A stretch of 64,000 nucleotides of DNA from Chlamydiae bacterium RIFCSPLOWO2_12_FULL_49_12 (GCA_001796315.1 MGME01000004.1:3795-67794); one strand, 5' to 3'; shown: positions 1 to 64,000, counted from the first letter of the stretch. Numbers and translations: made by a program. The notes: a model not told the origin generated them from the sequence alone.

Positions 1-310
1 GACCCTTACCGTGCGCGCTAACGCGCCCCGCTCCCATTTTGGCAAAGGATGGGAGCAATTTACCGATGCAGTCATTCGGCTTCTCTTTAAAAGAGAAGAT
101 CCCTTGGTCTTTCTTCTTTGGGGAAAGTCCGCTCAAGAAAAATACCACCGGATCATTCAGATGGGCAAGGGGCCTCATCTTGTCTTGATGGCGGCTCATC
201 CTTCGCCCTATTCCGCCTCTAGCGGTTTTTTCGGCTGTCGTCATTTTTCCAAAACAAATGCCTTCTTGCAAAAATGGAAAAAGACGTCGATTAATTGGGC
301 TATATCTTGA
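1..310 (+). CDS. ung: Uracil-DNA glycosylase, C-terminal part (5' end lies outside the window)
   Basis: The ORF is open from the window edge. The tail LTVRANAPRSHFGKGWEQFTDAVI...AAHPSPYSASSGFFGCRHFSKTN matches family-1 UDG motifs (HPSP.SA, GFFG.RHFS). Confidence 0.85.
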   Translation, partial: TLTVRANAPRSHFGKGWEQFTDAVIRLLFKREDPLVFLLWGKSAQEKYHRIIQMGKGPHLVLMAAHPSPYSASSGFFGCRHFSKTNAFLQKWKKTSINWAIS

Positions 311-360
311 AAAAATAGACAAGTATTTGTATGAAGGGGATTAGAAGTAATTATTTACTT

Positions 361-524
361 TATACTGAACGCGCTTGAAAAATTGGAATTTCGGCTGCGC
401 CAATGCTTCGGGGTTCAACGATCGCATCTTGCCCCCTATTGTCATATTGGGCGACGTGCGATCGTCGAGCCTGGGGGAGCTTTCGCGTCGGCCCAAATCT
501 AATTTTTGAAGTGCTTTCGGTATA
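361..524. repeat. Palindromic element, family B, copy B1 (164 bp hairpin)
   Basis: Termini are TATACTGAACGCGCTTGAAAAATTGG ... AATTTTTGAAGTGCTTTCGGTATA, complementary arm to arm. It contains the ACGATCGCA...TGCGATCGT core shared with B2 and B3. Confidence 0.9.
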
Positions 525-530
525 GTTCCT

Positions 531-818
531 ATGAGAAAAAAGAGAAGAAAAAATATACTCTCTTCGCTGGCAGATCTCGATTTTTTAGAAGATCTCGCCC
601 CTTCTTTAGAAGAGAGTCCTTTTAAGAAGGCCTTGAAAAGATATTTTGCAGAGAGTGCTGACTTATATTCTAAGCAGCACCTCCAGCAAGAGATGCTGCT
701 GCTTAGAAAGGCGCTCAAAGAGATGGACGAGGCCAAGATGGCGCACGCCCTGATGCAGGAGACGCGAAAAAAACTGCAGAGCGCCTATCAGGAGCTGCTC
801 GAGAAGTCGAAGGCTTGA
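531..818 (+). CDS. Hypothetical small charged, coiled-coil-like protein (95 aa)
   Basis: ATG-initiated ORF with plausible helical composition. Its stop overlaps the next ORF by 4 nt (TTGA). No family recognised. Confidence 0.4.
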   Translation: MRKKRRKNILSSLADLDFLEDLAPSLEESPFKKALKRYFAESADLYSKQHLQQEMLLLRKALKEMDEAKMAHALMQETRKKLQSAYQELLEKSKA

Positions 819-835
819 ACTCTCTTAAAAAAAAG

Positions 836-1687
836 ATGACAAAACTGAAAGAAAGAAAGCTTTTTGTTGTTCTTTTTCTCTTTGCCGCGCTCATGCCGGA
901 GTTTACAGGATGGAAGAGGGAGCATTTTATGCGCGCGCGGCTCAGCGCTTTTGTCTTGCGATCTAAAGAGGTACAGGAGAGGCCTATCCGCATCAGCTCT
1001 AAGGAGCTTTATGAACGCAAGCAAAAGAGGGAGAAGATTCTTCTTTTGGACGTGAGAGAAAAAAATGAATTTGAAGAAGAGCACATTCCTGGGGCGCTTC
1101 ATTTTCCCAAGAGCCAATTTGATCGAAAAGATCCCGCATTAATGGAGATTTTGGAAAAGACGCCTAAGGATGAAATGGTAGTGACTTACTGTGGAGCGGG
1201 CCATCGGTCGGGATGGGTGGCGATCTCTTTACGCAAGATGGGCTTTAAACATGTTTGGAATCTGGATGGAATCTCCTTTTGGAAGCGGTATCGTTTTCCG
1301 CTTGTCACAGGAGTGATCGTAAAAGGCGAAGAGGAGCCCCTTCGCATAGGGACCGAAGAAGTGTGGTACATGTACAGGAGTTTTACAGACGTGCTCTTCG
1401 TCGACGTGAGAGATGTAAAAGAGTTTGAAGAAGGTCATATCGAAGGAGCAGTGAGCATTCCTCTGACAGAGTTGGAAGGGCGGCTTGCAGAAATTCCGCA
1501 AGACAAAGATAAAGTCTTCTATTGCAGCGGAACTGACGGGGAGGGTCTTTGTTCGTCCAGTCTGAGTGCGGCGCGCATTCTCATCCACAAGGGCTTTCCT
1601 TTTGGAAAAATCAAGGTGTACGAAGGGGGATTTGGAGCGTGGAAGAGCCTTGGGCTTCCAATTACACTTGGGGATCGGGGATCTTAA
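836..1687 (+). CDS. Tandem rhodanese-domain sulfurtransferase-like protein
   Basis: Two rhodanese modules: LLLDVREKNEFEEEHIPGALHFP...YCGAGHRSGW and LFVDVRDVKEFEEGHIEGAVSIP...FYCSG. Hydrophobic N-terminus. The first ATG is at 836; the ORF track starts at TTG 815. Confidence 0.8.
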   Translation: MTKLKERKLFVVLFLFAALMPEFTGWKREHFMRARLSAFVLRSKEVQERPIRISSKELYERKQKREKILLLDVREKNEFEEEHIPGALHFPKSQFDRKDPALMEILEKTPKDEMVVTYCGAGHRSGWVAISLRKMGFKHVWNLDGISFWKRYRFPLVTGVIVKGEEEPLRIGTEEVWYMYRSFTDVLFVDVRDVKEFEEGHIEGAVSIPLTELEGRLAEIPQDKDKVFYCSGTDGEGLCSSSLSAARILIHKGFPFGKIKVYEGGFGAWKSLGLPITLGDRGS

Positions 1688-3098
1688 CCTTTAAGGGGGG
1701 AAGAGAAGCAAGAAGAGGAGCGATTTCTTCGTTCAAAAAGCGCATCACTTGAGAGGGGGCGAGTCCCACAAGGGAGCTTTCGGATGCCGCTCTTTTAATC
1801 TCTTCGTCAGAGAGCGCGATTTGGGGGTCTTGGGCAAGAGCGCCCAAGAGGTCGGGGAGGATGCCGGTCTTTTTGAGTTGCTCTTTAGCTTTAAGCGCGT
1901 GGCTGCGCAAGCATTCATGGATGGTTTGGCGCTCTTTTCCTCTTTTGACAGATTCCATCAAAATGTTTTCCAGAGCAAGAAAGGGAATTTCTTCCTCCAG
2001 GTGTTTTTTGATGAAGCGCTCGGAGACGGTAAGCCCTCTTGTCAGGTGGATGAGTTCGTTGCAAAGCGCGTCTGCACACAGAAAGGACTCAGGGAGAGAG
2101 CAGCGGCGGTTTGCAGAATCGTCTAAGCTGCGCTCGAGCCATTGGGCGGCCGCCGTATAGGCGGGGTTTTCGCTCAGCGAGATGAGATAGCGCGCGAGCG
2201 AGCAGATGCGCTCGGAACGATGAGGATTTTGCTTGTAGGGCATGGCAGAGGAGCCGACCTGGCTTTTTAAAAAGGGCTCTTCCACCTCCTTTAAGTGGGC
2301 GAGCAGGCGGATGTCCGAAGCCATTTTATGAGCGGACGTTGCAAAAGAGGCGAGGGAGCTTACGAGGAGCTGATCCCACTTTCTGGAATAGGTTTGAGAG
2401 GAGAGAGAGACGCTTTTTGCAAATCCCATCGCCTTGGTGACGTAGCGGTCGAGCGCTTCGACTCTCTTTTCATCTCCCTGAAAGAGGGTAAGGAAAGAGG
2501 CCTGGCTTCCCGTCGCGCCCTTGACGCCTAAAAAGGGCAGCTCGTCGCAGCGTCGTTGCAATTCTTGAAAGTCCAGAAGGAAGTCTTGAAGCCACAAAGA
2601 GGCCCTCTTGCCGACAGTTGTGGGCTGCGCGGGCTGCAGATGGGTAAAGCTTAAACAGGGAAGAGAGGCGTGCTTTTTGGCGAAGATAAAGAGCGCGCGA
2701 AGAAGGGCGGGGAACTTTTGTAGAAGGAGCTTGAGTCCCTGTTGCATTTGGATCAGATCGGTATTGTCCGTCACAAAGGAGGAGGTCGCTCCCAGGTGGA
2801 TGATGGCTCGAGCCTTGGGACAGAGCTTGCCGTAGGCGTGGATGTGGGCCATGACGTCGTGGCGGAATTGTTTTTCATATCGGAGGCACTGTTTCAGGTT
2901 GAGCGTCTTCTTTTGGGCTTCGAGCTCTTTGATTTGCGCTTCTGTGATAGGAAGGCCGAGCCGCTTCTCTCCTTTGGCAAGGGCAATCCAAAGAGAGCGC
3001 CAGGTTGTATATTTAAAGACGGGAGAAAAGAGATAGGACATCTCTTGGCTGGCATAGCGCGTAGAAAGGGGAGTTTCATAGCGGGAAGAAAGGCTCAT
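1662..3098 (-). CDS. purB: Adenylosuccinate lyase
   Basis: RYETPLSTRYASQEMSYLFSPVFKYTTWRSLWIALAKGEKRLGLPIT resembles ADSL-type lyases, and the fumarate-lyase signature GSSAMPYKQNP is present. ATG 3098 overlaps the upstream stop as ATGA. Confidence 0.9.
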   Translation of the reverse strand: MSLSSRYETPLSTRYASQEMSYLFSPVFKYTTWRSLWIALAKGEKRLGLPITEAQIKELEAQKKTLNLKQCLRYEKQFRHDVMAHIHAYGKLCPKARAIIHLGATSSFVTDNTDLIQMQQGLKLLLQKFPALLRALFIFAKKHASLPCLSFTHLQPAQPTTVGKRASLWLQDFLLDFQELQRRCDELPFLGVKGATGSQASFLTLFQGDEKRVEALDRYVTKAMGFAKSVSLSSQTYSRKWDQLLVSSLASFATSAHKMASDIRLLAHLKEVEEPFLKSQVGSSAMPYKQNPHRSERICSLARYLISLSENPAYTAAAQWLERSLDDSANRRCSLPESFLCADALCNELIHLTRGLTVSERFIKKHLEEEIPFLALENILMESVKRGKERQTIHECLRSHALKAKEQLKKTGILPDLLGALAQDPQIALSDEEIKRAASESSLVGLAPSQVMRFLNEEIAPLLASLPPLKVKIPDPQV

Positions 3099-3844
3099 GG
3101 ACCTTGCTTTGCGTAAGATTTGAAGGCGTCCAAGAGCTGACAAAGCCGCCTCTTTTGATCCTCCGTGGGTACAAAATGGGGCTCGTGGAAGAGTCTTTGG
3201 AGCCGCTTTAAAGAGGAGATGATGAGTTCAGCGATATCTTGAGCGCGCCTGTCTTCTTGAGCAAGAGGAAAGGTTTGGCGGATCAAGGAGAGCAGCTCTT
3301 GTTTGGGCTCGCCCCGATAATTTTTTATGATCTCCTCTTTTACGTTCAACGAACCCGAGCGGCTGGCGAGCGCATAGATGACTTGCCTTGGCATTTCCTC
3401 GAGCTTGGAATGGAGGATATGGGGGAGGGCGCGATAGAGCTCAAAGTATTGAAGAAAGTTGTAGGGTGTTTGGCGATTGCCATAGGTAGCGATCAGCCAG
3501 GCGGAAAAGGCGCCGTCGCGGTATTTTTTCAAAATTTCCTGCGCCTTTTTGATTCTTTCTCCGTGAAGGATGGCGGCCTGATTGTTGATGGCCTTCACTT
3601 CCGAAGAGATGTTGGCAAGAGTCAGCAGGTCGTCTTGAATATCCTGCTTTTCGCCCTGACTGTATTCGGAGAGGATGCTCTCAATGCGATGGCGTTCAAA
3701 ATCGCTTAAGGGCGTCACGCGAAAGAGTCCGGAAAAACTCGAAAGATTGCCGCTTGAAGAGAGATGGGCCAGGCTTGTCATCTTGGATAATTTTTCTGTG
3801 GCGTTTTTAAGCCTTTTTGCCAGCATGGAATTGACTTTTACCAT
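3095..3844 (-). CDS. pGP6-D-like protein (chromosomal paralog of a chlamydial plasmid protein, CT583-type)
   Basis: It lies just downstream of the ParA-like gene next to thrS, as in Chlamydia CT581-583. The region AILHGERIKKAQEILKK...FSAWL...PYNFLQYFELYRALP recalls pGP6-D as I remember it. ATG 3844 is preceded by GAGGAG. Confidence 0.55.
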   Translation of the reverse strand: MVKVNSMLAKRLKNATEKLSKMTSLAHLSSSGNLSSFSGLFRVTPLSDFERHRIESILSEYSQGEKQDIQDDLLTLANISSEVKAINNQAAILHGERIKKAQEILKKYRDGAFSAWLIATYGNRQTPYNFLQYFELYRALPHILHSKLEEMPRQVIYALASRSGSLNVKEEIIKNYRGEPKQELLSLIRQTFPLAQEDRRAQDIAELIISSLKRLQRLFHEPHFVPTEDQKRRLCQLLDAFKSYAKQGP

Positions 3845-3860
3845 CTTTTGTCTCCTCACT

Positions 3861-4025
3861 TGTACACAAGTTGATCCAAGAATCGGTTTTTGGCCAGCGC
3901 AAAAACTCCCGCGGTTGGCCTATCGTAAGTGGGTCAATATTAAACTAATATGGACCCATTTACGATAGGACAACCCCGGGGCTTGGGCGCGGCCCAAAAC
4001 CGATTCTTGAGTCAACTTGCGTATA
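3861..4025. repeat. Palindromic element, family A, copy A1 (165 bp hairpin)
   Basis: TGTACACAAGTTGATCCAAGAATCGG ... CCGATTCTTGAGTCAACTTGCGTATA with apex GGGTCAATATTAAACTAATATGGACCC. It sits between parA and the pGP6-like gene and overlaps the parA 3' end. Confidence 0.92.
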
Positions 4026-4778
4026 AATACGAGCCAGCACTTCCTTTGTTAAAGAAAGGTAATCGTGCGCCGCTCTGCTTTTTGGGGCTGTTTTAAAGAC
4101 GGGTTTTCCAAAGACCGAGGCTTCGGAGATGCGGATATCTCTTCGAATCTTCGACTGGAAGAGGCGCTCTGGAAAAGTCTCTTCAATGACTTCTAAAAAC
4201 GCTTGGTTGCTCTTTCCCCGCTCATTCCAAAAAGAGAGGGCGACGCCTACAATCGAAAAGGGGTGACGCTCGGCGATGTTTTTCATGAAGTGAGAGAGCC
4301 GCTGCAATCCTTTCACGCTGTAAAACTCCGGCGTTGCGCAGATAAGCGAGTGCTCTGCGGCGATGAGCGCAGATTCCGTGAGCCAGCAGAGCGAGGGGGG
4401 AGTGTCGATGAGGATGATCTCATAGCTTAAAGTTTTGAGCAGCGCTTTAAGGCGTTCATGGGAGTAGCGGTCGGCTGCCAGCACCCCTGTCACCTCGATG
4501 CGCTCCAGCCAGGTGTCTGCGGGAAGAAGATGAAGATTTTTCACTCCGGTCTTGACGATCACATCCTGGATCTTTTTTTTGCCTTGGAGCACAGGCGCAA
4601 GGCTGTCTTGCCTGTCCGGATCGTAACCGAGGCCTGTTGTCAAGTTGGCTTGCGCATCAAAATCAATCAAAAGGACCTTTTTTTTGTGAAAAAGCGCAAG
4701 CGCCGCTCCCACATGCAAGGCTGTAGAGGTCTTGGCCGTCCCCCCTTTAAAACTACTGACTGCAATGATCTTAGACAT
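3960..4778 (-). CDS. parA: ParA/MinD-family partition ATPase
   Basis: N-terminal deviant Walker A (SSFKGGTAKTSTALHVG) and ParA/Soj-like length. The last 21 codons (YTQVDSRIGFGPRPSPGVVLS) are encoded by repeat A1. Confidence 0.85.
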   Translation of the reverse strand: MSKIIAVSSFKGGTAKTSTALHVGAALALFHKKKVLLIDFDAQANLTTGLGYDPDRQDSLAPVLQGKKKIQDVIVKTGVKNLHLLPADTWLERIEVTGVLAADRYSHERLKALLKTLSYEIILIDTPPSLCWLTESALIAAEHSLICATPEFYSVKGLQRLSHFMKNIAERHPFSIVGVALSFWNERGKSNQAFLEVIEETFPERLFQSKIRRDIRISEASVFGKPVFKTAPKSRAAHDYLSLTKEVLARIYTQVDSRIGFGPRPSPGVVLS

Positions 4779-4788
4779 CTAAAAAAAA

Positions 4789-4850
4789 TGTTATTCCTCG
4801 CGAGAATCGATCTGGCTTTGCCGCGCAGCGCATCTTGGCGCTTGTTTAGG
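4789..4850. repeat. Half-copy of palindromic family C (C1, one arm only)
   Basis: TGTTATTCCTCGCGAGAATCGATCTGGCTTTGCCGCGCAGCGCATCTTGGCGCTTGTTTAGG aligns with the right arm of C3 (59279-59342). Confidence 0.8.
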
Positions 4851-6743
4851 TAGTACCCTTTGATTCTTTTCCTCTCTTAAGTTTTCCAGGAAGTGCGGAA
4901 GGGCCACTTCTCCATGAACAACATTATCCCTTGTTCTCAGATTGACGGTTTTATTTTCAAGTTCTTTATCGCCAATTGTCAAAATGTAGTTGATCTGCAA
5001 GAGTTGGGCGTTTCTGACTTTTTTTGAAACCGATTCGTTGCTGTCGTCGACGTCGCAAATCAGCCCGCTCTTTTTGATCTCGCGTTCGACATGGCGCGCC
5101 CTCTCGATGTGGCGGTCTGCAACGGTGAGGATGCGTACCTGATGCGGACTCAGCCAGAGGGGAAACCTGCCGGCAAAATGTTCAATCAGAATGCCAAAGA
5201 AGCGTTCAATCGACCCAAAAATGGCTCGATGGATCATCACAGGCCGTTTGCGCTCTCCGTCGCAATCCGTGTATTCGAGTTCAAATTTTTCGGGAAGGGA
5301 CATGTCAAGCTGAATGGTGCCGCACTGCCAGCGCCGGCCCAGGGCGTCGCGGACGTGCAGATCGATCTTCGGTCCGTAAAAGGCCCCCTCGCCCTCGTTG
5401 ATCTGGTAAGGTTCATCCCACTCGTCTAAAGCGCCTTTCAACCCTTCTGTCGCGATCTTCCACTCTTGGGCGGAGCCGATGCTCTTTTCGGGCCGTGTGG
5501 AGAGTTCCAGGGAATAGCTAAGCCCAAAGGCGCTGTAAATCTTCTCAACCAGAGCAAAGAGGTCTAAGATCTCCTCCCTGATGTCTGATGGTCTCATGAA
5601 CAGGTGGGCGTCGTCCTGATGGAAGCTGCGGACGCGAAAGAGGCCGCTTAACGCTCCGGAGGGTTCGTGCCGGTGGACGTGGCCAAATTCCGCAATCCTT
5701 AAAGGGAATTCCCGGTAGCTATGGCTCTTTGTTTTGAAATAGAGCATGCAGCCGGGGCAGCTCATCGGCTTGATGGCGAAGTTGCGCTCTTCGATGGAAA
5801 AGGCGTACATGTTCTCTCTGTAGTACATCCAATGGCCCGAGCGCTCCCACAGCTCTTGGCTCATCAGCTGCGGAGTTTTGATCTCGATATATCCCGCCTC
5901 TTGATGAAGCTCTCTCCAAAAGGCAAGAAGCGCATTCCAGATGATCATTCCCTTAGGATGGATAAAGGGCATTCCGGGAGCCTCTTCCTGAAGTGAAAAG
6001 AGATCGAGCCTGGGGCCGAGAAGCTTGTGATCCCGTTTTTTTGCCTCCTCGAGCAGGGCGAGATAGTCCTGAAGCTGCTTGCGGTCGGGGTAGGAGATGG
6101 CGTAGATCCTCGTGAGCATCTCGCGCTTGGAATCTCCTCTCCAATAAGCTCCTGCGGTCTTGAGAACCTTAAAAGCTTTGATCTTTCCCAGATTATACAG
6201 GTGAGGGCCGCGGCACAGATCAAAAAACTCCCCTTGGGAATAGGCGGTGATAGGTCCTTCTTCAAACCCTTCGATCAGCTCGGTTTTGTAGGGGTTGTGA
6301 TCAAAGCGCTCGATTGCCTCTTCTTTGTCCTTAAAGTGAAAGCGGAGGGAGAGATAATTCTCCTTGAGAATTTTTTGGATCTCTTGCTCCAGGAGCTCAA
6401 AATCCTTATCCGAGATCTCCAGGTTGGCAAAATCGTAGTAGAATCCATTTTCAATGGGAGGTCCAATCGTTGGAGTAGCCTTGGGCCAGAGGCGCAAAAC
6501 GGCTTGCGCCAAGACGTGTGCGGAGGAATGCCAGAAGACCTCTTTTCCTTCTTTGTTCTCAAAATTGTAAAAGATCACTTCGTCGCCTTCTGCCAACGGG
6601 GTCGAGAAGTCTCGAAAGACGCCGTTAATCGAGACGGCGACCGCTTCGTGCGGAGATGTCAGATTGAGCGCGTCGGCGACCTCCTTTGCGCAGCTTCCGT
6701 CCTTGAATTCTAATTTTCCTCGATCCTTAACTTTAATAAACAT
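4791..6743 (-). CDS. thrS: Threonine--tRNA ligase
   Basis: 650 aa with a TGS-like N-terminus and class II core motifs (RDHKLLG, FRVRSFHQDDAHLF, GAFYGPKID). The last 19 codons fall in half-element C1. Confidence 0.95.
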   Translation of the reverse strand: MFIKVKDRGKLEFKDGSCAKEVADALNLTSPHEAVAVSINGVFRDFSTPLAEGDEVIFYNFENKEGKEVFWHSSAHVLAQAVLRLWPKATPTIGPPIENGFYYDFANLEISDKDFELLEQEIQKILKENYLSLRFHFKDKEEAIERFDHNPYKTELIEGFEEGPITAYSQGEFFDLCRGPHLYNLGKIKAFKVLKTAGAYWRGDSKREMLTRIYAISYPDRKQLQDYLALLEEAKKRDHKLLGPRLDLFSLQEEAPGMPFIHPKGMIIWNALLAFWRELHQEAGYIEIKTPQLMSQELWERSGHWMYYRENMYAFSIEERNFAIKPMSCPGCMLYFKTKSHSYREFPLRIAEFGHVHRHEPSGALSGLFRVRSFHQDDAHLFMRPSDIREEILDLFALVEKIYSAFGLSYSLELSTRPEKSIGSAQEWKIATEGLKGALDEWDEPYQINEGEGAFYGPKIDLHVRDALGRRWQCGTIQLDMSLPEKFELEYTDCDGERKRPVMIHRAIFGSIERFFGILIEHFAGRFPLWLSPHQVRILTVADRHIERARHVEREIKKSGLICDVDDSNESVSKKVRNAQLLQINYILTIGDKELENKTVNLRTRDNVVHGEVALPHFLENLREEKNQRVLPKQAPRCAARQSQIDSREE

Positions 6744-7005
6744 GGTAATATCACCGGTAAAATGGGCAAAGTTAGAATTGTAACGAGATCTCTTTCAAAA
6801 GACAAGGAGCAGTTCATCCCTCCTACGGCGAAAACCCGGCCCGTAAGAGCCATGTCTAAGATGGGGGAAAGCGGCAGCCCGCAGATCTTGCTGCCTGGTT
6901 TAAAGCGTCACTTTAAAATAGACGCTATTTTGACTCTTAAATTCTTGACTGTTTTAAGGTGATGAGTTAAGGTTGCCAAAAAGATCTGAAATTCAGGAGC
7001 TTAGA

Positions 7006-8220
7006 ATGTTTTCGAGAGAGTTGGCCGGAACTTTAAAAAAATATGCCAAATTTCCGGTTGTTGCCTTATTAGGGCCCAGGCAGTCAGGAAAAACAACGCT
7101 AGTTCAAAATGTTTTTCAAAAGCATAAATTTTTGAGTTTAGACAATGAGATGACACAGATATTTGCATTGGAAGATCCTGAAGGCTTTTTATCAACCAAT
7201 GAGAATGAGCATGGGATCATTTTAGATGAGTTTCAGTATGCCCCAAAGCTTACAACGTATATTAAATTGGAAGCGGACAAAAAAAAACGGCCTGGTTACT
7301 TTATTTTAACAGGATCACAAAACTTTTTGGTAAATAAAGCAATTACCGAGTCTTTAGCCGGCAGAGTTGGCATATTAAATCTTTTACCGCTGTCTAATAA
7401 AGAGCTTTTTGAAAACAAATTAACCTCTGGAGCTCTGAACGAAATGATGTTCTATGGTGGGTATCCAAGAATTTATGCCGAAAATATTTTACCTACAGAA
7501 TTTTACCCTTCTTATATTTTATCCTACATTCAGAGGGATGTCGGGCAGTTCATAACACCCAAAAATATAGCTACCTTCCGGCGATTTGTTCAATTATGTG
7601 CTGGTAGAATTGGCCAATTATGCAATGTCCATGCTTTAGCCGCTGAAACGGGCATATCTTCTCCTACTGCCAAAGAATGGCTTTCTATATTAGAAGCAAG
7701 CTATGTTTTATTTTTTTTAGAACCTCATTTTCAAAATTTTAATAAAAGATTAGTTAAAACCCCGAAGCTGTATTTTTTTGATACTGGTCTAGCGTGTTCG
7801 CTCTTAAGAATCGACTCTCCAGAAGCGTTAAGCAATTCACATTTTCAGGGAGCTGTGTTTGAGTCTTTCATCATTTCCGATCTCTATAAGCAACAGTGCA
7901 ATGAGGGGCTTCGTCCTTCATTATATTTTTGGCGTGATAGCGGAGGAGCGCATGAAGTTGATTGTATTTTAGATCAAGGCGATCAATGTTACCCTATAGA
8001 AATAAAAGCAGGGAAAAGTGTTGCAAGCGACTCCTTCCGAGGGCTTGATTATTGGAATAAACTTGCCAATGTCAAGCCACAGAACTCCTATTTGATCTAT
8101 GCAAATGATGAAAAACAATTAAGAAAGCAAGGTAAAGTTATTGGATGGAAGGAGTCAAGCTCTTTATTAAGAAGTATTATTTCAGAAAAAAACGAAAGTA
8201 TTAACCCGAGACTCAAATAG
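7006..8220 (+). CDS. AAA+ ATPase with C-terminal DUF4143-like domain (COG1373-type)
   Basis: Walker A is LLGPRQSGKTTL and Walker B is IILDEFQ. The C-terminal half ends with a restriction-endonuclease-like segment (HEVDCILDQ...YPIEIK). Visibly more AT-rich than its neighbours. The first ATG is at 7006. Confidence 0.8.
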   Translation: MFSRELAGTLKKYAKFPVVALLGPRQSGKTTLVQNVFQKHKFLSLDNEMTQIFALEDPEGFLSTNENEHGIILDEFQYAPKLTTYIKLEADKKKRPGYFILTGSQNFLVNKAITESLAGRVGILNLLPLSNKELFENKLTSGALNEMMFYGGYPRIYAENILPTEFYPSYILSYIQRDVGQFITPKNIATFRRFVQLCAGRIGQLCNVHALAAETGISSPTAKEWLSILEASYVLFFLEPHFQNFNKRLVKTPKLYFFDTGLACSLLRIDSPEALSNSHFQGAVFESFIISDLYKQQCNEGLRPSLYFWRDSGGAHEVDCILDQGDQCYPIEIKAGKSVASDSFRGLDYWNKLANVKPQNSYLIYANDEKQLRKQGKVIGWKESSSLLRSIISEKNESINPRLK

Positions 8221-8360
8221 GTGACAAGATGCGCTGTGAGGCAAAGCCAGATCGATTCTCGCGAGGAATAACATTCTTGAATACGAAGGATTCCGAGCGA
8301 GAATCGATAGGGCAAAGACGCAACAAGCAGATTGTCACCTGTTTGAGGCTCGGGTTAATA
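8199..8360. repeat. Palindromic element, family C, copy C2 (162 bp hairpin)
   Basis: TATTAACCCGAGACTCAAATAGGTGACAAGATGCGC ... GCAGATTGTCACCTGTTTGAGGCTCGGGTTAATA. It overlaps the last codons and the TAG stop of the ATPase gene. Confidence 0.9.
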
Positions 8361-8524
8361 AGATTGGATTTGATTTTGCAGTGCTCGACTTTGTTTTTTT
8401 TTGGAGACGGTGATTCACGGTGAAAGGGATTTTTCGGGACGGTTTTTTTTCGTTCTTCCTTGCAAAACTGCTTTCATCATAAGCCAAGCCGCTCTAAAAT
8501 CTGTTAGATGAACAGGAACATTTC

Positions 8525-9307
8525 ATGACAGGAGTGGTTTTTTTTCTTGCGTTTTTTCTCTCTTGCGCTTTTTCCTCGTTGAAGGCGCTTCCACAAGGCA
8601 ATCCTGCTTTTCCGCAAGCGATGGAGCGCGGGCTCATTCTTCCCTTAGAGAATTTCGTTTCCCTGAAGGGGGAATATCTCGGGGATGTCACCTGGAGGTC
8701 TAGTTTTAAAACGGAAGAGGGCGTTGCGAGCAAGGGAAGGCGCCTTCAAAGCGAGCTCCATGCCGGCCTGCTGATTGTCAATATCTTAAATCAATTTGAG
8801 GTGTATGGATTGGCCGGAGCGATGAGGACGCGCTTATCACATGCTCCCTCGGAGGGCCTTCGGGAGCGGAAGTATGAAACTCCCTTCCATCCCGCCTGGG
8901 GAGGAGGAGGCCGCTTTATCGCCTTTTACTGGAAACGGGCGACGCTGGGGTTCGACGGGAAAATTATCGCGGCGCATCTTCCTGTCAGAAAAATCTCTTT
9001 TGGAAACACCTCCGTCGCCAGCGATGCGAAGTGGAGGATCAGGAGATTGCAAGGAGCCGGGGCGCTTTCGTATCAATGGGTTTTTTTTGCGCCCTATTTG
9101 GGAATACGCTACACCGAAGTTAGAGATCGCATTGAAGGAGTGTCAAAGAAGGCGCTGCCGGAGCGCTCGTTTCTTCTCAAGAATCGACATCCCCTGGGCG
9201 GAACCGTGGGATTTGGCCTCTTTCCAAAAGACTATTTCGCCATCAACTTCGAAGCGCGCTTTTATGATGAAGAGGGGTTTTCTCTTTTTTTCGACGTGAA
9301 GTTTTAG
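8525..9307 (+). CDS. Putative outer-membrane beta-barrel protein with MOMP-like N-terminus
   Basis: A signal-like N-terminus is followed by LPQGNPAFP, compare mature chlamydial MOMP LPVGNPAEP. It shows an amphipathic strand pattern and ends in a C-terminal Phe (FFDVKF). Confidence 0.6.
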   Translation: MTGVVFFLAFFLSCAFSSLKALPQGNPAFPQAMERGLILPLENFVSLKGEYLGDVTWRSSFKTEEGVASKGRRLQSELHAGLLIVNILNQFEVYGLAGAMRTRLSHAPSEGLRERKYETPFHPAWGGGGRFIAFYWKRATLGFDGKIIAAHLPVRKISFGNTSVASDAKWRIRRLQGAGALSYQWVFFAPYLGIRYTEVRDRIEGVSKKALPERSFLLKNRHPLGGTVGFGLFPKDYFAINFEARFYDEEGFSLFFDVKF

Positions 9308-9367
9308 CCTTGCAGGGAAAGAAAAATTTCATTAAGATTTTTACTTTCTTCTTGTTTAGTCGCTGTT

Positions 9368-10600
9368 ATGAATCGGTTTTTTTCCTCGTTCGTGCTCTTT
9401 TCTGCCGCTCTGGTCTTTTCAAAGCTCTCTGCCGATACCGTGGAAACGGCCACGGAACAGCTCGATGATCGCGAAGTCAAGTCGATTCGGGAGTTTATCA
9501 ATACCAAACGCCAAGTAACCTTGAAAGAAATCGGCGGAAATCTTTCAATTAGCGCGGAGGTGAGCACAGAATTTCAGGACTCCAATGAGCGCCTGAATGG
9601 ACTGAGGCAGCGCGCTCCCGGAGGAGCGACGGATGTGGCCGCCCGCGGCTTTGATATTGGCTTTGGACTGATCTTTGACTACCGCACCGACCGCACCTGG
9701 ATGTCCGCCAAGCTCAAATTTAAGAACAAGGCCGGGCTCTTCGGCGGCACTGCTGATAAGATTAAACTCGACAAGGCCTATTGGGGAGTCCGTCTTCTGG
9801 AACAAGAGGCGTTGACGTTAGATTGCGAGGTCGGCCGTCGCAATCTTACGACGCTCTTTGATTCCAGAGCGGAATTCAATGCCAATTTTGACGGAGTGAT
9901 CTTTAAATACGATCAGGGATTTGAGACGCTCGGGAATTTTTATGTCCATCCTGCGGTCTTTATTATCGATCAACGCAAAGACCACTACGGCTACGTAGGC
10001 GAGATCGGCCTGCTTGAGATCTTCAATACCGGGCTTTATGCAAAATATTCTCTTATCGACTGGGACACCAAGCACACTAATTACAGCCACCTCGACCAGT
10101 TAAAATTCGACTTTTTAATTTCACAATTCCTCCTGGGCTTTAGGTGTGTTCCTAAGTGGCTCAACCAAAATCTCGAGCTCTACATGGCCGGTCTTTACAA
10201 TCACGAAGCCAAAGCGCGTTCTATTACCGCCTACCAGCGCGCGGCCTGGGCCGCCTATGCAGGGTTTTTAATTGGAATGACTAGAAAGCAGGGGGATTGG
10301 GCGTTTGAGACCTACTACCAGGCCGTTGCCGCCCAGGCCATCCCGGATTACGATGTCGGAGGAGTGGGAATCGGAAATGCCGCCAATACCTCTTTTTATT
10401 CCAACAACAACATCCCCACAACCCGAAAAACGGCCGCGGGAAATACAAATTTTCAAGGCTATCTCATCAACTTTAACTACATGCTGACGGATAACCTCGT
10501 CGTCAAGCAGTCCTGGAAGCAGTCCATCACGCTGAACTCGCGTATCGGCCCCTTCCGCCGATTCAAGCAGTACGAGGTGGATTTCATCTACGCTTTTTAG
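9368..10600 (+). CDS. Putative porin / outer-membrane beta-barrel protein
   Basis: Signal peptide MNRFFSSFVLFSAALVFSKLSA, many alternating aromatic/polar strands, and a C-terminal ...VDFIYAF. Confidence 0.6.
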   Translation: MNRFFSSFVLFSAALVFSKLSADTVETATEQLDDREVKSIREFINTKRQVTLKEIGGNLSISAEVSTEFQDSNERLNGLRQRAPGGATDVAARGFDIGFGLIFDYRTDRTWMSAKLKFKNKAGLFGGTADKIKLDKAYWGVRLLEQEALTLDCEVGRRNLTTLFDSRAEFNANFDGVIFKYDQGFETLGNFYVHPAVFIIDQRKDHYGYVGEIGLLEIFNTGLYAKYSLIDWDTKHTNYSHLDQLKFDFLISQFLLGFRCVPKWLNQNLELYMAGLYNHEAKARSITAYQRAAWAAYAGFLIGMTRKQGDWAFETYYQAVAAQAIPDYDVGGVGIGNAANTSFYSNNNIPTTRKTAAGNTNFQGYLINFNYMLTDNLVVKQSWKQSITLNSRIGPFRRFKQYEVDFIYAF

Positions 10601-10601
10601 C

Positions 10602-12290
10602 CTATATAGCTACTTTTGAAAAAGTGAGGGTCGCTTGTTTCTTGTCGGCGTCCCAGGCGAAGTCTATTTGAAGAACATCCGCTGCACCCAGGGTGAAAAG
10701 AGTCTTTAGGAGGGTGGGCTGTCTCACTTCGGAAAGAAGATCTTCGCCGACAAGGCAGATGCGCTCATCATTTTTTACCGCTCTTTTTTTAGCTTCGATG
10801 AGTCGCGGAAGCGTAGCATCATGCGAGATGAGGTGCAGGGAGTAGAAGAGGTTTTCAAACCAGGGGAAGAGGCGCCTCTTTCCTTTTAGGAAAAAGAGGC
10901 GAAGATGAGGGACGGCGCCTATAAGGAGAAGGGTCTCTTTTGAGGAGAGCCGGCAGGCGATGAGGGGAGCGGAGGGGTAGGTCGCGAGGAGGGAGAGGTC
11001 CGGTTTTTCTAAAAAGTACCGGGGAATGAGAAGTTTTCTTGAAAGGAAGTGAAAGAGTGTGTCGGAGAGGCGGAAGATCAGAAGCAGAGCAAAGAAAAAG
11101 GTGATCACGCCGAGCAGCAGAAAGCCCCCGGCAGAGGAGAGGTGCAGCACTTCTCCAAAGAGGTAGATTGCAAAAGAGGCGATCAAAACGCCGGTAAAGC
11201 CTAAAAAATTGGACGCAGCGATGACCTGGCCTCTTTTTTCATCGGGGCTGAAGACTTGAACAAAGGAGTCCAAGGGTACGATAAAAGCTCCGCCGCAGGT
11301 TCCGAGAAGAAAGAGGAAAAGGAGCGTCAGGAAGAGAGAGTGGGAAAAGAGGGCAAGAGAGAGCAAAAAAAGAGCGATAAAAAGAGCTGCGAAACAAGAA
11401 AGGGAGAGTTCGATGCCTTTTCGAGAGGACTTGCCTGCCAAAAATGAGCCCAGGGCGATCCCAAAGGCAGTAGAGAGGAAGAGGTATCCGCCTGCGACCT
11501 CCGAGAGGCCCAAAGATTGCATGGCAAAGGGGATGATGTTGAGTTGGGCGAACGCGCCGATGAAGAGAAAAAAAGCAGAGCCGCTGACGGCTAAAAGAAG
11601 ATGCCTTTCGGAACGGACGGAATGCAGGGTTTTAAAGATCTCCCGGATAAAGTAGGGGTTGAAGCGTTTTTTTGAGCCTTGCGGCGGCGTGTAGCGCACG
11701 CCGAAGGAGGCGATAAACCCCATTATTGCCAGGATCAGAGAAAAGGAGACGACCAGAAGGAAGTTGTAATTTGTGATTTCGGTCATGAAGGAGGCAAAGA
11801 AGGTGCCGATGATGATGCCGAGATAGGTAAATGAGGTGATTAGGCCATTTGCCTTGGGGATGGATTCCTTCGAAACGAGTTCCGGAATGATGCCGTACTT
11901 GGATGGCCCGAAGACGGCATGAAGCGCAGCCAGAAGAAAGAGAAGCGAGTAGCCCGCAAGCCCGCTTTTGAAGGCAAAGGCAGGGAGCGCAAGGACGAGG
12001 ATGACAATCTCTACGGCTTTGATGTAACGTAGAATCCGCTGCTTGCTGTAGCGGTCTGCCAAGACTCCCGCTGAGGAAGAGAAGAGCAAAAAGGGGATGA
12101 CGAAGACAGCGCCGGCAAGCGAGAGAATCGTGTTTGCCTCTTTCTCTCCTTGCGCCTGGATGAGCATGAAGACGAGGATAAGTTTAAAAAGATTGTCGTT
12201 TACTACGCCCAAAAACTGGGCGATATTGAGAAATCCCAAGGAGTGCCGCTGAAAGCCTTGAGGAGGAGGTTTTCGAAAAAGACGAATCAT
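10602..12290 (-). CDS. lplT: MFS lysophospholipid transporter (LplT-like) with an extra C-terminal domain
   Basis: About 12 TM segments. AQFLGVVNDNLFK, GVLADRYSKQRIL and GPSKYGIIPELV...KANGL match LplT motifs as remembered. The C-terminal ~160 aa are soluble, with no clear HX4D motif. Confidence 0.6.
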   Translation of the reverse strand: MIRLFRKPPPQGFQRHSLGFLNIAQFLGVVNDNLFKLILVFMLIQAQGEKEANTILSLAGAVFVIPFLLFSSSAGVLADRYSKQRILRYIKAVEIVILVLALPAFAFKSGLAGYSLLFLLAALHAVFGPSKYGIIPELVSKESIPKANGLITSFTYLGIIIGTFFASFMTEITNYNFLLVVSFSLILAIMGFIASFGVRYTPPQGSKKRFNPYFIREIFKTLHSVRSERHLLLAVSGSAFFLFIGAFAQLNIIPFAMQSLGLSEVAGGYLFLSTAFGIALGSFLAGKSSRKGIELSLSCFAALFIALFLLSLALFSHSLFLTLLFLFLLGTCGGAFIVPLDSFVQVFSPDEKRGQVIAASNFLGFTGVLIASFAIYLFGEVLHLSSAGGFLLLGVITFFFALLLIFRLSDTLFHFLSRKLLIPRYFLEKPDLSLLATYPSAPLIACRLSSKETLLLIGAVPHLRLFFLKGKRRLFPWFENLFYSLHLISHDATLPRLIEAKKRAVKNDERICLVGEDLLSEVRQPTLLKTLFTLGAADVLQIDFAWDADKKQATLTFSKVAI

Positions 12291-12367
12291 AAGAACACGG
12301 AAGTAGTCCTATCTGGCTAAAAAGAGTTTATAGCACGAAAAAGAAATGCAAAACAGAAAGAAATGAT

Positions 12368-15300
12368 ATGGGAGCAGCTGGCATGGGTGCGGCGCCGTCT
12401 TGCAAGAAGGCCTTGTGTAAGGTTGTTGTGAGCAATCGTTTTGAAAGGCTCGCCGAGGCCCTGGGAGAACATCTCTTTACAGGAGCTCTTTTTGCTCAAA
12501 GAGTTGTGCTCGTTCCCGGCGCTTCTTTGAAAAACAGACTCCTCGATGCTCTGGCAAAAGATCCCAAATGGGGCATTGCTGCAGGAATGCGCTTTGATTC
12601 CATTGAAGGATTTCTCTCTTTTTCCCTAGAAAAAACGCAAGAGAAAAAGAGGCTTCCTTCCTGGTGGGAGCTCTCTTTGCTTTTGGAAGAAGAGATCGCT
12701 TGCATGGAAGAAAAAGAGAGAGAGCATCCTCTGTTAGGCTATCTTAACGCCATGCCCCAAAAAAAAGAGGGGAGGATCCGCTCTGTTGCCCGCCATCTGA
12801 GCGCTCTTTTTTTATCCTATGGTCTTTACGGGAAGGGATTTTTAGAAGAGTGGCTGCAAAAAGAGGGATGGAAGCAGGAGCTTTGGAAAAAGATCTTTAG
12901 AGACCGATGGACCTTTCCTCTTGAGTCTTTCCAAGACCTCGTCCTTCCTCCTGTGCATCTCTTCGGATTCTTTTCCCTTCCCTCTCTTTATCGCGAGCTT
13001 TTTAAAAAGAGCGCATCCATTTTTTATCTCCTTTCTCCAAGCCCGTTCTTCCTCGGAGACCTCCTATCCGATCGCGAGACGCTTTATGTGGAAAAAAGAG
13101 GAAGGGAGAGGAAGGTCTCTTTTCCTGAGAGAAGAGAGGTAGAACACTATCTAAAACAGCCCAATCGCTTTCTTGCCAACTTTGGAAAAGAGCGCCGGAA
13201 GCTTCTCTCTCTTTTGGAAGACGAGGAGGCTCTTGTGGAAGAGCGGTATGCAGAACCTCCGGAGCCCCAAACGCTTCTGAAAAGGGTGCAGGCGGATTTT
13301 TACCATTTGCGCAATCCCGAACAGGAGCTTCACGGCTCTCTCTTCGATCCCACGATACAGCTTCACAGAGCGCCTTCCAGATATCGGGAAGTGGAGATTT
13401 TAAAAGAAAATCTTCTATCCTTTGCAAAAAAAGGCGTCGCCTTGAAGGAGATGGCTGTTTTGGCGCCGGATCTAAAAAGCTATCTTCCCTATATCGAAGC
13501 TGTTTTGGGCGCCCGGGAGAACCCCCTCCCTTTTGCTCTTTTCGAGTGTAAGAAAAGAGATGCTTTCTCTTTTGCTCAAGGATTTTTACATCTTCTCTCC
13601 TTAAGGGGGAGTCGTTTTGAGAAAGAGGAGGTGCTCAAGCTCTTCTCTTTTCCCTCTTTCCGAAAAGGATGCAACATGGATCCCTCTGACGCAGAATGTT
13701 TTTGCAGCTGGATGCGAAAGAGCGCCCTGTTGTGGGGTTTTGATCGCACCCATCGAGAGCGGATCCTAAAAGGAGAAGAAGGATCTTTTCTAGTGCGCAC
13801 CGGAACATGGGAGTGGAGCTTTGAGCGACTTCTTTTTGGTCTTGCGACACTTGAGAGAACCCCTTTTTATTTTTCCTTAGATCTTGCCCCCTTGCCTTTG
13901 GTGAGCTTGACAGAGGCGGAACTCTTGGGAAAAGGGATTGACGCTATTCAAAGGATTTACAAAGCCACTTTGGAGATGGAAGAGAAAAAGCTGGGGTTTA
14001 GCGAGTGGGTTCGATTCTTTTCCGAGATGGCCGGAAATTTTTTCTTGATTAAAGAGGAAGAAAAGAGATTTTTTTTAGAGCTTGAAAGGATAGGGCGTAA
14101 GCTCTTTTCCTCAAGCAGCTTAGACCGAAAGAAAGTGACTGCTGAAAGAATGGGGTGCATTTTAAAAGAGTTTTTTCAGCAAAAAGAAGAGAGTCCGATT
14201 TCTTCAAATCGAGAAGTTGTCTCTTTCCATCCTTTAAAAGAAGGCAGCGTGCCCTCTGTTTCTGTTCTCTTTCTTTTAGGGATGCAGGAGGGGGCGTTTC
14301 CCCGAACAGAGAGAAAGAATCCTTTTCTTGACCCCGGCTTTGACATTCCCTCAAATCTGGATGAAGAGAGAAACCTCTTTTTGGAGGTGTTGCTGCTTGC
14401 AAAAGAGAGTCTTGTGATCAGCTGTTCCACTTCTTCCGACGAAGAGGGAGGAGAGCTCATGCCCTCTCTTTTTGTGCAGGAGCTCTTTTCTCATGTTGAA
14501 AAAGGAGGAGAGGAGAGGGAGCGCGCGATCGACTCTCTTTTTTTTCAGCATCCTCTCTTTAGTTTTGATGCCTCGTATTTTGACGAGAAGAGCTCTTTTC
14601 GCTCCCTCTCTCTCTCTCATTTTGCCGCAGCTAAAAGCTACTATCTCACTCCTTTAAGAGAAGAGTCCTCTCTTTTTGACCAGAGCGAGGAGGAAAAAAA
14701 AGAGCAGGGCGACAGGAGGGTTTCTGTACAACAGCTCCTAAAGCTAGCGCGCCATCCCATTCAATTTTTCTTCAATGAGACTTTGGGGATCTATTTTGAA
14801 AAAGAGGAGCAAGAGATAAGAGAGTTTACGCTCTCTTCCTACGATAAGGCCCGTCTCTCCCGCCTGGACCCATGCCTTCCTTTTGATGAGCTTGTGATGC
14901 AAGCCGAGGCTAAAGGAGAGCTCCCTCTTTGGCATTTTCGAGAGGTTGCAAAAGCGGCCCTTGAAGAAGAGAGAGAGGTGTACAAACGCGGACTTGAGGC
15001 ATGCGGCGTCGATCTAAAAGGCCTCTTGACGATTCTACTTCGGGAGGATCTTCAAGAACCTTTAGAGCCCCTTGCAGGGACTTTACACCTCCCCGCCCTA
15101 GAGGCTGCCATGCCGGACGGAAGAAGGGTAAAAATTGTCGGGACGCTTCGAGGAATCTCTTTGCAGGGCTTGCTTTTTCATGGAAGAGATAAGATCGAGG
15201 ATCTGGTTAAAGCGTGGCCCGCCTTCCTCGTCTTCCAGTGCCTTTCGCATCCGGCGCTAGAAGAAAAGAAGCTTCTTCTTACCAAAGCGGGGAAAGTCAA

Positions 15301-15589
15301 GAGCTTGTCTATCCAAGATCCTCTCTTAGCGCTTGGGCGCTATCTCAGTTATTTGGAAGAGAGCGAGCGGCGGATGAGCCCTTTCCTGCCGCGCTTTGCC
15401 GAAGCTTTTTTAAGAAAAGACGGGGCCGATCTGCAAAAGAGGCTCGCTTCTTTAGAAAAAGAGATCGCTATTTCGGGATCGGATCCCTATCTGGAATGGC
15501 TCTTTGCGCGGGAAAAAAAGAGAGATGCGGAGGGGATGATCTCCCGCTGGTCTTTGCTGCTTTGCGAGGCGATGGATGTTCTCCTTTGA
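12368..15589 (+). CDS. recC: Exodeoxyribonuclease V gamma subunit
   Basis: About 1070 aa immediately upstream of and overlapping recB. The N-terminus VVVSNRFERLAEAL...VLVPGASLKNRLLDALAKDPKWGIAAG is RecC-like. The true start may be GTG 12428. Confidence 0.8.
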   Translation: MGAAGMGAAPSCKKALCKVVVSNRFERLAEALGEHLFTGALFAQRVVLVPGASLKNRLLDALAKDPKWGIAAGMRFDSIEGFLSFSLEKTQEKKRLPSWWELSLLLEEEIACMEEKEREHPLLGYLNAMPQKKEGRIRSVARHLSALFLSYGLYGKGFLEEWLQKEGWKQELWKKIFRDRWTFPLESFQDLVLPPVHLFGFFSLPSLYRELFKKSASIFYLLSPSPFFLGDLLSDRETLYVEKRGRERKVSFPERREVEHYLKQPNRFLANFGKERRKLLSLLEDEEALVEERYAEPPEPQTLLKRVQADFYHLRNPEQELHGSLFDPTIQLHRAPSRYREVEILKENLLSFAKKGVALKEMAVLAPDLKSYLPYIEAVLGARENPLPFALFECKKRDAFSFAQGFLHLLSLRGSRFEKEEVLKLFSFPSFRKGCNMDPSDAECFCSWMRKSALLWGFDRTHRERILKGEEGSFLVRTGTWEWSFERLLFGLATLERTPFYFSLDLAPLPLVSLTEAELLGKGIDAIQRIYKATLEMEEKKLGFSEWVRFFSEMAGNFFLIKEEEKRFFLELERIGRKLFSSSSLDRKKVTAERMGCILKEFFQQKEESPISSNREVVSFHPLKEGSVPSVSVLFLLGMQEGAFPRTERKNPFLDPGFDIPSNLDEERNLFLEVLLLAKESLVISCSTSSDEEGGELMPSLFVQELFSHVEKGGEERERAIDSLFFQHPLFSFDASYFDEKSSFRSLSLSHFAAAKSYYLTPLREESSLFDQSEEEKKEQGDRRVSVQQLLKLARHPIQFFFNETLGIYFEKEEQEIREFTLSSYDKARLSRLDPCLPFDELVMQAEAKGELPLWHFREVAKAALEEEREVYKRGLEACGVDLKGLLTILLREDLQEPLEPLAGTLHLPALEAAMPDGRRVKIVGTLRGISLQGLLFHGRDKIEDLVKAWPAFLVFQCLSHPALEEKKLLLTKAGKVKSLSIQDPLLALGRYLSYLEESERRMSPFLPRFAEAFLRKDGADLQKRLASLEKEIAISGSDPYLEWLFAREKKRDAEGMISRWSLLLCEAMDVLL

Positions 15590-18500
15590 CGTGTTGGATC
15601 GAAACTTGAAGGTGGAAGGAGGGCTCTTCCTGGAGGCTTCCGCAGGCACAGGGAAGACCTTTGCCATTCAGCACCTTGTTTTGCGCCTACTTCTTGAAAA
15701 AGAGGCCCCCTTAACGTTGGATCAAATTTTGGTTGTGACTTTTACGCGCGCTGCCACACGCGAGCTCAAGCGGCGTATCCGCTCCCATTTAGAAGCAGCG
15801 CATGCGCAGCTGAGCGCTAAAAGCTCCGAGTGGGACTATCTCAACGCTCTTCTCGAATCAGGAGAGGAGAGAGTCTACGAGGCGGCCAAGCGCGTGGAAG
15901 CGGCTCTTCTCTGTTTTGAGGAGGCGCCTATCTTTACGATCCATGGATTTTGTCATCGGCTTCTGAAGGAGACCGCCTTTGAAGCAGGGGTTGGACTGGA
16001 CCTTTACGACAGCGCCTCCGATAGCCTAAACGTACAATGGAAAGAGACGCTTTTTGACGCTTTCCGGACGGAACTCTGCCCGCCGAGCTTTTCAGCCTCT
16101 CAAATCCGCCATCTCTTAAGCCGAGGAGGCGGGGATCTCTACAAGCTCGCGGACGAGCTTTACGCTTTGATTCAAAAAGATAAAGAGATCCCCCTCTTCC
16201 TGGAATTTGGAGAGCTCTTTGTTGCCTTTCGAGAAAGGATAGCGGCGCTCTCCCGGCGTTTTTTGCTCTCTCAAGAGAGGCTTCTTGTCGACTTTCAAAC
16301 CCACGCCTCCTGTTACAAGGAGATGACAGGTCCTGCCTTTAAGGAGCAAATGGAGCTGCTCTCTTCGCTATTAGAAAAAGGAGAGGTTGAAAAGCAAGAG
16401 TTTGACGCCTGCCTTCGGCAGCGGGAGTTTTTTTTAGAAAAAATGGTTCTTTCAAACAAAAAGGCGCGCTCTTTTCCTCCTTCAACAAGCGCTCTTCATT
16501 ATCCCGGTTTAGCCCAGGCTTTGAACGAAGAGATTCTTCCCCTCATTTCTCAAGGAAAGGATCCCAGGCAGTTGTTGCTGCGCCTGGCATCCGGGGCGCA
16601 CAAGCGCATGGAGGCCCTCGCCTCGGAGCAAGAAGAGCTTTCTCCCGACGCTCTTTTGAAAAAGACGGAAGAGGCTCTTTGCGACCCTGAGATTCTTATT
16701 AGAGTGAGAGAGAAGTTTCGGGCCGTCATCATGGATGAATTCCAAGACACCGATCCCATCCAATGGAGGATTGTCAAGCGGCTTTACAGGCCAGAGGCGG
16801 CTCCCTCCCTCTATCTTGTCGGAGATCCGAAGCAGGCCATCTATGGATTTCGAAAAGCGGATGTCTATTCCTATCTTTTGGCCGCTTCGCTCTTTTCAAA
16901 AAAGAGACATTTTTTTCTCACTACTAATTATCGCTCTGAGCCCTCTTTGATCCATGCGCTCAATACCCTCTTCTCCTATACTAAGTCCTGGCTTCCTCTT
17001 CCTGCGCAAAAAAAAGCCCTTTCTTGTCCGGCGCTCTCCCCTGCCCCCGGAAAGAGCGCGTCAGAGATTGAAGATGGAAAGAAGAGCGTCCATTTTTTTC
17101 TCTCCGAAGGGAGATTAGGAAGAGAGGGAAGCTGGCCGACGCTTCAGATCGAATGCGATCTCTTGTTTCCCTTTCTTGCAGAGGAAGCGGTCCGTCTGCA
17201 TAAAGAGAGAGAAATTCCTCTGGAGCAGATGGCTTTTTTGGTGAAAGATCGCTTTCAAGCAGAACGCCTTCAGCTCTTTTTTCACGGTAAAAACATCCCT
17301 GCTGTTTTAAAAAGAAAACAGGAGGCGGCGCGCTCTTTAGCTCTTCTTCCGATGAAAGAACTTCTCGAAGCCGCCTGGTCCCCCGGCGACTTGAGTGCGC
17401 TGAAAAGGGCGTTGGGATCATCTCTTTTCCTATGGGATCTTCAGCGCCTCATAAGCCGCGAAGAGGTTGCGCGCATCCAGCCCTTTTTCTTTGAGCTCAA
17501 AGAGGCGTGGAGAGAGGGCGGCGTGGGCCTTCTCTACGAGAGAGTGCTTCAGAGCGGCGTCCTAGAGAGACTGCTAGCCGCTAAAGAGCTCGCTCTGTAT
17601 GCCGACCTCCAACTCCTGGCAGCGCTTCTCATGGAGAAAGAGGCTCAAGAGTCTCTGCAGCCGCAAGAGGTGATAAAATTTCTTAGACGCCTCAAAAATG
17701 AAGAAGAAAAAGCCCCGCTTCCTGCCTCCCCGGCCCTGGGAGGGGTTCAGATCCTGACGCTCCATATGAGTAAAGGGTTGGAGTTTGAGGTGGTCTTTGC
17801 TTTGGCCCTTGCCTCACGCCACCTGAAGCTTGAAGAGTTTGTCTCTGTGAAAGAGAAGACAAAAGAGTGGCTTGTTCCCCTCTCTTTAGATCCGAGAACA
17901 AAGAGCGTCCTTCTTGAAAAGGATGCCGAAAAGCTCAGGCAGCTCTATGTGGCGCTGACGCGGGCAAAAAGGCGCGTCTATATCCCCGTCGTCTTGGACG
18001 AAGGAGAGAACAACGTGCCGATGGGGACGGCTTCTCCTCTGGAGATCTTTCTTGGCCGGCTTCTCTTAAAAGAAGAAGGGTGCGATTTGGAGCGGGTGTA
18101 TGCCTTGCAGCTTCCTCTTGCACGCGACCGCGTTTTTTCCCTTCTTGATGACCTGAAAGCCTCCGCTCCTTTTTCCCTTGAGGTTCTTGCAAACAAAGAG
18201 AGTCCGCCCTTTAGCCCGGCTTCCCTCCTCCCCTCTTTGATTCCTCCGGATCCCTTCGCGCCCGCCTTTCCTGCAGAACCTGTTCTCTCCTTCTCTTCAT
18301 TGACGCGAAAAGAAGAGAGCGCAAGCGCGCCGTTTAAACTTCCCTCGGCGACAACTCTTCACGCCCTTCCCCCTGGAGCGGAAACAGGAGTGCTGCTCCA
18401 TGCCCTTTTTGATAAGATCTTCCTCTATGAGCTTTATTCTCCCTATGCCAAAGATAAGATCCGCCTTCTTGTCGAAAATGAGATAGCAGCCACCGCTCTT

Positions 18501-18941
18501 CAAGGCTTAGAAGAAGAGGTCTGTACGCTGATACAAGGGGTCTTTCACCTTCCCCTTTTAGACGGGCGGGAGGCTTTTTCTTTGAGCCAGCTTAGGCCGG
18601 GCGAGGTGCTTTCCGAATTTGAGTTTGTCCACCCTTCCCCAAGGGGGCTGATCAAAGGATTCATTGACCTCGCCTTTCTCAAAGAGGGAAAGTACTATCT
18701 TCTCGACTGGAAATCCAACTTTTTGGGAGAAGATGATGAGGCTTACGCGGAAGAGAAATTGAGAGAAACAATGGAGCAAAAGGATTATTTTTTTCAGGCC
18801 TCTCTCTATGCAGGCGCCCTGAAGCGTTATCTGGAACTCTTTGATCCACGTCCATTTAAGGAGATATTCGGAGGAGCTTTGTATCTCTTTGTCCGCGCGA
18901 AGAGAGTGTATCGCTTTTTCCCAAATCTGTTTTCATGGTAA
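15576..18941 (+). CDS. recB: Exodeoxyribonuclease V beta subunit (helicase-nuclease)
   Basis: UvrD-type motifs are present: EASAGTGKTFAI, VVTFTRAATRELK, TIHGFC, IMDEFQDTD, LVGDPKQAIYGFRKAD, TNYRS. The C-terminal nuclease motif is GFIDL...YYLLDWKSN. Confidence 0.92.
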   Translation: MFSFDVLDRNLKVEGGLFLEASAGTGKTFAIQHLVLRLLLEKEAPLTLDQILVVTFTRAATRELKRRIRSHLEAAHAQLSAKSSEWDYLNALLESGEERVYEAAKRVEAALLCFEEAPIFTIHGFCHRLLKETAFEAGVGLDLYDSASDSLNVQWKETLFDAFRTELCPPSFSASQIRHLLSRGGGDLYKLADELYALIQKDKEIPLFLEFGELFVAFRERIAALSRRFLLSQERLLVDFQTHASCYKEMTGPAFKEQMELLSSLLEKGEVEKQEFDACLRQREFFLEKMVLSNKKARSFPPSTSALHYPGLAQALNEEILPLISQGKDPRQLLLRLASGAHKRMEALASEQEELSPDALLKKTEEALCDPEILIRVREKFRAVIMDEFQDTDPIQWRIVKRLYRPEAAPSLYLVGDPKQAIYGFRKADVYSYLLAASLFSKKRHFFLTTNYRSEPSLIHALNTLFSYTKSWLPLPAQKKALSCPALSPAPGKSASEIEDGKKSVHFFLSEGRLGREGSWPTLQIECDLLFPFLAEEAVRLHKEREIPLEQMAFLVKDRFQAERLQLFFHGKNIPAVLKRKQEAARSLALLPMKELLEAAWSPGDLSALKRALGSSLFLWDLQRLISREEVARIQPFFFELKEAWREGGVGLLYERVLQSGVLERLLAAKELALYADLQLLAALLMEKEAQESLQPQEVIKFLRRLKNEEEKAPLPASPALGGVQILTLHMSKGLEFEVVFALALASRHLKLEEFVSVKEKTKEWLVPLSLDPRTKSVLLEKDAEKLRQLYVALTRAKRRVYIPVVLDEGENNVPMGTASPLEIFLGRLLLKEEGCDLERVYALQLPLARDRVFSLLDDLKASAPFSLEVLANKESPPFSPASLLPSLIPPDPFAPAFPAEPVLSFSSLTRKEESASAPFKLPSATTLHALPPGAETGVLLHALFDKIFLYELYSPYAKDKIRLLVENEIAATALQGLEEEVCTLIQGVFHLPLLDGREAFSLSQLRPGEVLSEFEFVHPSPRGLIKGFIDLAFLKEGKYYLLDWKSNFLGEDDEAYAEEKLRETMEQKDYFFQASLYAGALKRYLELFDPRPFKEIFGGALYLFVRAKRVYRFFPNLFSW

Positions 18942-18951
18942 TAGTAGAGAC

Positions 18952-20217
18952 ATGACGGAAATTAGCATGGAAGCAATCCGGCTCTTCCAAAGGAGCCGAT
19001 TTTTCCGGGGGCTTACGGAACGGCAGATGCGCGAACTTATCCCCCTGGTGCGTAAGATCCAATTCGATGCGGGCGATTACATTGTCCACGAGGGAGATCT
19101 TGCCAATGATCTCTTCGTGATTCTGGAAGGAGAGGTCGATGTCATTAAAAAAGAGCCCTCTTCCGAACAAAGGCACCGCCTGACCAAACTCACCCAAGAA
19201 GACATTTTCGGAGAAATGTCCTTGATTGAACAGGGAACCCATTCGGCAACGGTGCGCGCGGTCAAGCCCACGACGCTTCTTGCGCTCTCGATCAATGAAG
19301 CGCGGATGCTCTCTTCTGAAAAGTCAAATTATGAAAGACTGAGGCAGAAGATGCGAGGGATTATCGAGGAGATCGACTTTCTGTCCCGAGAGCAGCCGAC
19401 CTATTTTAAGCTTTCGACAAATCTGGCGACAGAGCTCTCCTTGAGGCTTAGGCAGGCCAATGAAGTGACCGTCGACTCTCTTAAGGGACAGCTCCATGAA
19501 GCGCGCTCGAGAGTTGCGATGGGAAGCTTCATGATCAATGTTCTGACGATGCTGGTCCTATATGTCTTTTCGCTCAAGGCCATCTCGACCTTTGGAGAAG
19601 AGGGACTTTCTACTGCCATTATCTCGGTCCCCCTCATTGTTCTCTTTGCCTGCGGGCTCATCGTGATGATGAAATCGCATGGCTATCCTTTAAGCTTTTA
19701 CGGCCTCACGCGGAAGAATTGGAAGCGGAGCGCTTTCGAAGGGGTTCTGATTTCCATTCCTCTCATCGCTCTCTGTACGCTCATAAAATGGTTTTTGATC
19801 ACCTTTATTGAAGGGTTTGAAGGCGTGCGCCTCTTTAGCTTCACTTTAGGCATCAATTCCGATTACTTAGGCAAGGTTCCCCTCTTCGTCATTGTTATCC
19901 TGCCCCTCATCTATCTGCTCTTCACCCCTCTTCAGGAGTTGATTTCCCGAGGCGCTCTGCAGAGCTCGCTTGAGGAATTTCTGGTCGGAGCGCACAAACA
20001 GTGGTGGGCTATCCTCCTCTCTAACCTTCTTTTTAGCGTCACTCACCTGCACGTCTCTTTTGAAATGGCGCTCGCCGTCTTCATTCCCGGTCTGGCCTGG
20101 GGCTGGCTTTACTCTCGCCAGCGTAGCCTGGTGGGCGTCTCCGTGTCCCATATGGTGGTCGGCAGTTTTGCCTTCTATATCTTAGGAGTCCAGGGAGTTT
20201 TGACCGTAAATCCTTAA
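18952..20217 (+). CDS. Cyclic-nucleotide-binding-domain protein fused to a CPBP (CAAX/Abi-type) intramembrane protease domain
   Basis: The N-terminal cNMP fold is FFRGL...GDYIVHEGD...FVILEGEV...FGEMSLIEQGTHSATVRA. Several TM helices follow, then CPBP motifs QELISRG (EExxxR-like), FSVTH (FxxxH) and SHMVVG. ATG 18952 follows the recB stop. Confidence 0.75.
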   Translation: MTEISMEAIRLFQRSRFFRGLTERQMRELIPLVRKIQFDAGDYIVHEGDLANDLFVILEGEVDVIKKEPSSEQRHRLTKLTQEDIFGEMSLIEQGTHSATVRAVKPTTLLALSINEARMLSSEKSNYERLRQKMRGIIEEIDFLSREQPTYFKLSTNLATELSLRLRQANEVTVDSLKGQLHEARSRVAMGSFMINVLTMLVLYVFSLKAISTFGEEGLSTAIISVPLIVLFACGLIVMMKSHGYPLSFYGLTRKNWKRSAFEGVLISIPLIALCTLIKWFLITFIEGFEGVRLFSFTLGINSDYLGKVPLFVIVILPLIYLLFTPLQELISRGALQSSLEEFLVGAHKQWWAILLSNLLFSVTHLHVSFEMALAVFIPGLAWGWLYSRQRSLVGVSVSHMVVGSFAFYILGVQGVLTVNP

Positions 20218-20218
20218 G

Positions 20219-20285
20219 CTCGACTTTGCACCATTTGCGATGGCGCCTCCTTGAAATTCGGCTGTCGCAAATTGACAACGTCGAG
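20219..20285. repeat. Short hairpin element (F1), related to the arms of family G/E
   Basis: CTCGACTTTGCACCATTTGCGA...TCGCAAATTGACAACGTCGAG. The internal GGCGCCTCCTTGAAATTCGGCTGTCGCAAATTG resembles the G1 right arm and F2. Confidence 0.7.
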
Positions 20286-20291
20286 ATAAAC

Positions 20292-20456
20292 TATACACAA
20301 GTTAACTCAAGAATCGGTTTTCGGCCAGCGCGAAAACTCCCGCGGTTGGCCTATCGTAAAGAGGTCAATATTAAGTTAATATGAACCTCTTTACGATAGG
20401 TCAACCCCGGGGTTTTGGCGCGGCCCAAAGCCGATTCTTGAGCTAACTTGTGTATA
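20292..20456. repeat. Palindromic element, family A, copy A2 (165 bp)
   Basis: TATACACAAGTTAACTCAAGAATCGG ... CCGATTCTTGAGCTAACTTGTGTATA with apex GAGGTCAATATTAAGTTAATATGAACCTC. Confidence 0.92.
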
Positions 20457-20507
20457 TTCTATAATGGACGAGTGATACGCAACCTGCTTAAAAAATCAGG
20501 AGCTTAA

Positions 20508-20541
20508 GCCCAAACCCGATTCTTGAGTCAACTTGTGTATA
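20508..20541. repeat. Solo terminal arm of family A (about 34 bp)
   Basis: GCCCAAACCCGATTCTTGAGTCAACTTGTGTATA equals the right terminus of family A. It contains the first in-frame start candidates of recD. Confidence 0.8.
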
Positions 20542-22151
20542 TAGCAGATGTTGATCTTCTCTTTGCAAAGAGCGTTCTCAAATATGCGCCTTTAGCCAAG
20601 AAGGGCGCAGTTGAGGCGATTTCCCGCGCCTTGGCGGGGGCCCGCCAGGGGCATCTGTGCGTGCGGGTCGAGGATGTCACTCTTTTTCCCGAAGAGGTGG
20701 TCGAGAGAGTGGATCGGACAAGCGGTCCTTTTGCAAAGCCGCTCTGTCTCTTTGGAGACCTTCTCTATTTGCAGAAGAACTGGATTTTTGAGAACCGTCT
20801 TCTCAAGGAGCTAAAGAGATTGTCGGAGCCGCTTCCTCTCTTGCGACTCTCTGATGAGGCCGAAGATCTGACGGAAGAGCAGCGGAACGCAATGCAAAGG
20901 GCGGCCGGTTCTTCTCTTTCCCTGATCACCGGAGGGCCCGGAACGGGGAAGACCTACATGGCGGCGCGCATCATCCGGGCCTTCTTGAAAGAAAATGCGA
21001 GTTTTCGCTTGGCGCTGGCTGCCCCGACGGGAAAGGCGGCCGCTGCCCTGGAAGACGCTCTTTCCGGGATGGGGGGCTCTTTTCCTTCGGCTCGTGTGGC
21101 GACGGTGCATGCCCTGCTCTTCTTAAAGCCCCATAGTGAGGAGGTTGAAAAAAAACTCCCTTACGATCTTATCCTTGTTGACGAAGCTTCCATGCTCGAC
21201 GCGCGTCTTTTCGCCGCCCTCTTGGCGTCTGTACAAGTGGGAACGCGCCTGATCTTGATGGGAGATAGCGACCAGCTCCCGCCCGTGGAGGCGGGATCTC
21301 TTTTTGCAGATCTTTTGGATCTTGGCCTCTTTCCTTGTACGCGTCTGACGAAATGGCTGCGTACAGAGAGCCGTCCTCTTTTAGAATTGGCCCGCGCCAT
21401 ACGGGATGGAGATAAAGCTGTGGCGCTTCAACTGATGCGAAAAGAGAGTCTGCAGGGTGATTTCGGATTCTCTTTTCTCTCCGTCAACCAAATCCACGAA
21501 AGAATCTGGAGCTTTGTGAAAGAGCGCATCCCTGCGCATTTTAGCCAGAGGCCGACAAAAGAGGAAATCCGCCAGGTGTTGGAGGGATTTCGCATTCTCT
21601 CCTGCCTGAGAACGGGGCCTTTGGGCGTCGATGCCCTCAATCAAAAGCTTGTCAATCAGTTTTACAGAACAGCTCCTGTGGGGAGTTATGTGGCCATCCC
21701 CGTTCTCCTCACTCGCAGTGATTCCTCACGAGATCTTTACAACGGACAAACGGGAGTTTTCATCAAACAAAAAGAGGAAAGAGACGGCGTTCTTTTGACG
21801 GAAAAAGACGAGATCGTCTTTGCTGAGCGCACCCTGCCCGCTCTTGCTGTGGCGCACTTCGAGTATGCCTGCTGTCTCTCGGTCCACAAGAGCCAGGGGA
21901 GCGAGTATGCGGAAGTGCTGCTTCTTGTGCCTAAGGGATCGGACAATTTTGGAAGAGAGGTCCTCTATACGGCAGCAACCCGCGCAAAAAACCAATTATG
22001 GGTTGTCGGGGATGAAGCAACAATAGAAAAAGCGCTAGAGCGCTCCTCTCGCCGACAATCGGGACTTATACCGAACGCACTTCAAAAATTGGAATTTCGG
22101 CTGCGCCAAAGCCTCGGGGTTCGACAATCGCATCTCGCCCCATATTTCTAA
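20523..22151 (+). CDS. recD: Exodeoxyribonuclease V alpha subunit
   Basis: Motifs: ITGGPGTGKTY, LILVDEASMLD, LILMGDSDQLPPV, SVHKSQGSEY, YTAATRAK. The start is uncertain (TTG 20523 or GTG 20535 inside the repeat arm, or later). The last 27 codons and the TAA stop are inside repeat B2. Confidence 0.88.
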   Translation: MSQLVYIADVDLLFAKSVLKYAPLAKKGAVEAISRALAGARQGHLCVRVEDVTLFPEEVVERVDRTSGPFAKPLCLFGDLLYLQKNWIFENRLLKELKRLSEPLPLLRLSDEAEDLTEEQRNAMQRAAGSSLSLITGGPGTGKTYMAARIIRAFLKENASFRLALAAPTGKAAAALEDALSGMGGSFPSARVATVHALLFLKPHSEEVEKKLPYDLILVDEASMLDARLFAALLASVQVGTRLILMGDSDQLPPVEAGSLFADLLDLGLFPCTRLTKWLRTESRPLLELARAIRDGDKAVALQLMRKESLQGDFGFSFLSVNQIHERIWSFVKERIPAHFSQRPTKEEIRQVLEGFRILSCLRTGPLGVDALNQKLVNQFYRTAPVGSYVAIPVLLTRSDSSRDLYNGQTGVFIKQKEERDGVLLTEKDEIVFAERTLPALAVAHFEYACCLSVHKSQGSEYAEVLLLVPKGSDNFGREVLYTAATRAKNQLWVVGDEATIEKALERSSRRQSGLIPNALQKLEFRLRQSLGVRQSHLAPYF

Positions 22152-22230
22152 TATTGGGCGAGATGCGATCGTCGAACCGCGAGAGCTTTCGCGTCGGCCC
22201 AAATCCAATTTTTCAAGTGCGTTCGGTATA
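22067..22230. repeat. Palindromic element, family B, copy B2 (164 bp)
   Basis: TATACCGAACGCACTTCAAAAATTGG ... CCAATTTTTCAAGTGCGTTCGGTATA. It lies between convergent recD and rpsT and overlaps both ORF ends. Confidence 0.92.
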
Positions 22231-22539
22231 TTTAGAGGGGGCCTGGGCTTTTTGCGTAGCGGCGCTTAATTTTCGGCTGAGCTTGGACTTAATCCTGGAG
22301 GCTTTATTGGGCTTGATGATTCCCTTTTTCATGCCTTTGTCAACCAGACGATAGAGGCTGCTTAGTTTTTCGGAAGGAGCTGCAGGGCTGTTTTGCGTGC
22401 AAGCATCTTGAACGGCGCGGATAGCGTTTTTTACTTGTGATTTGAAACTCTTGTTTTTCAACAGGCATTTCTTGCTTTGCAGAATGCGCTTTTTTGCAGT
22501 GGGACGCTTTGTTTTTGTCTTTGGAGTCTCTTCAGCCAT
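22213..22539 (-). CDS. rpsT: 30S ribosomal protein S20
   Basis: Basic 108-aa protein. KKRILQSKK...NKSFKSQVKNAIR...LVDKGMKKGIIKPNKASRIKSKLS matches the S20 pattern. The last 5 codons and the stop lie in B2. Confidence 0.88.
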   Translation of the reverse strand: MAEETPKTKTKRPTAKKRILQSKKCLLKNKSFKSQVKNAIRAVQDACTQNSPAAPSEKLSSLYRLVDKGMKKGIIKPNKASRIKSKLSRKLSAATQKAQAPSKYTERT

Positions 22540-22606
22540 AGTTTCCTTTCCTTCGTTATTTCAATTTAGAGTATGGTACTATAGGAGTAAAATATAAGTC
22601 AAAACG

Positions 22607-23047
22607 ATGAGACTCTTTTACAGGGTTCTTTTTCTCATTTCCGTGTTGGTTGCTCTCTGGTTTGCTCTCAAGAGTGTCGTTGGAGCCTGGGGTTATCTCC
22701 GGCTGCAGGGACAAGCTCCTGCTGTCATCGAGGGATGGGAGATAGAAGAGATCTCTCCCTCGCAATTTGGCTACAGGGTAAAGTACTGTTTTGAAGCGCA
22801 GGGAAAGCGCGTCAAGGGAGAAGAGGTATTAAAATCGCCCCTCTATCCCAACCGCTATGCGGCAGAGGGCAGCTTAAAGTCATGGAAGGAGAGGCAATGG
22901 ACGGTCTACTATGTTCTTCTTAATCCCCTCACGAATACGCTGGAGAGATCCTTCCCCTGGAAAAGTCTTCTTTATGCCCTCATATCTATAGGCGTCTTGT
23001 TCTACTTTATTTTCCTCTATCAGAGAGCGGAACAAATGAAAAAATGA
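22607..23047 (+). CDS. DUF3592-like membrane protein (TM, beta-rich domain, TM)
   Basis: N-terminal TM (VLFLISVLVALWFAL), a central soluble region and a C-terminal TM (LLYALISIGVLFYFIFLY). The architecture is typical of DUF3592. Confidence 0.55.
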   Translation: MRLFYRVLFLISVLVALWFALKSVVGAWGYLRLQGQAPAVIEGWEIEEISPSQFGYRVKYCFEAQGKRVKGEEVLKSPLYPNRYAAEGSLKSWKERQWTVYYVLLNPLTNTLERSFPWKSLLYALISIGVLFYFIFLYQRAEQMKK

Positions 23048-23073
23048 CCGAATGCGGTCTATGCAACGCTCTC

Positions 23074-23853
23074 TCATTTTTTTGCAAGGGCCTCCAACAA
23101 GAGCTGTAAAAAGGCGTTGCAGAGCGTGCGGATGCTCTTCCACAGAGAAGAAGGCCTTCTTTTTTTGATCAGATGCTGCTTTCTTTTGTTAAAATATTCC
23201 TTGAGCCCGGGATCTAAACAGAAGCGATGGGCCAGCGAGCCATAAAAGGTCCGGTTGCCGGCCGCCTGAAGAGGGCGCGAGAGGAGAACGGGAAGAGGCT
23301 CGGAAGAAAAGAGGCGCCTGCTCTGCCGGCAGACCTCAAACTGGTCGTAGATGAGCCAGCCTCCTCTTTGATTAAAGCGAGCAAAGAACGAGAGGCCGCC
23401 TCGCAAATACTCTTCTGCAGCCGAGAGAAAATTTTTATTAAAGCGCCTCTGGTAAAGGATCCAAACGGGGAGGAGATGGAGGCTTTGATAGGCTTCGCAG
23501 CGCGCCCGGGCTTCTTCCAAAGAGATTGACGAGCACTGGATCTCAAAGACGATTTTTTCCCTTTCCCAAGAGACGTCCGCGATGCGCCCGATGGCGGGAT
23601 AAGCCTTTTCGATAGCTCCTTCGCCCGGAGGAAGAAGCTTGAGAATGAAGAGTTGCAGCTGCAAATGGGCCCAGCTCTTTTCGTGCTGGCGGCAGGAGAG
23701 GGGGGGAGAGAGGTGGAAAAAGTGGGGTTGGCGGTGAGGCCCATGGCGCAGGCGTACCGTAGCGCCACATTCCAGACAGGCGTAGTCGCTCCGTTTTTTA
23801 GCCTCCGAAGCTAAAACATTAAAACCTTTTTTGCATCGAGCAAGAAGCTGCAT
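23074..23853 (-). CDS. CoiA-like competence/nuclease family protein
   Basis: CLECGATVRLRHGPHRQPHFFH...HEKSWAHLQLQ...GRIADVSWEREKIVFEIQCSSISLEEARARCEAYQSLHLLPVWIL follows the CoiA pattern (C..C, HFxH, R.aDV, EiQcS.is, Y..., WIl). Confidence 0.65.
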   Translation of the reverse strand: MQLLARCKKGFNVLASEAKKRSDYACLECGATVRLRHGPHRQPHFFHLSPPLSCRQHEKSWAHLQLQLFILKLLPPGEGAIEKAYPAIGRIADVSWEREKIVFEIQCSSISLEEARARCEAYQSLHLLPVWILYQRRFNKNFLSAAEEYLRGGLSFFARFNQRGGWLIYDQFEVCRQSRRLFSSEPLPVLLSRPLQAAGNRTFYGSLAHRFCLDPGLKEYFNKRKQHLIKKRRPSSLWKSIRTLCNAFLQLLLEALAKK

Positions 23854-23868
23854 AAGTTCTTGTGATCC

Positions 23869-23898
23869 TTGACAGTTAGGAAAATATTAAGGTATAAT
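23869..23898 (+). promoter_or_regulatory. Consensus sigma-70/sigma-66-type promoter upstream of rpoD
   Basis: TTGACA (23869-23874), an 18-nt AT-rich spacer, then TATAAT (23893-23898), about 28 nt before the rpoD ATG. Confidence 0.55.
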
Positions 23899-23926
23899 AT
23901 AAAAATTACCGATAATTTTTTTTATC

Positions 23927-25594
23927 ATGGCCAAAACTTCATCTTTTAACGCTCCTTTTAGTCAGCAGCACCAACAAAAAATCGAAGAACTCGTCGCCCT
24001 CGCTAAAGAGCAGGGGTACATCACTTATGAGGAGATTAATGAAATTCTCCCGATGAACTTCGACTCTGCAGAGCAGATCGATCAGGTGCTCATCTTTCTC
24101 TCGGGGATGGATATACAAATCTTGAACCAGATGGAAGTGGAGCGGCAAAAGGAGCGAAAGAAAGAGGCCAAAGAGCTCGAGGGCCTTCCCAAGCGTCCTG
24201 AAGGCATTTCCGAAGATCCCGTGAGGATGTATTTGAAGGAGATGGGATCGGTTCCCCTCCTGAGCCGCGAGGAGGAGGTGGAGATCTCCAAGCGGATTGA
24301 AAAAGCGCAGATTCAGATCGAGAAGATCATCATGCGTTTTCGCTTTTCCAATCGCGAAGCGATCTCCATTGCAAACTACCTGATCTCCTCCAAAGACCGC
24401 TTTGATAAGCTCATTGCGGAAAAAGAGGTTGCGGATAAACAGCTTTTCTTAAAGCTCCTCCCCCGGTTGAGCGATTTGCTCAAACAAGAAGATGGGATCT
24501 TGCAGAATCTCTTGCTCCAAATGTGCGACCCTCACATCAAGAAAGTGAATCAAATCAAGTTTCAGGAAGAGATTGAAAAATGCCGCATCCGCACGCAGGC
24601 CTATTTAAGGCAGATGCACTTTCGCCATAACATCATCGAAGATTTTGGAGAGGTGATTCAATCTGCATATGATCGCTTTTTGGTTCTGGAAAAAGAGACG
24701 GCGGAGCTCGCTCCCCGAGCCGAAAAAAATAAATTTGCAGCTTCGAAGCTGCTTGCGGTCGACAGAAAGCTTCGCAAGCGTGAACTGGCAGCGGGAAGGA
24801 CGCTGGAAGAGTTTAAAAAAGATGTACGCATGCTGCAGCGCTGGATGGACAAAAGTCAGGAAGCCAAGCGGGAGATGGTGGAGTCGAACTTGCGTCTTGT
24901 CATCTCCATTGCAAAAAAGTACACCAACCGCGGCCTCTCCTTTCTGGATCTCATCCAGGAAGGCAACATGGGCCTGATGAAGGCCGTCGAAAAGTTCGAA
25001 TACCGCCGCGGCTACAAATTTTCAACTTATGCCACATGGTGGATCCGACAGGCTGTGACCCGCGCCATTGCCGATCAGGCCCGTACTATCCGCATCCCTG
25101 TGCACATGATCGAAACGATTAACAAAGTGCTGCGCGGGGCCAAGAAACTGATGATGGAGACGGGACGGGAGCCTACTCCGGAAGAGCTGGCCTTGGAGCT
25201 TGGCCTCACTCCCGAGCGCGTGCGCGAAATCTACAAGATTGCACAGCATCCCATCTCGCTCCAGGCAGAAGTTGGAGAAGGGGGCGAAAGTCAATTCGGC
25301 GACTTTTTGGAAGATACTGCTATCGAATCTCCTGCTGAAGCAACCGGATACGCCATCCTCAAAGATAAGATCAATGAAGTGCTTGCCACCCTTACAGACC
25401 GAGAACGCACCGTTCTCATTGAGAGATTTGGCCTGCTTGACGGCAAGCCTAAGACTCTGGAAGAGGTAGGCGTGCGCTTCAAGGTCACCCGCGAACGGGT
25501 GCGCCAAATTGAAGCCAAGGCCCTTCGGAAGATGCGCCATCCTACCCGCTCCAGGCAATTACAGGCCTTTTTGGATTTGATTGAAGGAGAATAG
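23927..25594 (+). CDS. rpoD: RNA polymerase primary sigma factor
   Basis: Regions 1.2-4.2 are recognisable: [74 protein letters not shown]. Confidence 0.97.
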
Positions 25595-25595
25595 A

Positions 25596-25668
25596 TGGAG
25601 CGTAGCGGAATCGAACCGCTGACCTCAACAATGCGAGTGTTGCGCTCTACCAACTGAGCTAACGCCCC
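25596..25668 (-). tRNA. tRNA-Ala (anticodon CGC)
   Basis: The reverse complement GGGGCGTTAGCTCAGTTGGTAGAGCGCAACACTCGCATTGTTGAGGTCAGCGGTTCGATTCCGCTACGCTCCA folds as a cloverleaf. It has a G3:U70 pair and anticodon loop CTCGCAT. No CCA is encoded. Confidence 0.92.
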
Positions 25669-25682
25669 AGAAAAAACAACTC

Positions 25683-25790
25683 TTAAACTCGACTTTGCAA
25701 CTTTTTGGACCCGCCTGCCTCGTCTATTTGCTCCCCCGAGAGCAAATATCTCGAGGCCTTCGGGCCCAAAAAGTTGCAAAGTCGAGTTAA
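25683..25790. repeat. Palindromic element E1 (108 bp), a short relative of family G
   Basis: TTAAACTCGACTTTGCAACTTTTTGG...CCAAAAAGTTGCAAAGTCGAGTTAA with an internal hairpin TATTTGCTC...GAGCAAATA. It lies between the two tRNA-Ala genes. Confidence 0.85.
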
Positions 25791-25804
25791 AAACGGAGTA
25801 GAAA

Positions 25805-25877
25805 TGGAGCGTAGCGGGGTCGAACCGCTGACCTCAACAATGCCATTGTTGCGCTCTACCAACTGAGCTAACGCCCC
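25805..25877 (-). tRNA. tRNA-Ala (anticodon GGC)
   Basis: The reverse complement GGGGCGTTAGCTCAGTTGGTAGAGCGCAACAATGGCATTGTTGAGGTCAGCGGTTCGACCCCGCTACGCTCCA has G3:U70 and anticodon loop ATGGCAT. It is near-identical to the neighbouring tRNA-Ala. Confidence 0.92.
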
Positions 25878-25885
25878 AGCAAAAA

Positions 25886-26045
25886 GGCAACTTCTCATAA
25901 AGTTGAGGTAAACATTTCGTGGCGAGACCAAGGAGTCGAAAAGTTTGTGAGAAGTCCATAGCCAAAGCGCTATGGACGACGAACAAAATTTTCGAATCCG
26001 ACGGTCGCAGCCCGAAATGTTACCTCAACTTTATGAGATGTTGCC
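25886..26045. repeat. Palindromic element H1 (160 bp hairpin)
   Basis: GGCAACTTCTCATAAAGTTGAGGTAAACATTTCG ... CGAAATGTTACCTCAACTTTATGAGATGTTGCC, flanked by AAAAA on both sides, with apex CCATAGCCAAAGCGCTATGG. Confidence 0.88.
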
Positions 26046-26101
26046 AAAAAGTCAGTATTTTAGATTGAATCCTTTTTTCCAACAATATAATCTCCACTCT
26101 G

Positions 26102-27301
26102 ATGTCTCTCTTTGCACAGGTCTTGCTTGCTCCTTCTGATCCCATCTATGGACTCATGGAGGATTTTAAAAACGATCCAAGAGAAAAAAAGGTCAATTTG
26201 GGGATTGGGATCTACAAGGATGACTGCCTCAATACCCCCAAGATGCGTTCTGTCGCAAAAGCCGAAGAGATTCTCTTAAAAAAGGAAAAAGAGAAGCTCT
26301 ATCTGCCGATAGAGGGCAATCCGCTCTACTTGCAACGAGTGGGCAGTTTGCTCTTTGGGGACGCTTTTTGGCAGGAGCATCACATGAGAGCCGCCGCAAT
26401 TCAGACTGTGGGCGGAACGGGAGCGCTGAGACTTGGGGGTGATTTTTTGAAAAAAGAGGGATTAAATCGGCTCTATATCAGTCATCCCACGTGGCCGAAT
26501 CACAAAAAAATTTTTACGCAGGCAGGGCTTACCCCCCTCCCCTATCCCTATTTTCATGAAGGGGAAAAGAGGGTCTTTTTTGAAGAAATGAAGCTCTTTT
26601 TAATGAAGCAAGAGAAGAGAGGCGCTCTTCTTTTACATGCCTGTTGCCACAATCCTTCCGGAATGGACATGAGCAGGGAAGAGTGGAGGGAGGTCGCAAC
26701 GATCTGTAGAGAAAGAGAGCTGCTTCCCCTTTTTGATCTTGCGTATCTCGGCTTTGGCTGCGGTTTGGAAGACGACGCCTTTCCCGTGCGCTATTTTGCG
26801 GAGCAAGGGCTTGAATTCTTTGTTGCCCTCTCTTTTTCAAAAAACTTTAACCTCTACGGGGAACGTGTCGGAGCCCTCTATTTTTTTGGGGAGCATCCCG
26901 AGACGGCCTGCAGGATCAAGAGCGTGCTCAAGAGCCTTGTGCGCACAGCCTATTCGAGTCCTCCGCTGCATGGAGCGGCCATTGTTTCAGAGATTTTGGG
27001 ATCTAAAGTCCTTAAGAGAGAATGGGAGGAGGAGCTCCATGCCATGAAAGAGCGTATTGAGCGTATGAAGCGCAGTTTAAAAGAGGCGCTCTCTAATGGA
27101 TCTCGAAAAGAGGCATTTCGGTTTTTCGATTCGACCAAAGGGATGTTTCTTCTTTCGGGATTAACCGAAAGCCAGGTCGAGAGGATGATAAGAGAGCGTG
27201 GAATTTACATGACAAAAGACGGCAGGGTCAATCTGGCAGCTTTGACTCCGGATAATCTCGATGGCGTGGCGAATGCGATGCTTGAGGCAGGACTAGAATG
27301 A
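26102..27301 (+). CDS. aspC: Aspartate/aromatic amino acid aminotransferase (class I)
   Basis: The PLP-lysine motif SFSKNFNLYGERVGAL is present, along with HACCHNPSG and the N-terminal DPIYGL...KVNLGIGIY pattern. Confidence 0.92.
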   Translation: MSLFAQVLLAPSDPIYGLMEDFKNDPREKKVNLGIGIYKDDCLNTPKMRSVAKAEEILLKKEKEKLYLPIEGNPLYLQRVGSLLFGDAFWQEHHMRAAAIQTVGGTGALRLGGDFLKKEGLNRLYISHPTWPNHKKIFTQAGLTPLPYPYFHEGEKRVFFEEMKLFLMKQEKRGALLLHACCHNPSGMDMSREEWREVATICRERELLPLFDLAYLGFGCGLEDDAFPVRYFAEQGLEFFVALSFSKNFNLYGERVGALYFFGEHPETACRIKSVLKSLVRTAYSSPPLHGAAIVSEILGSKVLKREWEEELHAMKERIERMKRSLKEALSNGSRKEAFRFFDSTKGMFLLSGLTESQVERMIRERGIYMTKDGRVNLAALTPDNLDGVANAMLEAGLE

Positions 27302-28434
27302 GGCGAACCCTAAAGCCCTTTTTTTTGCTCGTTTTCTTCTCTCTTTCCCTTCTGAGTTTGCCGGAAAAGGTCACGGGGGGCCTGCGCAGTTTGACGGCAT
27401 CGGCGGTCGCGCCCTTTTGGAAGGGGGTAGAGAGAAAAAAGGGAAGAGGCGCTCTCTTACAAGAAGAGCGGCTTCAAGTCGAAAACCAGCGTCTTAAGGC
27501 AGAGATGGAGACGCTAAAAGAATGGATTGTCTCTGAAGGGAGGCGTGAAGAGGAGCTCAGCCGCCTTTTATGGTTGAAGGGGCAGGAAAAAGAAGAAGAG
27601 GGAGAGCGGGAATTTTACAAAAGGAGAATCAAGGAGATCGAAAAACTGATAGATCTTCAGATGCAAGCCTTGCCCGCGCGAGTCATCTATCGAGACCCCC
27701 TCTCCTGGAGCAGCTCTTTGTGGTTAGATGTCGGGAAGAAAACCAATGAAAGGCTAGGAAAAGAGATCGTTGCGAAAGAGAGCCCGGTTGTGATGGGCTC
27801 GTCTCTTGTGGGAGTTGTAGAACAGGTGGAGCGTGAGAAGTGCCGTGTCCGTCTTATTACCGATTCAGGACTTGTCCCTTCCGTCCGTGCCGTGCGCGGA
27901 GAAGAGACATCCCGGCTCTTGACCGAACAGCTCAAAGGGTTGAGGCTGACGTTGAAGCTTGAGGAAGAGCTGAAAGGAAGCAGCGAAGAGAAGCGAGAAC
28001 TCCTTGAGAGGATCGAAAGAGTTCTTCTTACAAAAGGAGAAGAAAAAAGAAGCGCCTATCTTGCAAAAGGAGAGCTTTTCGGCAGCAGCGCTCCTCTCTG
28101 GCGCTCCCGCGGCAACCTGCTCCAAGGGGTGGGTTTTAATTACGATTTTGGCGACGAGGAGGGGCCCGCTCGCCATTTGCGTAACGGACAAGCCTTGGAT
28201 GGAAGCGCGGAAAAAACGCCTCTTCTTCAAGTGGGAGATCTCCTCGTGACTACGGGCTTTGACGGCATCTTCCCTCCCGGGCTTCACGTCGCACGCGTCG
28301 TTGAGATCGGCCGCCTTCGGGAAGGCGCTTCCTCCTATGAACTGAGAGCAAAACCCACAGCGGGAAGCCTCGATTACCTGGAGACGCTCTTTGTCCTGCC
28401 GCCGTTTCAGCGAGCTTCTTCAGCTCAAGAATAA
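27298..28434 (+). CDS. mreC: Rod shape-determining protein MreC-like
   Basis: N-terminal TM, coiled coil (LQVENQRLKAEMETLKEW), then MreC-type beta domain VVMGSSLVGVVEQVEREKCRVRLITDSGLVPSVRAV. It follows the aminotransferase as in Chlamydia. Confidence 0.7.
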   Translation: MRRTLKPFFLLVFFSLSLLSLPEKVTGGLRSLTASAVAPFWKGVERKKGRGALLQEERLQVENQRLKAEMETLKEWIVSEGRREEELSRLLWLKGQEKEEEGEREFYKRRIKEIEKLIDLQMQALPARVIYRDPLSWSSSLWLDVGKKTNERLGKEIVAKESPVVMGSSLVGVVEQVEREKCRVRLITDSGLVPSVRAVRGEETSRLLTEQLKGLRLTLKLEEELKGSSEEKRELLERIERVLLTKGEEKRSAYLAKGELFGSSAPLWRSRGNLLQGVGFNYDFGDEEGPARHLRNGQALDGSAEKTPLLQVGDLLVTTGFDGIFPPGLHVARVVEIGRLREGASSYELRAKPTAGSLDYLETLFVLPPFQRASSAQE

Positions 28435-28498
28435 AAGCTCTCTATGCTACAAGTTGAGTCCAAATCCCAAAAACCCTATCATGATTAGCATTTATGAC

Positions 28499-28582
28499 GC
28501 GGCCATGGCGGAACTGGTAGACGCGCGAGATTCAGGTTCTCGTCGAGGCAACTCGGTGGATGTTCGACTCATCTTGGCCGCA
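28499..28582 (+). tRNA. tRNA-Leu (anticodon CAG), long variable arm
   Basis: GCGGCCATGGCGGAACTGGTAGACGCGCGAGATTCAGGTTCTCGTCGAGGCAACTCGGTGGATGTTCGACTCATCTTGGCCGCA. Acceptor stem is GCGGCCA/TGGCCGC, anticodon loop is TTCAGGT, and it is the 84-nt class II type. Confidence 0.9.
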
Positions 28583-28681
28583 TGTTTTTTAAGGAGGCGC
28601 TGTGAAGCCCACGCCTATCGCGCTCCTTGCAGGTGGACTGCTTGAGGATGAGGCAAGGCTCTTGCCTCGCATCTGCTTTTT

Positions 28682-29395
28682 CTAAGAAAGAGAAGTCCAA
28701 GTCTCCTGATCGGGCGGGATGAGTCTGTCGCTCTCGGAGGGCTGAATTTGTTTTCTTAGGCCGGAAAGCTTCTCCCAGCCTTTTTTTAGTGGCTCTTTTG
28801 CAGAGAGAAGAGAGCCAAAGAAGGAGGTAGTGGCCAGAAGGCCTCCGCTGACAAGAAAACACATGCCAACCGGTTCGCTCACTTTTAGGGCGCAAGATCC
28901 TGAAATCACAAGGCTGAGAGAAGAAAAAAAAGAGAAAGCAAATAAGGAGACTTTTGTTTTTAGCGCATCGCGGTCTCTCACTTGATAGGCGAGGAAAAGA
29001 GACGCGACGCCAAAAATAACTAGAAAAGCTCCATAACTAAAGAGCAGTCCCTTCTGCGTTGCCTGGAGTTCGGAATATTGGTAGGGTCCCGGATCGACAG
29101 GCTCACAATCGTTTAAAGTGCTGATTAGAGGATACGCCAATATTCCGTAACAAAAGAGACAGACCAGGTTCAGCACGCATACGGATTGATCCTGATCCTC
29201 TTCCTGCCACTCTCCAACATGAGGGAAATTTCCTATTGGTACGTGATGGATGCGGTTTACAAACGAATTGTATGTGCGCCGGGACATATCCATTTGTTGT
29301 TGTGATTCCTTCATGCGGATCTGAGAATTTGTCCACATCGTCTGGGCGTGCTGATAATGCTGATTTAAATGATGCTGGTAATGGATGGAACTCAT
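28682..29395 (-). CDS. Multi-pass membrane protein, paralog 1 (Inc-like?)
   Basis: His/Gln-rich N-terminus and about 4 hydrophobic helices. The C-terminal tail SLLSAKEPLKKGWEKLSGLRKQIQPSESDRLIPPDQ is shared almost exactly with the 29617..30219 ORF. Confidence 0.65.
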   Translation of the reverse strand: MSSIHYQHHLNQHYQHAQTMWTNSQIRMKESQQQMDMSRRTYNSFVNRIHHVPIGNFPHVGEWQEEDQDQSVCVLNLVCLFCYGILAYPLISTLNDCEPVDPGPYQYSELQATQKGLLFSYGAFLVIFGVASLFLAYQVRDRDALKTKVSLFAFSFFSSLSLVISGSCALKVSEPVGMCFLVSGGLLATTSFFGSLLSAKEPLKKGWEKLSGLRKQIQPSESDRLIPPDQETWTSLS

Positions 29396-29424
29396 ATGGG
29401 CCTCTTTTCAACAGTTTTCATGAG

Positions 29425-29522
29425 CTCGGGCCTTAAGGCCCGAGAATTTTTGCGGTTTTGGGCCGAGTTTCGAACTCGGCCCAACCTGTCTTTTGAAAAT
29501 ACCCGGCCCTTAAGGGCCGGGT
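29425..29522. repeat. Cluster of three short GC-rich perfect palindromes
   Basis: CTCGGGCCTTAAGGCCCGAG (29425-29444), GGGCCGAGTTTCGAACTCGGCCC (29460-29482) and ACCCGGCCCTTAAGGGCCGGGT (29501-29522), between the two paralogous membrane genes. Confidence 0.8.
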
Positions 29523-29616
29523 TTCCCAACGGGGGAGGGATGAAATGCAAGCAAGAGTAGCGATTTCTTGAAAATGAAGCAAGGTAGTCGGATGCGTTCT
29601 TCAACGATGAGATTGC

Positions 29617-30219
29617 TCAAACCGGTTGATCGGGCGGGATGAGTCTGTCGCTCTCGGAGGGCTGAACTTGTTTTCTTAGGCCGGAAAGCTTCTCCCAGCC
29701 TTTTTTTAGCGGCTCTTTTGCAGAGAGAAGAGAGCGAACGGAGGTAATGGCCAGAAGGCTTCCGACAACGAGGATGCACGCGCCAATGGGTTTGCTTTCT
29801 TTTAGAGCAAGCGCTCCTGCCGTCAACATGCCAAAAGAGGCGAAAAAAGAGGTGGCAACAGCGAGGATTTTTCCTGTCGTCCACTTTTTAGAATTAGCCT
29901 GACCAAAGGCGAGGCTCCCGGCGGCACCAAACAGACCGGCTCCGAAGAGAGATAACATTGGGTCAAAGGAGGTATCTTCAAGAGTATTTTTGCTCATATA
30001 CAATGCATAACTCCCGCAACCGAGTAACGTCCATGCTATTCCGGTCAATAAAATTGGGCGTAATAAGTCAACGCCTTTGCATTTGCGACATTCAAATTCA
30101 AATATGGTTAGCAAACTGAGGTTGGGTGGACTAAATACGTACTGCCACTGATGGTTAATATATTCATTGTGCCATCTTGATTCGTATATCAAAGGGAGGG
30201 GAGGAATTGGGGTCGTCAT
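29617..30219 (-). CDS. Multi-pass membrane protein, paralog 2 (Inc-like?)
   Basis: About 4 hydrophobic helices. The C-terminal tail SLLSAKEPLKKGWEKLSGLRKQVQPSESDRLIPPDQ is encoded by a 109-bp stretch nearly identical to 28707-28815. Confidence 0.65.
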   Translation of the reverse strand: MTTPIPPLPLIYESRWHNEYINHQWQYVFSPPNLSLLTIFEFECRKCKGVDLLRPILLTGIAWTLLGCGSYALYMSKNTLEDTSFDPMLSLFGAGLFGAAGSLAFGQANSKKWTTGKILAVATSFFASFGMLTAGALALKESKPIGACILVVGSLLAITSVRSLLSAKEPLKKGWEKLSGLRKQVQPSESDRLIPPDQPV

Positions 30220-30240
30220 CTTTACCTATTTCTTTACTCT

Positions 30241-30909
30241 CTAAGGAGGGGATCCTTGAGCGCCTGCTTCGAACCACTCCTTTAAAGCTAAGATTCTCTC
30301 TTTGAGCCGCTGAGTGAGGGCCGCTTCCGCCGCTTTTTTTTCTAAAGAAGCGAACTCTTGGTAGCGCAGAGGGCTGCCGAAGATGCAAGAGATCTTGCCG
30401 AAGAGCTTGGGAAATTTTCTCTTGCGGTTCCAGACGTCATAAGTGCCGTGGATGTAGGCGGGGATGATGGCTTTATGAGTGCGGAGGATTAAAAAGGACG
30501 CCCCCTGTTTCAAGGGGCCGAGCCGGTTGTTGAGAGCGCGGCTTCCTTCGGGAAAGAGGATGATCTTTTTTTCTTCTTCGAGAAGAGAGCAGAGGAGTTT
30601 GAAGACTGCGATATCTTTAGCGGTGCCGCGGACGGGGCGCGCATTCAACGCGTAGATGAATCTTCCGAAGAGGGGGATGTTAAAGAGAGTCTCTCGGGCA
30701 AGGAAATAGACCTCCTCCGGCCAGGCAACGGCAAGAAGCGGTGGGTCGAAAAAAGAGGCGTGGTTCGAGGCAATCAGGGCGCCGCCTGTAAAATGATGCT
30801 CAAGTCCGTAGATTTTTAGGCGGTAGCAGAGTTTAAAAAAGAACCGGAAGAGGGCAATGGTTGTCCGGTAAAGGAAATGACCTTTATTTTTTTTTGACAT
30901 TCCCCGCAA
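30241..30909 (-). CDS. plsC: 1-acyl-sn-glycerol-3-phosphate acyltransferase
   Basis: HX4D motif (ASNHASFFDP), FPEGSR motif and a 222-aa length. It sits downstream of cmk as in Chlamydia. Confidence 0.85.
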   Translation of the reverse strand: MRGMSKKNKGHFLYRTTIALFRFFFKLCYRLKIYGLEHHFTGGALIASNHASFFDPPLLAVAWPEEVYFLARETLFNIPLFGRFIYALNARPVRGTAKDIAVFKLLCSLLEEEKKIILFPEGSRALNNRLGPLKQGASFLILRTHKAIIPAYIHGTYDVWNRKRKFPKLFGKISCIFGSPLRYQEFASLEKKAAEAALTQRLKERILALKEWFEAGAQGSPP

Positions 30910-31558
30910 CCATATTGAGAATCATTTCGACGACCTCATCGACAGTGCAGTCCGAGGTGTCAATCAGATGTGCATCGCGGGCTTGTTTGAGGGGGGCAAG
31001 CTTGCGTGTCGAGTCAAGCCGGTCGCGTTGCATAAGCTCTTCGAGCATGTGGCGGTGCTGCTCTTCACTGACGCTTTTGCCTCCTTCAAATTCATTGAGC
31101 CTTCTTTGAGCGCGCACTTCAGGGCGTGCCGTTAAAAAGATCTTGAGGTCGGCATCCGGGAAGACGACCGTCCCCATATCGCGGCCTTCAAATACGGCAT
31201 CTTGACCTTTGGCCGCATCCCTTTGTCTTTTCCAGACGACTTCGCGCACGGGCCTTAAAGCTGAGACCTGTGAGACAAAACGGGTTACAAGAGGAGTGCG
31301 GATGGCGGTGGTGACATCTTCGGGCCCGACGAAGTAGCGTCTCTCTTGCCCGACAGCTTTAAAAGAGAATTCAAAGCCTTCAAGCGCTTTTTTAATCTGC
31401 TTCTCTTCCTCCAGGGGCGTTTTTCTCTGTAAAAAAAACCAGGTGATGGCACGATAGGTGGCCCCCGTGTCGAAGTAGGCGAAGTTCAGCCTTTGGGCAA
31501 CCTTGCGCGCTACGGTGGTTTTTCCTGTCCCGGAGGGGCCGTCAATGGCAATGATCAT
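30884..31558 (-). CDS. cmk: Cytidylate kinase
   Basis: MIIAIDGPSGTGKTTVARKVAQRLNFAYFDTGATYRA is a typical Cmk N-terminus. ATGA overlap with cdsA. Confidence 0.93.
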   Translation of the reverse strand: MIIAIDGPSGTGKTTVARKVAQRLNFAYFDTGATYRAITWFFLQRKTPLEEEKQIKKALEGFEFSFKAVGQERRYFVGPEDVTTAIRTPLVTRFVSQVSALRPVREVVWKRQRDAAKGQDAVFEGRDMGTVVFPDADLKIFLTARPEVRAQRRLNEFEGGKSVSEEQHRHMLEELMQRDRLDSTRKLAPLKQARDAHLIDTSDCTVDEVVEMILNMVAGNVKKK

Positions 31559-32424
31559 AAAAAGGTCCGAATGTAAAAGTAGACAAGAGGAGTTGTTAAT
31601 AAAAGAGAGTCGATCAAGTCTAAAATGCCGCCAATGCCCGGAAGCGCATTGCTGTCTTTGACAAGAGCGTCGCGTTTAAGAAGAGACTCCGCTAAATCTC
31701 CAACCTGCCCAAGGATGCCAAGAAGCGCTCCAAACCAGATGGCATGAGAAAGGGGCAGGAGAAATCCTCCCTGAGAGTAGGCAGCGCCAAGATAGGAGAA
31801 AGCCACGCTAAGCAAGACGGAGCAGAAAAGTCCTGCAAGGGATCCTTCAAGAGTCTTTTGAGGACTGATCACAGGGGCAAGACGGCGTCTTCCCCACAAC
31901 CTTCCCACAAAGTATCCCCCGATATCCGTGATTTTGGTCACAAAGATGAGATAGAAAAACCACCATCGGCCGTCGAAAGAGGGAAGATCAGGCGAGAAAA
32001 AGAAGAGAATTCCAAGCATCAGGCCCAAAGGGATGGCAATGTAGCAGATGGCAAAAAATTGCAGGGCAATATGGAGAATAGCTTGGGAAGGATTTTTAAA
32101 ATGGATGATAAAAAAAGCGACAAGGCCGCTAAAAGGAACAAAAAGAGGGAGTTGAGAGAGCGCGGGAATCCTAATTGCCGCGAAGAGGGAAAAGACTTCA
32201 ACGACGGCAAAAGCAATCATCCAGAAAGTGGCGGGCTTAAAATCTTTCGCGCGTGCGAGCTTAGCATACTCCCAGACAGCGATGCCTGCAAGGAGCGCCA
32301 GCGTGCAGGTGAGCAGCCAGCCCATAAAGGGAAGAGGGGAAAAGAGGGTGAGGAGCACAACCGCTGCTGTGGAAAGCGTTGAGAAGAGAAGGCGAGTGTT
32401 GAGATCTTTTATCTTAGCAGCCAA
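31555..32424 (-). CDS. cdsA: Phosphatidate cytidylyltransferase
   Basis: Polytopic membrane protein with a CdsA-like C-terminal signature: SLLKRDALVKDSNALPGIGGILDLIDS. Confidence 0.85.
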   Translation of the reverse strand: MAAKIKDLNTRLLFSTLSTAAVVLLTLFSPLPFMGWLLTCTLALLAGIAVWEYAKLARAKDFKPATFWMIAFAVVEVFSLFAAIRIPALSQLPLFVPFSGLVAFFIIHFKNPSQAILHIALQFFAICYIAIPLGLMLGILFFFSPDLPSFDGRWWFFYLIFVTKITDIGGYFVGRLWGRRRLAPVISPQKTLEGSLAGLFCSVLLSVAFSYLGAAYSQGGFLLPLSHAIWFGALLGILGQVGDLAESLLKRDALVKDSNALPGIGGILDLIDSLLLTTPLVYFYIRTFL

Positions 32425-33187
32425 TCCGACGCACTCTCCTTTGATGCTCTTTTAATGCTTGGAAAAGATCCTTTTCTTGAAAATCGGGCCAGAGAACCTC
32501 GGAAATGTAGACCTCTGCATAGGAGGCTTGCCAGAGAAGGAAATTGCTCAAGCGTTTTTCTCCGCTTGTGCGGATAATCAGCTGCGGATCTTCCCATTTT
32601 GCCGTATCGAGATAGGAAGTGATGGTCTCCTCTGTGAGCGTTTCTGAAGAGAGCTTTCCTTCTAAACAATCTTTGACCACAGCTTGGATTGTCCGTTTGA
32701 TTTCATCTCTACCCCCGTAATTAAGCGCGAGGACAAGGTCAATCTTGGAGCCGTTCGCAGTGACCTTTTTTGTCTTTTCGAGCTCCTCTTGCACCTCCTT
32801 GGGAAAAGGAGATAAATCTCCAATGCTATCTAGTCTTACCCCTTCTTTTAACATACTTTCCCGTTGCTTGATGAGATAAATTTTAATCAAGTTCATAAGG
32901 GCATCGATCTCTTCGGGAGGACGCTTCCAGTTTTCCGTCGAGAAAACAAAGACGGTAAGTGTTTTGATCCCCAGGTCGGAGGAGGCGCGGACGATGCGGG
33001 TGAGAGTTGCAGCTCCTCGCCAATGACCTGCAGTGGGAGGAAGGCCGCGGTGCTTTGCCCATCTTCGATTCCCGTCCATGATGATGGCCACATGGCGGGG
33101 TAAAAGATCGGGATCGAAGCAAGAGATCTCTTTTTCAATCAGACGAGACGAAGATGGGAAAGAAGAGTTAAGAAGCTGAGAGGGCAT
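32414..33187 (-). CDS. uppS: Undecaprenyl (di-trans,poly-cis) diphosphate synthase
   Basis: HVAIIMDGNRRWA, LTVFVFSTENWKRP and NYGGRDEI...IRTSGEKRLSNFLLWQ. Start taken at ATG 33187, because the longer ORF would overlap purA. Confidence 0.9.
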   Translation of the reverse strand: MPSQLLNSSFPSSSRLIEKEISCFDPDLLPRHVAIIMDGNRRWAKHRGLPPTAGHWRGAATLTRIVRASSDLGIKTLTVFVFSTENWKRPPEEIDALMNLIKIYLIKQRESMLKEGVRLDSIGDLSPFPKEVQEELEKTKKVTANGSKIDLVLALNYGGRDEIKRTIQAVVKDCLEGKLSSETLTEETITSYLDTAKWEDPQLIIRTSGEKRLSNFLLWQASYAEVYISEVLWPDFQEKDLFQALKEHQRRVRRIGC

Positions 33188-34484
33188 GTGGGCAAAAGGG
33201 GTTGTGTAAGACAAGGGTTTGTTCTCTATCGGGACCAAGTGAAACAAAACTAAAAGGGATTTTTAAGAGCTCTTCGATGCGATCGAGATAGGCACGGGCC
33301 TCTTTGGGAAGATCTTTTAATTTTTTTATAGAAGAGGTGGCCTTTTTCCAGCCCGGAAGCTCTTCGTAGACCGGTTCAATCTCCTCCCACTCCTCTTCTG
33401 TCTGGGGAGGAAGGGAAATTTTCTCTTTGTTGAGACGATAGGCGGTGCAGATCTTTACGCTGTCAAGCGAGTCTAGGATGTCGAGCTTCATCAAGGCGAT
33501 CGAATCGACTCCGCTTAACCCAAGGGCGTGGCGTGCAAGCACGGCATCGAACCAGCCGAGGCGCCTCTCTCTTCCTGTTGTCGTTCCCACTTCGCGCGCT
33601 CTTTCAGGAGGCAAGAAGAGGGCATGCTCTTTTGAGGTAAGAGTTGTCGGCAAGGGGCCTCGGCCGACCCGGGTAGTGTAGGCTTTGAGCACTCCTAGGG
33701 TATGATCGATCCGGGTGGGGCCTACTCCAGCCCCGCAGGCAACGCCCGCTGCAAGAGTATGAGAAGAGGTGACAAAGGGGTAAGAGCCGAACGTGATGTC
33801 CAGATAGGTCCCGTGCGCTCCTTCGAAAAGAACCGGGCGGGATTGTTTTATAGCATCGTAAATCATTTCTTCAGCAGGCGCGACAAAAGAGGATAGTTTG
33901 GTTCCATAGCCGGAATATTCTGCAACAATCTCCTCTAATGAAAAGGGGGCTTTGTTAAAAGAGGCTAGGGTTGCATTGACATGAGGCAGGGTGGTTTGAA
34001 GTTTGCGGCGTAGAGCGGAGGGGCGGATGAGTTCTGCGATGCGAATTCCTTGCCGCGAAGAGGCGTCTGTATAACAGGGGCCGATGCCTCTTTGCGTTGT
34101 CCCGATGGCCTCTTTTCCCCTTAGCGACTCCAAGAGAGCGTCCAAGAGGACGTGGTAGGGAAAAATCACATGAGCCGAAGGGGAGATAAAGAGGCGATCT
34201 TTGACAGAGACGCCGCGCTTTTGAAGCTCGTTAATTTCTTCTAAGAGAGCTTTGGGTTGGATGACGGTCCCTCCTGCAATCACGCAGCGGGTATGCGCAT
34301 GTAGAATGCCGGAGGGAATCAAATGAAATTTAAACTCTTGCCCTTGAGTGAGGAGAGTGTGCCCGGCATTATGTCCTCCCTGAGAGCGTACGATGAACTC
34401 AGCCTGCTGGGAGAGAATGTCGATCATTTTCCCTTTTCCTTCATCTCCCCACTGGAGGCCAACGACAATAATGGCAGGCATCAT
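33168..34484 (-). CDS. purA: Adenylosuccinate synthetase
   Basis: VVGLQWGDEGKGKMIDIL...GGHNAGHTL and GTTQRGIGPCY, with full-length conservation. Confidence 0.95.
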   Translation of the reverse strand: MMPAIIVVGLQWGDEGKGKMIDILSQQAEFIVRSQGGHNAGHTLLTQGQEFKFHLIPSGILHAHTRCVIAGGTVIQPKALLEEINELQKRGVSVKDRLFISPSAHVIFPYHVLLDALLESLRGKEAIGTTQRGIGPCYTDASSRQGIRIAELIRPSALRRKLQTTLPHVNATLASFNKAPFSLEEIVAEYSGYGTKLSSFVAPAEEMIYDAIKQSRPVLFEGAHGTYLDITFGSYPFVTSSHTLAAGVACGAGVGPTRIDHTLGVLKAYTTRVGRGPLPTTLTSKEHALFLPPERAREVGTTTGRERRLGWFDAVLARHALGLSGVDSIALMKLDILDSLDSVKICTAYRLNKEKISLPPQTEEEWEEIEPVYEELPGWKKATSSIKKLKDLPKEARAYLDRIEELLKIPFSFVSLGPDREQTLVLHNPFCPHALSAS

Positions 34485-34611
34485 TCCCCTTTTATATCAA
34501 AGCAAACTCAATTTCTCGCGATTTGAGCCGGCATCTTTGGAAAGAATATGCAAAGACAAATTGAATTCAAGGCTCAAAAATCAAGCAAATCGTCATTAAA
34601 GATAGCGGATG

Positions 34612-35364
34612 TTAGGATTTCAGAGCAATGACCGTCCCATTTCTTCCGGTCAGAGGATTGCGCCGATAAGAAAAAAAATCTTTGGGGTGGCAAAAGGAAC
34701 ATAAAGAGGCGATCTGGAGGTTTTTTTCTAAAACGCCAGCCTCGAGAAGCTCTTTTTTAGCCACTGCCCAAAGGTCGAAGCGCCCCTCGGCGACTTGAAA
34801 GGGCCAAAAGCTTTTTGGAAGCATCTTCCGATACTCCTTAAATTCGGCATGATCCGGCCCAAGGCTGGGAGAAATGGCAACAAGAAGATCTTCGGGGCGG
34901 GACCCCATGGCGGCAAAACTGCTGACCATTTTTGTGTAAATCTGTTTGACGTTCCCCCTCCAGCCGGCATGAGCGGCGCCGATTATTTCTTTTTTTGGGT
35001 CGAAAAAGAGCGCAGCCTGGCAGTCGGCATGCTTGATCAGAAGTCCAAGCCCCCTCTTTTCCGTAATCAGGCCGTCGCACTCATCGACTAAGGAAGGGCT
35101 GTTTTTTTCAACCTGGACGATCTGCGTGCCATGGACTTGATTGCCTTGCACAAGCCTCTCTATCCCTAGAAGAGCGCGAATGATCTCAAGATTTTCCTTA
35201 ACATGCTCTTCGTTGTCGCCTATCCCGGCGCCGACATTGAGAGAGGCAAAAGCGCCTTTGCTTACTCCCTTGTGCCGCAGAAAAACTCCCTGTACAAGAT
35301 GAGGATAGGAAGAAAAAAGAGGGAACTCCAACCATGAGACCCCTCTCTTTACTTGTCTTTTCAT
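34612..35364 (-). CDS. pgeF: YfiH/PgeF-family (laccase-domain, DUF152) protein
   Basis: QVHG..I, LLIKHADCQAALFFD and GAAHAGWRGNV motifs. ATG 35364 overlaps the upstream stop (ATGA). Confidence 0.82.
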   Translation of the reverse strand: MKRQVKRGVSWLEFPLFSSYPHLVQGVFLRHKGVSKGAFASLNVGAGIGDNEEHVKENLEIIRALLGIERLVQGNQVHGTQIVQVEKNSPSLVDECDGLITEKRGLGLLIKHADCQAALFFDPKKEIIGAAHAGWRGNVKQIYTKMVSSFAAMGSRPEDLLVAISPSLGPDHAEFKEYRKMLPKSFWPFQVAEGRFDLWAVAKKELLEAGVLEKNLQIASLCSFCHPKDFFSYRRNPLTGRNGTVIALKS

Positions 35365-35789
35365 TTCATGGGACAGCCCTGCATGGGGCATTTTTCTCCA
35401 CCCATGGGACAGCTTTTTCCGGGCATCATTTGCTGAACCTGGATTCCCGCTTGCTTGGCGATGAGGTCCACGGATGAAACGGGTGTCAGAACAACGCCTT
35501 GAGCATCTCGTTTTCCGGCCATGCCCATGGCTTGTTGACGCTGTTCAGGAGTAAACTGTTTGCAAAACAGTTGTTGATGCATCATGTCAAAATCTTTTGC
35601 AAAGGCTTGCTCGCCGGCAGAGAGCGCGGCGCAAGGATTGGGTTGTGCCGGAAGGGCAGGCTGCATGGGTTGTGCTTCCGGGAGTTGCAGCATCTCGTCG
35701 GATTGTTGAAGCGCGTCATCCGAAGCAGGCTGATCGACTGCAAAAGCGCTAAAAGAGAACAAAAGCGAACAAAAAAGAAAACGCAACAT
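35361..35789 (-). CDS. Small secreted protein with Cys/Met-rich C-terminus
   Basis: Signal peptide MLRFLFCSLLFSFSAFA, a Gln/Pro/Met-rich body and a C-terminal SCPMGGEKCPMQGCPMK (three CPM repeats). The ORF-track N-terminal extension runs into repeat B3 and was dropped. Confidence 0.6.
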   Translation of the reverse strand: MLRFLFCSLLFSFSAFAVDQPASDDALQQSDEMLQLPEAQPMQPALPAQPNPCAALSAGEQAFAKDFDMMHQQLFCKQFTPEQRQQAMGMAGKRDAQGVVLTPVSSVDLIAKQAGIQVQQMMPGKSCPMGGEKCPMQGCPMK

Positions 35790-35866
35790 AAAACACCTCC
35801 TAAAAGTAGACATCCCTTGTTTATAGGTCCTTGAGCCTATTTTTGTCACCTGTTTGAGGATCGATT

Positions 35867-36031
35867 GATACCGAACGCACTTGAAAAATTGGATTTGGGC
35901 CGACGCGAAAGCTCTCCTCGGTTCGACGATCGCATCTCGCCCAATATTAGAAATATGGGGCGAGATGCGATCGTCGAACCCCGAGGTTTTGGCGCAGCCG
36001 AAATTCCAAGTTTTGAAGTGCGTTCGGTATA
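35867..36031. repeat. Palindromic element, family B, copy B3 (inverted relative to B1/B2)
   Basis: GATACCGAACGCACTTGAAAAATTGG ... CCAAGTTTTGAAGTGCGTTCGGTATA. The arm order is swapped relative to B2. It sits in a divergent intergenic region. Confidence 0.9.
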
Positions 36032-36219
36032 TACCGTATCCTGGCAAATCTTCTCGTTAAATGGCGGTCGGCTCGTCCCGTCCTCCGTTCTTGAAAAGGT
36101 TGACTAAAATCATTTCTCTTTCCTATCTTAAGGGGTATTATGTCTCTTTAACCAAGCCCAGCGCTCATAAAGAGGCTGAAAGAAAAACTAAATGTTATGA
36201 AAAATATAGGGAGTATTCA

Positions 36220-36432
36220 ATGAATAAGAAAAGGTGGTTACACCTGTTAGTTGCGCTGTTTGCTCTTAATCTCACCTCAGTTGTTGCGGCAGATTACAAA
36301 GATGCGGAGACAGAAGAGGTAGAAGAGTCCGCTACCGAAACGCCTGCCGATGACTCGGCGGATGTTCAAGAAGACGAGGGAGCTGCTTCCACTCAAGAAG
36401 ATCAAGATGCTGACGACGACAGTTCTCAGTAA
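36220..36432 (+). CDS. Small secreted, highly acidic protein (70 aa)
   Basis: AGGGAG lies 7 nt upstream of ATG 36220. Signal peptide MNKKRWLHLLVALFALNLTSVVA is followed by an Asp/Glu-rich tail. Confidence 0.5.
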   Translation: MNKKRWLHLLVALFALNLTSVVAADYKDAETEEVEESATETPADDSADVQEDEGAASTQEDQDADDDSSQ

Positions 36433-36511
36433 GTAGTGAAGGGGTTTTAAAACTCCTCTTCTTTTTCTTTTAAGAGGGGGAGTTTTCCTTTTAGACAGTG
36501 TTTACTTTGTC

Positions 36512-36676
36512 TATACACAAGTTGATTCAAGAAGGGGTTTTGGGCCAGCGCGAAAGCTCCCGCGGTTGGCCTATCGTAAGTGGGTCAATATTAAACTAAT
36601 ATGGACCCATTTACTATAGGCCAACCCCGGGGCTTTGGCGCGGCCCAAAACCGATTCTTGAGTCAACTTGTGTATA
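36512..36676. repeat. Palindromic element, family A, copy A3 (165 bp)
   Basis: TATACACAAGTTGATTCAAGAAGGGG ... CCGATTCTTGAGTCAACTTGTGTATA. The apex is identical to A1. It overlaps the stop of the TagF-like gene. Confidence 0.92.
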
Positions 36677-37718
36677 AAAGTTCTTGTTTGATGTCTGATA
36701 TGTCTCTATCTTTTCCAAACGTATAGCTGTACATCTTCTCTCTAGCAGAAGAATAAGTTTGCTGGTTTTCTTCAATGTGCTTTTCGATAAAGGGAAAGAT
36801 CCCCTTTCCAAAAGGGATAGTCATGCCGCACTGGCGGATGGTGGGAGCGGATCGCATCAGTCCCTTGTTGTGAGATTCCACAAAAAAGAGAGGACGATTG
36901 AAAGCTAAAAAATCGTATCCGACCGAAGAGTAGTCCCCCAGATAACAGGCGCACCGCGCCAACAGAGGATAGATTGGAGGAAAGTTCTCTACAAAGAGAA
37001 CTCCCTCATGTTGGGAGTATTTTCCGATCATGCGATAGGTCTGTGCAGGAAATTCCTCAAAGAGATCAGGATGGAGTTTCACAATGAGATTGTAGTTCTT
37101 GGGGAGCTCTTCGATGAGAATTCCACAGGAATCAAAGAAGGAAGTGGGCCCTTCGTGCGAATCGCGCGTGGGAGCATAGAGAATGGTCTTTTTTTTGTTT
37201 TTGAAACGAGAAAAGATAAGGCGTTCTGTAAGCTGATCGTAAAATGCGCGCCTTTTTTTGTAGTAATTCAATCGGTAATTGCCGGTCCGAATCATGGAGC
37301 GGATCTTTATTAAAGAGCCCCTCTCCTCTAAAAGATCGCGCATATGCTGGCCATAATAGAGATGGATATCGCTCGGGGGGAAGCGATCGTATTTGCTTAT
37401 AGAGTGTCCTTTATCCGAATTCCCATGGGGGCAGTAGACGATGCGAGTGCTCTTATTGTAAATCTCTTTGGCGCAGACGTATGTTTCATATGCCCAGATG
37501 TTGCAGGTAAAGAAGAGAAAATCGAAAGCGTCCAGCTTCTCGAAAGAGCTAACCTCTGCCATCGTTCTTTTTTCAATGCTCAAGTGAGGATAAAAGAGAT
37601 GCGCGGCTTCAACTAGGCTCTCTTCTGTAAGGATTAAGGGAATGCCTAAAAGTTCGCATAGAATTCCTATGTGGTCGAGATGGGTGGGCTTGTAGAGAGC
37701 GAAACCGGCCGCTTTCAT
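36663..37718 (-). CDS. CDP-glycerol glycerophosphotransferase (TagB/TagF)-like protein, paralog 2
   Basis: ILYAPTRDS...LIVKLHPDL...YLGDYSSVGYDFLAFNRPLFFV matches the Glyphos_transf pattern (YAPT, K.HP, DYSSv.fDf, P.iff). 4-nt overlap with paralog 1. Confidence 0.7.
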   Translation of the reverse strand: MKAAGFALYKPTHLDHIGILCELLGIPLILTEESLVEAAHLFYPHLSIEKRTMAEVSSFEKLDAFDFLFFTCNIWAYETYVCAKEIYNKSTRIVYCPHGNSDKGHSISKYDRFPPSDIHLYYGQHMRDLLEERGSLIKIRSMIRTGNYRLNYYKKRRAFYDQLTERLIFSRFKNKKKTILYAPTRDSHEGPTSFFDSCGILIEELPKNYNLIVKLHPDLFEEFPAQTYRMIGKYSQHEGVLFVENFPPIYPLLARCACYLGDYSSVGYDFLAFNRPLFFVESHNKGLMRSAPTIRQCGMTIPFGKGIFPFIEKHIEENQQTYSSAREKMYSYTFGKDRDISDIKQELLYTS

Positions 37719-38800
37719 AAGGAATTAATAAGCTTTAGGATGGCTTCTTTCAGCACTGCTTCCTCGCTGCTTTTTGTAAAAGTATAGTCATATACCTCTT
37801 TCCTCACTGCTGAAAACTGCGCTTTGTCAAAGGGGAGATGGGAGCGGATGAGAGAATAGAAAGAAGGGTTTTCTGAGGATGAGAGAGAGAGTCCGCACCG
37901 ATGAAGGTAGAGGGCCGGGCCGGATGCTTCCTCTTTTCCATGAGGATTGAAAAAGAACATCGGCTTGTTTAGCGTCAGGAAATCGTAGCCGACAGAGGAC
38001 ATGTCGCCGATGTAGAGATCGACAAAATCAAGCAAGGGATAGATAGGAGTAAAGTCTTTTACAATCAGGAGGTTTGGTTTCTTTTCCCACTTTTCGAGGA
38101 ACACATCGAGGTCCACTTCATGCTGGATTAAGATATTGGGGTGGATTTTGATGATGAGATTGGCGTCCTTTGGCAGCTGCTGGATCAGATGGGGCGCTGC
38201 GTCAAAAAAGGAGCTGTTCTTTTCTTCATCCTCCCAAGTGGGAGCATACAGCAGAGTTTGAGGAAGAACAGGGAGTTTTTTGACCACCTCTTCTTGAAGA
38301 AGAGCAGTATAGTGTTCTTTATGCTTGAGGTAGTGAGCGTGTCGGAAGTTTCCGATGGGAAGAGCGGCTTGAAGTTGGGAATAGACTCCTTTTTGAATGA
38401 GGAAGTCGATGATCTTTTGTCCATAGACCAGTGCGGCCCTCTCTTCGTTTAGCCCTTCCATAAAATAAGTGCGCTGTCCTTTGTCGGAATTTCCATGAGG
38501 GCACCAGACGGTTGCCACTCTCTTTTGATGCACATGCTGCGCAAAGGAAAAGATGGAATCGACAAAGGAGCGCGTGAGAGAACAAAAAAGGAGATCGAAA
38601 CGAGAAAGCACCTGATCTCCAAGCTCCGGGTAGCCCCAATAAACCGTTTCAATAAAAGGATAATATTTCTTGGCGCTCTCAAGAAGGTCTATCTCTGTGA
38701 CTATGAGAGGGATGGAGAGAAGTTCGCATAGAGGCGCAATGTGGTCGAGATGATGTGCCATCCGGCCATACACAAGAGCGGCCATCTTTTTTTCTGACAT
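37715..38800 (-). CDS. CDP-glycerol glycerophosphotransferase (TagB/TagF)-like protein, paralog 1
   Basis: LLYAPTWEDE...LIIKIHPNI...YIGDMSSVGYDFLTLNKPMFFF. Collinear similarity to the downstream paralog, including HLDHI.PLCELL.IPLI.TE at the N-terminus. Confidence 0.7.
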   Translation of the reverse strand: MSEKKMAALVYGRMAHHLDHIAPLCELLSIPLIVTEIDLLESAKKYYPFIETVYWGYPELGDQVLSRFDLLFCSLTRSFVDSIFSFAQHVHQKRVATVWCPHGNSDKGQRTYFMEGLNEERAALVYGQKIIDFLIQKGVYSQLQAALPIGNFRHAHYLKHKEHYTALLQEEVVKKLPVLPQTLLYAPTWEDEEKNSSFFDAAPHLIQQLPKDANLIIKIHPNILIQHEVDLDVFLEKWEKKPNLLIVKDFTPIYPLLDFVDLYIGDMSSVGYDFLTLNKPMFFFNPHGKEEASGPALYLHRCGLSLSSSENPSFYSLIRSHLPFDKAQFSAVRKEVYDYTFTKSSEEAVLKEAILKLINSL

Positions 38801-38809
38801 GACGGCATA

Positions 38810-39271
38810 TTAAGGCTCATTAGGATATGTCGCAACGGCACTCTTTTTTTTCCTTTGGGCGCTTTGGGTTTTTGGGAGGATTTTGCCTTCTCGAGAGAGA
38901 TAGGAGTTGCGCATTTTCTGGTCGTGCAGTTTATATAAAAGAGTGCGTTTCTGCTCTCTTAAGGAGAGGATTTCCGAACTGTTTTCATCCTCATCTGGAA
39001 GAAGGAAGCACAGCTCGAGCTTTTTTCCTTTGCTCTGTACCTTTAAGCTCTTTTTGAGTCCCGTGGTGACAAGGAGCCGCTCTTTGCGTGTCGTTTCCAA
39101 TGCTTTGCGCAACTCTGAGCGGTCTTGGAGGATTTGGCGGATCCCTTGTGCGGCCCCTTGATTCAAAAAGAACTCTTCCTGAAACAAATTGGAGAGAAGC
39201 TCGCGTAAAATTGCAAGTTCCTTTTGCATGGCTACACGCAGCTCGTCATGTGCTAAACTCCATTTCATCAC
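38810..39271 (-). CDS. Hypothetical coiled-coil protein (153 aa), first gene of the TagF-like operon
   Basis: ATG ORF ending 10 nt upstream of the TagF-like gene start. Helical and charged composition with a basic tail. No family recognised. Confidence 0.45.
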   Translation of the reverse strand: MMKWSLAHDELRVAMQKELAILRELLSNLFQEEFFLNQGAAQGIRQILQDRSELRKALETTRKERLLVTTGLKKSLKVQSKGKKLELCFLLPDEDENSSEILSLREQKRTLLYKLHDQKMRNSYLSREGKILPKTQSAQRKKKSAVATYPNEP

Positions 39272-39366
39272 TTCTCCCTAGCGGCAGTTGATGGGACACA
39301 AGAGGAAGCAAAGGGCATGCCAGTCGTGGTTGATAAAAACGAAGAGATGGGATTCAATGCCTCTTT

Positions 39367-40440
39367 ATGATCGATATCGAAGCCCTAAATTACTGGTTTG
39401 AAAAGGAAAAGAGAGATCTTCCTTGGCGGAAAGAACGCTCGTTTTATCGGGTATGGGTCTCTGAGGTGATGCTGCAGCAGACGCAAGCAGCTGTCGTTGT
39501 TCCCTATTTTGAGCGGTGGATGAAAAAATTTCCCAGTATCGAGGCATTAGCTTCCGCTGCAGAAGAGGAAGTGATCAAGGCTTGGGAAGGTCTTGGATAC
39601 TATGCCCGCGCCCGCCATCTCCATGCAGGGGCGAAATTCCTTCTAGGAAAGAGAGCGGACAGAGAGGTGCTTCTCAAAATTAAAGGGGTGGGCCCTTATA
39701 CTCTAAATAGCATTCGTGCGTTTGCCTTTCAGGAAAGGGCTGCGGCTGTCGATGGGAATGTCGCGCGGGTTCTCTCCCGGCTCTTTTTGATCGATGACCC
39801 CGTCGACCGCATCCGCACAAAAAAAAGACTCGAGGAACTGCTTCTTCAGCTTTTACCGCTTTCTATGCCCTCGCTAACTCTTGAGGCGTTCATCGAGCTG
39901 GGGGCTTTGGTTTGCCAAAGAATCCCTCTTTGCTTTTGCTGTCCTCTGAAACAGGGATGCAGGGGATATGCTAGCGGGCTTGCCGCCTCCCTTCCTAAAA
40001 AAAAACAGAAGACAAACTATCTTTTTAAAGAGCGCCGGGTGACGGTCATTTTTTGCGGAAAGAGAGTTCTCTTGCGGCGAAACTGGCCGAAACAGGTGAT
40101 GGCGGGTCTCTATGAATTTCCCTATTTTGAGGAAGGGGATCTCAAGGGCCATTTTGACAAGTTGGGGGTTCAAGCGGTCTTGACTCACACGCTCTCTCCC
40201 GTCAAGCAGACCTTTACGCGTTATCGCGTTCTTCTCTTTCCTTCTCTATTCCTTGCACGGCAGCCAAAAGAGAGCAAAGAGCACGAATGGAAGGAGTATG
40301 CGGCGCTTCCCTTCCTCCCTTTTTCATCGGGCCATCGCAAAATTCTACAAGCCCTTGACGCCATCAAGCCTTTCTGCTCTTTAGTCGGCTTTGTACATTT
40401 TTTGAGGCCGCCTTTCGGGAGAGCAGCTCCCTGGTTGTAA
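39367..40440 (+). CDS. mutY: A/G-specific adenine DNA glycosylase
   Basis: LPWRKERSFYRVWVSEVMLQQTQAAVVVPYFERWMKKFP, the HhH-GPD segment KGVGPYT, the Fe-S Cys cluster C..C..CPLKQGC and a NUDIX-like C-terminal domain. The last 18 codons lie in repeat G1. Confidence 0.9.
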   Translation: MIDIEALNYWFEKEKRDLPWRKERSFYRVWVSEVMLQQTQAAVVVPYFERWMKKFPSIEALASAAEEEVIKAWEGLGYYARARHLHAGAKFLLGKRADREVLLKIKGVGPYTLNSIRAFAFQERAAAVDGNVARVLSRLFLIDDPVDRIRTKKRLEELLLQLLPLSMPSLTLEAFIELGALVCQRIPLCFCCPLKQGCRGYASGLAASLPKKKQKTNYLFKERRVTVIFCGKRVLLRRNWPKQVMAGLYEFPYFEEGDLKGHFDKLGVQAVLTHTLSPVKQTFTRYRVLLFPSLFLARQPKESKEHEWKEYAALPFLPFSSGHRKILQALDAIKPFCSLVGFVHFLRPPFGRAAPWL

Positions 40441-40543
40441 TGAATTTCTCAGGAAGGGTTGATTTAACCCTTCCTTCAAAATTCATTACAACCAGGGAGC
40501 CGCCTCCTCGAAATCCGGCTATCAAAAAATGTACAAAGCCGAC
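40384..40543. repeat. Palindromic element, family G, copy G1 (160 bp hairpin)
   Basis: GTCGGCTTTGTACATTTTTTGAGGCCGCC...CCCTGGTTGTAATGAATTT / AAATTCATTACAACCAGGG...TCAAAAAATGTACAAAGCCGAC with apex GGAAGGGTTGATTTAACCCTTCC. Confidence 0.9.
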
Positions 40544-40592
40544 CTTTAGAATCTGCTATTCAAAAAGAGGCAAAGTCGAGATCATAGAGCGC

Positions 40593-41699
40593 ATGCGTAT
40601 TTTGCATACGGAAAGCTCTTCAGGCTGGGGTGGTCAGGAGATCCGCATTTTGACGGAGGCGGAAGGGATGCGCATGCGCGGCCATGAGATAGTCTTTGCT
40701 GTCTCACAAGGAGGAGGTCTTGCTCTTCAGGCAAGGAAAAAGGGCTTTATTGTCTATGAAGTGAGTTTTAAAAAAAGAGCCTTATTCAAGACGCTTCTTT
40801 TGCTGCTTCAACTGATGCGCCGTCATGAGATCCAGCTTGTCAATACCCATTCTTCGTGCGACGCCTGGATGGGAGGATGCGCCGCGCTTTTGATGCGAAA
40901 GAAGATCATTCGGACGCGGCATCTTTCGACGAGCATTCGAAAAGGACTCAACAGCCTTCTCTTGTATCGGCTTCTTGCGGATTATGTAGTGACCACCTCC
41001 TCATGCGTTATTCCCATGATCTGTAAGCAGGCGAAAAGAAAGCCGGAGCATTGCGTCTGTATTCCCACGGGAATTGACCCTTTGCTCGTGAAAGCCAACG
41101 AAGAAGAGGTCTTGCGTTTTCGCGCCTCCTTGGGAGTAATGGATGAGGATTTTCTTGTAGGAACGGCCTGTTTTGTGCGCTCCTGGAAAGGGATTTTTGA
41201 TTTTTTGAAAGCAGCCCACTCGCTGAGAGAGGAAAAGCATCTCAAGTGGATCATTGTGGGAGGTGGTTATCTCCGAGAATATCAAAGAGTTGCAGAGGAA
41301 ATGGGTCTAGGTTCCGCTGTTATTTTTACCGGCCATCTCGACGCTCCCTACGCAGCCCTTGCGGCTATGGATCTCTTTGCATTGCTGAGTACCGCCAATG
41401 AAGGGATCTCCCAAGCCGCTCTGCAAGCCGCCTACTTGAAGCGGCCCCTTATTACCACTCCCATCGGCGGATTGCCGGAAGTATGCAAAGATCAACAGAC
41501 GGGAATGATCATTCCTCCCCGGGCGCCAAAAGAGTTTGCCAAGGCCGTTCTTTTGCTCAAAAATAATTCTCTTCTTCGCGAAGAAATGGGACGAAAAGGG
41601 CGAAAGCTGGTTGAAGAGAGGTTCATGCGCAAGCAGATGCTGGATAATCTGGAGGAAGTCTATGCAAAACTATACCATGTCGAGTTAAAGGGGAAATGA
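40593..41699 (+). CDS. GT4-family glycosyltransferase
   Basis: MRILHTESSSGWGGQEIRIL is a GT-B N-terminus and the C-terminal half contains EGISQAALQAAYLKRPLITTPIGGLPE (EX7E-like region). The ORF-track start at 40440 lies inside repeat G1 and was dropped. Confidence 0.75.
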   Translation: MRILHTESSSGWGGQEIRILTEAEGMRMRGHEIVFAVSQGGGLALQARKKGFIVYEVSFKKRALFKTLLLLLQLMRRHEIQLVNTHSSCDAWMGGCAALLMRKKIIRTRHLSTSIRKGLNSLLLYRLLADYVVTTSSCVIPMICKQAKRKPEHCVCIPTGIDPLLVKANEEEVLRFRASLGVMDEDFLVGTACFVRSWKGIFDFLKAAHSLREEKHLKWIIVGGGYLREYQRVAEEMGLGSAVIFTGHLDAPYAALAAMDLFALLSTANEGISQAALQAAYLKRPLITTPIGGLPEVCKDQQTGMIIPPRAPKEFAKAVLLLKNNSLLREEMGRKGRKLVEERFMRKQMLDNLEEVYAKLYHVELKGK

Positions 41700-42346
41700 G
41701 CATGTTTAAGGAGATCAAACGCTCTTTCAAGAGAGCTTTTTCTGTTCTATGCGTGGCGCTTGCAACGGTTGTCCTAAGCTATCAGTTGATGCAAAAGAAA
41801 AAATCGTGCGTTGAAAAGAAGTATCATAGGGCCCATCTCCTCTTGGAAAAATGGAAGAAAGGAGATGAAAAGGGGTTTGATAAACTTACAGCTATGTTGA
41901 AAAAGCAGCCCTCTTTCCATGAGACTTTTGATGCGCTCATTGTGGAGCATTTCATGGATCTAAAGAGAGCGCAGGATGCCAGGAAATTCCTGCATTCCTC
42001 TCTGGAAAAGAGAGAGCTTCCCCTGCATCGGCAATTTTCCAGCACGTCTCTTCTCATTTCTGAAGGAGAGCTCCTCCTGGCTTTGGCAGAGGCAAAGGCT
42101 CTTCAGGCCGAGTTGCTACAGACTGCGAACCCTAAACAGGAAGTGCTCAGTGCTTTTAACCTTTGGAGAATTGCCCTGTTGGAAAAGCAGGCAGGAACCC
42201 CAAAGGGCGAACAGGAAGCCTTGAATGCTTTAGAAGCGCTTGGTGAAAAAGAACGCCTGCTGCTCCAAGAGCTCTTTCAGATAAACCGCCTCTCTCTGTT
42301 TGATTACGTCAAACATCGCAAGGCAGCCCTTGCTTCGGTTTTGTGA
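41696..42346 (+). CDS. Hypothetical membrane-anchored helical protein
   Basis: 4-nt overlap with the GT4 gene. It has an N-terminal TM (AFSVLCVALATVVLSYQL) and a helical remainder. No family recognised. Confidence 0.5.
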   Translation: MSMFKEIKRSFKRAFSVLCVALATVVLSYQLMQKKKSCVEKKYHRAHLLLEKWKKGDEKGFDKLTAMLKKQPSFHETFDALIVEHFMDLKRAQDARKFLHSSLEKRELPLHRQFSSTSLLISEGELLLALAEAKALQAELLQTANPKQEVLSAFNLWRIALLEKQAGTPKGEQEALNALEALGEKERLLLQELFQINRLSLFDYVKHRKAALASVL

Positions 42347-42355
42347 CTTTTTGGA

Positions 42356-42520
42356 TATACACAAGTTGATTCAAGAATCGGTTTTGGGCCGCGCCAAAGC
42401 CCCGGGGTTGGTCTATCGTAACTGGGTCCATATTAGTTTAATATTGACCCAGTTACGATAGGCCAACCGCGGGAGCTTTCGCGCTGGCCCAAAACCGATT
42501 CTTGAATCAACTTGTGTATA
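42356..42520. repeat. Palindromic element, family A, copy A4 (inverted orientation)
   Basis: TATACACAAGTTGATTCAAGAATCGG ... CCGATTCTTGAATCAACTTGTGTATA. The asymmetric internal arms are in the opposite order to A1-A3. Confidence 0.92.
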
Positions 42521-42538
42521 GCGCCTTCTTCGAGCGAT

Positions 42539-42910
42539 TTAGGATAAAGCGCCGCTTTCTTTAAGCTTCATTCCGCCGAAGAGTCCCAGGATCAAAAAAA
42601 TCAAAAATGGTAAAAAGACGGCTAATATCCAAAAAACGATCCCTAGGATGAGTTGTATCCCGATCTCCTGCTTGCGGAGGAAAGTAAAGCTTTTATTGAA
42701 CACGGCTTCCACATAGGGACGCAATAATAGTCCGACAATACCGCCAATTGCGGTCAGGATCACTCCCCAGCCTGTGCCAAAAAAGACGAAACTAAAAAAA
42801 GTAGCTAAAACGAAAGCGATTAAAAACATCACTTCCAAACGGTGTTTTTTTGCATAAGCTTCGATCTCTTTCACGGAAACCCCTTCTGTTTTCTTTTTCT
42901 CTTCTTCCAT
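42539..42910 (-). CDS. Small integral membrane protein (about 123 aa)
   Basis: Charged N-terminus MEEEKKKTEG followed by 3-4 TM helices. ATG at 42910. Confidence 0.55.
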   Translation of the reverse strand: MEEEKKKTEGVSVKEIEAYAKKHRLEVMFLIAFVLATFFSFVFFGTGWGVILTAIGGIVGLLLRPYVEAVFNKSFTFLRKQEIGIQLILGIVFWILAVFLPFLIFLILGLFGGMKLKESGALS

Positions 42911-43000
42911 ACGATCTCCTCTAACCCCCATCTGTTGCTATATCATTATTAAAAACTTGATTTGCCTTTTTATGCAAGAAGAAGGAAAGAGCTCGATCAG

Positions 43001-43045
43001 CTTTGTACCATTCGCGAGGAGGCGGCTGTCGCAAATTGTACAAAG
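43001..43045. repeat. Short hairpin element F2 (related to F1 and the G arm)
   Basis: CTTTGTACCATTCGCGAGGAGGCGGCTGTCGCAAATTGTACAAAG shares GGCTGTCGCAAATTG.ACAA with F1. Confidence 0.6.
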
Positions 43046-43165
43046 TCGGGGTTGCAATTTTTATCGGGGGTGATACAATGGGGTGCTTTCCCGGGATTCA
43101 GAGGGTGACCTTTGCTTGTAGAAACTTTTTCCTTTTTTAGGAGCGAGCGTTTTTGGCGTTTCGCG

Positions 43166-44374
43166 ATGAATATTCTTTTTTTTCTGGGGTTTATGGGAGG
43201 CGTCTTTTTGGGAGCTCTTCTCATCTTCCCCTCTTCTTCCGGGACGCAGGGCTTTCTTGAAAGTCCCTCAGCATTAGGAGGCCAGGACCAAAAGGGAGTC
43301 TCTTATGACGCAGCCCTCACTGGGGCCTTTTCTCTAAAAGGGGGATCTTCATTATTCATTCCCTTAATTCTTAGTGAATTAGAGCTTCTTGGCGTCAATA
43401 CGCGCCCGGCAAGCGAGGAGAAGAGCAAGCTGCTTGTCAGGCTCAAGAGCACCGGCGAAGAATTTCGGAGTTCTTTAGGAAGTCCTTTTTTTTTGAAGGT
43501 GGAGGAACGCGGCGATGGCCGGTATGCCTTGGAAGGTTTTTCTAATGAACGGACGGCGCTCGCGGTAACGCCCCTCTCATATTCCGAAAATGAGGCGCGC
43601 TTAGAGGTCAACCTCTTTTTGGCAAAAGAGGAGAAAAAGCCCTTAGAAGAGACAAAAGAGATTGTGATCGGACGGCTCGAGAGTTCCTTGCAGAGCTCCC
43701 CCTGCTTTAGCGCCCTAAAAGAGTCGAAGTGGTGGGGTGAGGATGTCTTGCTGCGCCAGTATGGAGGAGAGGCATACGGCGATCAGAAGACGCGCCAAAA
43801 GCTAGAAATAGGGAGCCATCCCGACTCAACCATCTGTTTTGTGACAGTAGGAGATTGCCTCCTCTTTGAGGAGAAGGGGTGGAAAGAGGCGGGCCCTGAT
43901 GCGGTTGTAGAAAAGAAACCCCTTGCCCAAGTCACTGCCCTTTCTCCGAAAGGGCTCGAACTGACTCTCTGGGATGATGTGGGATTTTATTCTGAAACAA
44001 TAAAGCTCGTCCTTCAGCCGCCTCCCAGGCAGCCTTTAAATCTCGAGGCTCTTCCGACAGCCATACGAATGAGAAGCGAAACGGAGGTCTCCTGTCTTTT
44101 CGGCAAAAGAAGGCTCATCCTAAAAGAGGGCGACTGGGTGCTTCGCACGGCCCATCTCTTCCGTCCTCTAAGGCGAAAGAGCGAACTGGAGGACTATCTT
44201 GCCCATCGCCTTCGAGGAGAGCTTTTCATCTTTGACAAACTGGAAAAGGAGCAAGGAAAGAGCATTCTCCAAGGGCATTATTTTGATGAGATGCGCACCC
44301 AGATGCAAAAAGTTAGCATTCCCGTCGCCGAGCGGCGCGTGCCCAAAAGCAAGAGAAACCATCACGTCAGGTAA
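43166..44374 (+). CDS. Hypothetical N-terminally anchored protein (about 402 aa)
   Basis: ATG 43166 is followed by a TM/signal segment, MNILFFLGFMGGVFLGALLIF. The soluble remainder matches no recognisable motif. Confidence 0.5.
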   Translation: MNILFFLGFMGGVFLGALLIFPSSSGTQGFLESPSALGGQDQKGVSYDAALTGAFSLKGGSSLFIPLILSELELLGVNTRPASEEKSKLLVRLKSTGEEFRSSLGSPFFLKVEERGDGRYALEGFSNERTALAVTPLSYSENEARLEVNLFLAKEEKKPLEETKEIVIGRLESSLQSSPCFSALKESKWWGEDVLLRQYGGEAYGDQKTRQKLEIGSHPDSTICFVTVGDCLLFEEKGWKEAGPDAVVEKKPLAQVTALSPKGLELTLWDDVGFYSETIKLVLQPPPRQPLNLEALPTAIRMRSETEVSCLFGKRRLILKEGDWVLRTAHLFRPLRRKSELEDYLAHRLRGELFIFDKLEKEQGKSILQGHYFDEMRTQMQKVSIPVAERRVPKSKRNHHVR

Positions 44375-45252
44375 GGTCTTTTCCAGCAAAGAGCCTTCAG
44401 AGAATTTTTAATTCCCCACCGGGGAATTCTTAAAACAAAACCCAAGGCAAACATTGGAGAGAGCCAGAGGAGATGAAGGGGGGAATACCATTTGCTCACA
44501 TAGATTTTTATCCCTTTGAGCATCCTCAGATAGCTCCATGGGGGAGAGTACTGGCGCATACTCCAACTGCAATAGTCAATGCAGGTTACGTGCGGATGGT
44601 ACAGAATTTTGTACCCGAGTCTTTGCACCTCTTTGCAGAGATCGACATCTTCGTACAAGAGAAAATAGCGAGGGTCAAAAGCAAAACCTAGGGTTTCCAT
44701 GACTTCTCTTCGCATGCACATGAAAGATCCTCGAATCGCCTCAACCTCCTGCTCGGAAGTGTCCGAAAAGCAGAAGTACCACTTGCTTGGATGCATGGGA
44801 TAAAAGGGCCTAAGCCTTAAAGAGACAACAAGATAAGAGAAAAGTGAAGGAAGTTTTACGGGAAAGAGCCACGGCTGCGGCGCAAGCCATGGTGTAACCA
44901 GCTTGCATCCGAGCAGTCCAACATCCGGTCTTTGATCCATCACTTCGATCAGGTTATCGAGATAGCCTTTTTGAATGTTCATGTCGGGATTTAAAAAAAG
45001 AAGGTAGCGCCCCTTGGCCTCTTTGACAGCCTGGTTATTCGCTGCGGAAAAGCCCAGGTTTTGGGAATTTTTGATCAAACGAATGGAGTTAAGGTAAGCT
45101 TTTTCAAGAAACTCAGGAGTGCCGTCTGTCGATCCGTTGTCGATAATGATGTGCTCATAGGTGCAGTTCAAAGTGCTTGCAATCACTGAGGTGATGCACA
45201 GATCGATTGTTCGGATAGACTGATGGGTGACGGTGATGATGCTTAAATCCAT
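44362..45252 (-). CDS. GT2-family glycosyltransferase, paralog 2
   Basis: MDLSIITVTHQS...EHIIIDNGSTDGT...GFSAANNQAVKEAKGRYLLFLNPD is GT-A/GT2. The C-terminal hydrophobic segment resembles its neighbour. Confidence 0.8.
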   Translation of the reverse strand: MDLSIITVTHQSIRTIDLCITSVIASTLNCTYEHIIIDNGSTDGTPEFLEKAYLNSIRLIKNSQNLGFSAANNQAVKEAKGRYLLFLNPDMNIQKGYLDNLIEVMDQRPDVGLLGCKLVTPWLAPQPWLFPVKLPSLFSYLVVSLRLRPFYPMHPSKWYFCFSDTSEQEVEAIRGSFMCMRREVMETLGFAFDPRYFLLYEDVDLCKEVQRLGYKILYHPHVTCIDYCSWSMRQYSPPWSYLRMLKGIKIYVSKWYSPLHLLWLSPMFALGFVLRIPRWGIKNSLKALCWKRPYLT

Positions 45253-46136
45253 TTTTTCAGCTCTCTTAGGGATGTCTGTATTCTCCATTTGGGCATTCTT
45301 ACGATAAAGCCAAAAGGAATCACGAAAGTTATCCAGAGCAGATGAAAAGAAGAGTGCCACTTGCGCACATAGGTTTTAAAGCTCTTGGCCATCTTTAGGT
45401 ATTTCCACGGTTTGGATTGGTGCAGAAAACTGCGACACCAGAAATCGATGCAGACCACCTCCGGAGAATAGACAATTTTGTAGCCCAGTCTTTTCACTTC
45501 CCGGCAGAGATCGACATCTTCAAACAGAATGAAATAGTTGGGATCAAATGCAAAACCGAGCTTGTCCATCATCTCTTTTCTTGTCAGCATGAAGCTGCCG
45601 CGTACAACAGCCACTTCCTGTTCGAGGTCGTCCCGAAAAGCATCATAGCGAAATTTGGGATGGTTGGTGCAAAAAAAGGGTCTTAGACCCAAAAAGACAA
45701 GCAGATAGGGAAAAAGATGCGGGAAACGGTGGGGCCTTAAGGCAGGATCTGGAACACCATGGAAGCTAATGAGCTTGCAGCTCATCAGGCCGATCTCCGG
45801 ACGACTATCCATCCGGTCTATTAATTGATCCAGATACCCCTCTTGCAGCTGCGTGTCGGGATTTAAAAAGAGGAGAAACCGCCCCTTTGCCTCTTTTAAG
45901 GCCCTGTTGTTTGCAGCAGCAAAGCCTCTATTCTCAAAGTTTTTGATCAGTTTCACGAAATGCAGATAGCCCTTTTCAATGAGTTCGCAAGTTCCATCCG
46001 TAGAGCCGTTATCCACAATGATGTGCTCATAAGAGCACTTTAAAGTGTTCGTAATGACGGATGAAATGCACAGATCGATGTATGCGATCGATTGATAGGT
46101 CACTGTAATAATGGTAAGATCCATCCTGTATTTCAC
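45243..46136 (-). CDS. GT2-family glycosyltransferase, paralog 1
   Basis: MDLTIITVTYQS...EHIIVDNGSTDGT...GFAAANNRALKEAKGRFLLFLNPD. Collinear with the downstream paralog. Confidence 0.8.
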   Translation of the reverse strand: MKYRMDLTIITVTYQSIAYIDLCISSVITNTLKCSYEHIIVDNGSTDGTCELIEKGYLHFVKLIKNFENRGFAAANNRALKEAKGRFLLFLNPDTQLQEGYLDQLIDRMDSRPEIGLMSCKLISFHGVPDPALRPHRFPHLFPYLLVFLGLRPFFCTNHPKFRYDAFRDDLEQEVAVVRGSFMLTRKEMMDKLGFAFDPNYFILFEDVDLCREVKRLGYKIVYSPEVVCIDFWCRSFLHQSKPWKYLKMAKSFKTYVRKWHSSFHLLWITFVIPFGFIVRMPKWRIQTSLRELKKWI

Positions 46137-46216
46137 AATAAGAATGTTTCTTGTTCATTTCTAGTTAATTTTTTACGTGTAAAAAACTTGAGAATTGCAT
46201 AAGGTATAGCCACAGC

Positions 46217-48562
46217 GTGGTTCAAAAATTGGGAATTTTACAACTGGCTCGCAAACATTCGGTTTTTCTCTTTTCGGGTTCTGTTGTCTTCTTATTTTGC
46301 GGTTCTCTTTGTGCGCAGACGATTGCGGAGAAAAAAGAGAGCATCGCCCAAAAAGAAGCCGCTCGGGGAGAGGAGCTTTTAAGAGAGGTCAACGGAGGGT
46401 TGAAAGCGCTTCGCGATGAGCTTGCCCGTCTCTACGAAAAGTCTCATCAGCTTCAAAGAGAGGGAGCTCAGGAAGAGGCGTATCAGCAGCTTCTTGCGGA
46501 GATTCAAAAAAAGCGAAAAGAGAGGGAGGAGCTGGAAGACGAGTGGCGCCGCAGCGTGGTTGAAGAGGCGAAAAGCGGAGAAGAGGGATATGCCCTCTGG
46601 GATCAGGAGGAGACGACGCTCTCTCAACTCGTGATGGAGTACGGGGCAATGGATTTTGTCTATGTCGTTCCTCCCGAGATGGCGTCGTTCAAGCTGAATC
46701 TTCACTCGAACATTCCGGTGCCGCGCGAATCCTGGGGCGAGGTTTTAGAGATCATCCTTGCCCATAACGGCATCGGCGTTAAAAAGCTCAATAGTTACGC
46801 GCGCCAGCTCTACATCCTGAAACAGGATCCTTCTGTTGTCACGCACATTGCCGCCAAGGAGGAAGACCTCGCCGTTATTCCCGCTCGCTCCCGTCTTTTT
46901 TATCTCCTCTCGCCTCCAGTCGAACAGGTCAAGACCCTCTTTCAGTTTTTTGAGCGTTTTTCGGATACAAAACAGACCTTTGTCTATCAAATCGGTTCCA
47001 AGATTGCCCTTGTCACCTTAAAAGAAGAGGTGGAAAAGCTGCTTGCGATCTATAACGCCGTCTGGGGAGGGAAGAGAGGCAGAATAGCGCGCATCATTCC
47101 CGTCACCAAAATGAATGTCAAAGAGATGGAGAAAATTTTAACGACTTTCTTTGGCGAAGCGCTTGAAAAGGGGCGCTCCCCCTTTGTGAAGGTGGAAAAT
47201 GAAGGCCTCTCTCTCTTTGCGCTCAATCAGGGAGGGGGGCTTGTTCTCATCGGCTCAGAGGAAGCTGTAGACCGTGCTGAAGAGATCGTCCGCGAAACGG
47301 AGGAGCAGCTCCAGGATCCTTCCGAGATGACTCTCTTTTTGTACACCTGCCGTCATAGCGATCCTGTAGAACTTTCCGCAGTGTTGGAAAAGGTGTACGA
47401 ATCGCTCTTTATGGCAGTCCCGCCAGACAAACGGGACAACGTCGACATCTCCTATGCCTACAAAGGCGGGCAGCCCAGGCCGCCCGACGGCTACCAGACA
47501 ACTCCTCCTCTTGTGGTCTCTCCCCCTCCCTTCAATCCGCCGACCCTCTCTCAGGTAGAGATGGACCGCAACGTCTCCGACCACTTCATCCCCGATCCCA
47601 AATCGGGAACCATTCTGATGGTGGTGCGCCGCGACGTTTTGGAAAAGATCAAAGAGCTCTTGAGGCGGCTTGACATCCCCAAACGGATGGTGCAGATCGA
47701 AGTGCTCCTCTTTGAAAAGCAGCTCAACTCGCAAAGCAGCATGGGGATGAATTTATTAAAGCTGGGAACATCGCGCAACGGCGTGAACTTTGAGGGAGAG
47801 AATGTCTCATCCGGGAGAGGGGTCTTTCAGTACCTCTTTTATCATGCGCGCACTCCCCACTTTCCCAAAGTGGACCTGGCGTTTAACTTTTTGATGTCGC
47901 AAGAAGATATTCAACTTAATGCGGCGCCCTCGGTTGTCACCGTGAATCAAACCCCCGCTACGATTGCCATCCAAGATGAGATCTCGATCAACAACGGGGC
48001 TGCTCCCATTGATACCAACAAGGGGATCGCCTTTGAAAAATCCTTCACACGGGCTCAATACGGGATCATCATTGTCGTCACTCCGACAGTTCATCTCTCG
48101 GATACCATGAAGGACTTCGAAGAAGGAAAAGGCAGCATCACCTTACAGACAAACATTACATTTGATACTCCCAAAGCCAATCCCAATGACCGTCCTGAGG
48201 TCAACCGCCGCCATATTGAAAACGAGGTGCGCGTCTCCGATGGAGAGACGGTGATTATCGGCGGCCTGCGCAAGAAAAATTTGCAGGATAGCGAAGACCG
48301 CATCCCCTTGATTGGAGAGATCCCCTTCTTCGGAAAATTTTTTGGGTCGACCAAGCTGATCGACAGAAATACGGAGATGTTTTTCTTTATCACGCCCAGG
48401 ATCATCTTAGACCCCAAAGAACAGCTCGAGCGGATCAAAAAAGAGGAGCTTAAGAAACGGCCCGGAGAGATTCCCGAGATGCTTGCACGTCTTGTTGACG
48501 CGCGGGAAAGAGAGAAAAAAAAGTTTTTTCGAAAGAGCTATCAAATGATTTTTGGCCTTTAG
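46217..48562 (+). CDS. gspD: Type II secretion system secretin
   Basis: Signal-like N-terminus and secretin C-domain: VRVSDGETVIIGGLRKKNLQDSEDRIPLIGEIPFFGKFFG...EMFFFITPRII. Followed by gspE and gspF. Confidence 0.9.
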   Translation: MVQKLGILQLARKHSVFLFSGSVVFLFCGSLCAQTIAEKKESIAQKEAARGEELLREVNGGLKALRDELARLYEKSHQLQREGAQEEAYQQLLAEIQKKRKEREELEDEWRRSVVEEAKSGEEGYALWDQEETTLSQLVMEYGAMDFVYVVPPEMASFKLNLHSNIPVPRESWGEVLEIILAHNGIGVKKLNSYARQLYILKQDPSVVTHIAAKEEDLAVIPARSRLFYLLSPPVEQVKTLFQFFERFSDTKQTFVYQIGSKIALVTLKEEVEKLLAIYNAVWGGKRGRIARIIPVTKMNVKEMEKILTTFFGEALEKGRSPFVKVENEGLSLFALNQGGGLVLIGSEEAVDRAEEIVRETEEQLQDPSEMTLFLYTCRHSDPVELSAVLEKVYESLFMAVPPDKRDNVDISYAYKGGQPRPPDGYQTTPPLVVSPPPFNPPTLSQVEMDRNVSDHFIPDPKSGTILMVVRRDVLEKIKELLRRLDIPKRMVQIEVLLFEKQLNSQSSMGMNLLKLGTSRNGVNFEGENVSSGRGVFQYLFYHARTPHFPKVDLAFNFLMSQEDIQLNAAPSVVTVNQTPATIAIQDEISINNGAAPIDTNKGIAFEKSFTRAQYGIIIVVTPTVHLSDTMKDFEEGKGSITLQTNITFDTPKANPNDRPEVNRRHIENEVRVSDGETVIIGGLRKKNLQDSEDRIPLIGEIPFFGKFFGSTKLIDRNTEMFFFITPRIILDPKEQLERIKKEELKKRPGEIPEMLARLVDAREREKKKFFRKSYQMIFGL

Positions 48563-48568
48563 ACTAGA

Positions 48569-50080
48569 ATGGCACATGCAGCGCAAGACCTTTCCCTCTA
48601 CCCCTTTGTGGAGAGTCAAACGCAAAGGCTTCCCTATGCCTTTGTGAAAAAAAGAGGGGTGCTCCCTCTTGGCGAAGAGGGGGGGCGGCTGCTCCTGGCT
48701 CTTTCAGATCCCTATGATCTGGAAACACTGGAAGAGGTGCGGTGCCTGCTCCGGACGCCCCTTGTCGAAGTTCTTGCTTCAGCGGAAGCGATTGAGGCCG
48801 CCATCGAGCGCTGTTATCACCAAAAAGAGGATGCTGCTTCCCAGCTCATCGCTTCTTTGTCTCTTGAGACTCCACAACAACAAGAGGAAGGGGAAGGGTA
48901 TGATCTTTTGGACAGAAGCGAAGGCTCTCCTGTCATTCAAATTCTCAACGCCATCTTGAAGGAGGCAATCGGCCAGGGAGCTTCCGACATTCACTTTGAA
49001 CCCCAGGAAGAGGGGGGCCTTACCGTGCGCTACCGTATTGACGGCGTTTTGAAGATGCGACACGCTCCTCCCAGAGAATATCAGGCTCAGCTCCTGACCC
49101 GCATCAAGGTGCTGGCGCAGCTCGATATTGCCGAACAGAGGCTTCCGCAGGACGGGCGGATCAAATTACAGCTGGGAGGAAGGGAGATAGATTTTCGAGT
49201 CAGTACGGTTCCCACGTCCCATGGAGAGAGGATTGTCTTGCGGATTTTGGATCGAAGCAACCTCCTTTTGGGGCTTGAAAAGATCGGAATGGAAGCCGCT
49301 CTTTTAGAGAAATTTAGACGGCTTATCTCCTTTTCCGAGGGAATCATCTTAGTCACGGGCCCAACCGGAAGCGGAAAGACGACAACCCTTTACAGCGCTC
49401 TTGTGGAGATGCAATCCGAAGAAGTGAACATCATGACCATTGAAGAGCCCATTGAGTATAAATTGCGAGGGATTGCGCAAATGGGAGTGAATCCAAAAAT
49501 CGATCTCACGTTTGCCAAAGGGCTCCGCCATATCTTAAGACAGGATCCCGATGTGATCATGATCGGAGAGATTCGGGACAAAGAGACCGCAGGCATTGCC
49601 ATCCAAAGCGCTTTGACGGGACATCTTGTTCTCAGCACCCTTCATACGAATGACGCACCTTCTGCTCTGACGCGTCTGGTGGACATGGGGATCGAGCCCT
49701 ATCTCCTTGCTTCGACGGTGATCGGCGTTTTGGCGCAAAGACTGGTACGCAAAATCTGCCCGCACTGCAAGACCTTAAGCTTTCGAGACGAGACAGAGGG
49801 CGCCCCTCAAAGCGCGCGCTTTTATGGAAAGGGATGCTCTCTCTGTTTTGAAACAGGATATAAAGGCAGGCTGGGGATTTATGAGCTCATGCCCATGTCG
49901 CATGAAGTGCAGCGGGCCCTTCTTGCAAGCCCCGACTCGATGCATCTCAAAGAGATCGCAAAGCAAAAGGGGCTGGTGCCTTTGCGCATCGCCGGAGAAG
50001 ATTTAGCGGCTCAAGGGACGACAACTCTAGCAGAGGTGCTTCGCGTGACGCGAGGAGGAGACGCGGATGCCGCTGTTTGA
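48569..50080 (+). CDS. gspE: Type II secretion ATPase
   Basis: Walker A VTGPTGSGKTTTLYS, the Asp box and Walker B (PDVIMIGEIRD), the His box (TGHLVLSTLHTN) and a tetracysteine motif CPHC...C..C. Confidence 0.95.
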   Translation: MAHAAQDLSLYPFVESQTQRLPYAFVKKRGVLPLGEEGGRLLLALSDPYDLETLEEVRCLLRTPLVEVLASAEAIEAAIERCYHQKEDAASQLIASLSLETPQQQEEGEGYDLLDRSEGSPVIQILNAILKEAIGQGASDIHFEPQEEGGLTVRYRIDGVLKMRHAPPREYQAQLLTRIKVLAQLDIAEQRLPQDGRIKLQLGGREIDFRVSTVPTSHGERIVLRILDRSNLLLGLEKIGMEAALLEKFRRLISFSEGIILVTGPTGSGKTTTLYSALVEMQSEEVNIMTIEEPIEYKLRGIAQMGVNPKIDLTFAKGLRHILRQDPDVIMIGEIRDKETAGIAIQSALTGHLVLSTLHTNDAPSALTRLVDMGIEPYLLASTVIGVLAQRLVRKICPHCKTLSFRDETEGAPQSARFYGKGCSLCFETGYKGRLGIYELMPMSHEVQRALLASPDSMHLKEIAKQKGLVPLRIAGEDLAAQGTTTLAEVLRVTRGGDADAAV

Positions 50081-51248
50081 ATACCGAGTCCTTACTCCTG
50101 AAGGAAAGAAGAGGAAGGGGGTGATCGATGCCGACGCGCTCTCTTTTGCCAAAGAAAAACTTCAAAGAGAGGGGCTTTTGCTCGTTGCGCTCCATTTGCA
50201 AAAAGAGAAGCGTCGAGAGATCGTCCTGCCCTCCGCGCTTCGGCTCTCTTTTACGCGCGAGCTCTATCAACTTCTTCGGGCAGGCCTTCCCCTCTACGAA
50301 AGTCTGCTTACCATTGAAGAAAAGTACCGTAAAAATCGCTCTCACTCCTTTTTTCTCGATGCCTGCGACTCTTTGAGATCGGGAAAGAGCCTCTCGGAGA
50401 TCTTGTCGCGCTATCGAAAGAGCTTTGATGGCATCTATTGTTCCATGGTGACAGCGGCAGAGCGTACAGGCGCGCTTGCCGCCGTCTTCGGACAGCTCAT
50501 GGAACTTCTCTCAAATCAGCAAAAAATCAAAAAACAGCTCATCGGCGCTTTGACATATCCCCTGCTTTTGGCCGTCTTTTGCCTCTTTTTAGTTTTAAGT
50601 CTTTTACTCTTTGTCATCCCCTCTCTCTCAGAGCTTTTTGAGGGAAGACGTCTCCATCCCTTCACAGAGAGCGTCCTTGCCCTCAGCCGCTTGACAAGGG
50701 CGTACGGCTTCCTCTTTTTGCTGACCCTTCTTACGTCAAGCGGGACTCTCTTGTTCTTTATAAAAAAAAGAGACCTCTCCCTCTCTTCCCTTTTCTTTCG
50801 GCTTCCTTTACTGCGCACCCTGGGAATTCAATTTACCCTTGTTCGCTTTTCACGCGCGGCGTCGCTTCTTTTAGAAGGCGGCGTTCCCCTCTTGCAGATG
50901 CTTAAGCTTTCCAAAGGCGTGGCGTCCTGGCCCCCTTTTCAAACTCTGATCGATGAAGCTTCTGCAAAAGTTCAAGAGGGGGAGGTTCTGAGCGTTCAGC
51001 TGGCAAAAGCGTCCTGGATTCCCTCTCTCGTTCCTCGAATGGTCGCCCTTGCAGAAGAGACGGGGCGTCTGAAAGAGATGCTAAAAAGCGTGGCTTTGAT
51101 TTATGAGGAGGAGCTTGATAAGAGCTTGTCTCAATTAACGGCCCTGCTTCAGCCCGCGCTGCTTCTCTTTCTGGGCGTGGTCGTAGGAGTGGTCCTTCTC
51201 TCCATCCTGCTGCCCCTGACAGATGTCAGTTCATTTTTATCTACCTAA
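50067..51248 (+). CDS. gspF: Type II secretion inner-membrane platform protein
   Basis: 393 aa with duplicated GspF domains and three TM regions. It overlaps gspE by 14 nt. Confidence 0.88.
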   Translation: MPLFEYRVLTPEGKKRKGVIDADALSFAKEKLQREGLLLVALHLQKEKRREIVLPSALRLSFTRELYQLLRAGLPLYESLLTIEEKYRKNRSHSFFLDACDSLRSGKSLSEILSRYRKSFDGIYCSMVTAAERTGALAAVFGQLMELLSNQQKIKKQLIGALTYPLLLAVFCLFLVLSLLLFVIPSLSELFEGRRLHPFTESVLALSRLTRAYGFLFLLTLLTSSGTLLFFIKKRDLSLSSLFFRLPLLRTLGIQFTLVRFSRAASLLLEGGVPLLQMLKLSKGVASWPPFQTLIDEASAKVQEGEVLSVQLAKASWIPSLVPRMVALAEETGRLKEMLKSVALIYEEELDKSLSQLTALLQPALLLFLGVVVGVVLLSILLPLTDVSSFLST

Positions 51249-51298
51249 AATAACAAGACGGGAACATAATGAAACTCACTTGCAAAATAAGGAGTCGG

Positions 51299-51730
51299 AT
51301 GACAAACAAAAGAAAGAGTACGATTACTCTTTTAGAGGTCATGATTGTCGTCTTGCTCATTGGGATCATCGGTTCTGTCCTGGGCTTCAACATGAAGGGC
51401 AGTTTAGATGAGGGGAAGGTCTTTAAATCGCGAGAAGGATCCAAGCAGCTCCGCGATATCCTGCTCATGCAGGAGACGGAGTATGATAAATTGAAGGCTG
51501 CCACCGCATCTCCAGAAACCATCAAAAAGGCGTTGATCGATTCCAAGATGGTTTCAAACGTTGAGCAGCTGATGAAAGACGGGTGGGGAAACCCATACGA
51601 CTATGAGATCACCGGCACGACAGAGGATTTTGATTTGAAGGTGACATCGAAAAGTTTGACAGCATTCGTAGATAAGAAAAAAAGCGACAAGCCGGCCGGC
51701 TCGGCCGCTCAAGGAACTGTACAAAACTAG
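51299..51730 (+). CDS. gspG: Type II secretion major pseudopilin-like protein
   Basis: Prepilin-type N-terminus KRKSTITLLEVMIVVLLIGIIGSV, plus a GspG-like body (DGWGNPYDY). The start could be ATG 51299 or 51269. Confidence 0.75.
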   Translation: MTNKRKSTITLLEVMIVVLLIGIIGSVLGFNMKGSLDEGKVFKSREGSKQLRDILLMQETEYDKLKAATASPETIKKALIDSKMVSNVEQLMKDGWGNPYDYEITGTTEDFDLKVTSKSLTAFVDKKKSDKPAGSAAQGTVQN

Positions 51731-52216
51731 ATGAAAGGAAGAAAACGGTCTTTTTCTCTCTTAGAGCTCTGTTGCTCTCTTTCTGTTCTCGGGGTGTTGT
51801 CAACCTGTTTAAGTTGGCAGATCCGTGATTTTTACCTGGTGCACCGTTTTCAAGAGGAAGTAAAGACTCTTCTTATTGACTTGAGGCTGGCGCAATCTCT
51901 GGCGCTCAGCTATCACACCGATTTTGAGGTCGCTTTTAATCGTGATCCTGCGGAAGGGAAGTGGTCCTATACAACCTCTACCGATGAGGGAATCGCACAG
52001 TTTACAAAAAAACAAAAAAAAACCTTTGAAAGTGTCGAGAAGATCTCTTTTACGGGGCCGGAGAAAACACCTCTCTCTTTTACCCTTACATTTTCGGAAT
52101 GCTCCGCTCCTCAGGGAGCGCTCTCTTTAGAAGGGAGAAAAAAACTGATTGAGGTTGATCTCAGAAGTTCCGCTCTGAGTGCAGCGAAAGATCCAAAAAA
52201 AAAGGGAAAGCTATGA
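51731..52216 (+). CDS. Minor pseudopilin-like protein (GspH-like?)
   Basis: The N-terminus KGRKRSFSLLELCCSLSVLGVLS has a prepilin-like leader and hydrophobic helix. It lies immediately after gspG. Confidence 0.6.
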   Translation: MKGRKRSFSLLELCCSLSVLGVLSTCLSWQIRDFYLVHRFQEEVKTLLIDLRLAQSLALSYHTDFEVAFNRDPAEGKWSYTTSTDEGIAQFTKKQKKTFESVEKISFTGPEKTPLSFTLTFSECSAPQGALSLEGRKKLIEVDLRSSALSAAKDPKKKGKL

Positions 52217-52674
52217 GACTTGTCAGTTCGGCTTTTAAGCATGAAGGCAAGATTCCCTTCAACTATACCTGCGATGGGAAGGGGATAAGCCCTCCTCTTG
52301 AGATCCGGCAGATCCCTTCCGGATCCAAAAGCCTCGTTTTGATCATGGATGATCCGGACGTTCCCCGGTCGATTCGCGCGGATGGAATGTGGGACCATTG
52401 GATTGTTTTTAATATTTCCCCGTCTACCGCTTCCATTGCCGAAGGAGAGCAACCGCGGGGAGTGGCAGGGAAAGGAACCGGAGGCGATCTTTTCTACAGC
52501 GGCCCCTGCCCGCCCGATCGGGAGCACCGCTATTTCTTTAAGGTCTATGCCCTGGACGTTCTTCTTGATTTGAAAGAAGGAGCCAAGAAGGCAGAGGTGG
52601 AACAGGCCATGCAAGGACACATCTTGTCAGAGGCAGCCTTGATGGGTAAGTATGAGCGCAGGCAGCGCCGTTAA
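52213..52674 (+). CDS. YbhB/YbcL-family phosphatidylethanolamine-binding protein (PEBP)
   Basis: FKHEGKIPFNYTCDGKGISPPLE...LIMDDPDVP...HWIVFNI...GPCPPDREHRYFFKVYALD are canonical bacterial PEBP motifs. Confidence 0.88.
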   Translation: MRLVSSAFKHEGKIPFNYTCDGKGISPPLEIRQIPSGSKSLVLIMDDPDVPRSIRADGMWDHWIVFNISPSTASIAEGEQPRGVAGKGTGGDLFYSGPCPPDREHRYFFKVYALDVLLDLKEGAKKAEVEQAMQGHILSEAALMGKYERRQRR

Positions 52675-52779
52675 TCCTTGACAATCTATTTCTTTAATCC
52701 TTAATGTGGGGTTTGTAGAATTTTAAATGATGAACCCCTTTTTTTCGGGGGTTCACGATCACCCAATTGGAGGTAAGAT

Positions 52780-53157
52780 ATGGATAAGGCAATCTGGTTG
52801 GCCGGAATTTTCGGCCCCTTTTTGACCATCTGGGGACTGTGGATGCTTCTCTACAGTGAGAACCTGGTTAAAGTCATGACCTCGGTCAAAAATACACCTG
52901 GAGCTTTTTATCTGATGGGCATGCTGAATCTGCTCCTTGGTTTGATCATTGTCAACATGTACAACGTCTGGATGTGGCATCCCGCCGTTCTCGTCACACT
53001 CCTTGGCTGGGTGTTATTGATCCGGGGAGTGCTCTCTCTCTTCGTTCCCCAGTTGATCATCAAATATACGATGACAGATCATGCCGTGATGCGCGCCATT
53101 GGTTTAATTCCCCTCGTTTGGGGCCTGGCCCTGTGGTGGTTTGCATTTTTTAGATAA
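52780..53157 (+). CDS. Small integral membrane protein (125 aa, 4 TM)
   Basis: GGAGG lies 8 nt upstream of the ATG. There are four hydrophobic helices. No family recognised. Confidence 0.6.
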   Translation: MDKAIWLAGIFGPFLTIWGLWMLLYSENLVKVMTSVKNTPGAFYLMGMLNLLLGLIIVNMYNVWMWHPAVLVTLLGWVLLIRGVLSLFVPQLIIKYTMTDHAVMRAIGLIPLVWGLALWWFAFFR

Positions 53158-53220
53158 ACCCCTCCGTTTAAGGAAGGGTAGGGTTTGGGGGAGGTTTGCG
53201 ATGCGCCTCCCCTTTGTTTT

Positions 53221-55599
53221 TTAAGAGAGAGCGGAAAATCTTTTAAAAGCCTCTTCTGAAGAATGACGTTCTTTTGGATCGGGGTGCAGCATCTCTTGAA
53301 TGACTGCGGCTTCTTGGGAGAAAGGAGAGGATTTTTGGACTTCTCCCATCCAGAGCGGTGTTGAGAAGGAGGGGGCGGATTTTTTATAGTCTTGAAACGA
53401 GACATCTTGAAAGAGACGCTCGCCGGTGCTCTCAAACAGATGCCAAAGAGTGATTCCGGCAGACCAGACGTCATTGGCAAAAGAGATTCTCTCTTGCTTC
53501 TCTTCTGTTAACAGGGAGGGCTGAGAGGGAATCGAAGCGATTTCCGGCGCCATGTACAGCTCGGTTCCCGCATAGAAGGAATAGGAAAGGCCGGGATGTT
53601 TGCAGATGGCCATGCCAAAGTCTCCGATCTTCACGACTCCCTTATGGACAAAAGTGTTCTCCGGTTTTAAATCGCGATGAATCCATCCCTTTTCGTGAAA
53701 CTCTTTCACGCCTTGTAAAAATTGACAAGCCAGCTCCTTCAAGTCCGCATGTGCCGGATTCTGTTTTTTCAGATAGGACTTGAGAGTTTGTTCATAAAGA
53801 GGCATGACCCAAGCGTCCTTATTCCAAACATCTCCTTGGGCATTAACAATCTTACTCTTCCAGGAGTTGATGTATCCAAAAGAGTCTGCGGCATGCTCTC
53901 CCTTGAGTTGCTGCATGATCTGTTGATCGGCTCTGGCGCTTTTTTTCCCGATATTGAGGATCGTTCCGAGGGCGACTTTTTCTTTCTTGACAAGATCGTA
54001 GCCTTCTTTGACGCGAGTGGTCGCTCCCTTTCCAACAAGCCTATCTCCCTTTTCCTGATGCTGATTAAAATGGATGATGATCCGTTCCCCCCCCTTTTGA
54101 TAGCTTAAGGATCTGACCAGCTCGGAAGTGGTTCTGGAAATGTGAAAAAAAGACTCCGGGGGATCATTTTCCAGCTCCCGTTCCCACTCTCCTCTGTGCA
54201 TCTTGATGTAGAGAAGGATCTCCACCCGCTCTTTTAACGAGAGCTGGTTCTCGACTGGCTGAAAGCCATCTCGAGCTTCCTGCACGAGAGAGAGAAATTT
54301 TCCTGTTGCCTTGTGGCCATATTTGAGGATAAAGAGAGTTCCGAGTTGCTCGAGCTCGCTTCCTGCTCCCAGAATATGTTGGGCTTTTGCCTGGGCCATT
54401 TGACAAGCGTCTTTGATAATCTGATCGACATCAGCTTTTATTTTTGAGAGCTCGTTAGAGCTCTCCATGGCTTTTTTTACCGCTTTTATGATCACGCCAA
54501 GCGGCAATTTTGAATGGGAGTAGAAAGAGTCGGCTACGAGCAGGAGATGATCGAAAAAGGTCTGCTTGCCGTTGAGCAGTGCTTTTGCTTGAGAATAGGC
54601 CCAAGTGACGGTCGAAAGTTCACGGATGTTCAAAAAGTGTGCAAGCCGGATTCCCTCTTCGACGGAGCAAGAGGGCTCGAGGTTGACTGCGCATTGAACG
54701 ATGTGCTGAGGAAGCCGCGACTTTAAAAGCGCCTGCGCCCATTTCATCGTTTCCTCTAAGCTTTTGCCGCTCAAGGAGCCGGAGACAATCAAAAGCGCAT
54801 TTTTGATGGCTTTGGATTCTTTTAGGTTCATCCCGCTTTCTACGATTGCCTTAGCCCAGGCGACCTTTTCGTCTAAGGATCTGACGTTGCTTAGATAGGA
54901 GACAATCCCTAGGGCTGTCGTCACGCCGGAATTGAGGGGCATTTTGGCATTGAGAAGCAGCCGAGCCAATGCGACTTTTTCTTCCACGGGATTTCTTCTC
55001 AGAAAGTTCATTGCGATGCTGAGCGCTGCTGCAGCTAAAGAGCGGTCAGAGAGATCAAGTGGCGATTTCCAAAGAGCTTCTGCAAGAGGGAGGGCAAGAG
55101 AGTTCCATGCGCTACAGGCCTCTTTTGTGAATTTTAGAAGCTCTTGAGCTTTTGCGCCCTCTTTGTCATGCCGCATCAGAAATTGGGCATAGGGGATCTC
55201 GGGCTCTTTGTCTGCGATGATTCTGGCCTGGCTTAAGATAGCCTCCTTTCTTTCAGGAGGAAGGTCTTCTCTAAAGTTCCATAGAGCGGAGGTAAGTTGC
55301 ACGCTTCGGAGAATCTCCTTTTCATTAAAAAAGCGGTCTCTCCAAGCGGCGGAGCTCTCTGCCGCATCCGAAAATGTACCCTTTGTACCGGCATCGATAA
55401 GAACCCACCTGGGAGTTCCCTCAACGACAATTTGAAGCGGCTTGAAAAAAGGGCGGATTGCAAAATCGAGATCCGGTTTGGCATCTGCCTGCTTAATCCA
55501 GATGACCTCTAGAGTTTTGTCCACGCCGAAGAGCTTGATCAGACGAGTTTCCGGAGTCGGAGCGCCGATGATTTTTGAACAAAAGAGAGTTGGATTCAT
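53221..55599 (-). CDS. Ser/Thr protein kinase with a long N-terminal helical-repeat region
   Basis: C-terminal Hanks-type kinase: G-loop VGKGATTRV, HRDLKPEN, DFG, LYMAPE and DVWSAGITLW. The N-terminal ~500 aa include about 38-aa repeats (LARLLLNAKMPLNSG.../VAWAKAIVESGMNLKES.../MKWAQALLKSRL...). Confidence 0.85.
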   Translation of the reverse strand: MNPTLFCSKIIGAPTPETRLIKLFGVDKTLEVIWIKQADAKPDLDFAIRPFFKPLQIVVEGTPRWVLIDAGTKGTFSDAAESSAAWRDRFFNEKEILRSVQLTSALWNFREDLPPERKEAILSQARIIADKEPEIPYAQFLMRHDKEGAKAQELLKFTKEACSAWNSLALPLAEALWKSPLDLSDRSLAAAALSIAMNFLRRNPVEEKVALARLLLNAKMPLNSGVTTALGIVSYLSNVRSLDEKVAWAKAIVESGMNLKESKAIKNALLIVSGSLSGKSLEETMKWAQALLKSRLPQHIVQCAVNLEPSCSVEEGIRLAHFLNIRELSTVTWAYSQAKALLNGKQTFFDHLLLVADSFYSHSKLPLGVIIKAVKKAMESSNELSKIKADVDQIIKDACQMAQAKAQHILGAGSELEQLGTLFILKYGHKATGKFLSLVQEARDGFQPVENQLSLKERVEILLYIKMHRGEWERELENDPPESFFHISRTTSELVRSLSYQKGGERIIIHFNQHQEKGDRLVGKGATTRVKEGYDLVKKEKVALGTILNIGKKSARADQQIMQQLKGEHAADSFGYINSWKSKIVNAQGDVWNKDAWVMPLYEQTLKSYLKKQNPAHADLKELACQFLQGVKEFHEKGWIHRDLKPENTFVHKGVVKIGDFGMAICKHPGLSYSFYAGTELYMAPEIASIPSQPSLLTEEKQERISFANDVWSAGITLWHLFESTGERLFQDVSFQDYKKSAPSFSTPLWMGEVQKSSPFSQEAAVIQEMLHPDPKERHSSEEAFKRFSALS

Positions 55600-55793
55600 A
55601 AACTTTTAAATGGTTTATTAATAATTGTAAATTATTATATCAAAATTATATTTATTAGTAAAGATTAACTAAATCTCTAATAGATTGATTGTTAGTGGCT
55701 TGTTGTAGCAAGTCCGGTTTTTATTTCTGAGTGGTTGTGAGAAAGGGGAAGTAAAGCGTATTCTTGATCCGGCTCACAATATTAAGGAATTCT

Positions 55794-58391
55794 ATGGGTT
55801 GTTATCTAACCTCTTTAGCTGCAGTTCTTTTTTTAACTTTTTCACTCTTTTCAGGAGAGAGAGGCCCTTTGCTGCGCGCTAAAGAGCCCCACTGGCGGCC
55901 CACCATTGTGGAGACCTATCCCGAAGGCCAGCCCATGCGTGTTGTTTATGTTGAAGAGTTGGAAGGGGGCGAGCTAAAAGAATGGAAACAGGTCACATTC
56001 TACGCGACGGGACAGATCCAGGAGGAAGTTGATCTAGTCCGCATTTCCAAAGAGGCGCCGGCTTTTTCCCTGTGGAATAAAGAGCATGTTCCTCACGGGG
56101 CCTCTCTTGTCTACTATCCCAACGGGGCTCTGGAAAAAATTGCTTATTTTACTCAAGGATTATTGGATGGTCAATGCACCCTCTATTTTCCCGATGGCAA
56201 AGAGCGCTTGAAGTGCACTTATAAAGAAGGAAAGTTCGACGGGCCGATTGTCGCCTATTTTGAAGATGGGACAAAATCCAAAGAGGGATGTTACAAAGAA
56301 GGCAAACTGCACGGCGATCTCATCCAGTACTTCTCCAAGGGAGGCCGCTCTTCGCTTGTCACCTATCTCGAGGGGGTTCCACACGGCTCTTCGAGCGAGT
56401 GGTATGAGAATGGTGTTTTGAAAGCTTCCCGCCATTACCATAAAGGGCTTTTACATTCTGACGGGAAAAATCCTGCAGTCATTCTCTACAACGAAGAGAG
56501 AGGGATTCAGGAGGCTCAGGATTTCAAACAGGGAAAGCCCGTGGGTATCCACATCCAATACCACTCCAACGGGAAGGAGAGTTACAAGGTTTCCTACGTA
56601 GACGGACAAAAGGAGGGGAAGGAAATCCATTTTTCCACTACCGGAAAAGTGAAAGGAGAGGGTGAATATGAGCGGGGCGCGCCAAAGGGGCGGCATTGGA
56701 GAGATCATGAAAATGGAGCGCCGGCCTTAAGGGCGCTCTATGATGAAAATGGAAATTTTGCAGAGCCGCTTGTGACCTTTGGAGAAAATGGCAAAAAGCT
56801 CTCGCAATATAGACTTTCAAAAGAGGGCTCCTTTGAAGGGGAGTATCTAAGCTGGTATGAAGAAGGTCAGCCCAAGGAGGAGTTCCGCTACGAAAAGGGA
56901 GTTAAAAGCGGCGAGCAGCGAGAGTTCTATCCTTCAGGGCAGATGAAGGAGAGAGCTTTTTACGATGCAGGGATGAAAGAGGGTATTTTTGAGAGCTGGC
57001 ATGAAAATGGCAAGCTTGCAAAACAAGCGACCTATCAAAAAGGGAGCAGGGAAGGCAAGGCGGAAGAGTGGTTTTCGGACGGTCGCCTAAAATGTCAGGA
57101 ATGCTACCGGCAAGGAGAACTCGAAGAAGAGAAAAAAGAATGGTTTGAGAGCGGGGTGTTGCATTTGTCCGGATGTTTTAGCAAAGGAAAAAAGAGCAAG
57201 GAGCATTGCGAATGGAATGAGAAGGGGGAACTCGTCTTTCAGGGCAGTTATGTTGACGGTCTTCCCGACGGGTTGGTGACTCTTTGGTGGAAAGATGACA
57301 AAATCCGCGAGCGGATTCATTTTAACAAGGGAAAGAGAGAGGGGATAGACGAAGAGTTCTATCTGGACGGAAGCCCCAAGGCCCGTGCCCATTACAGAGA
57401 TGATCAGGTCGATGGTCTCTTTGAAACCTGGCATGAGGGCGGTGGTATCCATCAGATCAAGACGTTTAAACTGGGAAAGCCCGTTGGAGAACAGAAAGAG
57501 TATTTCTCGAAACAAGAGATCGGTGAACAGGGAGCGGAGGTTCTCTCCTACCATTACCACTATAATGAAGAGGGAAAGCTTCATGGGGAGCAAAGGACCT
57601 ATTATCCCAATGGGAGGATTCAAACGGTCATTACGTATGACGGAGGTTCTCTTGAGGGAAGAAAGGCTCTATGGGATGAAGAGGGGGCTCTTTTAGAAGA
57701 GGCCTTTTACGAAAAAGGACAGCTTCATGGGCGCCACTTTGAAAGAGGACAAAGGAAAGAAGAGATCATCACCCACTACAAAAACAACAAAAAAGAGGGC
57801 GTCCATGAGATCTATTATCCCGCCAATGACTACTTTGGGAGAGTACGAGCTCTTGAAGCGCGTTTCGTTTCCGACAAGCTCGAGGGAGATGTCGTGGAGA
57901 ATAATGAGGCTGGAACAATAATTGCAAAGACCCCTTACAGGAATGGAAAGAAGGAAGGGATTGCCGAGCTTTACTTTCCCAAAGGGGCGATGATGATGAA
58001 GATATCTTACAAAGAGGGGAAGAAAGAGGGGCCGGCTATCCGATTCTTTGAAAACGGGAACACCCAAAGAGAGGTCTCTTTTGTCGCCGATTTTAAGGAG
58101 GGGGATGAAAAGAGCTATTTTGAAAATGGTCAGCTTGCCTCTTTCATCCAATTTAAACAGGACAAGATCGACGGCAACTATCAGGAATGGAATGAACAGG
58201 GAATACTTCTCTTTGATTCCGAATACAAAGAAAATAAACGCCACGGAAAATTTAATAAATACGACGAGGAGGGAAAACCCTATCTTTTGCAAACCTTTGT
58301 CGATGACGAACTCGACGGCATCAAAAGGCGTTATGAAAAGGATGGATCCATCACAGAGACCCGGTACAGCAAAGGAAAAAAACTTGACTAG
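55794..58391 (+). CDS. Large MORN-variant / YwqK-like repeat protein
   Basis: Signal-like N-terminus, then more than 25 iterations of a ~23-aa unit (Y.NG.....Y..GK.(D/H)G....(Y/W)). AAGGAA lies upstream of ATG 55794. The TAG stop lies in the first bases of repeat D1. Confidence 0.8.
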   Translation: MGCYLTSLAAVLFLTFSLFSGERGPLLRAKEPHWRPTIVETYPEGQPMRVVYVEELEGGELKEWKQVTFYATGQIQEEVDLVRISKEAPAFSLWNKEHVPHGASLVYYPNGALEKIAYFTQGLLDGQCTLYFPDGKERLKCTYKEGKFDGPIVAYFEDGTKSKEGCYKEGKLHGDLIQYFSKGGRSSLVTYLEGVPHGSSSEWYENGVLKASRHYHKGLLHSDGKNPAVILYNEERGIQEAQDFKQGKPVGIHIQYHSNGKESYKVSYVDGQKEGKEIHFSTTGKVKGEGEYERGAPKGRHWRDHENGAPALRALYDENGNFAEPLVTFGENGKKLSQYRLSKEGSFEGEYLSWYEEGQPKEEFRYEKGVKSGEQREFYPSGQMKERAFYDAGMKEGIFESWHENGKLAKQATYQKGSREGKAEEWFSDGRLKCQECYRQGELEEEKKEWFESGVLHLSGCFSKGKKSKEHCEWNEKGELVFQGSYVDGLPDGLVTLWWKDDKIRERIHFNKGKREGIDEEFYLDGSPKARAHYRDDQVDGLFETWHEGGGIHQIKTFKLGKPVGEQKEYFSKQEIGEQGAEVLSYHYHYNEEGKLHGEQRTYYPNGRIQTVITYDGGSLEGRKALWDEEGALLEEAFYEKGQLHGRHFERGQRKEEIITHYKNNKKEGVHEIYYPANDYFGRVRALEARFVSDKLEGDVVENNEAGTIIAKTPYRNGKKEGIAELYFPKGAMMMKISYKEGKKEGPAIRFFENGNTQREVSFVADFKEGDEKSYFENGQLASFIQFKQDKIDGNYQEWNEQGILLFDSEYKENKRHGKFNKYDEEGKPYLLQTFVDDELDGIKRRYEKDGSITETRYSKGKKLD

Positions 58392-58553
58392 TGCTCTGTC
58401 AACATTCAAATTGCGGATGCGCTAGCGCGAAAGCTGCCGAATTTCAACGATCGCAAGTGCCTTAGTATTAGAAATACAAATGGCACGTGCGATCGTTGAA
58501 ATTCGGCGCTTTGGCGCCGCGCATCCGTAATTTCAATGTTGACAGAGCACTAG
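58388..58553. repeat. Palindromic element, family D, copy D1 (166 bp hairpin)
   Basis: CTAGTGCTCTGTCAACATTCAAATTGCGGATGCGC ... GCGCATCCGTAATTTCAATGTTGACAGAGCACTAG. It shares the ACGATCGCA...TGCGATCGT core and the GCGAAAGC/GCTTTGGC core with family B. Confidence 0.9.
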
Positions 58554-58601
58554 TTTATCTCGACTGTGCGCCGATCAAAGCTGCCTGCAAAAAATCTCTT
58601 T

Positions 58602-59183
58602 TCAACGAGTTGCGCCAACTTTTCTAAAAATATGAAGGAGCGTCATTCCATAGCGGCGGGATTCGTTGAAATGTAACTGTTTGAGTCCCAATGAATGGAA
58701 GTGTAGTTTCTGAGGAGCTCTCTCTTCTACGAAAAGCAGAGCGTCGCTTGCAAGGAGGGAGGAGCTGTCAAGGAACTTAAGAATTTCAGGAAGAAGAAGA
58801 GGGGCAAGATCGTAGGGAGGATCGACGTAGATCAAGTCAAACTTCCGCTCTTTTTTTGCCAGTCGCTTCAGTTGAACGAGAGCCTCTCCTTTCAGCACAT
58901 GGACGGCCTCTTGATCAATCTTTAAGGAGAAGAGATTTTCTTCAAGAGCGCGCAGAGCATGGAAGTCCTTGTCAATGAAGAACGCCGTGCGCGCTCCGCG
59001 GCTGAGAGCTTCAATACCCATGGCTCCGCTGCCTGCAAAAAGATCTAAGAACGAGGCATGCTCAATAAAAGGTTGGGAGAGGTCGAAAACCGCTTTGCGC
59101 ACAAGAGAGGTTGTAGGGCGGATCTCCTTGCTTTTGGGAGCCTTGAGCAGGCGTCCTTTGAATGTGCCTGCGAGAATACGCAT
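58602..59183 (-). CDS. rsmD: 16S rRNA (guanine966-N2)-methyltransferase
   Basis: MRILAGTFKGRLLKAPKSKEIRPTTSLVRKAVFD, FLDLFAGSGAMGIEALSRGA and IYVDPPY are typical of RsmD. Confidence 0.85.
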   Translation of the reverse strand: MRILAGTFKGRLLKAPKSKEIRPTTSLVRKAVFDLSQPFIEHASFLDLFAGSGAMGIEALSRGARTAFFIDKDFHALRALEENLFSLKIDQEAVHVLKGEALVQLKRLAKKERKFDLIYVDPPYDLAPLLLPEILKFLDSSSLLASDALLFVEERAPQKLHFHSLGLKQLHFNESRRYGMTLLHIFRKVGATR

Positions 59184-59199
59184 CCTTACGGTCCTTGAA

Positions 59200-59354
59200 G
59201 AGTCTGAAAACAGGCGACAATCTGCTTGTTGCGGCTTTTCCCTAGCGATTCTCGCTTCGAATCCTTCGTCTTCAAGAAGGTTATTTCTCGCGAGAATTGA
59301 TCCGGCTTTGCCGCGCAGCGCATCTTTGTCGCCTGTTTGAGGCTCGGGTTAATA
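59200..59354. repeat. Palindromic element, family C, copy C3 (left terminus truncated, inverted relative to C2)
   Basis: GAGTCTGAAAACAGGCGACAATCTGC ... GCGCATCTTTGTCGCCTGTTTGAGGCTCGGGTTAATA. The internal arms are in reverse order relative to C2. It overlaps the TAA stop of the vWA gene. Confidence 0.85.
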
Positions 59355-61178
59355 AGGCCTCCGTTTCGGCGTGGACACCGTAGCATCGCGGAGGAGAGCT
59401 TGGGCTTTTTTTAGCTCTTCCTTTTTTTTGCTGTGAAGGTAGACGCTAAACTGGGTCCAGACTTGAGCTTCCTTCCATGCTTTTTCAAGCTGAGGATTTT
59501 TCTTTTGAGGATGATCAAAGTAGACCTCTTTTTGGATGACGATGGGCTCATTTTTATGGATTCCTTGAAGGACGACTGTAAAAGAGGTCGGTTGGCTTAC
59601 CGTGCCAAAAAGGGAAAAGGGGCGGTTGTTAAAAAGCGCGGAAAGATGGGATGAAGGTAAAAGGAGGCGAACTTCTTGCTCCAGATTTGAGGAGTGCACG
59701 GAAGCGAGAAGATTTTTTGCGAGGGGAGAAGAGAGGTTGCGGACAAACTGTGCAAATTTCCGGGCAAAGGCCGCGTGAGTGGGGGAATAGAGTAATTCTC
59801 CTCCTGCCTGATGGGTTAATGCTTTGAGGAGAGCCAGATTGTTGTCTCGTCCACAGGTCGCGGCATAGAGCGCAACTTTTTGATTGTTCTTTTTTAAAAA
59901 ATTCTTTAGAGCTTCTTTCTGTTTTTGCGTTGTGAGAGAGGTCGTTCCGTCTGAGATTAAAATGGCAAGGTGCATCTGGAGATCTTCGGGAGTTTCAGGC
60001 AGGAGCTTGGAAAGAGAAGCGCACAGCTCTCCAGCTGTACAACAGCTTTTCGATTCTTGAGAAGATAAGAACTCCTTGGCGAGCTGGCAATTCTTTTTGT
60101 TGGCGGGGAGATTCGTTTTGGAGAGAAGGATTGTTTTACGATCGAAGATGCAGATATTGAAGTTCTGATTGCTGTCAAGCAAGGAGAGAGCGCGCAGGAC
60201 GGCTCTTTTGTAGCCGGTGAAACGATGCTTTTCGATGGAATTGGAGCGGTCGATCAGAAAGTAGAAGTTTTGCTTCATTTGAATCTGAGAGAGATCGTCT
60301 TTTGGCGTGAAAGTCAAGACAAAGGGATACCCTCCTTTTTCGTTTTGCAACAGCAAAGAGACGTCGAGCTTAAAATAATCAGACCAGTCCGAAAAAAAGA
60401 GAGCTGGGCCATCCGGAAGGTAAAATTCGACAGGTGAGATATTGTTGTTAAAGACTGATTGGGCAAGGAGAGGATTGTCAGAATGAAGCGCTTCAGAAGA
60501 AAGAGGCAAAAGAGAGAGGTCAAGAGAAGGTTCTTGGGCCTCTCTCTTTTGCAGGCTAAGAGCGGCAAGACGGTCATCCTTGTTTGCATTTAAAGAGAGG
60601 ATTGCCGGATCTAGGGCTCGTTTGCTCACTTCAAACTTTTCAAGAGAAGGAGTTGTGGAGTAAGAACGCAACGTCAGAGGCGCAGATGCTCTTTTTAGAG
60701 CATCAAGCGGAACAACTGATATCCAAGACTCTAAAAAGGGGAGAATGTGAAGAGATTCCGGAAAATCAACAGAGGGCTGGGAGGTGAGGAGCCTTTGATC
60801 ATTGTTAGGGAAAGAGGGGAAGAAGAAAGAAGAGAACTTATCTTTGGTAGAGAGGGTATTTGGAACTGTTTCAAATGAGAAAGAGAGAGGGCCGACCCTT
60901 TCTTCTTGGGGCAGCAGTTGATCTTGTAGACGTTCGGTCTCCGTTTGATTAAGAGGGGTGATTTTGCTCAGCGCTTCTTGCAAAAAGAGACTCTTTTTTT
61001 GCGTCGAGAAGAGGCCGTCTTTGTCCTCGCTCTCCAGTCCTTTGATCCAGACCCGGGAAAAAGAGGATTGAAGAAAGAGAGGATTGCGAAAAGCATAAGT
61101 GAAAAGGGCGAGGTGGACCCCTACAGTGATCAAGAGGCAAAGCCCTAAAAGAGAGCCTGACGAGTTTTTAACCGGCAT
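59349..61178 (-). CDS. Membrane-anchored von Willebrand factor type A (vWA) domain protein
   Basis: N-terminal TM (LLGLCLLITVGVHLALF). A MIDAS-like DxSxS motif is present (FYFLIDRSNSI), with following vWA strands (NFNICIFD, LAILISDGTTS). Confidence 0.65.
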   Translation of the reverse strand: MPVKNSSGSLLGLCLLITVGVHLALFTYAFRNPLFLQSSFSRVWIKGLESEDKDGLFSTQKKSLFLQEALSKITPLNQTETERLQDQLLPQEERVGPLSFSFETVPNTLSTKDKFSSFFFPSFPNNDQRLLTSQPSVDFPESLHILPFLESWISVVPLDALKRASAPLTLRSYSTTPSLEKFEVSKRALDPAILSLNANKDDRLAALSLQKREAQEPSLDLSLLPLSSEALHSDNPLLAQSVFNNNISPVEFYLPDGPALFFSDWSDYFKLDVSLLLQNEKGGYPFVLTFTPKDDLSQIQMKQNFYFLIDRSNSIEKHRFTGYKRAVLRALSLLDSNQNFNICIFDRKTILLSKTNLPANKKNCQLAKEFLSSQESKSCCTAGELCASLSKLLPETPEDLQMHLAILISDGTTSLTTQKQKEALKNFLKKNNQKVALYAATCGRDNNLALLKALTHQAGGELLYSPTHAAFARKFAQFVRNLSSPLAKNLLASVHSSNLEQEVRLLLPSSHLSALFNNRPFSLFGTVSQPTSFTVVLQGIHKNEPIVIQKEVYFDHPQKKNPQLEKAWKEAQVWTQFSVYLHSKKKEELKKAQALLRDATVSTPKRRPY

Positions 61179-61183
61179 TGTGG

Positions 61184-63946
61184 TTAGTGTAAAGCTGCTT
61201 TACTCTGTTCAATTCCTTCTCGAAGAAAAGGAGTGAGAGAAGAAGAGTCATTTAAAAGAGCCTCCAATTGTGTTTCAGCTTGTGAAAGCAGTTGAGATGC
61301 GCGCTCTTCTTCCCCGCCTCTTCTTGCCTCTTCTGCTTGCAAACGTGCAATCTCGGCATCGACAAAAGTCATGTAGATTTGATAGAGCTTTTCTTGTTCA
61401 GGAAATTTCTCTCGGTCAGTGGCGTATTCCTGGCCGATAGAGTCGTCCGCAGAAGCAAAATCTTCTTTAAAGCGTTTTAAGTAGAAGAGATGTTTGTCGA
61501 GCCTGCTTTCTTCAGGGGTGAGCGCTACCCTCACTTTTACATATTCCAGTGCAGCCTCGAGATGGATCGGTTCACAGGCGAGCTGTTTTTTGATCTGGAG
61601 GTCCTTCAGCTGGTTTAAAATCTCCTCCACTTCTGAAGAGTTTTCTTGGAGGCTTTCCGAGGGGAGCAGGGCGAACTGGAGGCGCGTCTTTTGGAGCAGG
61701 GCGGCGCTTGAGAGATAGGAGGGAGAATGGTTGGTCAAAAGGAGTTCGTAAAGCTCCAGCGCTTTCTTTGTGTCTTCTTGAATTTCATAGGCTTTTGCGA
61801 GCTCAAAGAGAGAGGTCTCTTGATATTTCCACTTAAGATCGGGATTTTCCTTCCTGAGTTCTGAGAGCCTTTCGAGAAGGGAAATTTTGATGGGAAGATC
61901 TTTTTTTAAAGAGAGAAGATCTGAATATTTCAAGGCTTCTCCTTCAATCACGAGGAGGTCTCTCTCTTTGGGAAAGGCGACGATGCCATTTTCCAAGCCT
62001 AAGATTTTTTCATAGGTGGCAAGGGAGCGTTTGAGAGGAAGAAAGTGTTCATCGAAAGCGTTCTTTACGCTCTCGCGTTCTTTTTTGACTTTGGAATAAT
62101 AGTAATTTGCCAGCCAAATCTGGTTGTCAAACTTTACAGATTCTTTAGCCCTCATGAAGGCAGAAAAGAGATGCTCTGCAGCCTGCTCCAGGAAGGAATC
62201 TTGCTTTTCTTCGTTTTGGGAAGAGAGGGTAAGATAAGAATTATAGAGTTGGAGATGAATGAGGGTAGCATCTTCTTGATTGGGGTTGCAAAGAAGAGCC
62301 TGCTCGAGATGAAAAGAGACTTTCACGAGATCCTGAGATGAGGCCTGGATGCAAAGAGCTCCCATCAGGTGAGCTTCTGCTGCGCGCAGAGAGCCGGAAA
62401 AGCGCAGCAAAAACGCCTCAAACTCTTGAAGCGCTTCTCCTGGACGGTTGAGGTCATAAAGAGTTTTAGCTAAATAAAAGCGCAACTCCTGCTCTTCTTC
62501 TTCTGTCAAAAGGCTCTCTTCTTGAAAGAACTTTTTAAGATCGGCAACCAAGCATTCTTTGTGGACAAGGCTCTCGGGAGAGCTTTTAAGAGCTTCCATG
62601 CTTGTGGTGATCAGATGACGGTAGGCAAAGACGCGCTTTTCACTCTGGGGATACTCTTCTAAAAAGATAAGGAGAATGTCGCGTGCGGCTTCCCATTTGT
62701 GATCGTCAACAAGCAGCAGGGCTACATCATAGACAAGCTTTTCCCGCTCCTCAAATTGATCAAAAAAGGAAAGGAGCTTCTTAAATTCCTCAACATTTAA
62801 GGTGAAAGATCCCTGTTCTTTTTGAGTTTGGGCATTTATGACAAAAGATTGGAGATAAGCCGGGTCTTTGGCAAAATGAGAGGCTAGCAAAGAAAGGGCT
62901 CGTTCCGAGAGGGATTGATCCGCAGTTTCCCTAGCGCAGAGGATGAGCGACAAGAGCGCAGTTTTGAGCTGGGAAGAGGGCTCCTTTTCATTTTGAACAA
63001 AGAGTTCAAGCGCAGCAATAGCCTGTTCGTAATTTTTTAAAAAACAGTTGCTGCTTCCCAAATAAAACCGGATGAGATGGAGTTCCTTGTCCGGAATCTT
63101 TGTCATCAAAGAGGGCGCTTCATTGGCAAGGGTTTGATACTCTTTGGCATCATAGAGGAGAGCGAGATAATTAAAAGCGGCAAGTCCTTCCTTTTCACCT
63201 TTTAGCCGCGTTACTTCTAAAAAGGTCTTTGCAGCCTCCTCCTTGTCATATTCTGCGAGCAGTGTGCCGATCTGGAAGAGGATCTCTTCTCTTTTGTCAT
63301 CGCGCTTTTTCAAAAGGTCCCGGTAATAAGAGACGGCTTGTGGATACTGCTTTTGCTCCCGAAGTCCTTCCGCTAGCGGAAGGAGGCAATAGTCTCGATA
63401 GGTTGTCTGAAGCAGGCGTTCAAAATGGGGAAAGGCTTCCTGAATTTTCCCTTGTCGAAAGAGGGCGTCGGCGTAGAGCAGAGCAATCTGAAGGGCGTCT
63501 TCCGACTCTTTATCCTTTTCGTTTAAAAGCCGTGGATGCGCCATCTTTTCCACCGCGGCGAATTGTTCGAGCTCAAAAAGGGCCTTGAGGTGTTTCAGAA
63601 AGGTCTTTTCTTTAAATTCTTCCCTTTCAATTTGTGAATAGGTCTTAATGGATTCATTGTAATTTTCTTCATTAAAGTAGAGATCGCCGAGCATGGCCAT
63701 TAAGTGATCTTTAAAGGCGCTGTTGGCATACTGGTTGAGAAAATCTATAATTTGCCTTTTTGCCAGGCGATAATCCTGATCCTTCCAGTATTCCACGATT
63801 CTCTTTAACAAGAGCGCTTCATGAGGAGAGCTGATCGTCTCCTCAGCAAGCCCTGTCGATGGCAAAAGTTGGAGTGAAAGACAGCACAGAGAAAGTGAAA
63901 GGGCTTTTCTTGTGTAAAACAGAAGTGGATCCATTGTTACCTCCAA
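61184..63946 (-). CDS. Large TPR-repeat protein with signal-like N-terminus
   Basis: N-terminus LSLSLCCLSLQLLPSTGLA, then many TPR-like helical pairs (e.g. MLGDLYFNEENYNESIKTYSQI, YPQAVSYYRDLLKK). Its stop lies 5 nt upstream of the vWA gene start. Confidence 0.7.
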   Translation of the reverse strand: MEVTMDPLLFYTRKALSLSLCCLSLQLLPSTGLAEETISSPHEALLLKRIVEYWKDQDYRLAKRQIIDFLNQYANSAFKDHLMAMLGDLYFNEENYNESIKTYSQIEREEFKEKTFLKHLKALFELEQFAAVEKMAHPRLLNEKDKESEDALQIALLYADALFRQGKIQEAFPHFERLLQTTYRDYCLLPLAEGLREQKQYPQAVSYYRDLLKKRDDKREEILFQIGTLLAEYDKEEAAKTFLEVTRLKGEKEGLAAFNYLALLYDAKEYQTLANEAPSLMTKIPDKELHLIRFYLGSSNCFLKNYEQAIAALELFVQNEKEPSSQLKTALLSLILCARETADQSLSERALSLLASHFAKDPAYLQSFVINAQTQKEQGSFTLNVEEFKKLLSFFDQFEEREKLVYDVALLLVDDHKWEAARDILLIFLEEYPQSEKRVFAYRHLITTSMEALKSSPESLVHKECLVADLKKFFQEESLLTEEEEQELRFYLAKTLYDLNRPGEALQEFEAFLLRFSGSLRAAEAHLMGALCIQASSQDLVKVSFHLEQALLCNPNQEDATLIHLQLYNSYLTLSSQNEEKQDSFLEQAAEHLFSAFMRAKESVKFDNQIWLANYYYSKVKKERESVKNAFDEHFLPLKRSLATYEKILGLENGIVAFPKERDLLVIEGEALKYSDLLSLKKDLPIKISLLERLSELRKENPDLKWKYQETSLFELAKAYEIQEDTKKALELYELLLTNHSPSYLSSAALLQKTRLQFALLPSESLQENSSEVEEILNQLKDLQIKKQLACEPIHLEAALEYVKVRVALTPEESRLDKHLFYLKRFKEDFASADDSIGQEYATDREKFPEQEKLYQIYMTFVDAEIARLQAEEARRGGEEERASQLLSQAETQLEALLNDSSSLTPFLREGIEQSKAALH

Positions 63947-64000
63947 AGTTGTCGAATGGGCATCTTAACATTAATACACCTTTGGGTTAAGGTTGTCAAA

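What the first reader, a model, noticed from the sequence alone, without database searches (positions are those of the whole stretch)
361..59354. Dense population of long hairpin palindromic elements: several families, about 16 copies, no transposase in the window
I found four full copies of family A (3861, 20292, 36512, 42356) plus a solo arm at 20508. Family B has three copies (361, 22067, 35867) and family C has two plus a half copy (8199, 59200, 4789). Families D (58388), G (40384) and H (25886) have one copy each, and there are three shorter G-like hairpins (25683, 20219, 43001). The full copies are nearly all 160-166 bp even though termini and apices differ between families. Each folds arm-on-arm into one long hairpin. 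Families A, B, C and D are bounded by TA on both sides (TA-TACACAAG..., TA-TACCGAAC..., TA-TTAACCCGAG..., C-TA-GTGCTC...). A TA target-site duplication from an IS630/Tc1-mariner-type MITE would look like this, but in a palindrome it cannot be told apart from the inverted repeat itself. Together they cover roughly 2.4 kb of 64 kb. This resembles Rickettsia palindromic elements, Correia elements or REP/BIME. I am not aware of a described equivalent with this multi-family, fixed-length architecture in Chlamydiae.
Basis: partly seen in the sequence, partly recalled or inferred. Interest (0 to 1): 0.85.

Follow-up and report, generated by a model that had tools for sequence, protein, structure and literature searches.

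The report
IS630-type hairpin MITEs in a chlamydial genome
The long hairpin repeats are real; the main group are small non-coding transposons (MITEs) of the IS630/Tc1-mariner type that insert at TA. I found no earlier description of them in Chlamydiae, but the mechanism is an ordinary, well-known one.

Summary
All cited hairpins are at or within a few bases of the stated coordinates, and they fold far better than shuffled sequence (28 versus 0 windows below -70 kcal/mol). The window belongs to a groundwater Chlamydiae MAG population of about 1.4 Mb and 49% GC.

Families A, B and D are one oriented superfamily with ends TA-TAC..T[CG]AA[GA]AAT[CT]GG. C, G/g and H are separate hairpin families.

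An almost identical strain has an empty site at copy A4. It reads TTTTTGGA-TA-GCGCC, where the window has TA-[163 bp]-TA. This shows insertion polymorphism and a precise TA duplication.

Nearly all hits are true elements, mostly 163-165 bp. A viral control scan gave only six chance hits.

IS630-family insertion sequences (DDE_3 plus HTH domains), one of them in a Chlamydiales MAG, carry the same end layout. The best IS end matches a MITE end at 26 of 31 bases. One MITE sits inside such a transposase gene, and removing 162 bp restores the reading frame.

Arm pairing co-varies strongly (53 of 68 pairs) with no strand bias.

No transposase lies in the window, and the cognate one in this genome was not found. 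Verdict: a new member of a known kind, of moderate interest.

The parts
361..524 (-). B1, a class-I hairpin MITE of the TATAC superfamily, 164 bp including both flanking TAs. It is intergenic, between the UDG gene and a 95-aa ORF.
   Evidence: Profile HMM E = 2e-37 on the minus strand. Folds at -87 kcal/mol.
3861..4025 (+). A1, 165 bp. The left TA is degenerate (TG). The stop codon of the ParA-like gene (3960-4778, minus strand) lies inside it.
   Evidence: E = 2e-43. Gene calls.
4784..4847 (.). Half copy of family C. It overlaps the last 19 codons of the ThrRS gene (4791-6743, minus strand).
   Evidence: 94% identical to C1 over 54 nt.
8199..8360 (.). C1, a 162-bp hairpin with ends TA-TTAACCCGAG...CTCGGGTTAA-TA. 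It overlaps the 3' end of the AAA_14/DUF4143 gene. It lies inside a 1,643-bp segment that is missing in two assemblies.
   Evidence: Indel shown.
20219..20290 (.). g2, a short G-like hairpin of 72 nt, directly after the stop of the Rce1-like gene and abutting A2.
   Evidence: 92% identical to g3 over 26 nt.
20292..20456 (+). A2, 165 bp. Several metagenome contigs end inside it.
   Evidence: E = 2e-42.
20499..20541 (-). Solo terminal arm of an A-type element.
   Evidence: pair I12; profile positions 1-49, E = 3e-6.
22067..22230 (-). B2, 164 bp. It sits between two convergent genes, and the stop codons of both the PIF1-like helicase and ribosomal protein S20 lie inside it.
   Evidence: E = 2e-47. 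Gene calls.
25683..25791 (.). g1, a 109-nt hairpin between the two tRNA-Ala genes.
   Evidence: -68 kcal/mol.
25886..26050 (.). H, a 165-nt hairpin flanked by AAAAA on both sides, next to tRNA-Ala(ggc). It is the only copy in the window. A shorter H-like hairpin lies about 4.7 kb beyond the window end.
   Evidence: Contigs L013 and L014 end at its start.
35839..35863 (.). Fragment of a C-type right arm, next to B3.
35867..36031 (+). B3, 165 bp. The left TA is degenerate (GA). It lies between two divergently transcribed genes. Six contigs end inside it.
   Evidence: E = 2e-44.
36512..36676 (+). A3, 165 bp, between convergent genes. It overlaps the stop of a Glyphos_transf gene by 14 nt.
   Evidence: E = 7e-46.
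40384..40545 (.). G, a 162-bp hairpin inserted at the MutY/glycosyltransferase gene junction. Both called ORFs run into it.
   Evidence: Comparison with the relative L097, where the two genes overlap by 4 nt. A G-type arm in L060 is 93% identical over 44 nt.
42356..42520 (-). A4, a 163-bp element plus a duplicated TA. It is polymorphic: absent from contig L142, which has a single TA at the site.
   Evidence: Perfect 35-nt terminal arms (pair I5). Folds at -135 kcal/mol.
43001..43080 (.). g3, a short G-like hairpin between divergent genes.
58389..58552 (+). D, 164 bp including the TAs. It has divergent termini (TA-GTGCTCTG...) but the class-I interior. It lies between convergent genes.
   Evidence: E = 4e-26.
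59200..59354 (.). C2, a family C copy with a degenerate left end and an intact right end (...CTCGGGTTAA-TA). It lies between two minus-strand genes.
   Evidence: 88% identical to C1 over 147 nt.

Best explanation

**Structure.** Each is about 163 bp of non-coding DNA. The outer 30 bp or so on each side form terminal inverted repeats (TAC[AC]N9-10 T[CG]AA[GA]AAT[CT]GG[TA]TTT). The rest is an extended palindrome, so the whole element can fold arm on arm.

**Proposed mechanism.**
1. An IS630-family DDE transposase (HTH_23/HTH_33 DNA-binding domains plus a DDE_3 catalytic domain), encoded elsewhere, binds both ends.
2. It cuts the element out or copies it.
3. It inserts the element at a TA dinucleotide, which becomes duplicated.

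**Where copies persist.** Surviving copies sit where insertion does little harm. These are mostly gene 3' ends between convergent genes, gene junctions and divergent promoter regions. In these places they often replace the last codons of a gene.

**Shown:**
- the elements are multi-copy;
- they occur outside the window;
- one site has a precise TA versus TA-element-TA polymorphism;
- their ends resemble those of IS630-family insertion sequences;
- elements and such insertion sequences occur on the same contigs;
- the two arms co-vary.

**Inferred:**
- mobilisation in trans by such a transposase;
- that this genome has, or recently had, a cognate transposase;
- that palindromy is maintained at the DNA level.

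Families C, G/g and H are further hairpin repeats. They are probably also mobile, but their transposition chemistry is not established here.
For: 1. **Empty site.** Contig L142 (sample ERZ4903070) is 99.5-99.8% identical to the window over 21 kb. It reads GTGACTTTTTGGA-TA-GCGCCTTCTTCG exactly where the window has TA-TACACAAG...(163 bp)...CTTGTGTA-TA. Nine other assemblies have the site filled.
2. **Second case of a TA-duplicating insertion.** In L034 a 164-bp superfamily member interrupts an IS630-family transposase gene. Of the removal lengths tested, 162 bp (body plus one TA) restores the frame; 160, 161, 163 and 164 do not. It also restores the conserved C-terminal motif, RRVRDKF against the family's RRITDNF.
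3. **Shared TA.** Two tandem elements in L095 share a single TA.
4. **Autonomous relatives.**
   - The L096 ORF has DDE_3 (E = 9e-36), HTH_33 and HTH_23.
   - 6,205 homologues were found, one named 'IS630 family transposase [Chlamydiales bacterium]'.
   - IS ends read TA-TAC[CA]C.TAATT..TGAAG[AG][AG]T[TG]GA (L139, both ends; L096; L161-L166).
   - The L034 IS end matches MITE ends at 26 of 31 bases, and window B ends at 21-23 of 31. Other TATAC sites in the window match at only 10-18 of 31.
5. **Spread.** 71 unique elements with both ends were recovered from the fetched loci and the window, and their lengths peak at 162-165 bp. The same pattern in 2.9 million viral contigs gave 6 hits, none of them an element.
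6. **Same ends, different interiors.** A Parachlamydiales MAG has the A-type ends with a different interior.
7. **Copies outside the window.** B-type copies lie at loci not in the window.
8. **Arm co-variation.** 94.8% of cells are paired, against 76.1% in shuffles (0 of 500 reach the observed value) and at most 47% with slid partners. 53 of 68 pairs show compensatory changes.
9. **Assembly breaks.** Many contigs end inside elements.
Against: - No transposase lies in the 64 kb or in the 10 kb beyond it. I could not search the rest of this genome.
- The closest IS end matches the window's A ends at only 19-20 of 31 bases. The actual partner of A and B is therefore not identified.
- Only one of about 16 sites is polymorphic among the 10-23 assemblies examined per region. 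Most copies are therefore old or fixed.
- A single empty site cannot separate insertion from precise excision.
- The interior keeps a conserved asymmetry across families and organisms. A purely parasitic deletion derivative does not predict that.
- C, G and H have no empty-site or partner evidence. A hairpin element nested in L040 duplicates 7 bp, not TA, so not every hairpin family here need be IS630-type.
Confidence: 0.85

Rival explanations
1. The hairpins are host-functional RNA structures, such as bidirectional terminators, mRNA stabilisers or small RNAs, conserved by selection. Under this reading they are not primarily mobile DNA.
For: Many sit at gene 3' ends between convergent genes (A3, A4, B2, D; gene calls). 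The hairpin is kept by many compensatory changes. The interior is conserved across families.
Against: - The presence/absence polymorphism with a TA duplication is a transposition signature.
- Elements also occur between divergent genes, inside an IS gene and at operon junctions.
- G-T/T-G cells (37) equal A-C/C-A cells (35), so neither strand is favoured as RNA.
- Intrinsic orientation is unrelated to the upstream gene's direction, 8 same versus 9 opposite.
- No T-run follows the stems (direct reading of the flanking sequence printed).
- No Rfam family matches.

Secondary use of individual copies by the host is not excluded.
Confidence: 0.06
2. They are REP/REPIN-type elements moved by a RAYT (Y1, IS200-like) transposase, or hairpin-recognising IS200/IS605-type elements acting on single-stranded DNA.
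For: They are hairpin-forming repeats in intergenic DNA. A Y1 transposase flanked by 108-nt inverted repeats occurs on one metagenome contig next to an IS630 copy (L096).
Against: - REPs are 20-40 bp with GTAG or CGTC heads (PMC3733652 abstract). These elements are about 163 bp with TAC... ends.
- Y1 transposases insert without a target duplication (established knowledge of IS200/IS605). A TA duplication is seen here.
- The inverted repeats around the L096 Y1 gene are unrelated in sequence to the elements.
- No Y1 gene lies in the window.
Confidence: 0.02
3. The palindromes arise and spread by a replication-based foldback or template-switch process, or by recombination, and no transposase is involved. 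Under this reading the TA flanks are simply part of the palindrome.
For: The whole element is palindromic and its arms co-evolve even within one family (A2 versus A3). L147 shows a junction that could be recombination between copies. Mini-palindromes made only of the two ends exist.
Against: - The empty site keeps exactly one TA with flanks otherwise identical.
- Near-identical copies lie at many unlinked loci and in many organisms with conserved ends.
- The ends match those of IS630-family insertion sequences.

Foldback processes may still explain how the interior stays palindromic.
Confidence: 0.04

Closest known systems
RUP (repeat unit of pneumococcus), the MITE attributed to IS630-Spn1 in Streptococcus pneumoniae
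   Same: Both are small non-coding elements with terminal inverted repeats similar to those of an IS630-family IS. Both insert at TA. Both are found inserted into IS elements and so inactivate transposase genes (PMC2229807; compare L034).
   Different: RUP is 107 bp with a 9-bp contiguous terminal repeat and occurs in a Firmicute. These elements are 163-165 bp with terminal repeats of about 30 bp and a fully palindromic interior. No homology to RUP was tested. The partner IS in the same genome is known for RUP but not here.
Nezha MITEs of Anabaena/Nostoc
   Same: Size is about 130-170 bp. They have terminal inverted repeats shared with an intact IS, stable predicted hairpins, and empty/filled sites in close relatives. 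The matching IS (ISNpu3) occurs only in another species (PMC3184786). The situation here is the same.
   Different: They occur in a different phylum and have different end sequences. The review text read does not state the family of ISNpu3 or the size of the duplication; I recall it as IS630-like.
ERIC/IRU (127 bp) and Correia/NEMIS (about 104-157 bp) elements
   Same: Both are bacterial MITEs with 5'-TA-3' at their ends and a target duplication, whose transcripts fold into long stem-loops. They are often co-transcribed with neighbouring genes or fused to them (PMC2229807, Table 1 and text).
   Different: Their ends and hosts are different, and no transposase has been assigned to ERIC. ERIC acts on mRNA stability in an orientation-dependent way. 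No orientation bias was seen here.
YPAL/RU-2 of Yersinia (about 168 bp)
   Same: Almost the same length, palindromic, with empty/filled sites in close relatives (PMC2229807).
   Different: YPAL has no TA at its termini, its inverted repeats are internal, and its target duplications vary from 3 to 26 bp. The elements here give a strict TA duplication.
Rickettsia palindromic elements (RPE)
   Same: Both are palindromic repeats of 105-146 bp in an obligate intracellular bacterium that can become part of coding regions (PMC2229807). Here several stop codons and ORF ends lie inside elements.
   Different: RPEs are known for in-frame insertion within genes, and their duplication and transposase are unknown. 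Here the elements sit at gene ends and between genes. A TA duplication and IS630-like ends are seen.

Membership tests
Bacterial MITE | Small (under about 400 bp) and without a transposase gene | tested here: met
   Elements are 162-166 bp. Element-internal reading frames are short and differ between families.
Bacterial MITE | Terminal inverted repeats | tested here: met
   The outer helix of 30 pairs is 95.2% paired across 25 elements. A4 has perfect 35-nt arms.
Bacterial MITE | Target-site duplication, shown by a filled and an empty site | tested here: met
   A4: one TA in L142 against TA-element-TA in the window. L034: among the removal lengths tested (160-164 bp), only 162 bp restores the frame. 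Not tested for B, C, D, G or H.
Bacterial MITE | Multiple dispersed copies | tested here: met
   Nine superfamily loci lie in the window. B copies lie at other loci. More than 120 metagenome stretches were hit. A genome-wide count for this organism could not be made.
IS630/Tc1-mariner-derived MITE | Insertion at TA with duplication of TA | tested here: met
   Tandem elements share one TA.
IS630/Tc1-mariner-derived MITE | Ends similar to those of an IS630-family insertion sequence | tested here: met
   IS ends have the layout TATAC-N10-TGAAGRRTTG. The best IS-to-MITE match is 26 of 31. Window A and B ends match at 19-23 of 31. Other TATAC sites in the window match at 10-18 of 31.
IS630/Tc1-mariner-derived MITE | A cognate transposase in the same genome or lineage | tested here: inconclusive
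   None lies in the 64-kb window or the adjacent 10 kb. An IS630-family IS is present in another Chlamydiales MAG (L139).
IS630/Tc1-mariner-derived MITE | Mobilisation by the transposase in trans | not testable with these tools
   Needs a transposition or binding assay.
REP/BIME/REPIN | 20-40 bp units with a GTAG or CGTC head, and an associated RAYT | tested here: not met
   Elements are about 163 bp with TAC ends. No Y1 transposase lies in the window. A TA duplication is present.
Rfam-catalogued structured RNA | Match at a family's gathering score | tested here: not met
   Only tRNAs reach gathering score. On B3 and A3 there are only sub-threshold matches to microRNA precursors and a few other families, 16-40 bits against cut-offs of 40-109.
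YPAL/RU-2 | No terminal TA, internal inverted repeats, variable 3-26 bp duplication | tested here: not met
   Terminal TA and a strict TA duplication. YPAL features taken from PMC2229807.

The most novel reading that the evidence does not exclude
The class-I elements (A, B, D and relatives in many environmental contigs) may be more than deletion derivatives of an IS. They could be an old, widely distributed hairpin-MITE lineage in which the interior itself is under constraint.

The features that suggest this are:
- a fixed length of about 163 bp;
- a conserved GCGAAAGC / GCTTTGGC mismatch-and-bulge asymmetry;
- a CGATCG motif;
- an ATATTA apex.

One possible reason is that a cruciform or foldback form brings the two TA junctions together for a transposase dimer. 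Another is that the host has come to use the structure. Either would make the lineage a distinct structural class of bacterial MITE. The near-identical length of the unrelated C, G and H hairpins would then reflect the same constraint.
Probability: 0.2. Interest if true: 0.6.

Novelty: new member of a known kind. Interest (0 to 1): 0.4.

Why it matters
**For Chlamydiae.** These bacteria are usually seen as poor in repeats. The published description of these MAGs does not mention palindromic repeats; a term search of that paper found no 'palindrom' or 'transposase' (PMC5826181). Here a 1.4-Mb environmental chlamydial genome carries hairpin transposons over about 3.7% of a 64-kb stretch. At least one site is polymorphic in the population. 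The same superfamily turns up in very many metagenome contigs.

**Practical consequences.**
- The elements break metagenome assemblies. Contigs end inside them.
- They lengthen or alter called ORFs, for example MutY, a glycosyltransferase, ParA, S20 and ThrRS.
- They may mediate rearrangements.
- They give ready-made strain markers.

**Conceptual value.** Conceptually, this adds a lineage to a known mechanism; it does not reveal a new one.

Tried and rejected
1. **Genome-collection scan.** My one scan of genome contigs used a narrow A-type pattern and found only one MAG, palsa_1448.
2. **Empty sites among metagenome loci.** I joined the flanks of 101 elements and searched all fetched loci for uninterrupted matches. 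I found none; the hits were neighbouring repeats.
3. **Paired termini 0.6-3 kb apart as candidate full-length IS copies.** L094, L030, L046, L075, L085 and L111 turned out to be separate MITEs with ordinary genes between them.
4. **The terminus at L096:159.** I first took it for the IS end. It is a MITE arm next to the IS, and the true IS end is at 275.
5. **The IS5-type element polymorphic in L009.** I checked it as a possible partner, but its ends are unrelated.
6. **P0006 and P0015.** I fetched them hoping they came from the Rifle population. They come from marine and other samples, and were useful only for IS ends.
7. **Rfam at a permissive threshold and the plasmid collection.** Nothing meaningful.
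8. **Orientation bias and G-U versus A-C asymmetry as signs of an RNA function.** Neither was found.
9. **C, G and H as distant members of the superfamily.** The profile HMM does not detect them.
10. **An empty site for C1.** The only variant is a 1.64-kb indel that removes a whole gene together with C1, so it says nothing about a duplication.
11. **Density beyond the window.** The next 10 kb has no full element, only a short H-like hairpin. A genome-wide count by extrapolation is therefore unreliable.

Full report
**1. The observation**

An inverted-repeat search with arms of at least 30 nt, at most 250 nt apart, returns 17 pairs. Folding each cited interval gives one long hairpin. Full copies fold at -73 to -135 kcal/mol. 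Self-BLAST shows that the repeated intervals coincide with the same elements.

In a sliding 170-nt scan, 28 windows of the real sequence fold below -70 kcal/mol. None does in a locally shuffled copy, whose minimum is -69. Windows at or below -68 kcal/mol include every full-length listed element, plus seven marginal clusters that may be chance. The elements add up to about 2.3 kb.

Gene calls from public assemblies of the same DNA cover window 1-63934. They show no transposase domain.

**2. The source organism**

Proteins of the window are encoded identically on contigs from many groundwater metagenomes and on NCBI MAGs GCA_001796185.1 (MGLT01) and GCA_001796095.1 (MGLP01). Pillonel et al. 2018 list these as Chlamydiae bacterium RIFCSPHIGHO2_02_FULL_49_29 and GWC2_50_10, at 1.2-1.4 Mb and 49% GC. 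A term search of that paper found no mention of palindromes or transposases (PMC5826181). The window's GC content is 46-51%.

**3. Relations between the families**

A, B and D align over their whole length. They share an asymmetric interior: GCGCGAAAGCT, then CGATCG, then an ATATTA apex, then TTTGGCGC.

A profile HMM built from 25 such elements finds the four A copies, three B copies, D and the solo arm. E-values are 1e-26 to 1e-47 for full copies. The two orientations score 35-45 bits apart for A and B copies, so the elements have an intrinsic polarity. The profile does not find C, G, H or the short g hairpins.

The window therefore holds one superfamily at nine loci, plus at least three unrelated hairpin groups.

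**4. Occurrence outside the window**

- *Genome collection.* A narrow A-end pattern found only a Parachlamydiales MAG from permafrost, palsa_1448. Its elements have the same ends with a different interior. Mini-palindromes made of the two ends alone also occur there.
Nearly every hit is a real element with a matching opposite end.
- *Lengths.* Among 71 unique elements with both ends, taken from the fetched loci and the window, lengths are 162-165 bp (50 elements) or 175 bp (13 elements).
- *Control.* The same pattern in 2.9 million viral contigs gave six hits. All lie in ordinary sequence and none matches the profile.
- *Same or related population.* Four metagenome loci carry B-type copies, two of them (one locus, two samples) 98.8% identical to B3, with flanks that are not in the window (L059/L086, L123, L137). 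L086 holds a further class-I family.
- *Chlamydial relative.* L097 carries a 164-bp member and shares MutY-glycosyltransferase synteny with the window.
- *Assembly breaks.* Many contigs of the window's own population end inside A2, A3, B2, B3, H or g1.

**5. Mobility and the target duplication**

Public assemblies of the same population are 99.5-99.9% identical to the window and mostly carry the same elements at the same sites. There is one clean exception.

Contig L142 (sample ERZ4903070) lacks A4. It reads GTGACTTTTTGGA-TA-GCGCCTTCTTCG. The window reads GTGACTTTTTGGA-TA-[TACACAAG ... 163 bp ... CTTGTGTA]-TA-GCGCCTTCTTCG. The TA is therefore a duplicated target and not part of the element.

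A second, independent case is in L034. A 164-bp superfamily member interrupts an IS630-family transposase gene. Of the removal lengths tested, 162 bp (body plus one TA) restores the frame; 160, 161, 163 and 164 do not. It also brings the family's conserved C-terminal motif back in register (RRVRDKF against RRITDNF). Two tandem elements in L095 share a single TA.

**6. The autonomous partner**

Two metagenome contigs that carry elements also carry a transposase gene.
- The L096 ORF (344 aa) has DDE_3 (E = 9e-36), HTH_33 and HTH_23, the IS630-family architecture.
- It has 6,205 homologues at E <= 1e-20. Some are named IS630 family transposase from a Chlamydiales bacterium, Babeliales, Verrucomicrobia and Flavitalea.
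- The Chlamydiales copy (L139, GCA_028229395.1) has the ends TA-TACACGTAATTCCTGAAGGATTGAAAA and, reverse-complemented, TA-TACTCAATTAAGTTGAAGAGTTGAAAA. The stop codon lies in the right end.
- Further copies (L096, L161-L166) show the same layout, TATAC, ten bases, then TGAAG[AG][AG]T[TG]G.

This is the layout of the MITE ends. The L034 IS end matches MITE ends at 26 of 31 positions. Window B ends match at 21-23 of 31 and A ends at 19-20 of 31. Other TATAC sites in the window match at 10-18 of 31.

The transposase family and end type therefore fit. The specific partner of A and B was not found, and I could not search the rest of this genome.

**7. The palindrome**

In an alignment of 25 class-I elements from the window and 17 other loci, the consensus hairpin has 68 pairs.
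- 94.8% of cells form standard pairs, against 76.1% in shuffles. None of 500 shuffles reaches the observed value. With partners slid by 1-3 columns the figure is at most 47%.
- 53 pairs show changes on both sides.
- G-T plus T-G cells number 37 and A-C plus C-A cells 35.
- Intrinsic orientation does not follow the direction of the upstream gene, 8 same against 9 opposite.

There is no sign of selection on one RNA strand. Pairing looks like a property of the DNA. Co-variation in the outer 30 pairs is expected for two ends that bind the same protein. Co-variation in the interior is not required by a simple MITE model.

Not all superfamily members are full hairpins. The 175-bp group and a 165-bp group have good terminal repeats and a less palindromic interior.

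**8. Context in the window**

- *Between convergent genes, with stop codons inside the element:* A1 (ParA), B2 (PIF1-like helicase and S20), A3, A4 and D.
- *Between divergent genes:* B3 and g3.
- *At or overlapping gene 3' ends:* C1, the C half copy and C2. The last 19 codons of ThrRS are C-derived.
- *At a gene junction:* G lies exactly between MutY and a glycosyltransferase. In the relative L097 these two genes overlap by 4 nt. Homology ends at MutY residue 330 of 357 and starts at glycosyltransferase residue 52 of 419. Both called ORFs are therefore extended into the hairpin.

**9. Comparison with known elements**

Reviews of bacterial MITEs describe the same kind of element: under 200 bp, with terminal inverted repeats, TA at the termini, a target duplication and long stem-loops.

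RUP of S. pneumoniae is attributed to IS630-Spn1 on the same two grounds used here, end similarity and TA targets. RUP also inserts into IS elements (PMC2229807). Nezha has empty/filled sites, and its partner IS occurs only in another species (PMC3184786).

Neither review lists a chlamydial element. Six full-text searches found no paper describing one. The library does not cover subscription journals, and I could not query ISfinder or Dfam.

**10. Verdict**

These are IS630-type MITEs, a new member of a known kind.

Still open:
- the partner transposase in this genome;
- the genome-wide copy number, since density is uneven and the next 10 kb has no full copy;
- the chemistry of families C, G and H;
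- the reason for the conserved asymmetric interior and the shared length of about 163 bp.

Noticed in passing
window about 30225-30229; L009:5781-7400: A 1.6-kb IS5-type insertion sequence (DDE_Tnp_1 plus DUF772 ORFs, ends AATTGCAAAA...) is present in the ERZ4903070 strain. It is absent from the window and from the other assemblies that span this site. This is the same sample that lacks A4.
   Followed up: partly
window 6811-8453; L153, L157: A 1,643-bp segment is replaced by 17 nt (CATGTCGAGATTTTGAC) in two assemblies. The segment holds a 66-aa ORF, an AAA_14/DUF4143 ATPase gene and the C1 hairpin. This is a gene-cassette polymorphism.
   Followed up: partly
L147:2200-2480 (corresponds to window 42356-42520): One assembly joins a different genomic region to the right half of A4, through an A-type left arm with a deletion at the apex. 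This is either recombination between A copies or a chimeric assembly at the repeat.
   Followed up: no
window 39367-41699: The called MutY (357 aa) and glycosyltransferase (419 aa) ORFs both run into the G hairpin. Judged against a relative, the real glycosyltransferase start is Met52 (about 40593), and the last 27 residues of MutY are not homologous to the relative, about 19 of them encoded by the hairpin.
   Followed up: yes
L096:1386-2128: An IS200-like Y1 transposase gene (PF01797) lies immediately after the IS630 transposase stop codon. It is flanked by 108-nt inverted repeats that are 89% complementary.
   Followed up: partly
L040:1492-1820: A different 157-bp hairpin element (ends TGGAGTTTGGAC...) is nested inside a TATAC-type element. 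It carries a 7-bp duplication, AAAGATC, so it belongs to a second transposon class of almost the same length. L114 has a similar element.
   Followed up: partly
L041, L046, L112, L127 (48-49 bp); L001:3612-3650: Mini-palindromes consist only of the two terminal repeats joined head to head. They may be internal-deletion derivatives of the 163-bp elements.
   Followed up: no
window 44411-45252 and 45280-46124; 28707-28934 and 29627-29851: Two tandem paralogous family-2 glycosyltransferase genes, and a pair of partly repeated genes of unknown function. Neither is related to the hairpins.
   Followed up: no
L161, L163, L164: Short marine contigs of the IS630-clade element read right end, one TA, then left end. 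The cause could be tandem copies, a circular form, or wrap-around assembly of a repeat.
   Followed up: no
L174:5221-5285 (about 4.7 kb beyond the window end): A roughly 64-nt hairpin whose arms resemble the ends of H (CTCATAAAACTGAGGTAACC). Contig L179 begins inside it.
   Followed up: no

Follow-up and report, generated by a model that had tools for sequence, protein, structure and literature searches.

Palindromic elements with MITE hallmarks form the 3' ends of nine genes in an uncultured groundwater Chlamydiae bacterium

We have analysed a window of 64,000 nt of DNA from the uncultured groundwater population 'Chlamydiae bacterium RIFCSP/GWA2_50_15', in which about 12 palindromic elements of ~160 bases make up ~3% of the sequence (Table 1). 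They fall into family A (161 nt; four full copies and one solo arm), family B (160 nt; three full copies), family C (two elements, a one-arm fragment and a stub), and the types D and G. Families A, B and D form a single superfamily with TA flanks, and family C is likewise flanked by TA, while G shows 5-bp duplications. The elements are 158–166 nt in size with near-perfect inverted symmetry, and three to four copies per family lie at unrelated loci within the 64 kb. Between copies of a family the identity is 87–97%, and it falls off sharply at the termini, which read TACAC, TACCG, TTAACCC or GTCGGC. The hairpins are predicted to have energies of −61 to −133 kcal/mol (−84 to −133 for full copies), compared with −36 to −46 for shuffled sequence. 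The short palindrome between two tRNA-Ala genes has terminal repeats like those of G1 and belongs to the same repeat load, and small REP-like GC hairpins are also present at 29420–29520.

Table 1 Palindromic elements in the window, with their flanks and neighbouring genes
Element	Position	Description	Flanks	Location
B1	363-522	full B element	TA flanks	intergenic, no fusion
A1	3863-4023	161-nt, family A	right TA (4024-4025), left degenerate TG	parA end
C1	4789-4850	internal piece of one C arm	no terminus, no duplication	thrS end
C2	8201-8358	full C element	TA (8199-8200 and 8359-8360)	DUF4143 ATPase end
A2	20294-20454	full A element		between gene 18841-20217 and recD, no ORF fusion
Solo A arm	20508-20539	single arm		contains the sole available recD start codons (TTG 20523, GTG 20533)
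B2	22069-22228	160-nt, family B	TA flanks	between convergent recD and rpsT
99-nt palindrome	25688-25786	99-nt palindrome	TTAAA/TTAAA duplication	between two tRNA-Ala genes, no ORF fusion
C stub	35843-35866	C-arm stub		adjoins B3
B3	35869-36029	full B element	GA/TA	divergent 5' region
A3	36514-36674	family A	TA flanks	TagF-like gene end
G1	40384-40543	160-nt palindrome	5-bp duplication CTTTA/CTTTA	mutY end
A4	42358-42518	A element, inverted orientation	TA flanks	between convergent genes, no fusion
D1	58391-58550	palindrome, interior related to B	TA flanks inside CTAG	MORN stop
C3	59208-59352	C element	left terminus decayed, right terminus TTAA	vWA stop

The initial annotation of this DNA had proposed that nine ORFs end in palindromes, and direct reading of the frames bears this out, as every one of the nine stop codons lies inside a repeat or its duplicated target. 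The codon counts given there for the repeat-derived tails are correct to within one codon. Its worry that native stops might precede the elements has proved groundless: no in-frame stop was found upstream of the elements in the fused genes, and the frames read through into the repeats. Where ORFs span whole elements, they are N-terminal over-extensions.

Seven genes, including those of threonyl-tRNA synthetase and ribosomal protein S20, have repeat-encoded amino acids at the C-terminus. For parA (3960–4778, minus strand), residues 252–272 and the TGA lie inside A1, the tail (3960–4025, minus strand) being YTQVDSRIGFGPRPSPGVVLS followed by TGA. C1 provides residues 632–650 of thrS together with its TAA (4791–4793), and the ATG of parA stands 12 nt further on. 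From one end of B2 come part of Ile516, residues 517–542 and the TAA of recD, and from the opposite end residues 104–108 (Y-T-E-R-T) and the TGA of rpsT. The suggestion that essential genes carry repeat-derived ends is thus correct, since repeat DNA encodes C-terminal residues and stop of both thrS and rpsT. Residues 340–357 and the TAA of mutY are inside G1; the DUF4143 ATPase receives from C2 part of an Ile, N-P-R-L-K and a TAG (8218–8220), i.e., 5–6 codons; and A3 gives the TagF-like gene Y-T-S and TGA in place of ~6 native residues. The two other fusions of the nine proposed are trivial at the protein level. The TAG of the MORN gene (58389–58391) consists of the TA flank and the first G of D1; because the TA of this stop belongs to the duplicated target, D1 leaves the protein unchanged. 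The vWA gene has its TAA (59349–59351) and part of Tyr609 in the TTAA terminus of C3, a gain of at most one residue.

In syntenic relatives with 50–77% protein identity (contigs L006–L011), the gene order is kept and the elements are absent at the junctions, which measure −20 to +30 nt. The ortholog check that had been recommended shows homology ending where the repeat begins in recD, rpsT, parA, thrS, mutY and TagF, exactly so in recD, thrS, mutY and TagF, and all Pfam and NCBIfam profiles end ahead of the tails. The ParA of relatives has 251 aa and its gene ends with ...ARM/ARL-TAA; removing A1 and one TA in silico yields a 251-aa ParA ending ...ARI-TAA, with the TAA at the ortholog position. 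For rpsT, whose product in relatives is 94 or 96 aa long with K as the last residue, removal of B2 restores ...APSK-TAA. Without an element, recD and rpsT of relatives overlap by 8 nt or lie 10 nt apart, and the 8-nt overlap, found in L006, is exactly that of the B2-free reconstruction. Orthologs of thrS share the conserved end ...RSLxSxF (...RSLTSPFETQ), which overlaps the ATG of parA, and mutY in relatives overlaps the downstream glycosyltransferase gene by 20 nt. The reconstruction for C2 leads to an implausible native tail. Within the species every strain-level variant carries the insertions and none showed an empty site; hence we infer the insertion solely from these relatives.

The elements also bear the marks of transposition. 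TA/TA flanks are found at six of the eight full A, B and C copies, and also at D1 and, in two further chlamydial MAGs (L001/L002), at copies of the A type; A1 (TG/TA), B3 (GA/TA, next to another element), C3 (left end decayed) and the fragment C1 depart from this pattern. Four independent G-type copies show the 5-bp duplications CTTTA, AAAAA, TTAAA and TTAAA. The terminal inverted repeats of A, B, C and G are conserved among the copies in the window. Those of A recur in two further chlamydial MAGs around different interiors; those of the G1 type are likewise conserved, also where the interior is not shared, on relatives in L012–L014, and a G1-like copy in L015, at a different locus with different flanks, is 91% identical over 158 nt. 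The coding capacity amounts to frames of 0–54 codons with no Pfam match, and no Rfam family matches any element. No transposase lies beside the single arms in L003, and a genome scan with the A terminal repeat returned only short elements and no autonomous insertion sequence. In size, terminal repeats, target duplication, copies at multiple loci and element-free relatives, the elements agree with bacterial MITEs. The TA target duplication is a feature of MITEs derived from IS630/Tc1-mariner elements, and CTAG, the site of D1, is a preferred target of IS630 elements.

By chance alone, neither the repeats nor their placement at the ends of genes would be remotely expected, and the tail lengths and the stop content of the elements are within chance expectation. 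At the base composition of the window, the expected run to a stop is 19.5 codons (5.1% per codon), and the observed tails have 0–26; stop codons in the elements are overall not commoner than by chance. It had been argued that termini rich in TA provide stops in several reading frames. This holds for C, D and one frame of A, and the termini of C (TTAA) and D (TA+G) restore a stop within 0–1 codon, but it fails for B and G. Two to four of the six frames of family B are open over the entire element, each with a chance of ~6% in random sequence of the same composition (54 codons), so this family is depleted in stops and not enriched. The elements do sit on stops, but the cause is the TA target duplication combined with the short junctions.

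Families with sharp boundaries, duplicated flanks, element-free junctions in relatives and homology that ends at the repeats all point to one reading: the palindromes are very probably non-autonomous DNA transposons (MITEs) inserted at TA or AT-rich sites of tight gene junctions. Members of the A/B/D superfamily and of family C would target a TA dinucleotide, which is duplicated on insertion, and those of the G type would duplicate five AT-rich base pairs. Because neighbouring genes in this lineage abut or overlap, the few tolerated TA sites are stop codons (TAA/TAG) and last codons. An insertion there would destroy or displace the native stop, and translation would then continue into the element up to whichever in-frame stop happens to come first, 0–26 codons further. 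Copies leaving a functional protein, with short tails only, should have been kept and be those now fixed in the species, and C1 and other fragments, the solo arms and the internally deleted A1 may be the result of later decay. C1 requires secondary deletions, since it has neither termini nor a duplication. The transposase is presumably supplied in trans, the tails should be neutral, and the hairpins may have some effect on mRNA, if any.

That native stops precede the repeats, or that repeats were misassembled into gene ends, is hardly credible. Palindromic repeats are indeed hard to assemble, and contig L005 has Ns within a palindrome, while in one strain (contig L018) A1 is shortened by an internal deletion that results in a different 16-aa ParA tail. 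However, at least five independently assembled MAGs and 13–43 contigs show these protein lengths again, and together with the frame reading this recurrence refutes the artefact; the fused gene ends do not stem from assembly. Within the recD tail 7 of 26 sites vary, compared with 5 of 512 in the rest of the protein (p = 2e-7), a variability that metagenome assembly errors in repeats have possibly inflated. Judging from this variability and from the alternative ParA tail, the tails look unconstrained. Those of thrS and mutY are invariant among strains, which low diversity or constraint could each explain. Such invariance would suit hairpins exapted as 3' modules, kept for a role at the RNA level (mRNA stability, RNase III sites, attenuation or translation decoupling) with the coding overlap as a side effect, and so would the stability of the full-copy hairpins, their fixation in every strain-level genome, the contact of 8 of ~12 loci with a gene 3' end, and the roles of this kind reported for Correia and ERIC elements (PMC3184786, PMC10969869). 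We nevertheless regard this as improbable: B1, B3 and A2 sit in 5' or divergent-promoter regions, fragments, solo arms and the internally deleted A1 persist, no T-run follows the stems, and a scan covering 3700–4900 only found no terminator-like or promoter-like site in A1 and C1. As a T-run is absent at every element terminus, we have rejected the elements as intrinsic terminators (GC-rich stem plus T-run).

The positions on stop codons could also mean that the families evolved to target stops and carry replacement stops, a 'safe landing' in compact genomes. Four TA-type insertions lie exactly in a stop-codon TA (the TAA of parA and of rpsT, the TAG of MORN and probably the stop of vWA), and the C and D termini regenerate the stop almost at once. 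Yet the short junctions of the relatives offer just one or two TA sites, among them that of the stop codon. Moreover, A3 lies in a Leu TTA codon, A4, A2 and B1 are 9–77 nt past stops (for A4, with the stops 9 and 18 nt beyond its TA flanks), B3 is in a 5' region, and family B has the depletion noted above, so we consider such targeting quite unlikely. More remote is the idea of protein modules like the Rickettsia RPEs, i.e., selfish elements adapted to in-frame life inside proteins where they give surface peptide segments. In its favour are the translation of the elements at gene ends and the equally intracellular host, but the window holds no in-frame copy within a coding region, every fusion stops in the element or its flank in frames that differ by gene, and no known RNA or repeat family showed detectable sequence resemblance.

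The RPEs had been offered as the known precedent. They too are palindromic repeats (~100–150 nt) of an obligate intracellular host that are translated in host proteins, and Ogata et al. in 2000 reportedly described them as internal in-frame inserts with the downstream protein preserved. In contrast, all nine contacts here are 3'-terminal and no internal copy was seen in the window, so an insertion of the internal, frame-preserving type is rejected. The RPEs are a looser precedent than bacterial MITEs that lengthen the 3' ends of genes (Coxiella QMITE1/2, PMC5896051; ERIC/YPAL, RUP and BOX, PMC3184786). QMITE1 and QMITE2 of Coxiella burnetii overlap the 3' ends of ubiB, pntAA, mutT, nagZ, recN, ruvB and enhC by 1–50 bp or more (Wachter et al. 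2018, PMC5896051), conferring C-terminal residues and/or just the stop codon, with the 'amino acids conferred' tabulated. They are also small MITEs with terminal inverted repeats and very stable hairpins in an intracellular bacterium. However, their sequence is unrelated and the host phylum differs; the present elements are near-perfect palindromes over the whole length, their pre-insertion state is reconstructible to the base for parA and rpsT (stop-codon TA), and their density is higher, with nine affected genes per 64 kb.

Whole-length imperfect palindromes of ~100–170 nt in many copies are known as ERIC/IRU, Yersinia YPAL and pneumococcal RUP/BOX/SPRITE, and these extend gene 3' ends as well (Delihas 2007, Croucher 2011; review PMC3184786). 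Their sequences are unrelated to the present ones, and their hosts are free-living or facultative with longer intergenic spacers; in the literature consulted we met no example of such a tail on an aminoacyl-tRNA synthetase or a ribosomal protein. The Correia elements of Neisseria (CREE/NEMIS) are similar in their length of ~100–155 bp, terminal inverted repeats, TA duplication, location between genes and transcribed hairpins (PMC3184786, PMC10969869). They differ in that the inverted repeats are confined to the 26-bp ends, in having IHF sites and promoters, and in known effects on transcripts but not on C-termini; one promoter scan here, of 3700–4900, was negative. REP/BIME palindromes, mobilised by RAYT transposases (PMC3733652), are extragenic and cluster at gene 3' ends too, but their units are 20–40 nt long, carry GTAG/CGTC heads and lack a target duplication. 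The 160-nt units, the TA or 5-bp duplications and the different termini rule out this identity.

Overall, the extension of gene 3' ends by bacterial repeats is already documented (Coxiella QMITEs; Delihas 2011), and the effect is also known from Rickettsia and enterobacteria. The novelty here lies in new element families in a new phylum, and the mechanism is not new. We can only tentatively raise, as improbable, the idea that A, B, C and D constitute a lineage adapted to compact intracellular genomes, which would prefer stop-codon TA and bring a stop, and sometimes a start as for recD, with hairpins acting as 3' mRNA or operon-decoupling modules. If true, this lineage would amount to a system of general reach for remodelling gene boundaries in environmental Chlamydiota.

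Several families of near-perfect palindromes, of 158–166 nt each, are present in the window (G+C content 48.8%), whose proteins share 99–100% identity with their counterparts in the groundwater MAGs 'Chlamydiae bacterium RIFCSPHIGHO2_02_FULL_49_29', GWA2_50_15, GWC2_50_10 and GWF2_49_8. If a 99-nt palindrome between two tRNA-Ala genes is included, their sum is ~1,965 nt (3.1% of the window). The hairpin energies of the full copies range from -84 to -133 kcal/mol, compared with ~-40 kcal/mol for shuffled sequence. No element matches an Rfam family, and the Rfam scan of the window returned two tRNAs only. Families A, B and D are akin in their interiors (identity of 76% over 138 nt between A4 and B2, and of 69% between D1 and B2), and the main difference among them is the outer ~12 nt. 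The elements look modular, since A and B have common interiors and distinct outer ~12 nt, and A-type termini in contigs from other chlamydial MAGs (L001–L005) enclose unrelated interiors.

Palindromic elements, partial copies and terminal-repeat remnants in the window. Copies of families A to D and G1 come from repeat finding and alignment, and gene ends from direct translation.
Feature	Position	Flanks	Gene end supplied, or location
A1	3863-4023	TG/TA	parA: residues 252-272 and stop
A2	20294-20454		
A3	36514-36674		TagF-like: YTS and TGA
A4	42358-42518		
A, solo arm	20508-20539		
B1	363-522		
B2	22069-22228		recD: most of Ile516, residues 517-542 and TAA; rpsT, at the other end: YTERT and TGA
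B3	35869-36029	GA/TA	
C1, one-arm fragment	4789-4850		thrS: residues 632-650 and stop
C2	8201-8358		DUF4143: most of Ile, then NPRLK and TAG
C3	59208-59352		vWA: Tyr609 and TAA, within the terminus
C, stub	35843-35866		
D1	58391-58550	TA each side, inside CTAG	MORN: TAG = TA flank and first G of D1
G1	40384-40543	CTTTA each side	mutY: residues 340-357 and TAA
G-like remnant	8385-8402		
G-like remnant	20220-20237		
G-like remnant	40562-40579		
G-like remnant	42335-42352		
99-nt palindrome	25688-25786	TTAAA each side	between tRNA-Ala(cgc) 25594-25669 and tRNA-Ala(ggc) 25804-25878

In the multiple alignments, identity is sharp-edged at the limits of family A (TA-TACACAAGTT...AACTTGTGTA-TA) and family B (TA-TACCGAACGC...GCGTTCGGTA-TA). 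C2 is limited as TA-TTAACCCGAG...CTCGGGTTAA-TA, and outside the A, B and C boundaries the flanking sequences are unrelated between copies. TA is found on both sides in six of the eight full A, B and C copies, the exceptions being A1 and B3. These flank patterns, with those of D1 and G1, are the mark of transposase target-site duplication. A parent transposase gene, of IS630/Tc1 or another type, would be surrounded by the terminal sequences TACACAAGTTGAYTCAAGAATCGG, TACCGAACGCACTT, TTAACCCGAG or CTCGRCTTTGTACATTTTTTGA; beside the single A-type arm in L003 there is no transposase, and a RecD2-like helicase is found instead. At the left end of B3, a C-element arm stub (~24 nt) directly adjoins the copy (35843-36029), which suggests a nested or adjacent insertion with subsequent deletion. 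The length of ORF 35361-36047, which covers the stub and B3, comes from N-terminal over-extension, and its true start is likely MSTFRR.

The initial annotation claimed that the 3' ends of nine ORFs are fused to palindromic elements, which give C-terminal codons and/or the stop, and direct translation bears out its frames in all nine cases. The Pfam and NCBIfam profiles stop short of each tail, i.e., at residue 625 of 650 for ThrS, 91 of 108 for S20, 511 of 542 for RecD2, 328–330 of 357 for the NUDIX domain of MutY, and 245–254 of 272 for the ParA-type models. For comparison, we have used the nearest non-conspecific relatives (50–77% protein identity). As the local gene order is kept in them, their contigs represent element-free versions of the same junctions. 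With some corrections, this comparison supports the interpretation of the tails as repeat-derived, since ortholog homology halts at the repeat edge in recD (at the B2 boundary), parA (after residue 251) and thrS (after residue 631).

In the relatives, recD and rpsT are convergent, with an 8-nt overlap in L006 and a distance of 10 nt in L007, and rpsT encodes 94 or 96 aa with K as the final residue. The recD homology reaches ...SSRKxSGL and ends exactly at the B2 boundary. When B2 and one TA are removed in silico, rpsT ends with ...APSK-TAA and recD with ...SGLI-TAG, and the 8-nt overlap of L006 is reproduced. At its other end, the sole in-frame start codons of recD (TTG 20523 and GTG 20533) are within the A solo arm and its TA flank (20508-20541), directly followed by the conserved N-terminal D..LFA motif. 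Thus the repeats also supply the start codon and the first 2–6 residues of a gene.

For the thrS–parA junction, thrS of L008 and L009 encodes 638 aa, ends with the conserved ...RSLTSPFETQ seen in dozens of orthologs, and reaches into the parA ATG (ATGA). Their parA encodes 251 aa and ends with ...ARM or ...ARL and TAA, and a UPF0137 start follows 23–29 nt later behind a GGAG motif. In the window, parA matches through ...ARI (residue 251) and continues with 21 residues from A1. If A1 is removed and the intact TA on its right is kept, ATT-TAA and then GTGAGGAGACAAAAG-ATG result, which identifies the TA of the parA stop as the A1 insertion site. The window thrS matches through ...RVL (residue 631), followed by 19 C1 residues, and has lost the conserved terminal motif. 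Given the ATGA overlap in the relatives, the translational coupling of the operon has been rearranged in the window. In this region (4776-4802), the centre of C1 provides the thrS TAA and also puts a GAGGAA motif ahead of the parA ATG, at a distance of 15 nt.

In L010 and L011, the end of mutY (...HAHFTH) runs 20 nt past the start of the glycosyltransferase gene. The homology of the window mutY extends to ...SSGHRKIL plus 12 further residues, after which G1 begins; removal of G1 and one CTTTA yields a 351-aa MutY with its stop 5 nt before the glycosyltransferase ATG (~40592). Past the conserved IK of TagF, there are 13–14 residues in orthologs, 10 in the reconstruction and 7 at present, the last three from A3. 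The vWA orthologs end 0–3 residues from the end of the window protein, and the reconstructed MORN protein equals the present one because its TAG contains the duplicated TA. For DUF4143, removing C2 gives no credible native C-terminus under a TA or TTAA duplication model, and this case therefore depends on coordinates.

Ordinary MITE biology in a compact genome gives the simplest account. Where genes overlap or are less than 30 nt apart, every insertion between them has to alter a gene end, and the TA of TAA or TAG is one of very few TA sites on offer. Four insertions are in stop-codon TA (parA, rpsT, MORN and probably vWA), A3 is in a Leu TTA seven codons ahead of the stop, and other copies are 9–77 nt past stops or in 5' regions. 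The initial annotation also proposed that the TA-rich termini give stops in several frames. We have rejected an enrichment in stops on the frame counts: stop frequency is no higher than chance (5.1% per codon, for an average run of 19.5 codons), and 2–4 of the six frames are open across the whole element in family B, while only ~6% of random 54-codon frames would be open. Tails of 0–26 codons are as would be predicted for reading into arbitrary sequence, with long or harmful ones removed by selection. A role of the hairpins in mRNA fate is possible; no T-run follows the elements, and when 3700-4900 was scanned for promoter and terminator consensus sites, A1 and C1 contained none.

The strain-level variants in the protein collection, which represent five MAGs or more and as many as 43 contigs, all have the same tail-bearing lengths (parA 272, thrS 650, rpsT 108, mutY 357, TagF 351, vWA 609 and recD 538). 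This indicates that the insertions are fixed and are not assembly artefacts; accordingly, no within-species empty site exists among the members of these clusters. Variable sites of recD are 7/26 in the tail vs 5/512 in the body (p = 2e-7), parA shows a weak trend toward more variation in the tail than in the body, and the thrS and mutY tails have no variants among strains. The sole altered insertion is in L018, a contig from another Rifle sample, where A1 is internally deleted to ~47 nt (L018 1480-1530, equal to window 3863-4023) and parA has a different tail of 16 residues (YTQVAKNRFLDQLVYK). The palindrome has either truly lost this DNA or been cut short in assembly. Overall, the tails are at least partly free to change, and repeat mis-assembly could add to this signal.

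Related elements exist elsewhere. Scanning representative genomes for the A terminal repeat gave five loci, all from JAZKBL01 and PLXF01, which are two further chlamydial MAGs, the window's own genome not being among those returned; the loci include 170-nt palindromes with the same 26–32-nt A ends, TA flanks and unrelated interiors. In L004 (Parachlamydiales MAG palsa_1448), two A-type elements are in tandem (~1497-1679 and ~1820-2002), and the ORF 1828-2391 also ends within an A-type element, with the tail ...PKNRFLN. Scanned with the terminal repeat of G1, metagenomes yielded a copy of 91% identity at another locus with AAAAA flanks (L015), G1 terminal repeats around another interior with TTAAA flanks (L012 and L013), and a half copy (L014). 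In the window, G-like terminal repeats number 8, vs 0.05 expected by shuffling. One remnant opens a 70-nt palindrome 3 nt past the stop of the gene 18841-20217, one sits within the displaced native mutY 3' remnant, and one spans the last codons and TGA of the gene 41696-42346. The 99-nt palindrome has a terminal repeat, CTCGACTTTGCAACTTTTTGG, resembling that of G1, and over 54 nt it matches the end of L014 at 100% identity. Separately, short GC-rich, REP-like hairpins (e.g. GGGCCGAGTTTCGAACTCGGCCC) cluster at 29420-29520, of which 29420-29500 (81 nt) is 93% identical to L015 7411-7491. The neighbouring membrane-protein paralogues at 28682-29395 and 29617-30219 (minus) have a near-identical 39-residue C-terminus, SLLSAKEPLKKGWEKLSGLRKQ.QPSESDRLIPPDQ, corresponding to a 118-nt direct repeat of 96% identity.

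Coxiella QMITE1/2 have been reported over the 3' ends of ubiB, pntAA, mutT, nagZ, recN, ruvB and enhC, with the conferred amino acids tabulated (PMC5896051). The Rickettsia RPEs, named as precedent in the initial annotation, fit as translated palindromes of an intracellular bacterium, but they are internal and frame-preserving, unlike the window elements at gene ends. In the literature searched, we have found no report of MITEs in Chlamydiae, and the Waddlia genome paper describes repeats only as 'numerous repeated sequences' longer than 200 bp. What the window adds is therefore a set of new element families that illustrate a known phenomenon densely and with good resolution; no new mechanism is revealed.

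On the practical side, gene calls in chlamydial MAGs are inflated or distorted by these elements, which add tails, falsely extend N-termini and give spurious ORFs where a frame crosses a palindrome; the elements also break assemblies, and could be used as strain markers. The base-level view is unusually clean, with a TA-duplicating element inserted into the TAA stops of parA and rpsT, and the next chance stop setting the tail. Even threonyl-tRNA synthetase, S20, RecD, MutY and ParA tolerate 5–26 arbitrary C-terminal residues. Chlamydiota thus join Rickettsia and Coxiella as intracellular lineages in which small palindromic mobile elements have rewritten protein termini.

Follow-up and report, generated by a model that had tools for sequence, protein, structure and literature searches.

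Environmental Chlamydiota probably carry a single superfamily of non-autonomous DNA transposons (bacterial MITEs), near-palindromic, ~165 nt long and TA-inserting, which would be mobilised by a TA-duplicating transposase acting in trans and whose arm pairing would be constrained at the level of DNA. A sequence-only reading of a 64-kb stretch of chromosomal DNA from an uncultured chlamydia-like bacterium (the window) had reported hairpin families that share an internal motif with a conserved mismatch, and had suggested that the folded form is recognised or selected. Our results confirmed that observation, which proved much broader than first seen, and partly supported its interpretation.

Eight hairpin-shaped elements in the window

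The window contains eight near-palindromic, TA-flanked elements (A1-A4, B1-B3 and D) of 164-168 nt, with arms that are 83-100% complementary; their small size and terminal inverted repeats are those of MITEs. The inverted repeats lie where they had been reported, and an arm alignment reproduced the pairing described. Terminal-repeat patterns gave 9, 6 and 2 matches in the window against 0 expected, and covariance-model E-values for the window copies ranged from 1e-13 to 1e-27. The shared 10-mer is by itself weak evidence (17 matches vs 9.6 expected). The features are as follows.

361-524, minus strand: element B1 (TA to TA); core 392-494, alpha arm leading on the minus strand; terminal repeats matched at 361-386 and 499-524; model match 57.4 bits, E = 2.9e-13; arm alignment
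3861-4025, plus strand: element A1; core 3891-3995; model 87.8 bits
20292-20456, plus strand: element A2; core 20322-20426; model 99.3 bits
20508-20541, plus strand: solo A-type right terminal repeat; terminal-repeat pattern with one mismatch
22067-22230, minus strand: element B2; core 22098-22200; model 108.8 bits
35867-36031, plus strand: element B3; core 35897-36000; model 95.6 bits
36512-36676, plus strand: element A3, the reference copy; core 36542-36646; model 105.8 bits
36548-36558 and 36633-36641: motif GCGCGAAAGCT / CTTTGGCGC in A3, exact
42356-42520, minus strand: element A4; core 42386-42490; model 109.4 bits
58389-58552, plus strand: element D, including the flanking TAs; core 58419-58522; model 100.6 bits
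58425-58435 and 58509-58517: motif GCGCGAAAGCT / CTTTGGCGC in D, exact

B1 is the most decayed of these copies, A1 has a mutated left terminus (TGTAC), and the outer 35-nt arms of A4 are 100% complementary. The solo A-type repeat lies ~50 nt downstream of A2 and has neither partner nor core. D belongs to an outer-arm class that differs from the others (TA followed by GTGCTCTGTCAAC). The asymmetry of the elements does define an orientation, as had been proposed, since the model scores of the two strands are 15-30 bits apart, and the flipped copies are as described: A4 relative to A1-A3, B3 relative to B1 and B2, and, in family C, the copy at 59208-59354 relative to that at 8199-8360. When other palindromic elements are included, the window holds ~13 per 64 kb.

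A ~100-nt core is joined to unrelated outer arms

The covariance model recovered the same ~100-nt core in chlamydial MAGs and metagenomes, ~170 distinct copies in all, and there it is joined to at least six unrelated outer-arm classes. The model matched the 8 window copies and 91 places across 79 sources of genome loci, including MAGs of Parachlamydiaceae, Waddliaceae, Simkaniaceae and Rhabdochlamydiaceae, and metagenome contigs added >90 further distinct copies; such a number of dispersed copies is likewise a feature of MITEs. The core box reads GCGC-G-AAAGC-T-CCCG-C-GG and faces GCGC-C-AAAGC-CCCG-G-GG on the other arm, followed inwards by a CGATCG-type inner stem and a TATT...AATA apex. The outer arms, ~30-35 nt per side, are sharply family-specific in sequence and always self-complementary. 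Measured from AAAGC to the terminus, the arm spans 40-44 nt in every outer-arm class. Each class is TA-flanked, the flanks of the D class being mostly C-TA...TA-G.

The shared core is therefore far larger than the 11 nt first noticed. The motif GCGCGAAAGCT / CTTTGGCGC, which had been attributed to families A, B and D, is exact in A3, A4 (flipped) and D; the B copies carry the version ACGCGAAAGCT, and A1 and A2 carry the degenerate versions GCGCAAAAACT and GCGCGAAAACT. The termini of the families had been called unrelated, but those of A and B are homologous, A4 and B2 being 76% identical over 138 nt (E = 3e-21).

A viral or plasmid origin was rejected: no plasmid matched the element, and the 67 pattern matches in viral contigs were at chance level, with just two weak hairpins under the model and no element. 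A cyanobacterial origin, suggested at first by GCGATCGC-like motifs that recall HIP1, was also rejected, since the proteins and contigs of the window belong to chlamydia-like MAGs from groundwater, the core occurs in chlamydial MAGs and the gene content of the window is chlamydial (a UPF0137/ParA pair, aminotransferase-MreC, RecBCD and RpoD).

The arms evolve by paired substitutions

In a covariance alignment of ~50 representatives, 94.9% of cells were paired and 36 of 43 pairs showed double changes. Double-change cells numbered 399, compared with 107 +/- 13 after shuffling and at most 94 when partners were slid, and Watson-Crick pairing stood at 94.4% over 171 distinct copies. The arms thus evolve by paired substitutions, and the strong covariation in both the representatives and the ~170 distinct copies shows that arm complementarity is actively maintained. 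The paired changes reported for family A are real (GTG../..CAT, AGA../..TCT and CTG../..CAG), the inner stem of A2 being the compensatory variant AGAGG/CCTCT. The DNA fold of A3 has a free energy of -72.9 kcal/mol (z = -19), and the unpaired positions of this copy are visible in it: an extra A at 36547, G.G at 36552/36637, an unpaired T at 36558, C.C at 36563/36627, A.G at 36587/36603 and a loop at 36594-36596.

Irregular positions of the helix recur in different families

Three or four irregular positions in the helix are kept from family to family; the unpaired T, the C.C mismatch and the apex-proximal mismatch add to the G.G mismatch noticed first. We counted them in a sample that had not been selected for these sites, which were left free (84 copies; 93 for the apex site). 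Site 1 (G.G, sometimes C.C) was non-paired in 69/84 copies (82%), the unpaired T bulge was present in 76/84 (90%), site 2 (the C.C mismatch) was non-paired in 73/84 (87%), and the apex-proximal mismatch was non-paired in 69/93. At the 84-copy sites, non-pairing thus amounts to 82-90%, against ~5% at ordinary stem positions. The two bulges are ~11 nt apart, as are the two homo-mismatches, a spacing that would place each pair on one helical face.

The mismatch position is not invariant: site 1 is paired in 15/84 copies, and within the window the claim of a G.G mismatch in every copy is slightly overstated, because A1 carries A.G and G.G is found in 7 of 8. Families in which site 1 or the apex site is paired remain multi-copy, so no single irregularity is essential. 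What stands of the proposal that the folded form is recognised or selected is that some folded or two-arm form matters, because pairing is maintained and the irregularities, though not invariant, are retained. Two local structures were considered and rejected: GCGAAAGC as a GNRA or DNA mini-hairpin, since in the minimum-free-energy fold the box pairs with the opposite arm, and a CGCG...CGCG stem in the alpha arm, which is not conserved in D-type or GCGTC-type families.

It is unlikely that the irregularities are functionless, inherited from one ancestral copy while palindromy is renewed by arm-to-arm conversion or fold-back regeneration and not by selection. Arm-to-arm conversion does occur, as the few fully symmetric copies (those at loci L102 and L254) indicate; flipped apex and box states (A.G vs C.T, G.G vs C.C) look like inversions by inter-arm recombination; and proliferation continues after the loss of one site. 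However, conversion or fold-back would erase the irregularities, and all three were regularised together in just ~3/96 copies. Furthermore, the same sites recur in at least six outer-arm classes despite many double substitutions elsewhere in the stem, and although one substitution would suffice to restore pairing at each mismatch, 82-87% are unpaired, compared with ~5% at ordinary positions.

Pairing fits a constraint on DNA better than on RNA

The sequence-only reading had allowed for the folded form to be RNA. It is quite improbable that selection acts on the core as a structured RNA, whether a cis-acting hairpin in 3' UTRs or a small RNA, which the mobile arms merely disperse. The strong covariation, the very stable fold, the position of the elements at gene 3' ends, where co-transcription would occur, and a weak bias towards the beta arm coming first in the transcript (35 vs 19, p = 0.04) would all accord with it. 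However, there is no wobble excess: in a model-free count, G.T pairs numbered 43 and A.C pairs 44, or 31 and 34 in the presumed transcript sense. A strand-specific excess of 149:96 in model-fitted alignments vanished in the model-free count and was discarded as a fitting artefact. Both element orientations relative to genes occur, no Rfam 15 family reached its gathering threshold at an element (in the window, only two tRNAs do so), and a relaxed Rfam search of the element returned just matches to microRNA-precursor hairpins, far below threshold. A scan of A3 and D found no sigma-70-type promoter in the core, outward or inward, and the elements scanned contained no promoter-like site and no convincing terminator. 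Since G.T is no commoner than A.C and the orientation bias is weak, RNA-level selection is not supported and a DNA-level constraint fits better.

Elements insert at TA, mostly at gene 3' ends

A filled and empty pair of sites shows the insertion directly: locus L256 reads CTAA-TA-[TACC...GGTA]-TA-AGAG and locus L272 reads CTAA-TA-AAAG, so that a single TA becomes TA-element-TA, a target-site duplication as in MITEs, with the qualification that TA on both sides is also formally compatible with a one-TA element inserting beside TA. At L049, set against L046 and L093, an element of another palindromic family has inserted in a nested position, in agreement with TA duplication plus one substitution. 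Other assemblies of the same species yielded no empty sites, as their contigs end at the repeat.

Most copies lie at the 3' ends of genes, in many cases within the stop codon; 54 of 108 element-facing stop codons fall inside the element. In the window, a RecD-like ORF (20523-22151) terminates within B2, an ORF on the minus strand (36663-37718) has its stop codon inside the right arm of A3, and the TAG stop (58389-58391) of a MORN-repeat ORF (55764-58391) is formed by the left TA of D and the first G of D. The neighbours are housekeeping genes (ThrRS, RecBCD, RpoD, MutY and others), among which the copies stand singly.

Search for a mobilising enzyme

In ~1.6 Mb of locus sequence flanking the elements, we found neither an autonomous element nor a transposase whose ends match theirs. 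The sole transposase seen was of the IS5 type (L194), with ends unrelated to the elements, and no IS630 transposase was seen in the loci examined; IS630 elements duplicate TA, often within CTAG, but other elements duplicate TA too. Orphan terminal repeats separated by 0.5-3.5 kb were considered as an autonomous partner and rejected, as they enclose host genes (a methyltransferase, an oxidoreductase and a putative MBL-fold hydrolase-like ORF); repeat-flanked ORFs likewise comprised only host genes between two MITEs, and the unrelated IS5-type transposase. No Y1/HUH or integrase gene was found among 33 window ORFs scanned, nor beside the elements in the loci.

A hairpin-specific transposase had been suggested as the reader of the folded form. 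Transposases of the HUH kind are less likely than a TA-duplicating DDE enzyme, because the arms are inverted over their full length, TA stands on both sides of the filled site and the empty site has a single TA; no transposase of either kind was found in the loci. In its more general form, the idea is that an enzyme specific for structured single strands, either an HUH/Y1-like transposase or a recombinase with integron-attC-like logic, reads the mismatches and the extrahelical T of one folded strand, while the outer stem needs only to pair; this seems to us quite improbable. It would account for irregularities that are conserved and strand-defining, for outer arms whose sequence is nearly free while pairing and length are kept, and for the lack of a DDE partner in the flanking sequence; the TA duplication is also formally indistinguishable from insertion beside TA. 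Against it stand the gene search above, the nature of known HUH substrates, which are short subterminal hairpins with neither full-length inverted arms nor bilateral TA, the reversed relative polarity of site 1 and the T bulge in some families, and the continued spread of families lacking single irregularities.

Comparison with known systems

Bacterial MITEs have been described as <200 bp long, with inverted termini, 5'-TA-3' at their ends and long stem-loops (PMC2229807). The chlamydial elements resemble Correia/NEMIS of Neisseria and the MITEs ERIC, RUP and RPE in being 100-200 bp and non-coding, with inverted termini, TA at the ends or duplicated, intergenic dispersal, often at gene ends, and long stem-loops with scattered mispairs (PMC2229807). 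Unlike that class, they pair along the whole 80-nt arm and repeat the same bulge and mismatches across families; and whereas a MITE family is usually defined by its terminal repeats, here an internal ~100 nt is conserved and the termini vary. RUP of Streptococcus pneumoniae, mobilised by IS630-Spn1 and a model of trans-mobilisation by an IS630-family transposase, shares the TA target and small size (PMC2229807), but it has one type of terminal repeat, which matches a known IS, while the chlamydial elements have many and no matching IS was found in the ~1.6 Mb of loci. The host phylum, Chlamydiota, goes unmentioned in a 2024 review of prokaryotic MITEs, and no description of these elements was found in the literature searched.

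The elements also appear to share covarying stems and an extrahelical-base logic with integron attC sites and with the imperfect palindromes of IS608 (IS200/IS605). In those systems, single-stranded DNA is folded, and the strand and the protein are specified by conserved extrahelical bases and mispairs instead of by the primary sequence; attC sites, which end in GTTRRRY, are arranged in cassette arrays beside intI, and IS608 hairpins are short and subterminal and make no duplication. In contrast, the chlamydial elements are scattered among housekeeping genes, TA-flanked and conserved in box sequence. They are not integron attC sites, as the copies are single and the termini are not GTTRRRY; nor REP/BIME with RAYT (a 20-40 nt unit, a GTAG/CGTC head and a Y1 gene), as the units are ~165 nt with the termini TAC.., G.. 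or AGGG.. and none of the 33 window ORFs scanned matched Y1_Tnp; nor IS200/IS605-derived palindromes with short subterminal hairpins, insertion on the 3' side of a fixed tetra- or pentanucleotide and no terminal inverted repeats or duplication, as the arms are inverted over their full length with TA on both sides.

A model for mobilisation

For the MITE superfamily proposed here, the mobilising enzyme would be a DDE transposase that duplicates TA and acts in trans, either IS630/Tc1-mariner-like or a member of the IS5 group. The pairing constraint would act on DNA, a hairpin or cruciform setting the two TA-flanked ends side by side, and we infer that the irregular box may be kept because the transposase, or a DNA-binding protein of the host, recognises it or bends the DNA there. 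As a counterpoint, many outer-arm classes are present together in one genome and would need many transposases if the ends were recognised by sequence. A bolder version, which we regard as tentative and on balance unlikely, is that the irregular core and not the terminal sequence is recognised: the mobilising machinery would bind folded DNA (hairpin or cruciform) that bears the in-phase bulges and homo-mismatches, and would measure the point of cleavage ~41 nt away, at the stem-base TA. Pairing would then be the sole requirement on the outer arms, and the occurrence of dozens of unrelated terminal repeats on the same core would be accounted for.

Significance

Little is known of genome dynamics in the environmental chlamydiae, which live as obligate intracellular bacteria and carry a recently mobile MITE superfamily at high density. 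This superfamily rewrites the 3' ends of genes, breaks short-read assemblies, in which contigs end at the repeats, and may create hybrid elements, consequences that bear on the assembly and interpretation of Chlamydiota MAGs. Its inverted conservation, with core and helix defects constant, ends free and arms complementary, is a natural experiment on what MITE mobility needs. Core recognition, if true, would be a structure-guided form of MITE transposition independent of terminal-repeat sequence, and recognition of the folded core would link DDE-type MITEs to the structure-reading logic of attC and IS200/IS605.

Hairpin elements in the window and their shared core

An inverted-repeat scan found long near-palindromes where the sequence-only reading had placed them, and arm-to-arm alignment sorted the elements into families A (four copies), B (three) and D (one), all copies being 164-168 nt long. 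Terminal-repeat patterns matched the window 9, 6 and 2 times, against 0 expected from shuffles. A covariance model built on the internal ~100 nt of the elements (R1) matched exactly these eight copies in the window, with E-values of 1e-13 to 1e-27, and scored 15-30 bits higher on the favoured strand than on the other, which gives every copy a definable orientation: the arm designated alpha comes first on the plus strand in A1, A2, A3, B3 and D, and on the minus strand in A4, B1 and B2. The alpha arm reads x-GCGC-G-AAAGC-T-CCCG-C-GG and the beta arm, as its reverse complement, GCGC-C-AAAGC-CCCG-G-GG. Folding one upon the other leaves an extra base before GCGC, a G.G mismatch (site 1), an unpaired T and a C.C mismatch (site 2). 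The DNA fold of the reference copy, A3, has an energy of -72.9 kcal/mol (z = -19), with unpaired positions exactly at these irregular sites.

The initial observation, that families with unrelated termini share a core with a conserved mismatch and paired changes, was confirmed with corrections. The G.G mismatch, which had been placed in every copy, occurs in seven of the eight copies here, A1 having A.G instead; it was the sole irregularity noted, the extra base, T bulge and C.C mismatch having been missed. An exact 11-mer said to be common to A, B and D occurs in A3, A4 and D, but in no other window copy. The termini are unrelated only in part: the outer arm of D is genuinely different, whereas A and B align collinearly as homologues along almost all of their length (76% identity over 138 nt, E = 3e-21). 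The paired changes within family A are genuine.

Distribution and host genes

The window genes are chromosomal housekeeping genes of chlamydial flavour, including a UPF0137/ParA pair and genes for ThrRS, RecC, RecB, RecD, RpoD, an aminotransferase followed by MreC, a secretin and a Ser/Thr kinase, and the window proteins were matched in groundwater metagenomes and in the MAG GCA_003485605.1. A genome-wide pattern scan together with the model located the core at 91 places, in MAGs labelled Parachlamydiaceae, Waddliaceae, Simkaniaceae, Rhabdochlamydiaceae or Chlamydiae, and in a few MAGs labelled Verrucomicrobiae, uncultured bacterium or Alphaproteobacteria; a metagenome scan added more than 90 further distinct copies. 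Among the carriers, the Microflora Danica MAGs CAVQMM01, CAVULX01 and OY970179 are near-complete. Non-chlamydial pattern matches were due to chance and lacked the hairpin, and scans of viral contigs and of plasmids for the core returned nothing genuine. MAGs titled 'Chlamydia trachomatis' (CAMAVL01; loci L004, L012 and others) and 'Waddlia chondrophila WSU 86-1044' (CAMCWV01; L014, L016 and others) are riddled with elements and look like mislabelled environmental chlamydiae.

Other features of these loci were also recorded. The RecC, RecB and RecD-like genes of the window (12368-22151) are not contiguous: between RecB and RecD lie a cNMP-binding/CAAX-protease-like gene (18841-20217), element A2 and a solo A-type right terminal repeat (20508-20541), which is ~50 nt downstream of A2, overlaps the start of the nominal RecD-like ORF and may be the remnant of a second, deleted copy. 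A family of ~295-aa proteins with no Pfam match occurs in tandem arrays on several chlamydial contigs (L229, L233 with four in tandem, L121, L237 and L313).

Inverted pattern of conservation

Among ~146 distinct copies, information content was high in a box from -5 to +14 around AAAGC, in the inner CGATCG..AA stem and at the TATT/AATA apex, and near zero in the outer 25-30 nt. The outer arms belong to many classes, in all of which complementarity extends to 40-44 nt from AAAGC.

Outer-arm classes, read inward from the flanking TA
TACC...
GTGCTCTGTCAA...
(A)GGGCTCGTAAA... and GGGACTGTGAAG...
GCTTGACAAAGTCAC...
ACTCACCTTACGC...
GTGTCTAATTGC...
others

An ordinary MITE family has common termini around an interior that is free to vary, whereas the chlamydial elements show the reverse. 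Several arm classes coexist in one genome, with A/B and D in the window and at least four classes in the MAG CAMAVL01; under strict terminal-repeat recognition, several transposases would therefore be needed.

In some elements the outer arms on the two sides of a single core belong to different classes (L048 5159-5259, L222 1934-2038, L215 1689-1792, L259 1921-2023, L108 201-303 and others); these arose either by inter-family recombination at the common core or as chimeras when short reads were assembled. Derivatives include a 270-nt variant with the same outer arms and a different interior, ~75-nt short forms whose apex is the GCG(C/A)AAAGC box, and half-deleted copies (L016 1278-1550; L278 ~4784 and ~11794; L241 ~3637; L252 ~481).

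Covariation between the arms

For covariation analysis, 50 representatives were aligned by MAFFT and not by model fitting. RNAalifold found a single hairpin of 43 pairs in this alignment, and both sides had changed in at least one sequence at 36 of them.

Pairing in the MAFFT alignment, observed and shuffled
Cells paired: observed 94.9%, shuffled 76.5%
Double-change cells: observed 399, shuffled 107 +/- 13
Covariation score: observed 0.49, shuffled 0.15

The observed pairing values were reached by none of 500 shuffles, and when partners were slid by 1-3 columns, pairing was 33-46% and double-change cells numbered at most 94. In a set of 171 distinct copies, Watson-Crick pairs made up 94.4% of cells, indicating that complementarity has been maintained through extensive sequence turnover.

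Retention of the irregular sites

Because G.G was a requirement of the genome scan, the metagenome scan was run with a beta-arm pattern unconstrained at the irregular positions. In the 84 distinct copies that this pattern selected, site 1 was non-Watson-Crick in 69 (G.G 64, C.C 4, A.G 1), the T was unpaired in 76, with a C bulge in 2 more, and site 2 was non-Watson-Crick in 73, with C.C in 65. The fourth site lies five pairs below the loop and was unpaired in 69 of 93 copies (A.G 33, A.A 20, C.T 10, T.T 6); ordinary stem positions are unpaired at ~5%. These sites recur in nearly all outer-arm classes but are not invariant: site 1 is paired in multi-copy families, as C-G in the TAACTCACC class and G-C in a TATACCTGACTCGG class, and a family with a paired apex site is also multi-copy.

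Some families are swapped, with C on the T-bulge arm and G on the other (GCGTCAAAGCT vs GCGTGAAAGC), and the apex site is seen as A.G or flipped C.T. These swaps are most simply read as the result of arm-to-arm recombination that inverted the inner segment. Fully symmetric copies (L102, L254) amount to ~3 of 96, showing that arm-to-arm conversion happens, but rarely. Since conversion would erase the sites and one substitution would repair each, their 82-90% retention, in stems substituted repeatedly in both arms, suggests maintenance by selection. On the same strand, ~11 nt separate the extra base from the T bulge, and the G.G and C.C mismatches are ~11 bp apart; this spacing places each pair of irregularities on one helix face, a geometry that would be favourable for contact with a protein or for bending in a set direction.

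Insertion at TA and gene 3' ends

One clean filled/empty pair was found, on two contigs from the same metagenome with flanks 95-99% identical: the empty site, L272, reads ...TTCTAA-TA-AAAGCGG..., and the filled site, L256, ...TTCTAA-TA-[TACCGCC...GCGGTA]-TA-AGAGCGG.... At L049, compared with L046 and L093, an element of another palindromic family sits in the apex of a third family, consistent with a TA duplication if one substitution is allowed. Most D-class copies have the flanks C-TA...TA-G. Where a gene 3' end faces an element, the stop codon lies inside it in 54 of 108 cases, and the median gap is ~0. In the window, the ParA-like ORF ends inside A1, the RecD-like ORF inside B2 and the glycerophosphotransferase-like ORF inside A3, and the stop of a MORN-repeat ORF is a TAG formed by the duplicated TA and the first G of D. 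These mobility and gene-end properties are shared by the TA-flanked bacterial MITEs reviewed in PMC2229807, of which RUP, mobilised by IS630-Spn1, is the best-documented case.

A full element in L203 (4019-4121) corresponds to only ~20 nt of terminal-repeat-like TATACCTAGCGCGGCCTATA in L260 (~1598-1620); these may be the footprint of an excision or the product of an extreme internal deletion. Short-read MAG contigs often start or stop inside elements (L012, L018, L033, L044, L049, L061, L064, L068, L102, L106, L110 and L123-L126), with the core there identical between contigs; the elements break assemblies, and the contig-end copies are probably collapsed consensus sequences.

Other palindromic repeats in the window

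Family C, which has no GAAAGC core, consists of separate TA-flanked palindromes with termini TTAACCCGAG.CTCAAA.AGGTGACAA, and three further assemblies of the species (L001-L003) contain the same copy. The 160-nt near-palindrome at 40384-40543 may represent a different MITE class.

Additional repeats, in window coordinates
8199-8360, family C copy
59208-59354, family C copy, reversed and partial
4784-4837, family C fragment
40384-40543, near-palindrome, 87% complementary, flanked by the 5-nt direct repeat CTTTA and not by TA; overlaps the end of a MutY-like ORF (39367-40440) and the nominal start of a glycosyltransferase ORF (40440-41699)
25594-26045, region of two tRNA-Ala genes (CGC and GGC anticodons) within 91-nt direct repeats, 91% identical, and of the two palindromes listed next
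25683-25791, 109-nt palindrome separating the tRNA-Ala repeats
25886-26045, 160-nt palindrome following them, with a relative in L044

Nature of the constrained form

Selection on the hairpin in a transcript should leave G.U far in excess of A.C on the transcribed strand. This was not so: a model-free count over 30 inner-stem positions in 93 copies gave 43 G.T and 44 A.C, and a gene-sense count in 45 copies between co-directional genes gave 31 and 34, a test that is informative and not decisive, most mispairs being probably recent mutations in dead copies. A G.T excess of 149:96 in model-fitted alignments was a fitting artefact, gone in the model-free count. Orientation relative to flanking genes was weakly biased (same 19, opposite 35; p = 0.04, uncorrected for redundancy), no Rfam family matched at threshold, and no promoter-like site was found in the elements. 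Altogether, the constraint looks strand-symmetric, and DNA, as duplex inverted repeats, hairpin or cruciform, fits it better than RNA. Of the earlier proposal that the folded form is recognised or selected, constraint on a folded or two-arm form stands, but RNA and a hairpin-specific transposase are its less likely versions.

No autonomous partner was found in ~1.6 Mb around the elements, which is absence of evidence and not evidence of absence, but makes the coexistence of arm classes in one genome more puzzling. Orphan terminal repeats 0.5-3.5 kb apart enclosed host genes, inverted-repeat-flanked ORFs were host genes between two MITEs, and the only transposase seen (L194, with DDE_Tnp_1 and DUF772 domains) has ends unrelated to the elements.

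In our literature search, no paper described MITEs from environmental chlamydiae, and chlamydiae go unmentioned in a 2024 review of prokaryotic MITEs. The elements are a TA-inserting bacterial MITE of a known kind, unusual in their host phylum, their inverted conservation pattern and their conserved helix defects.
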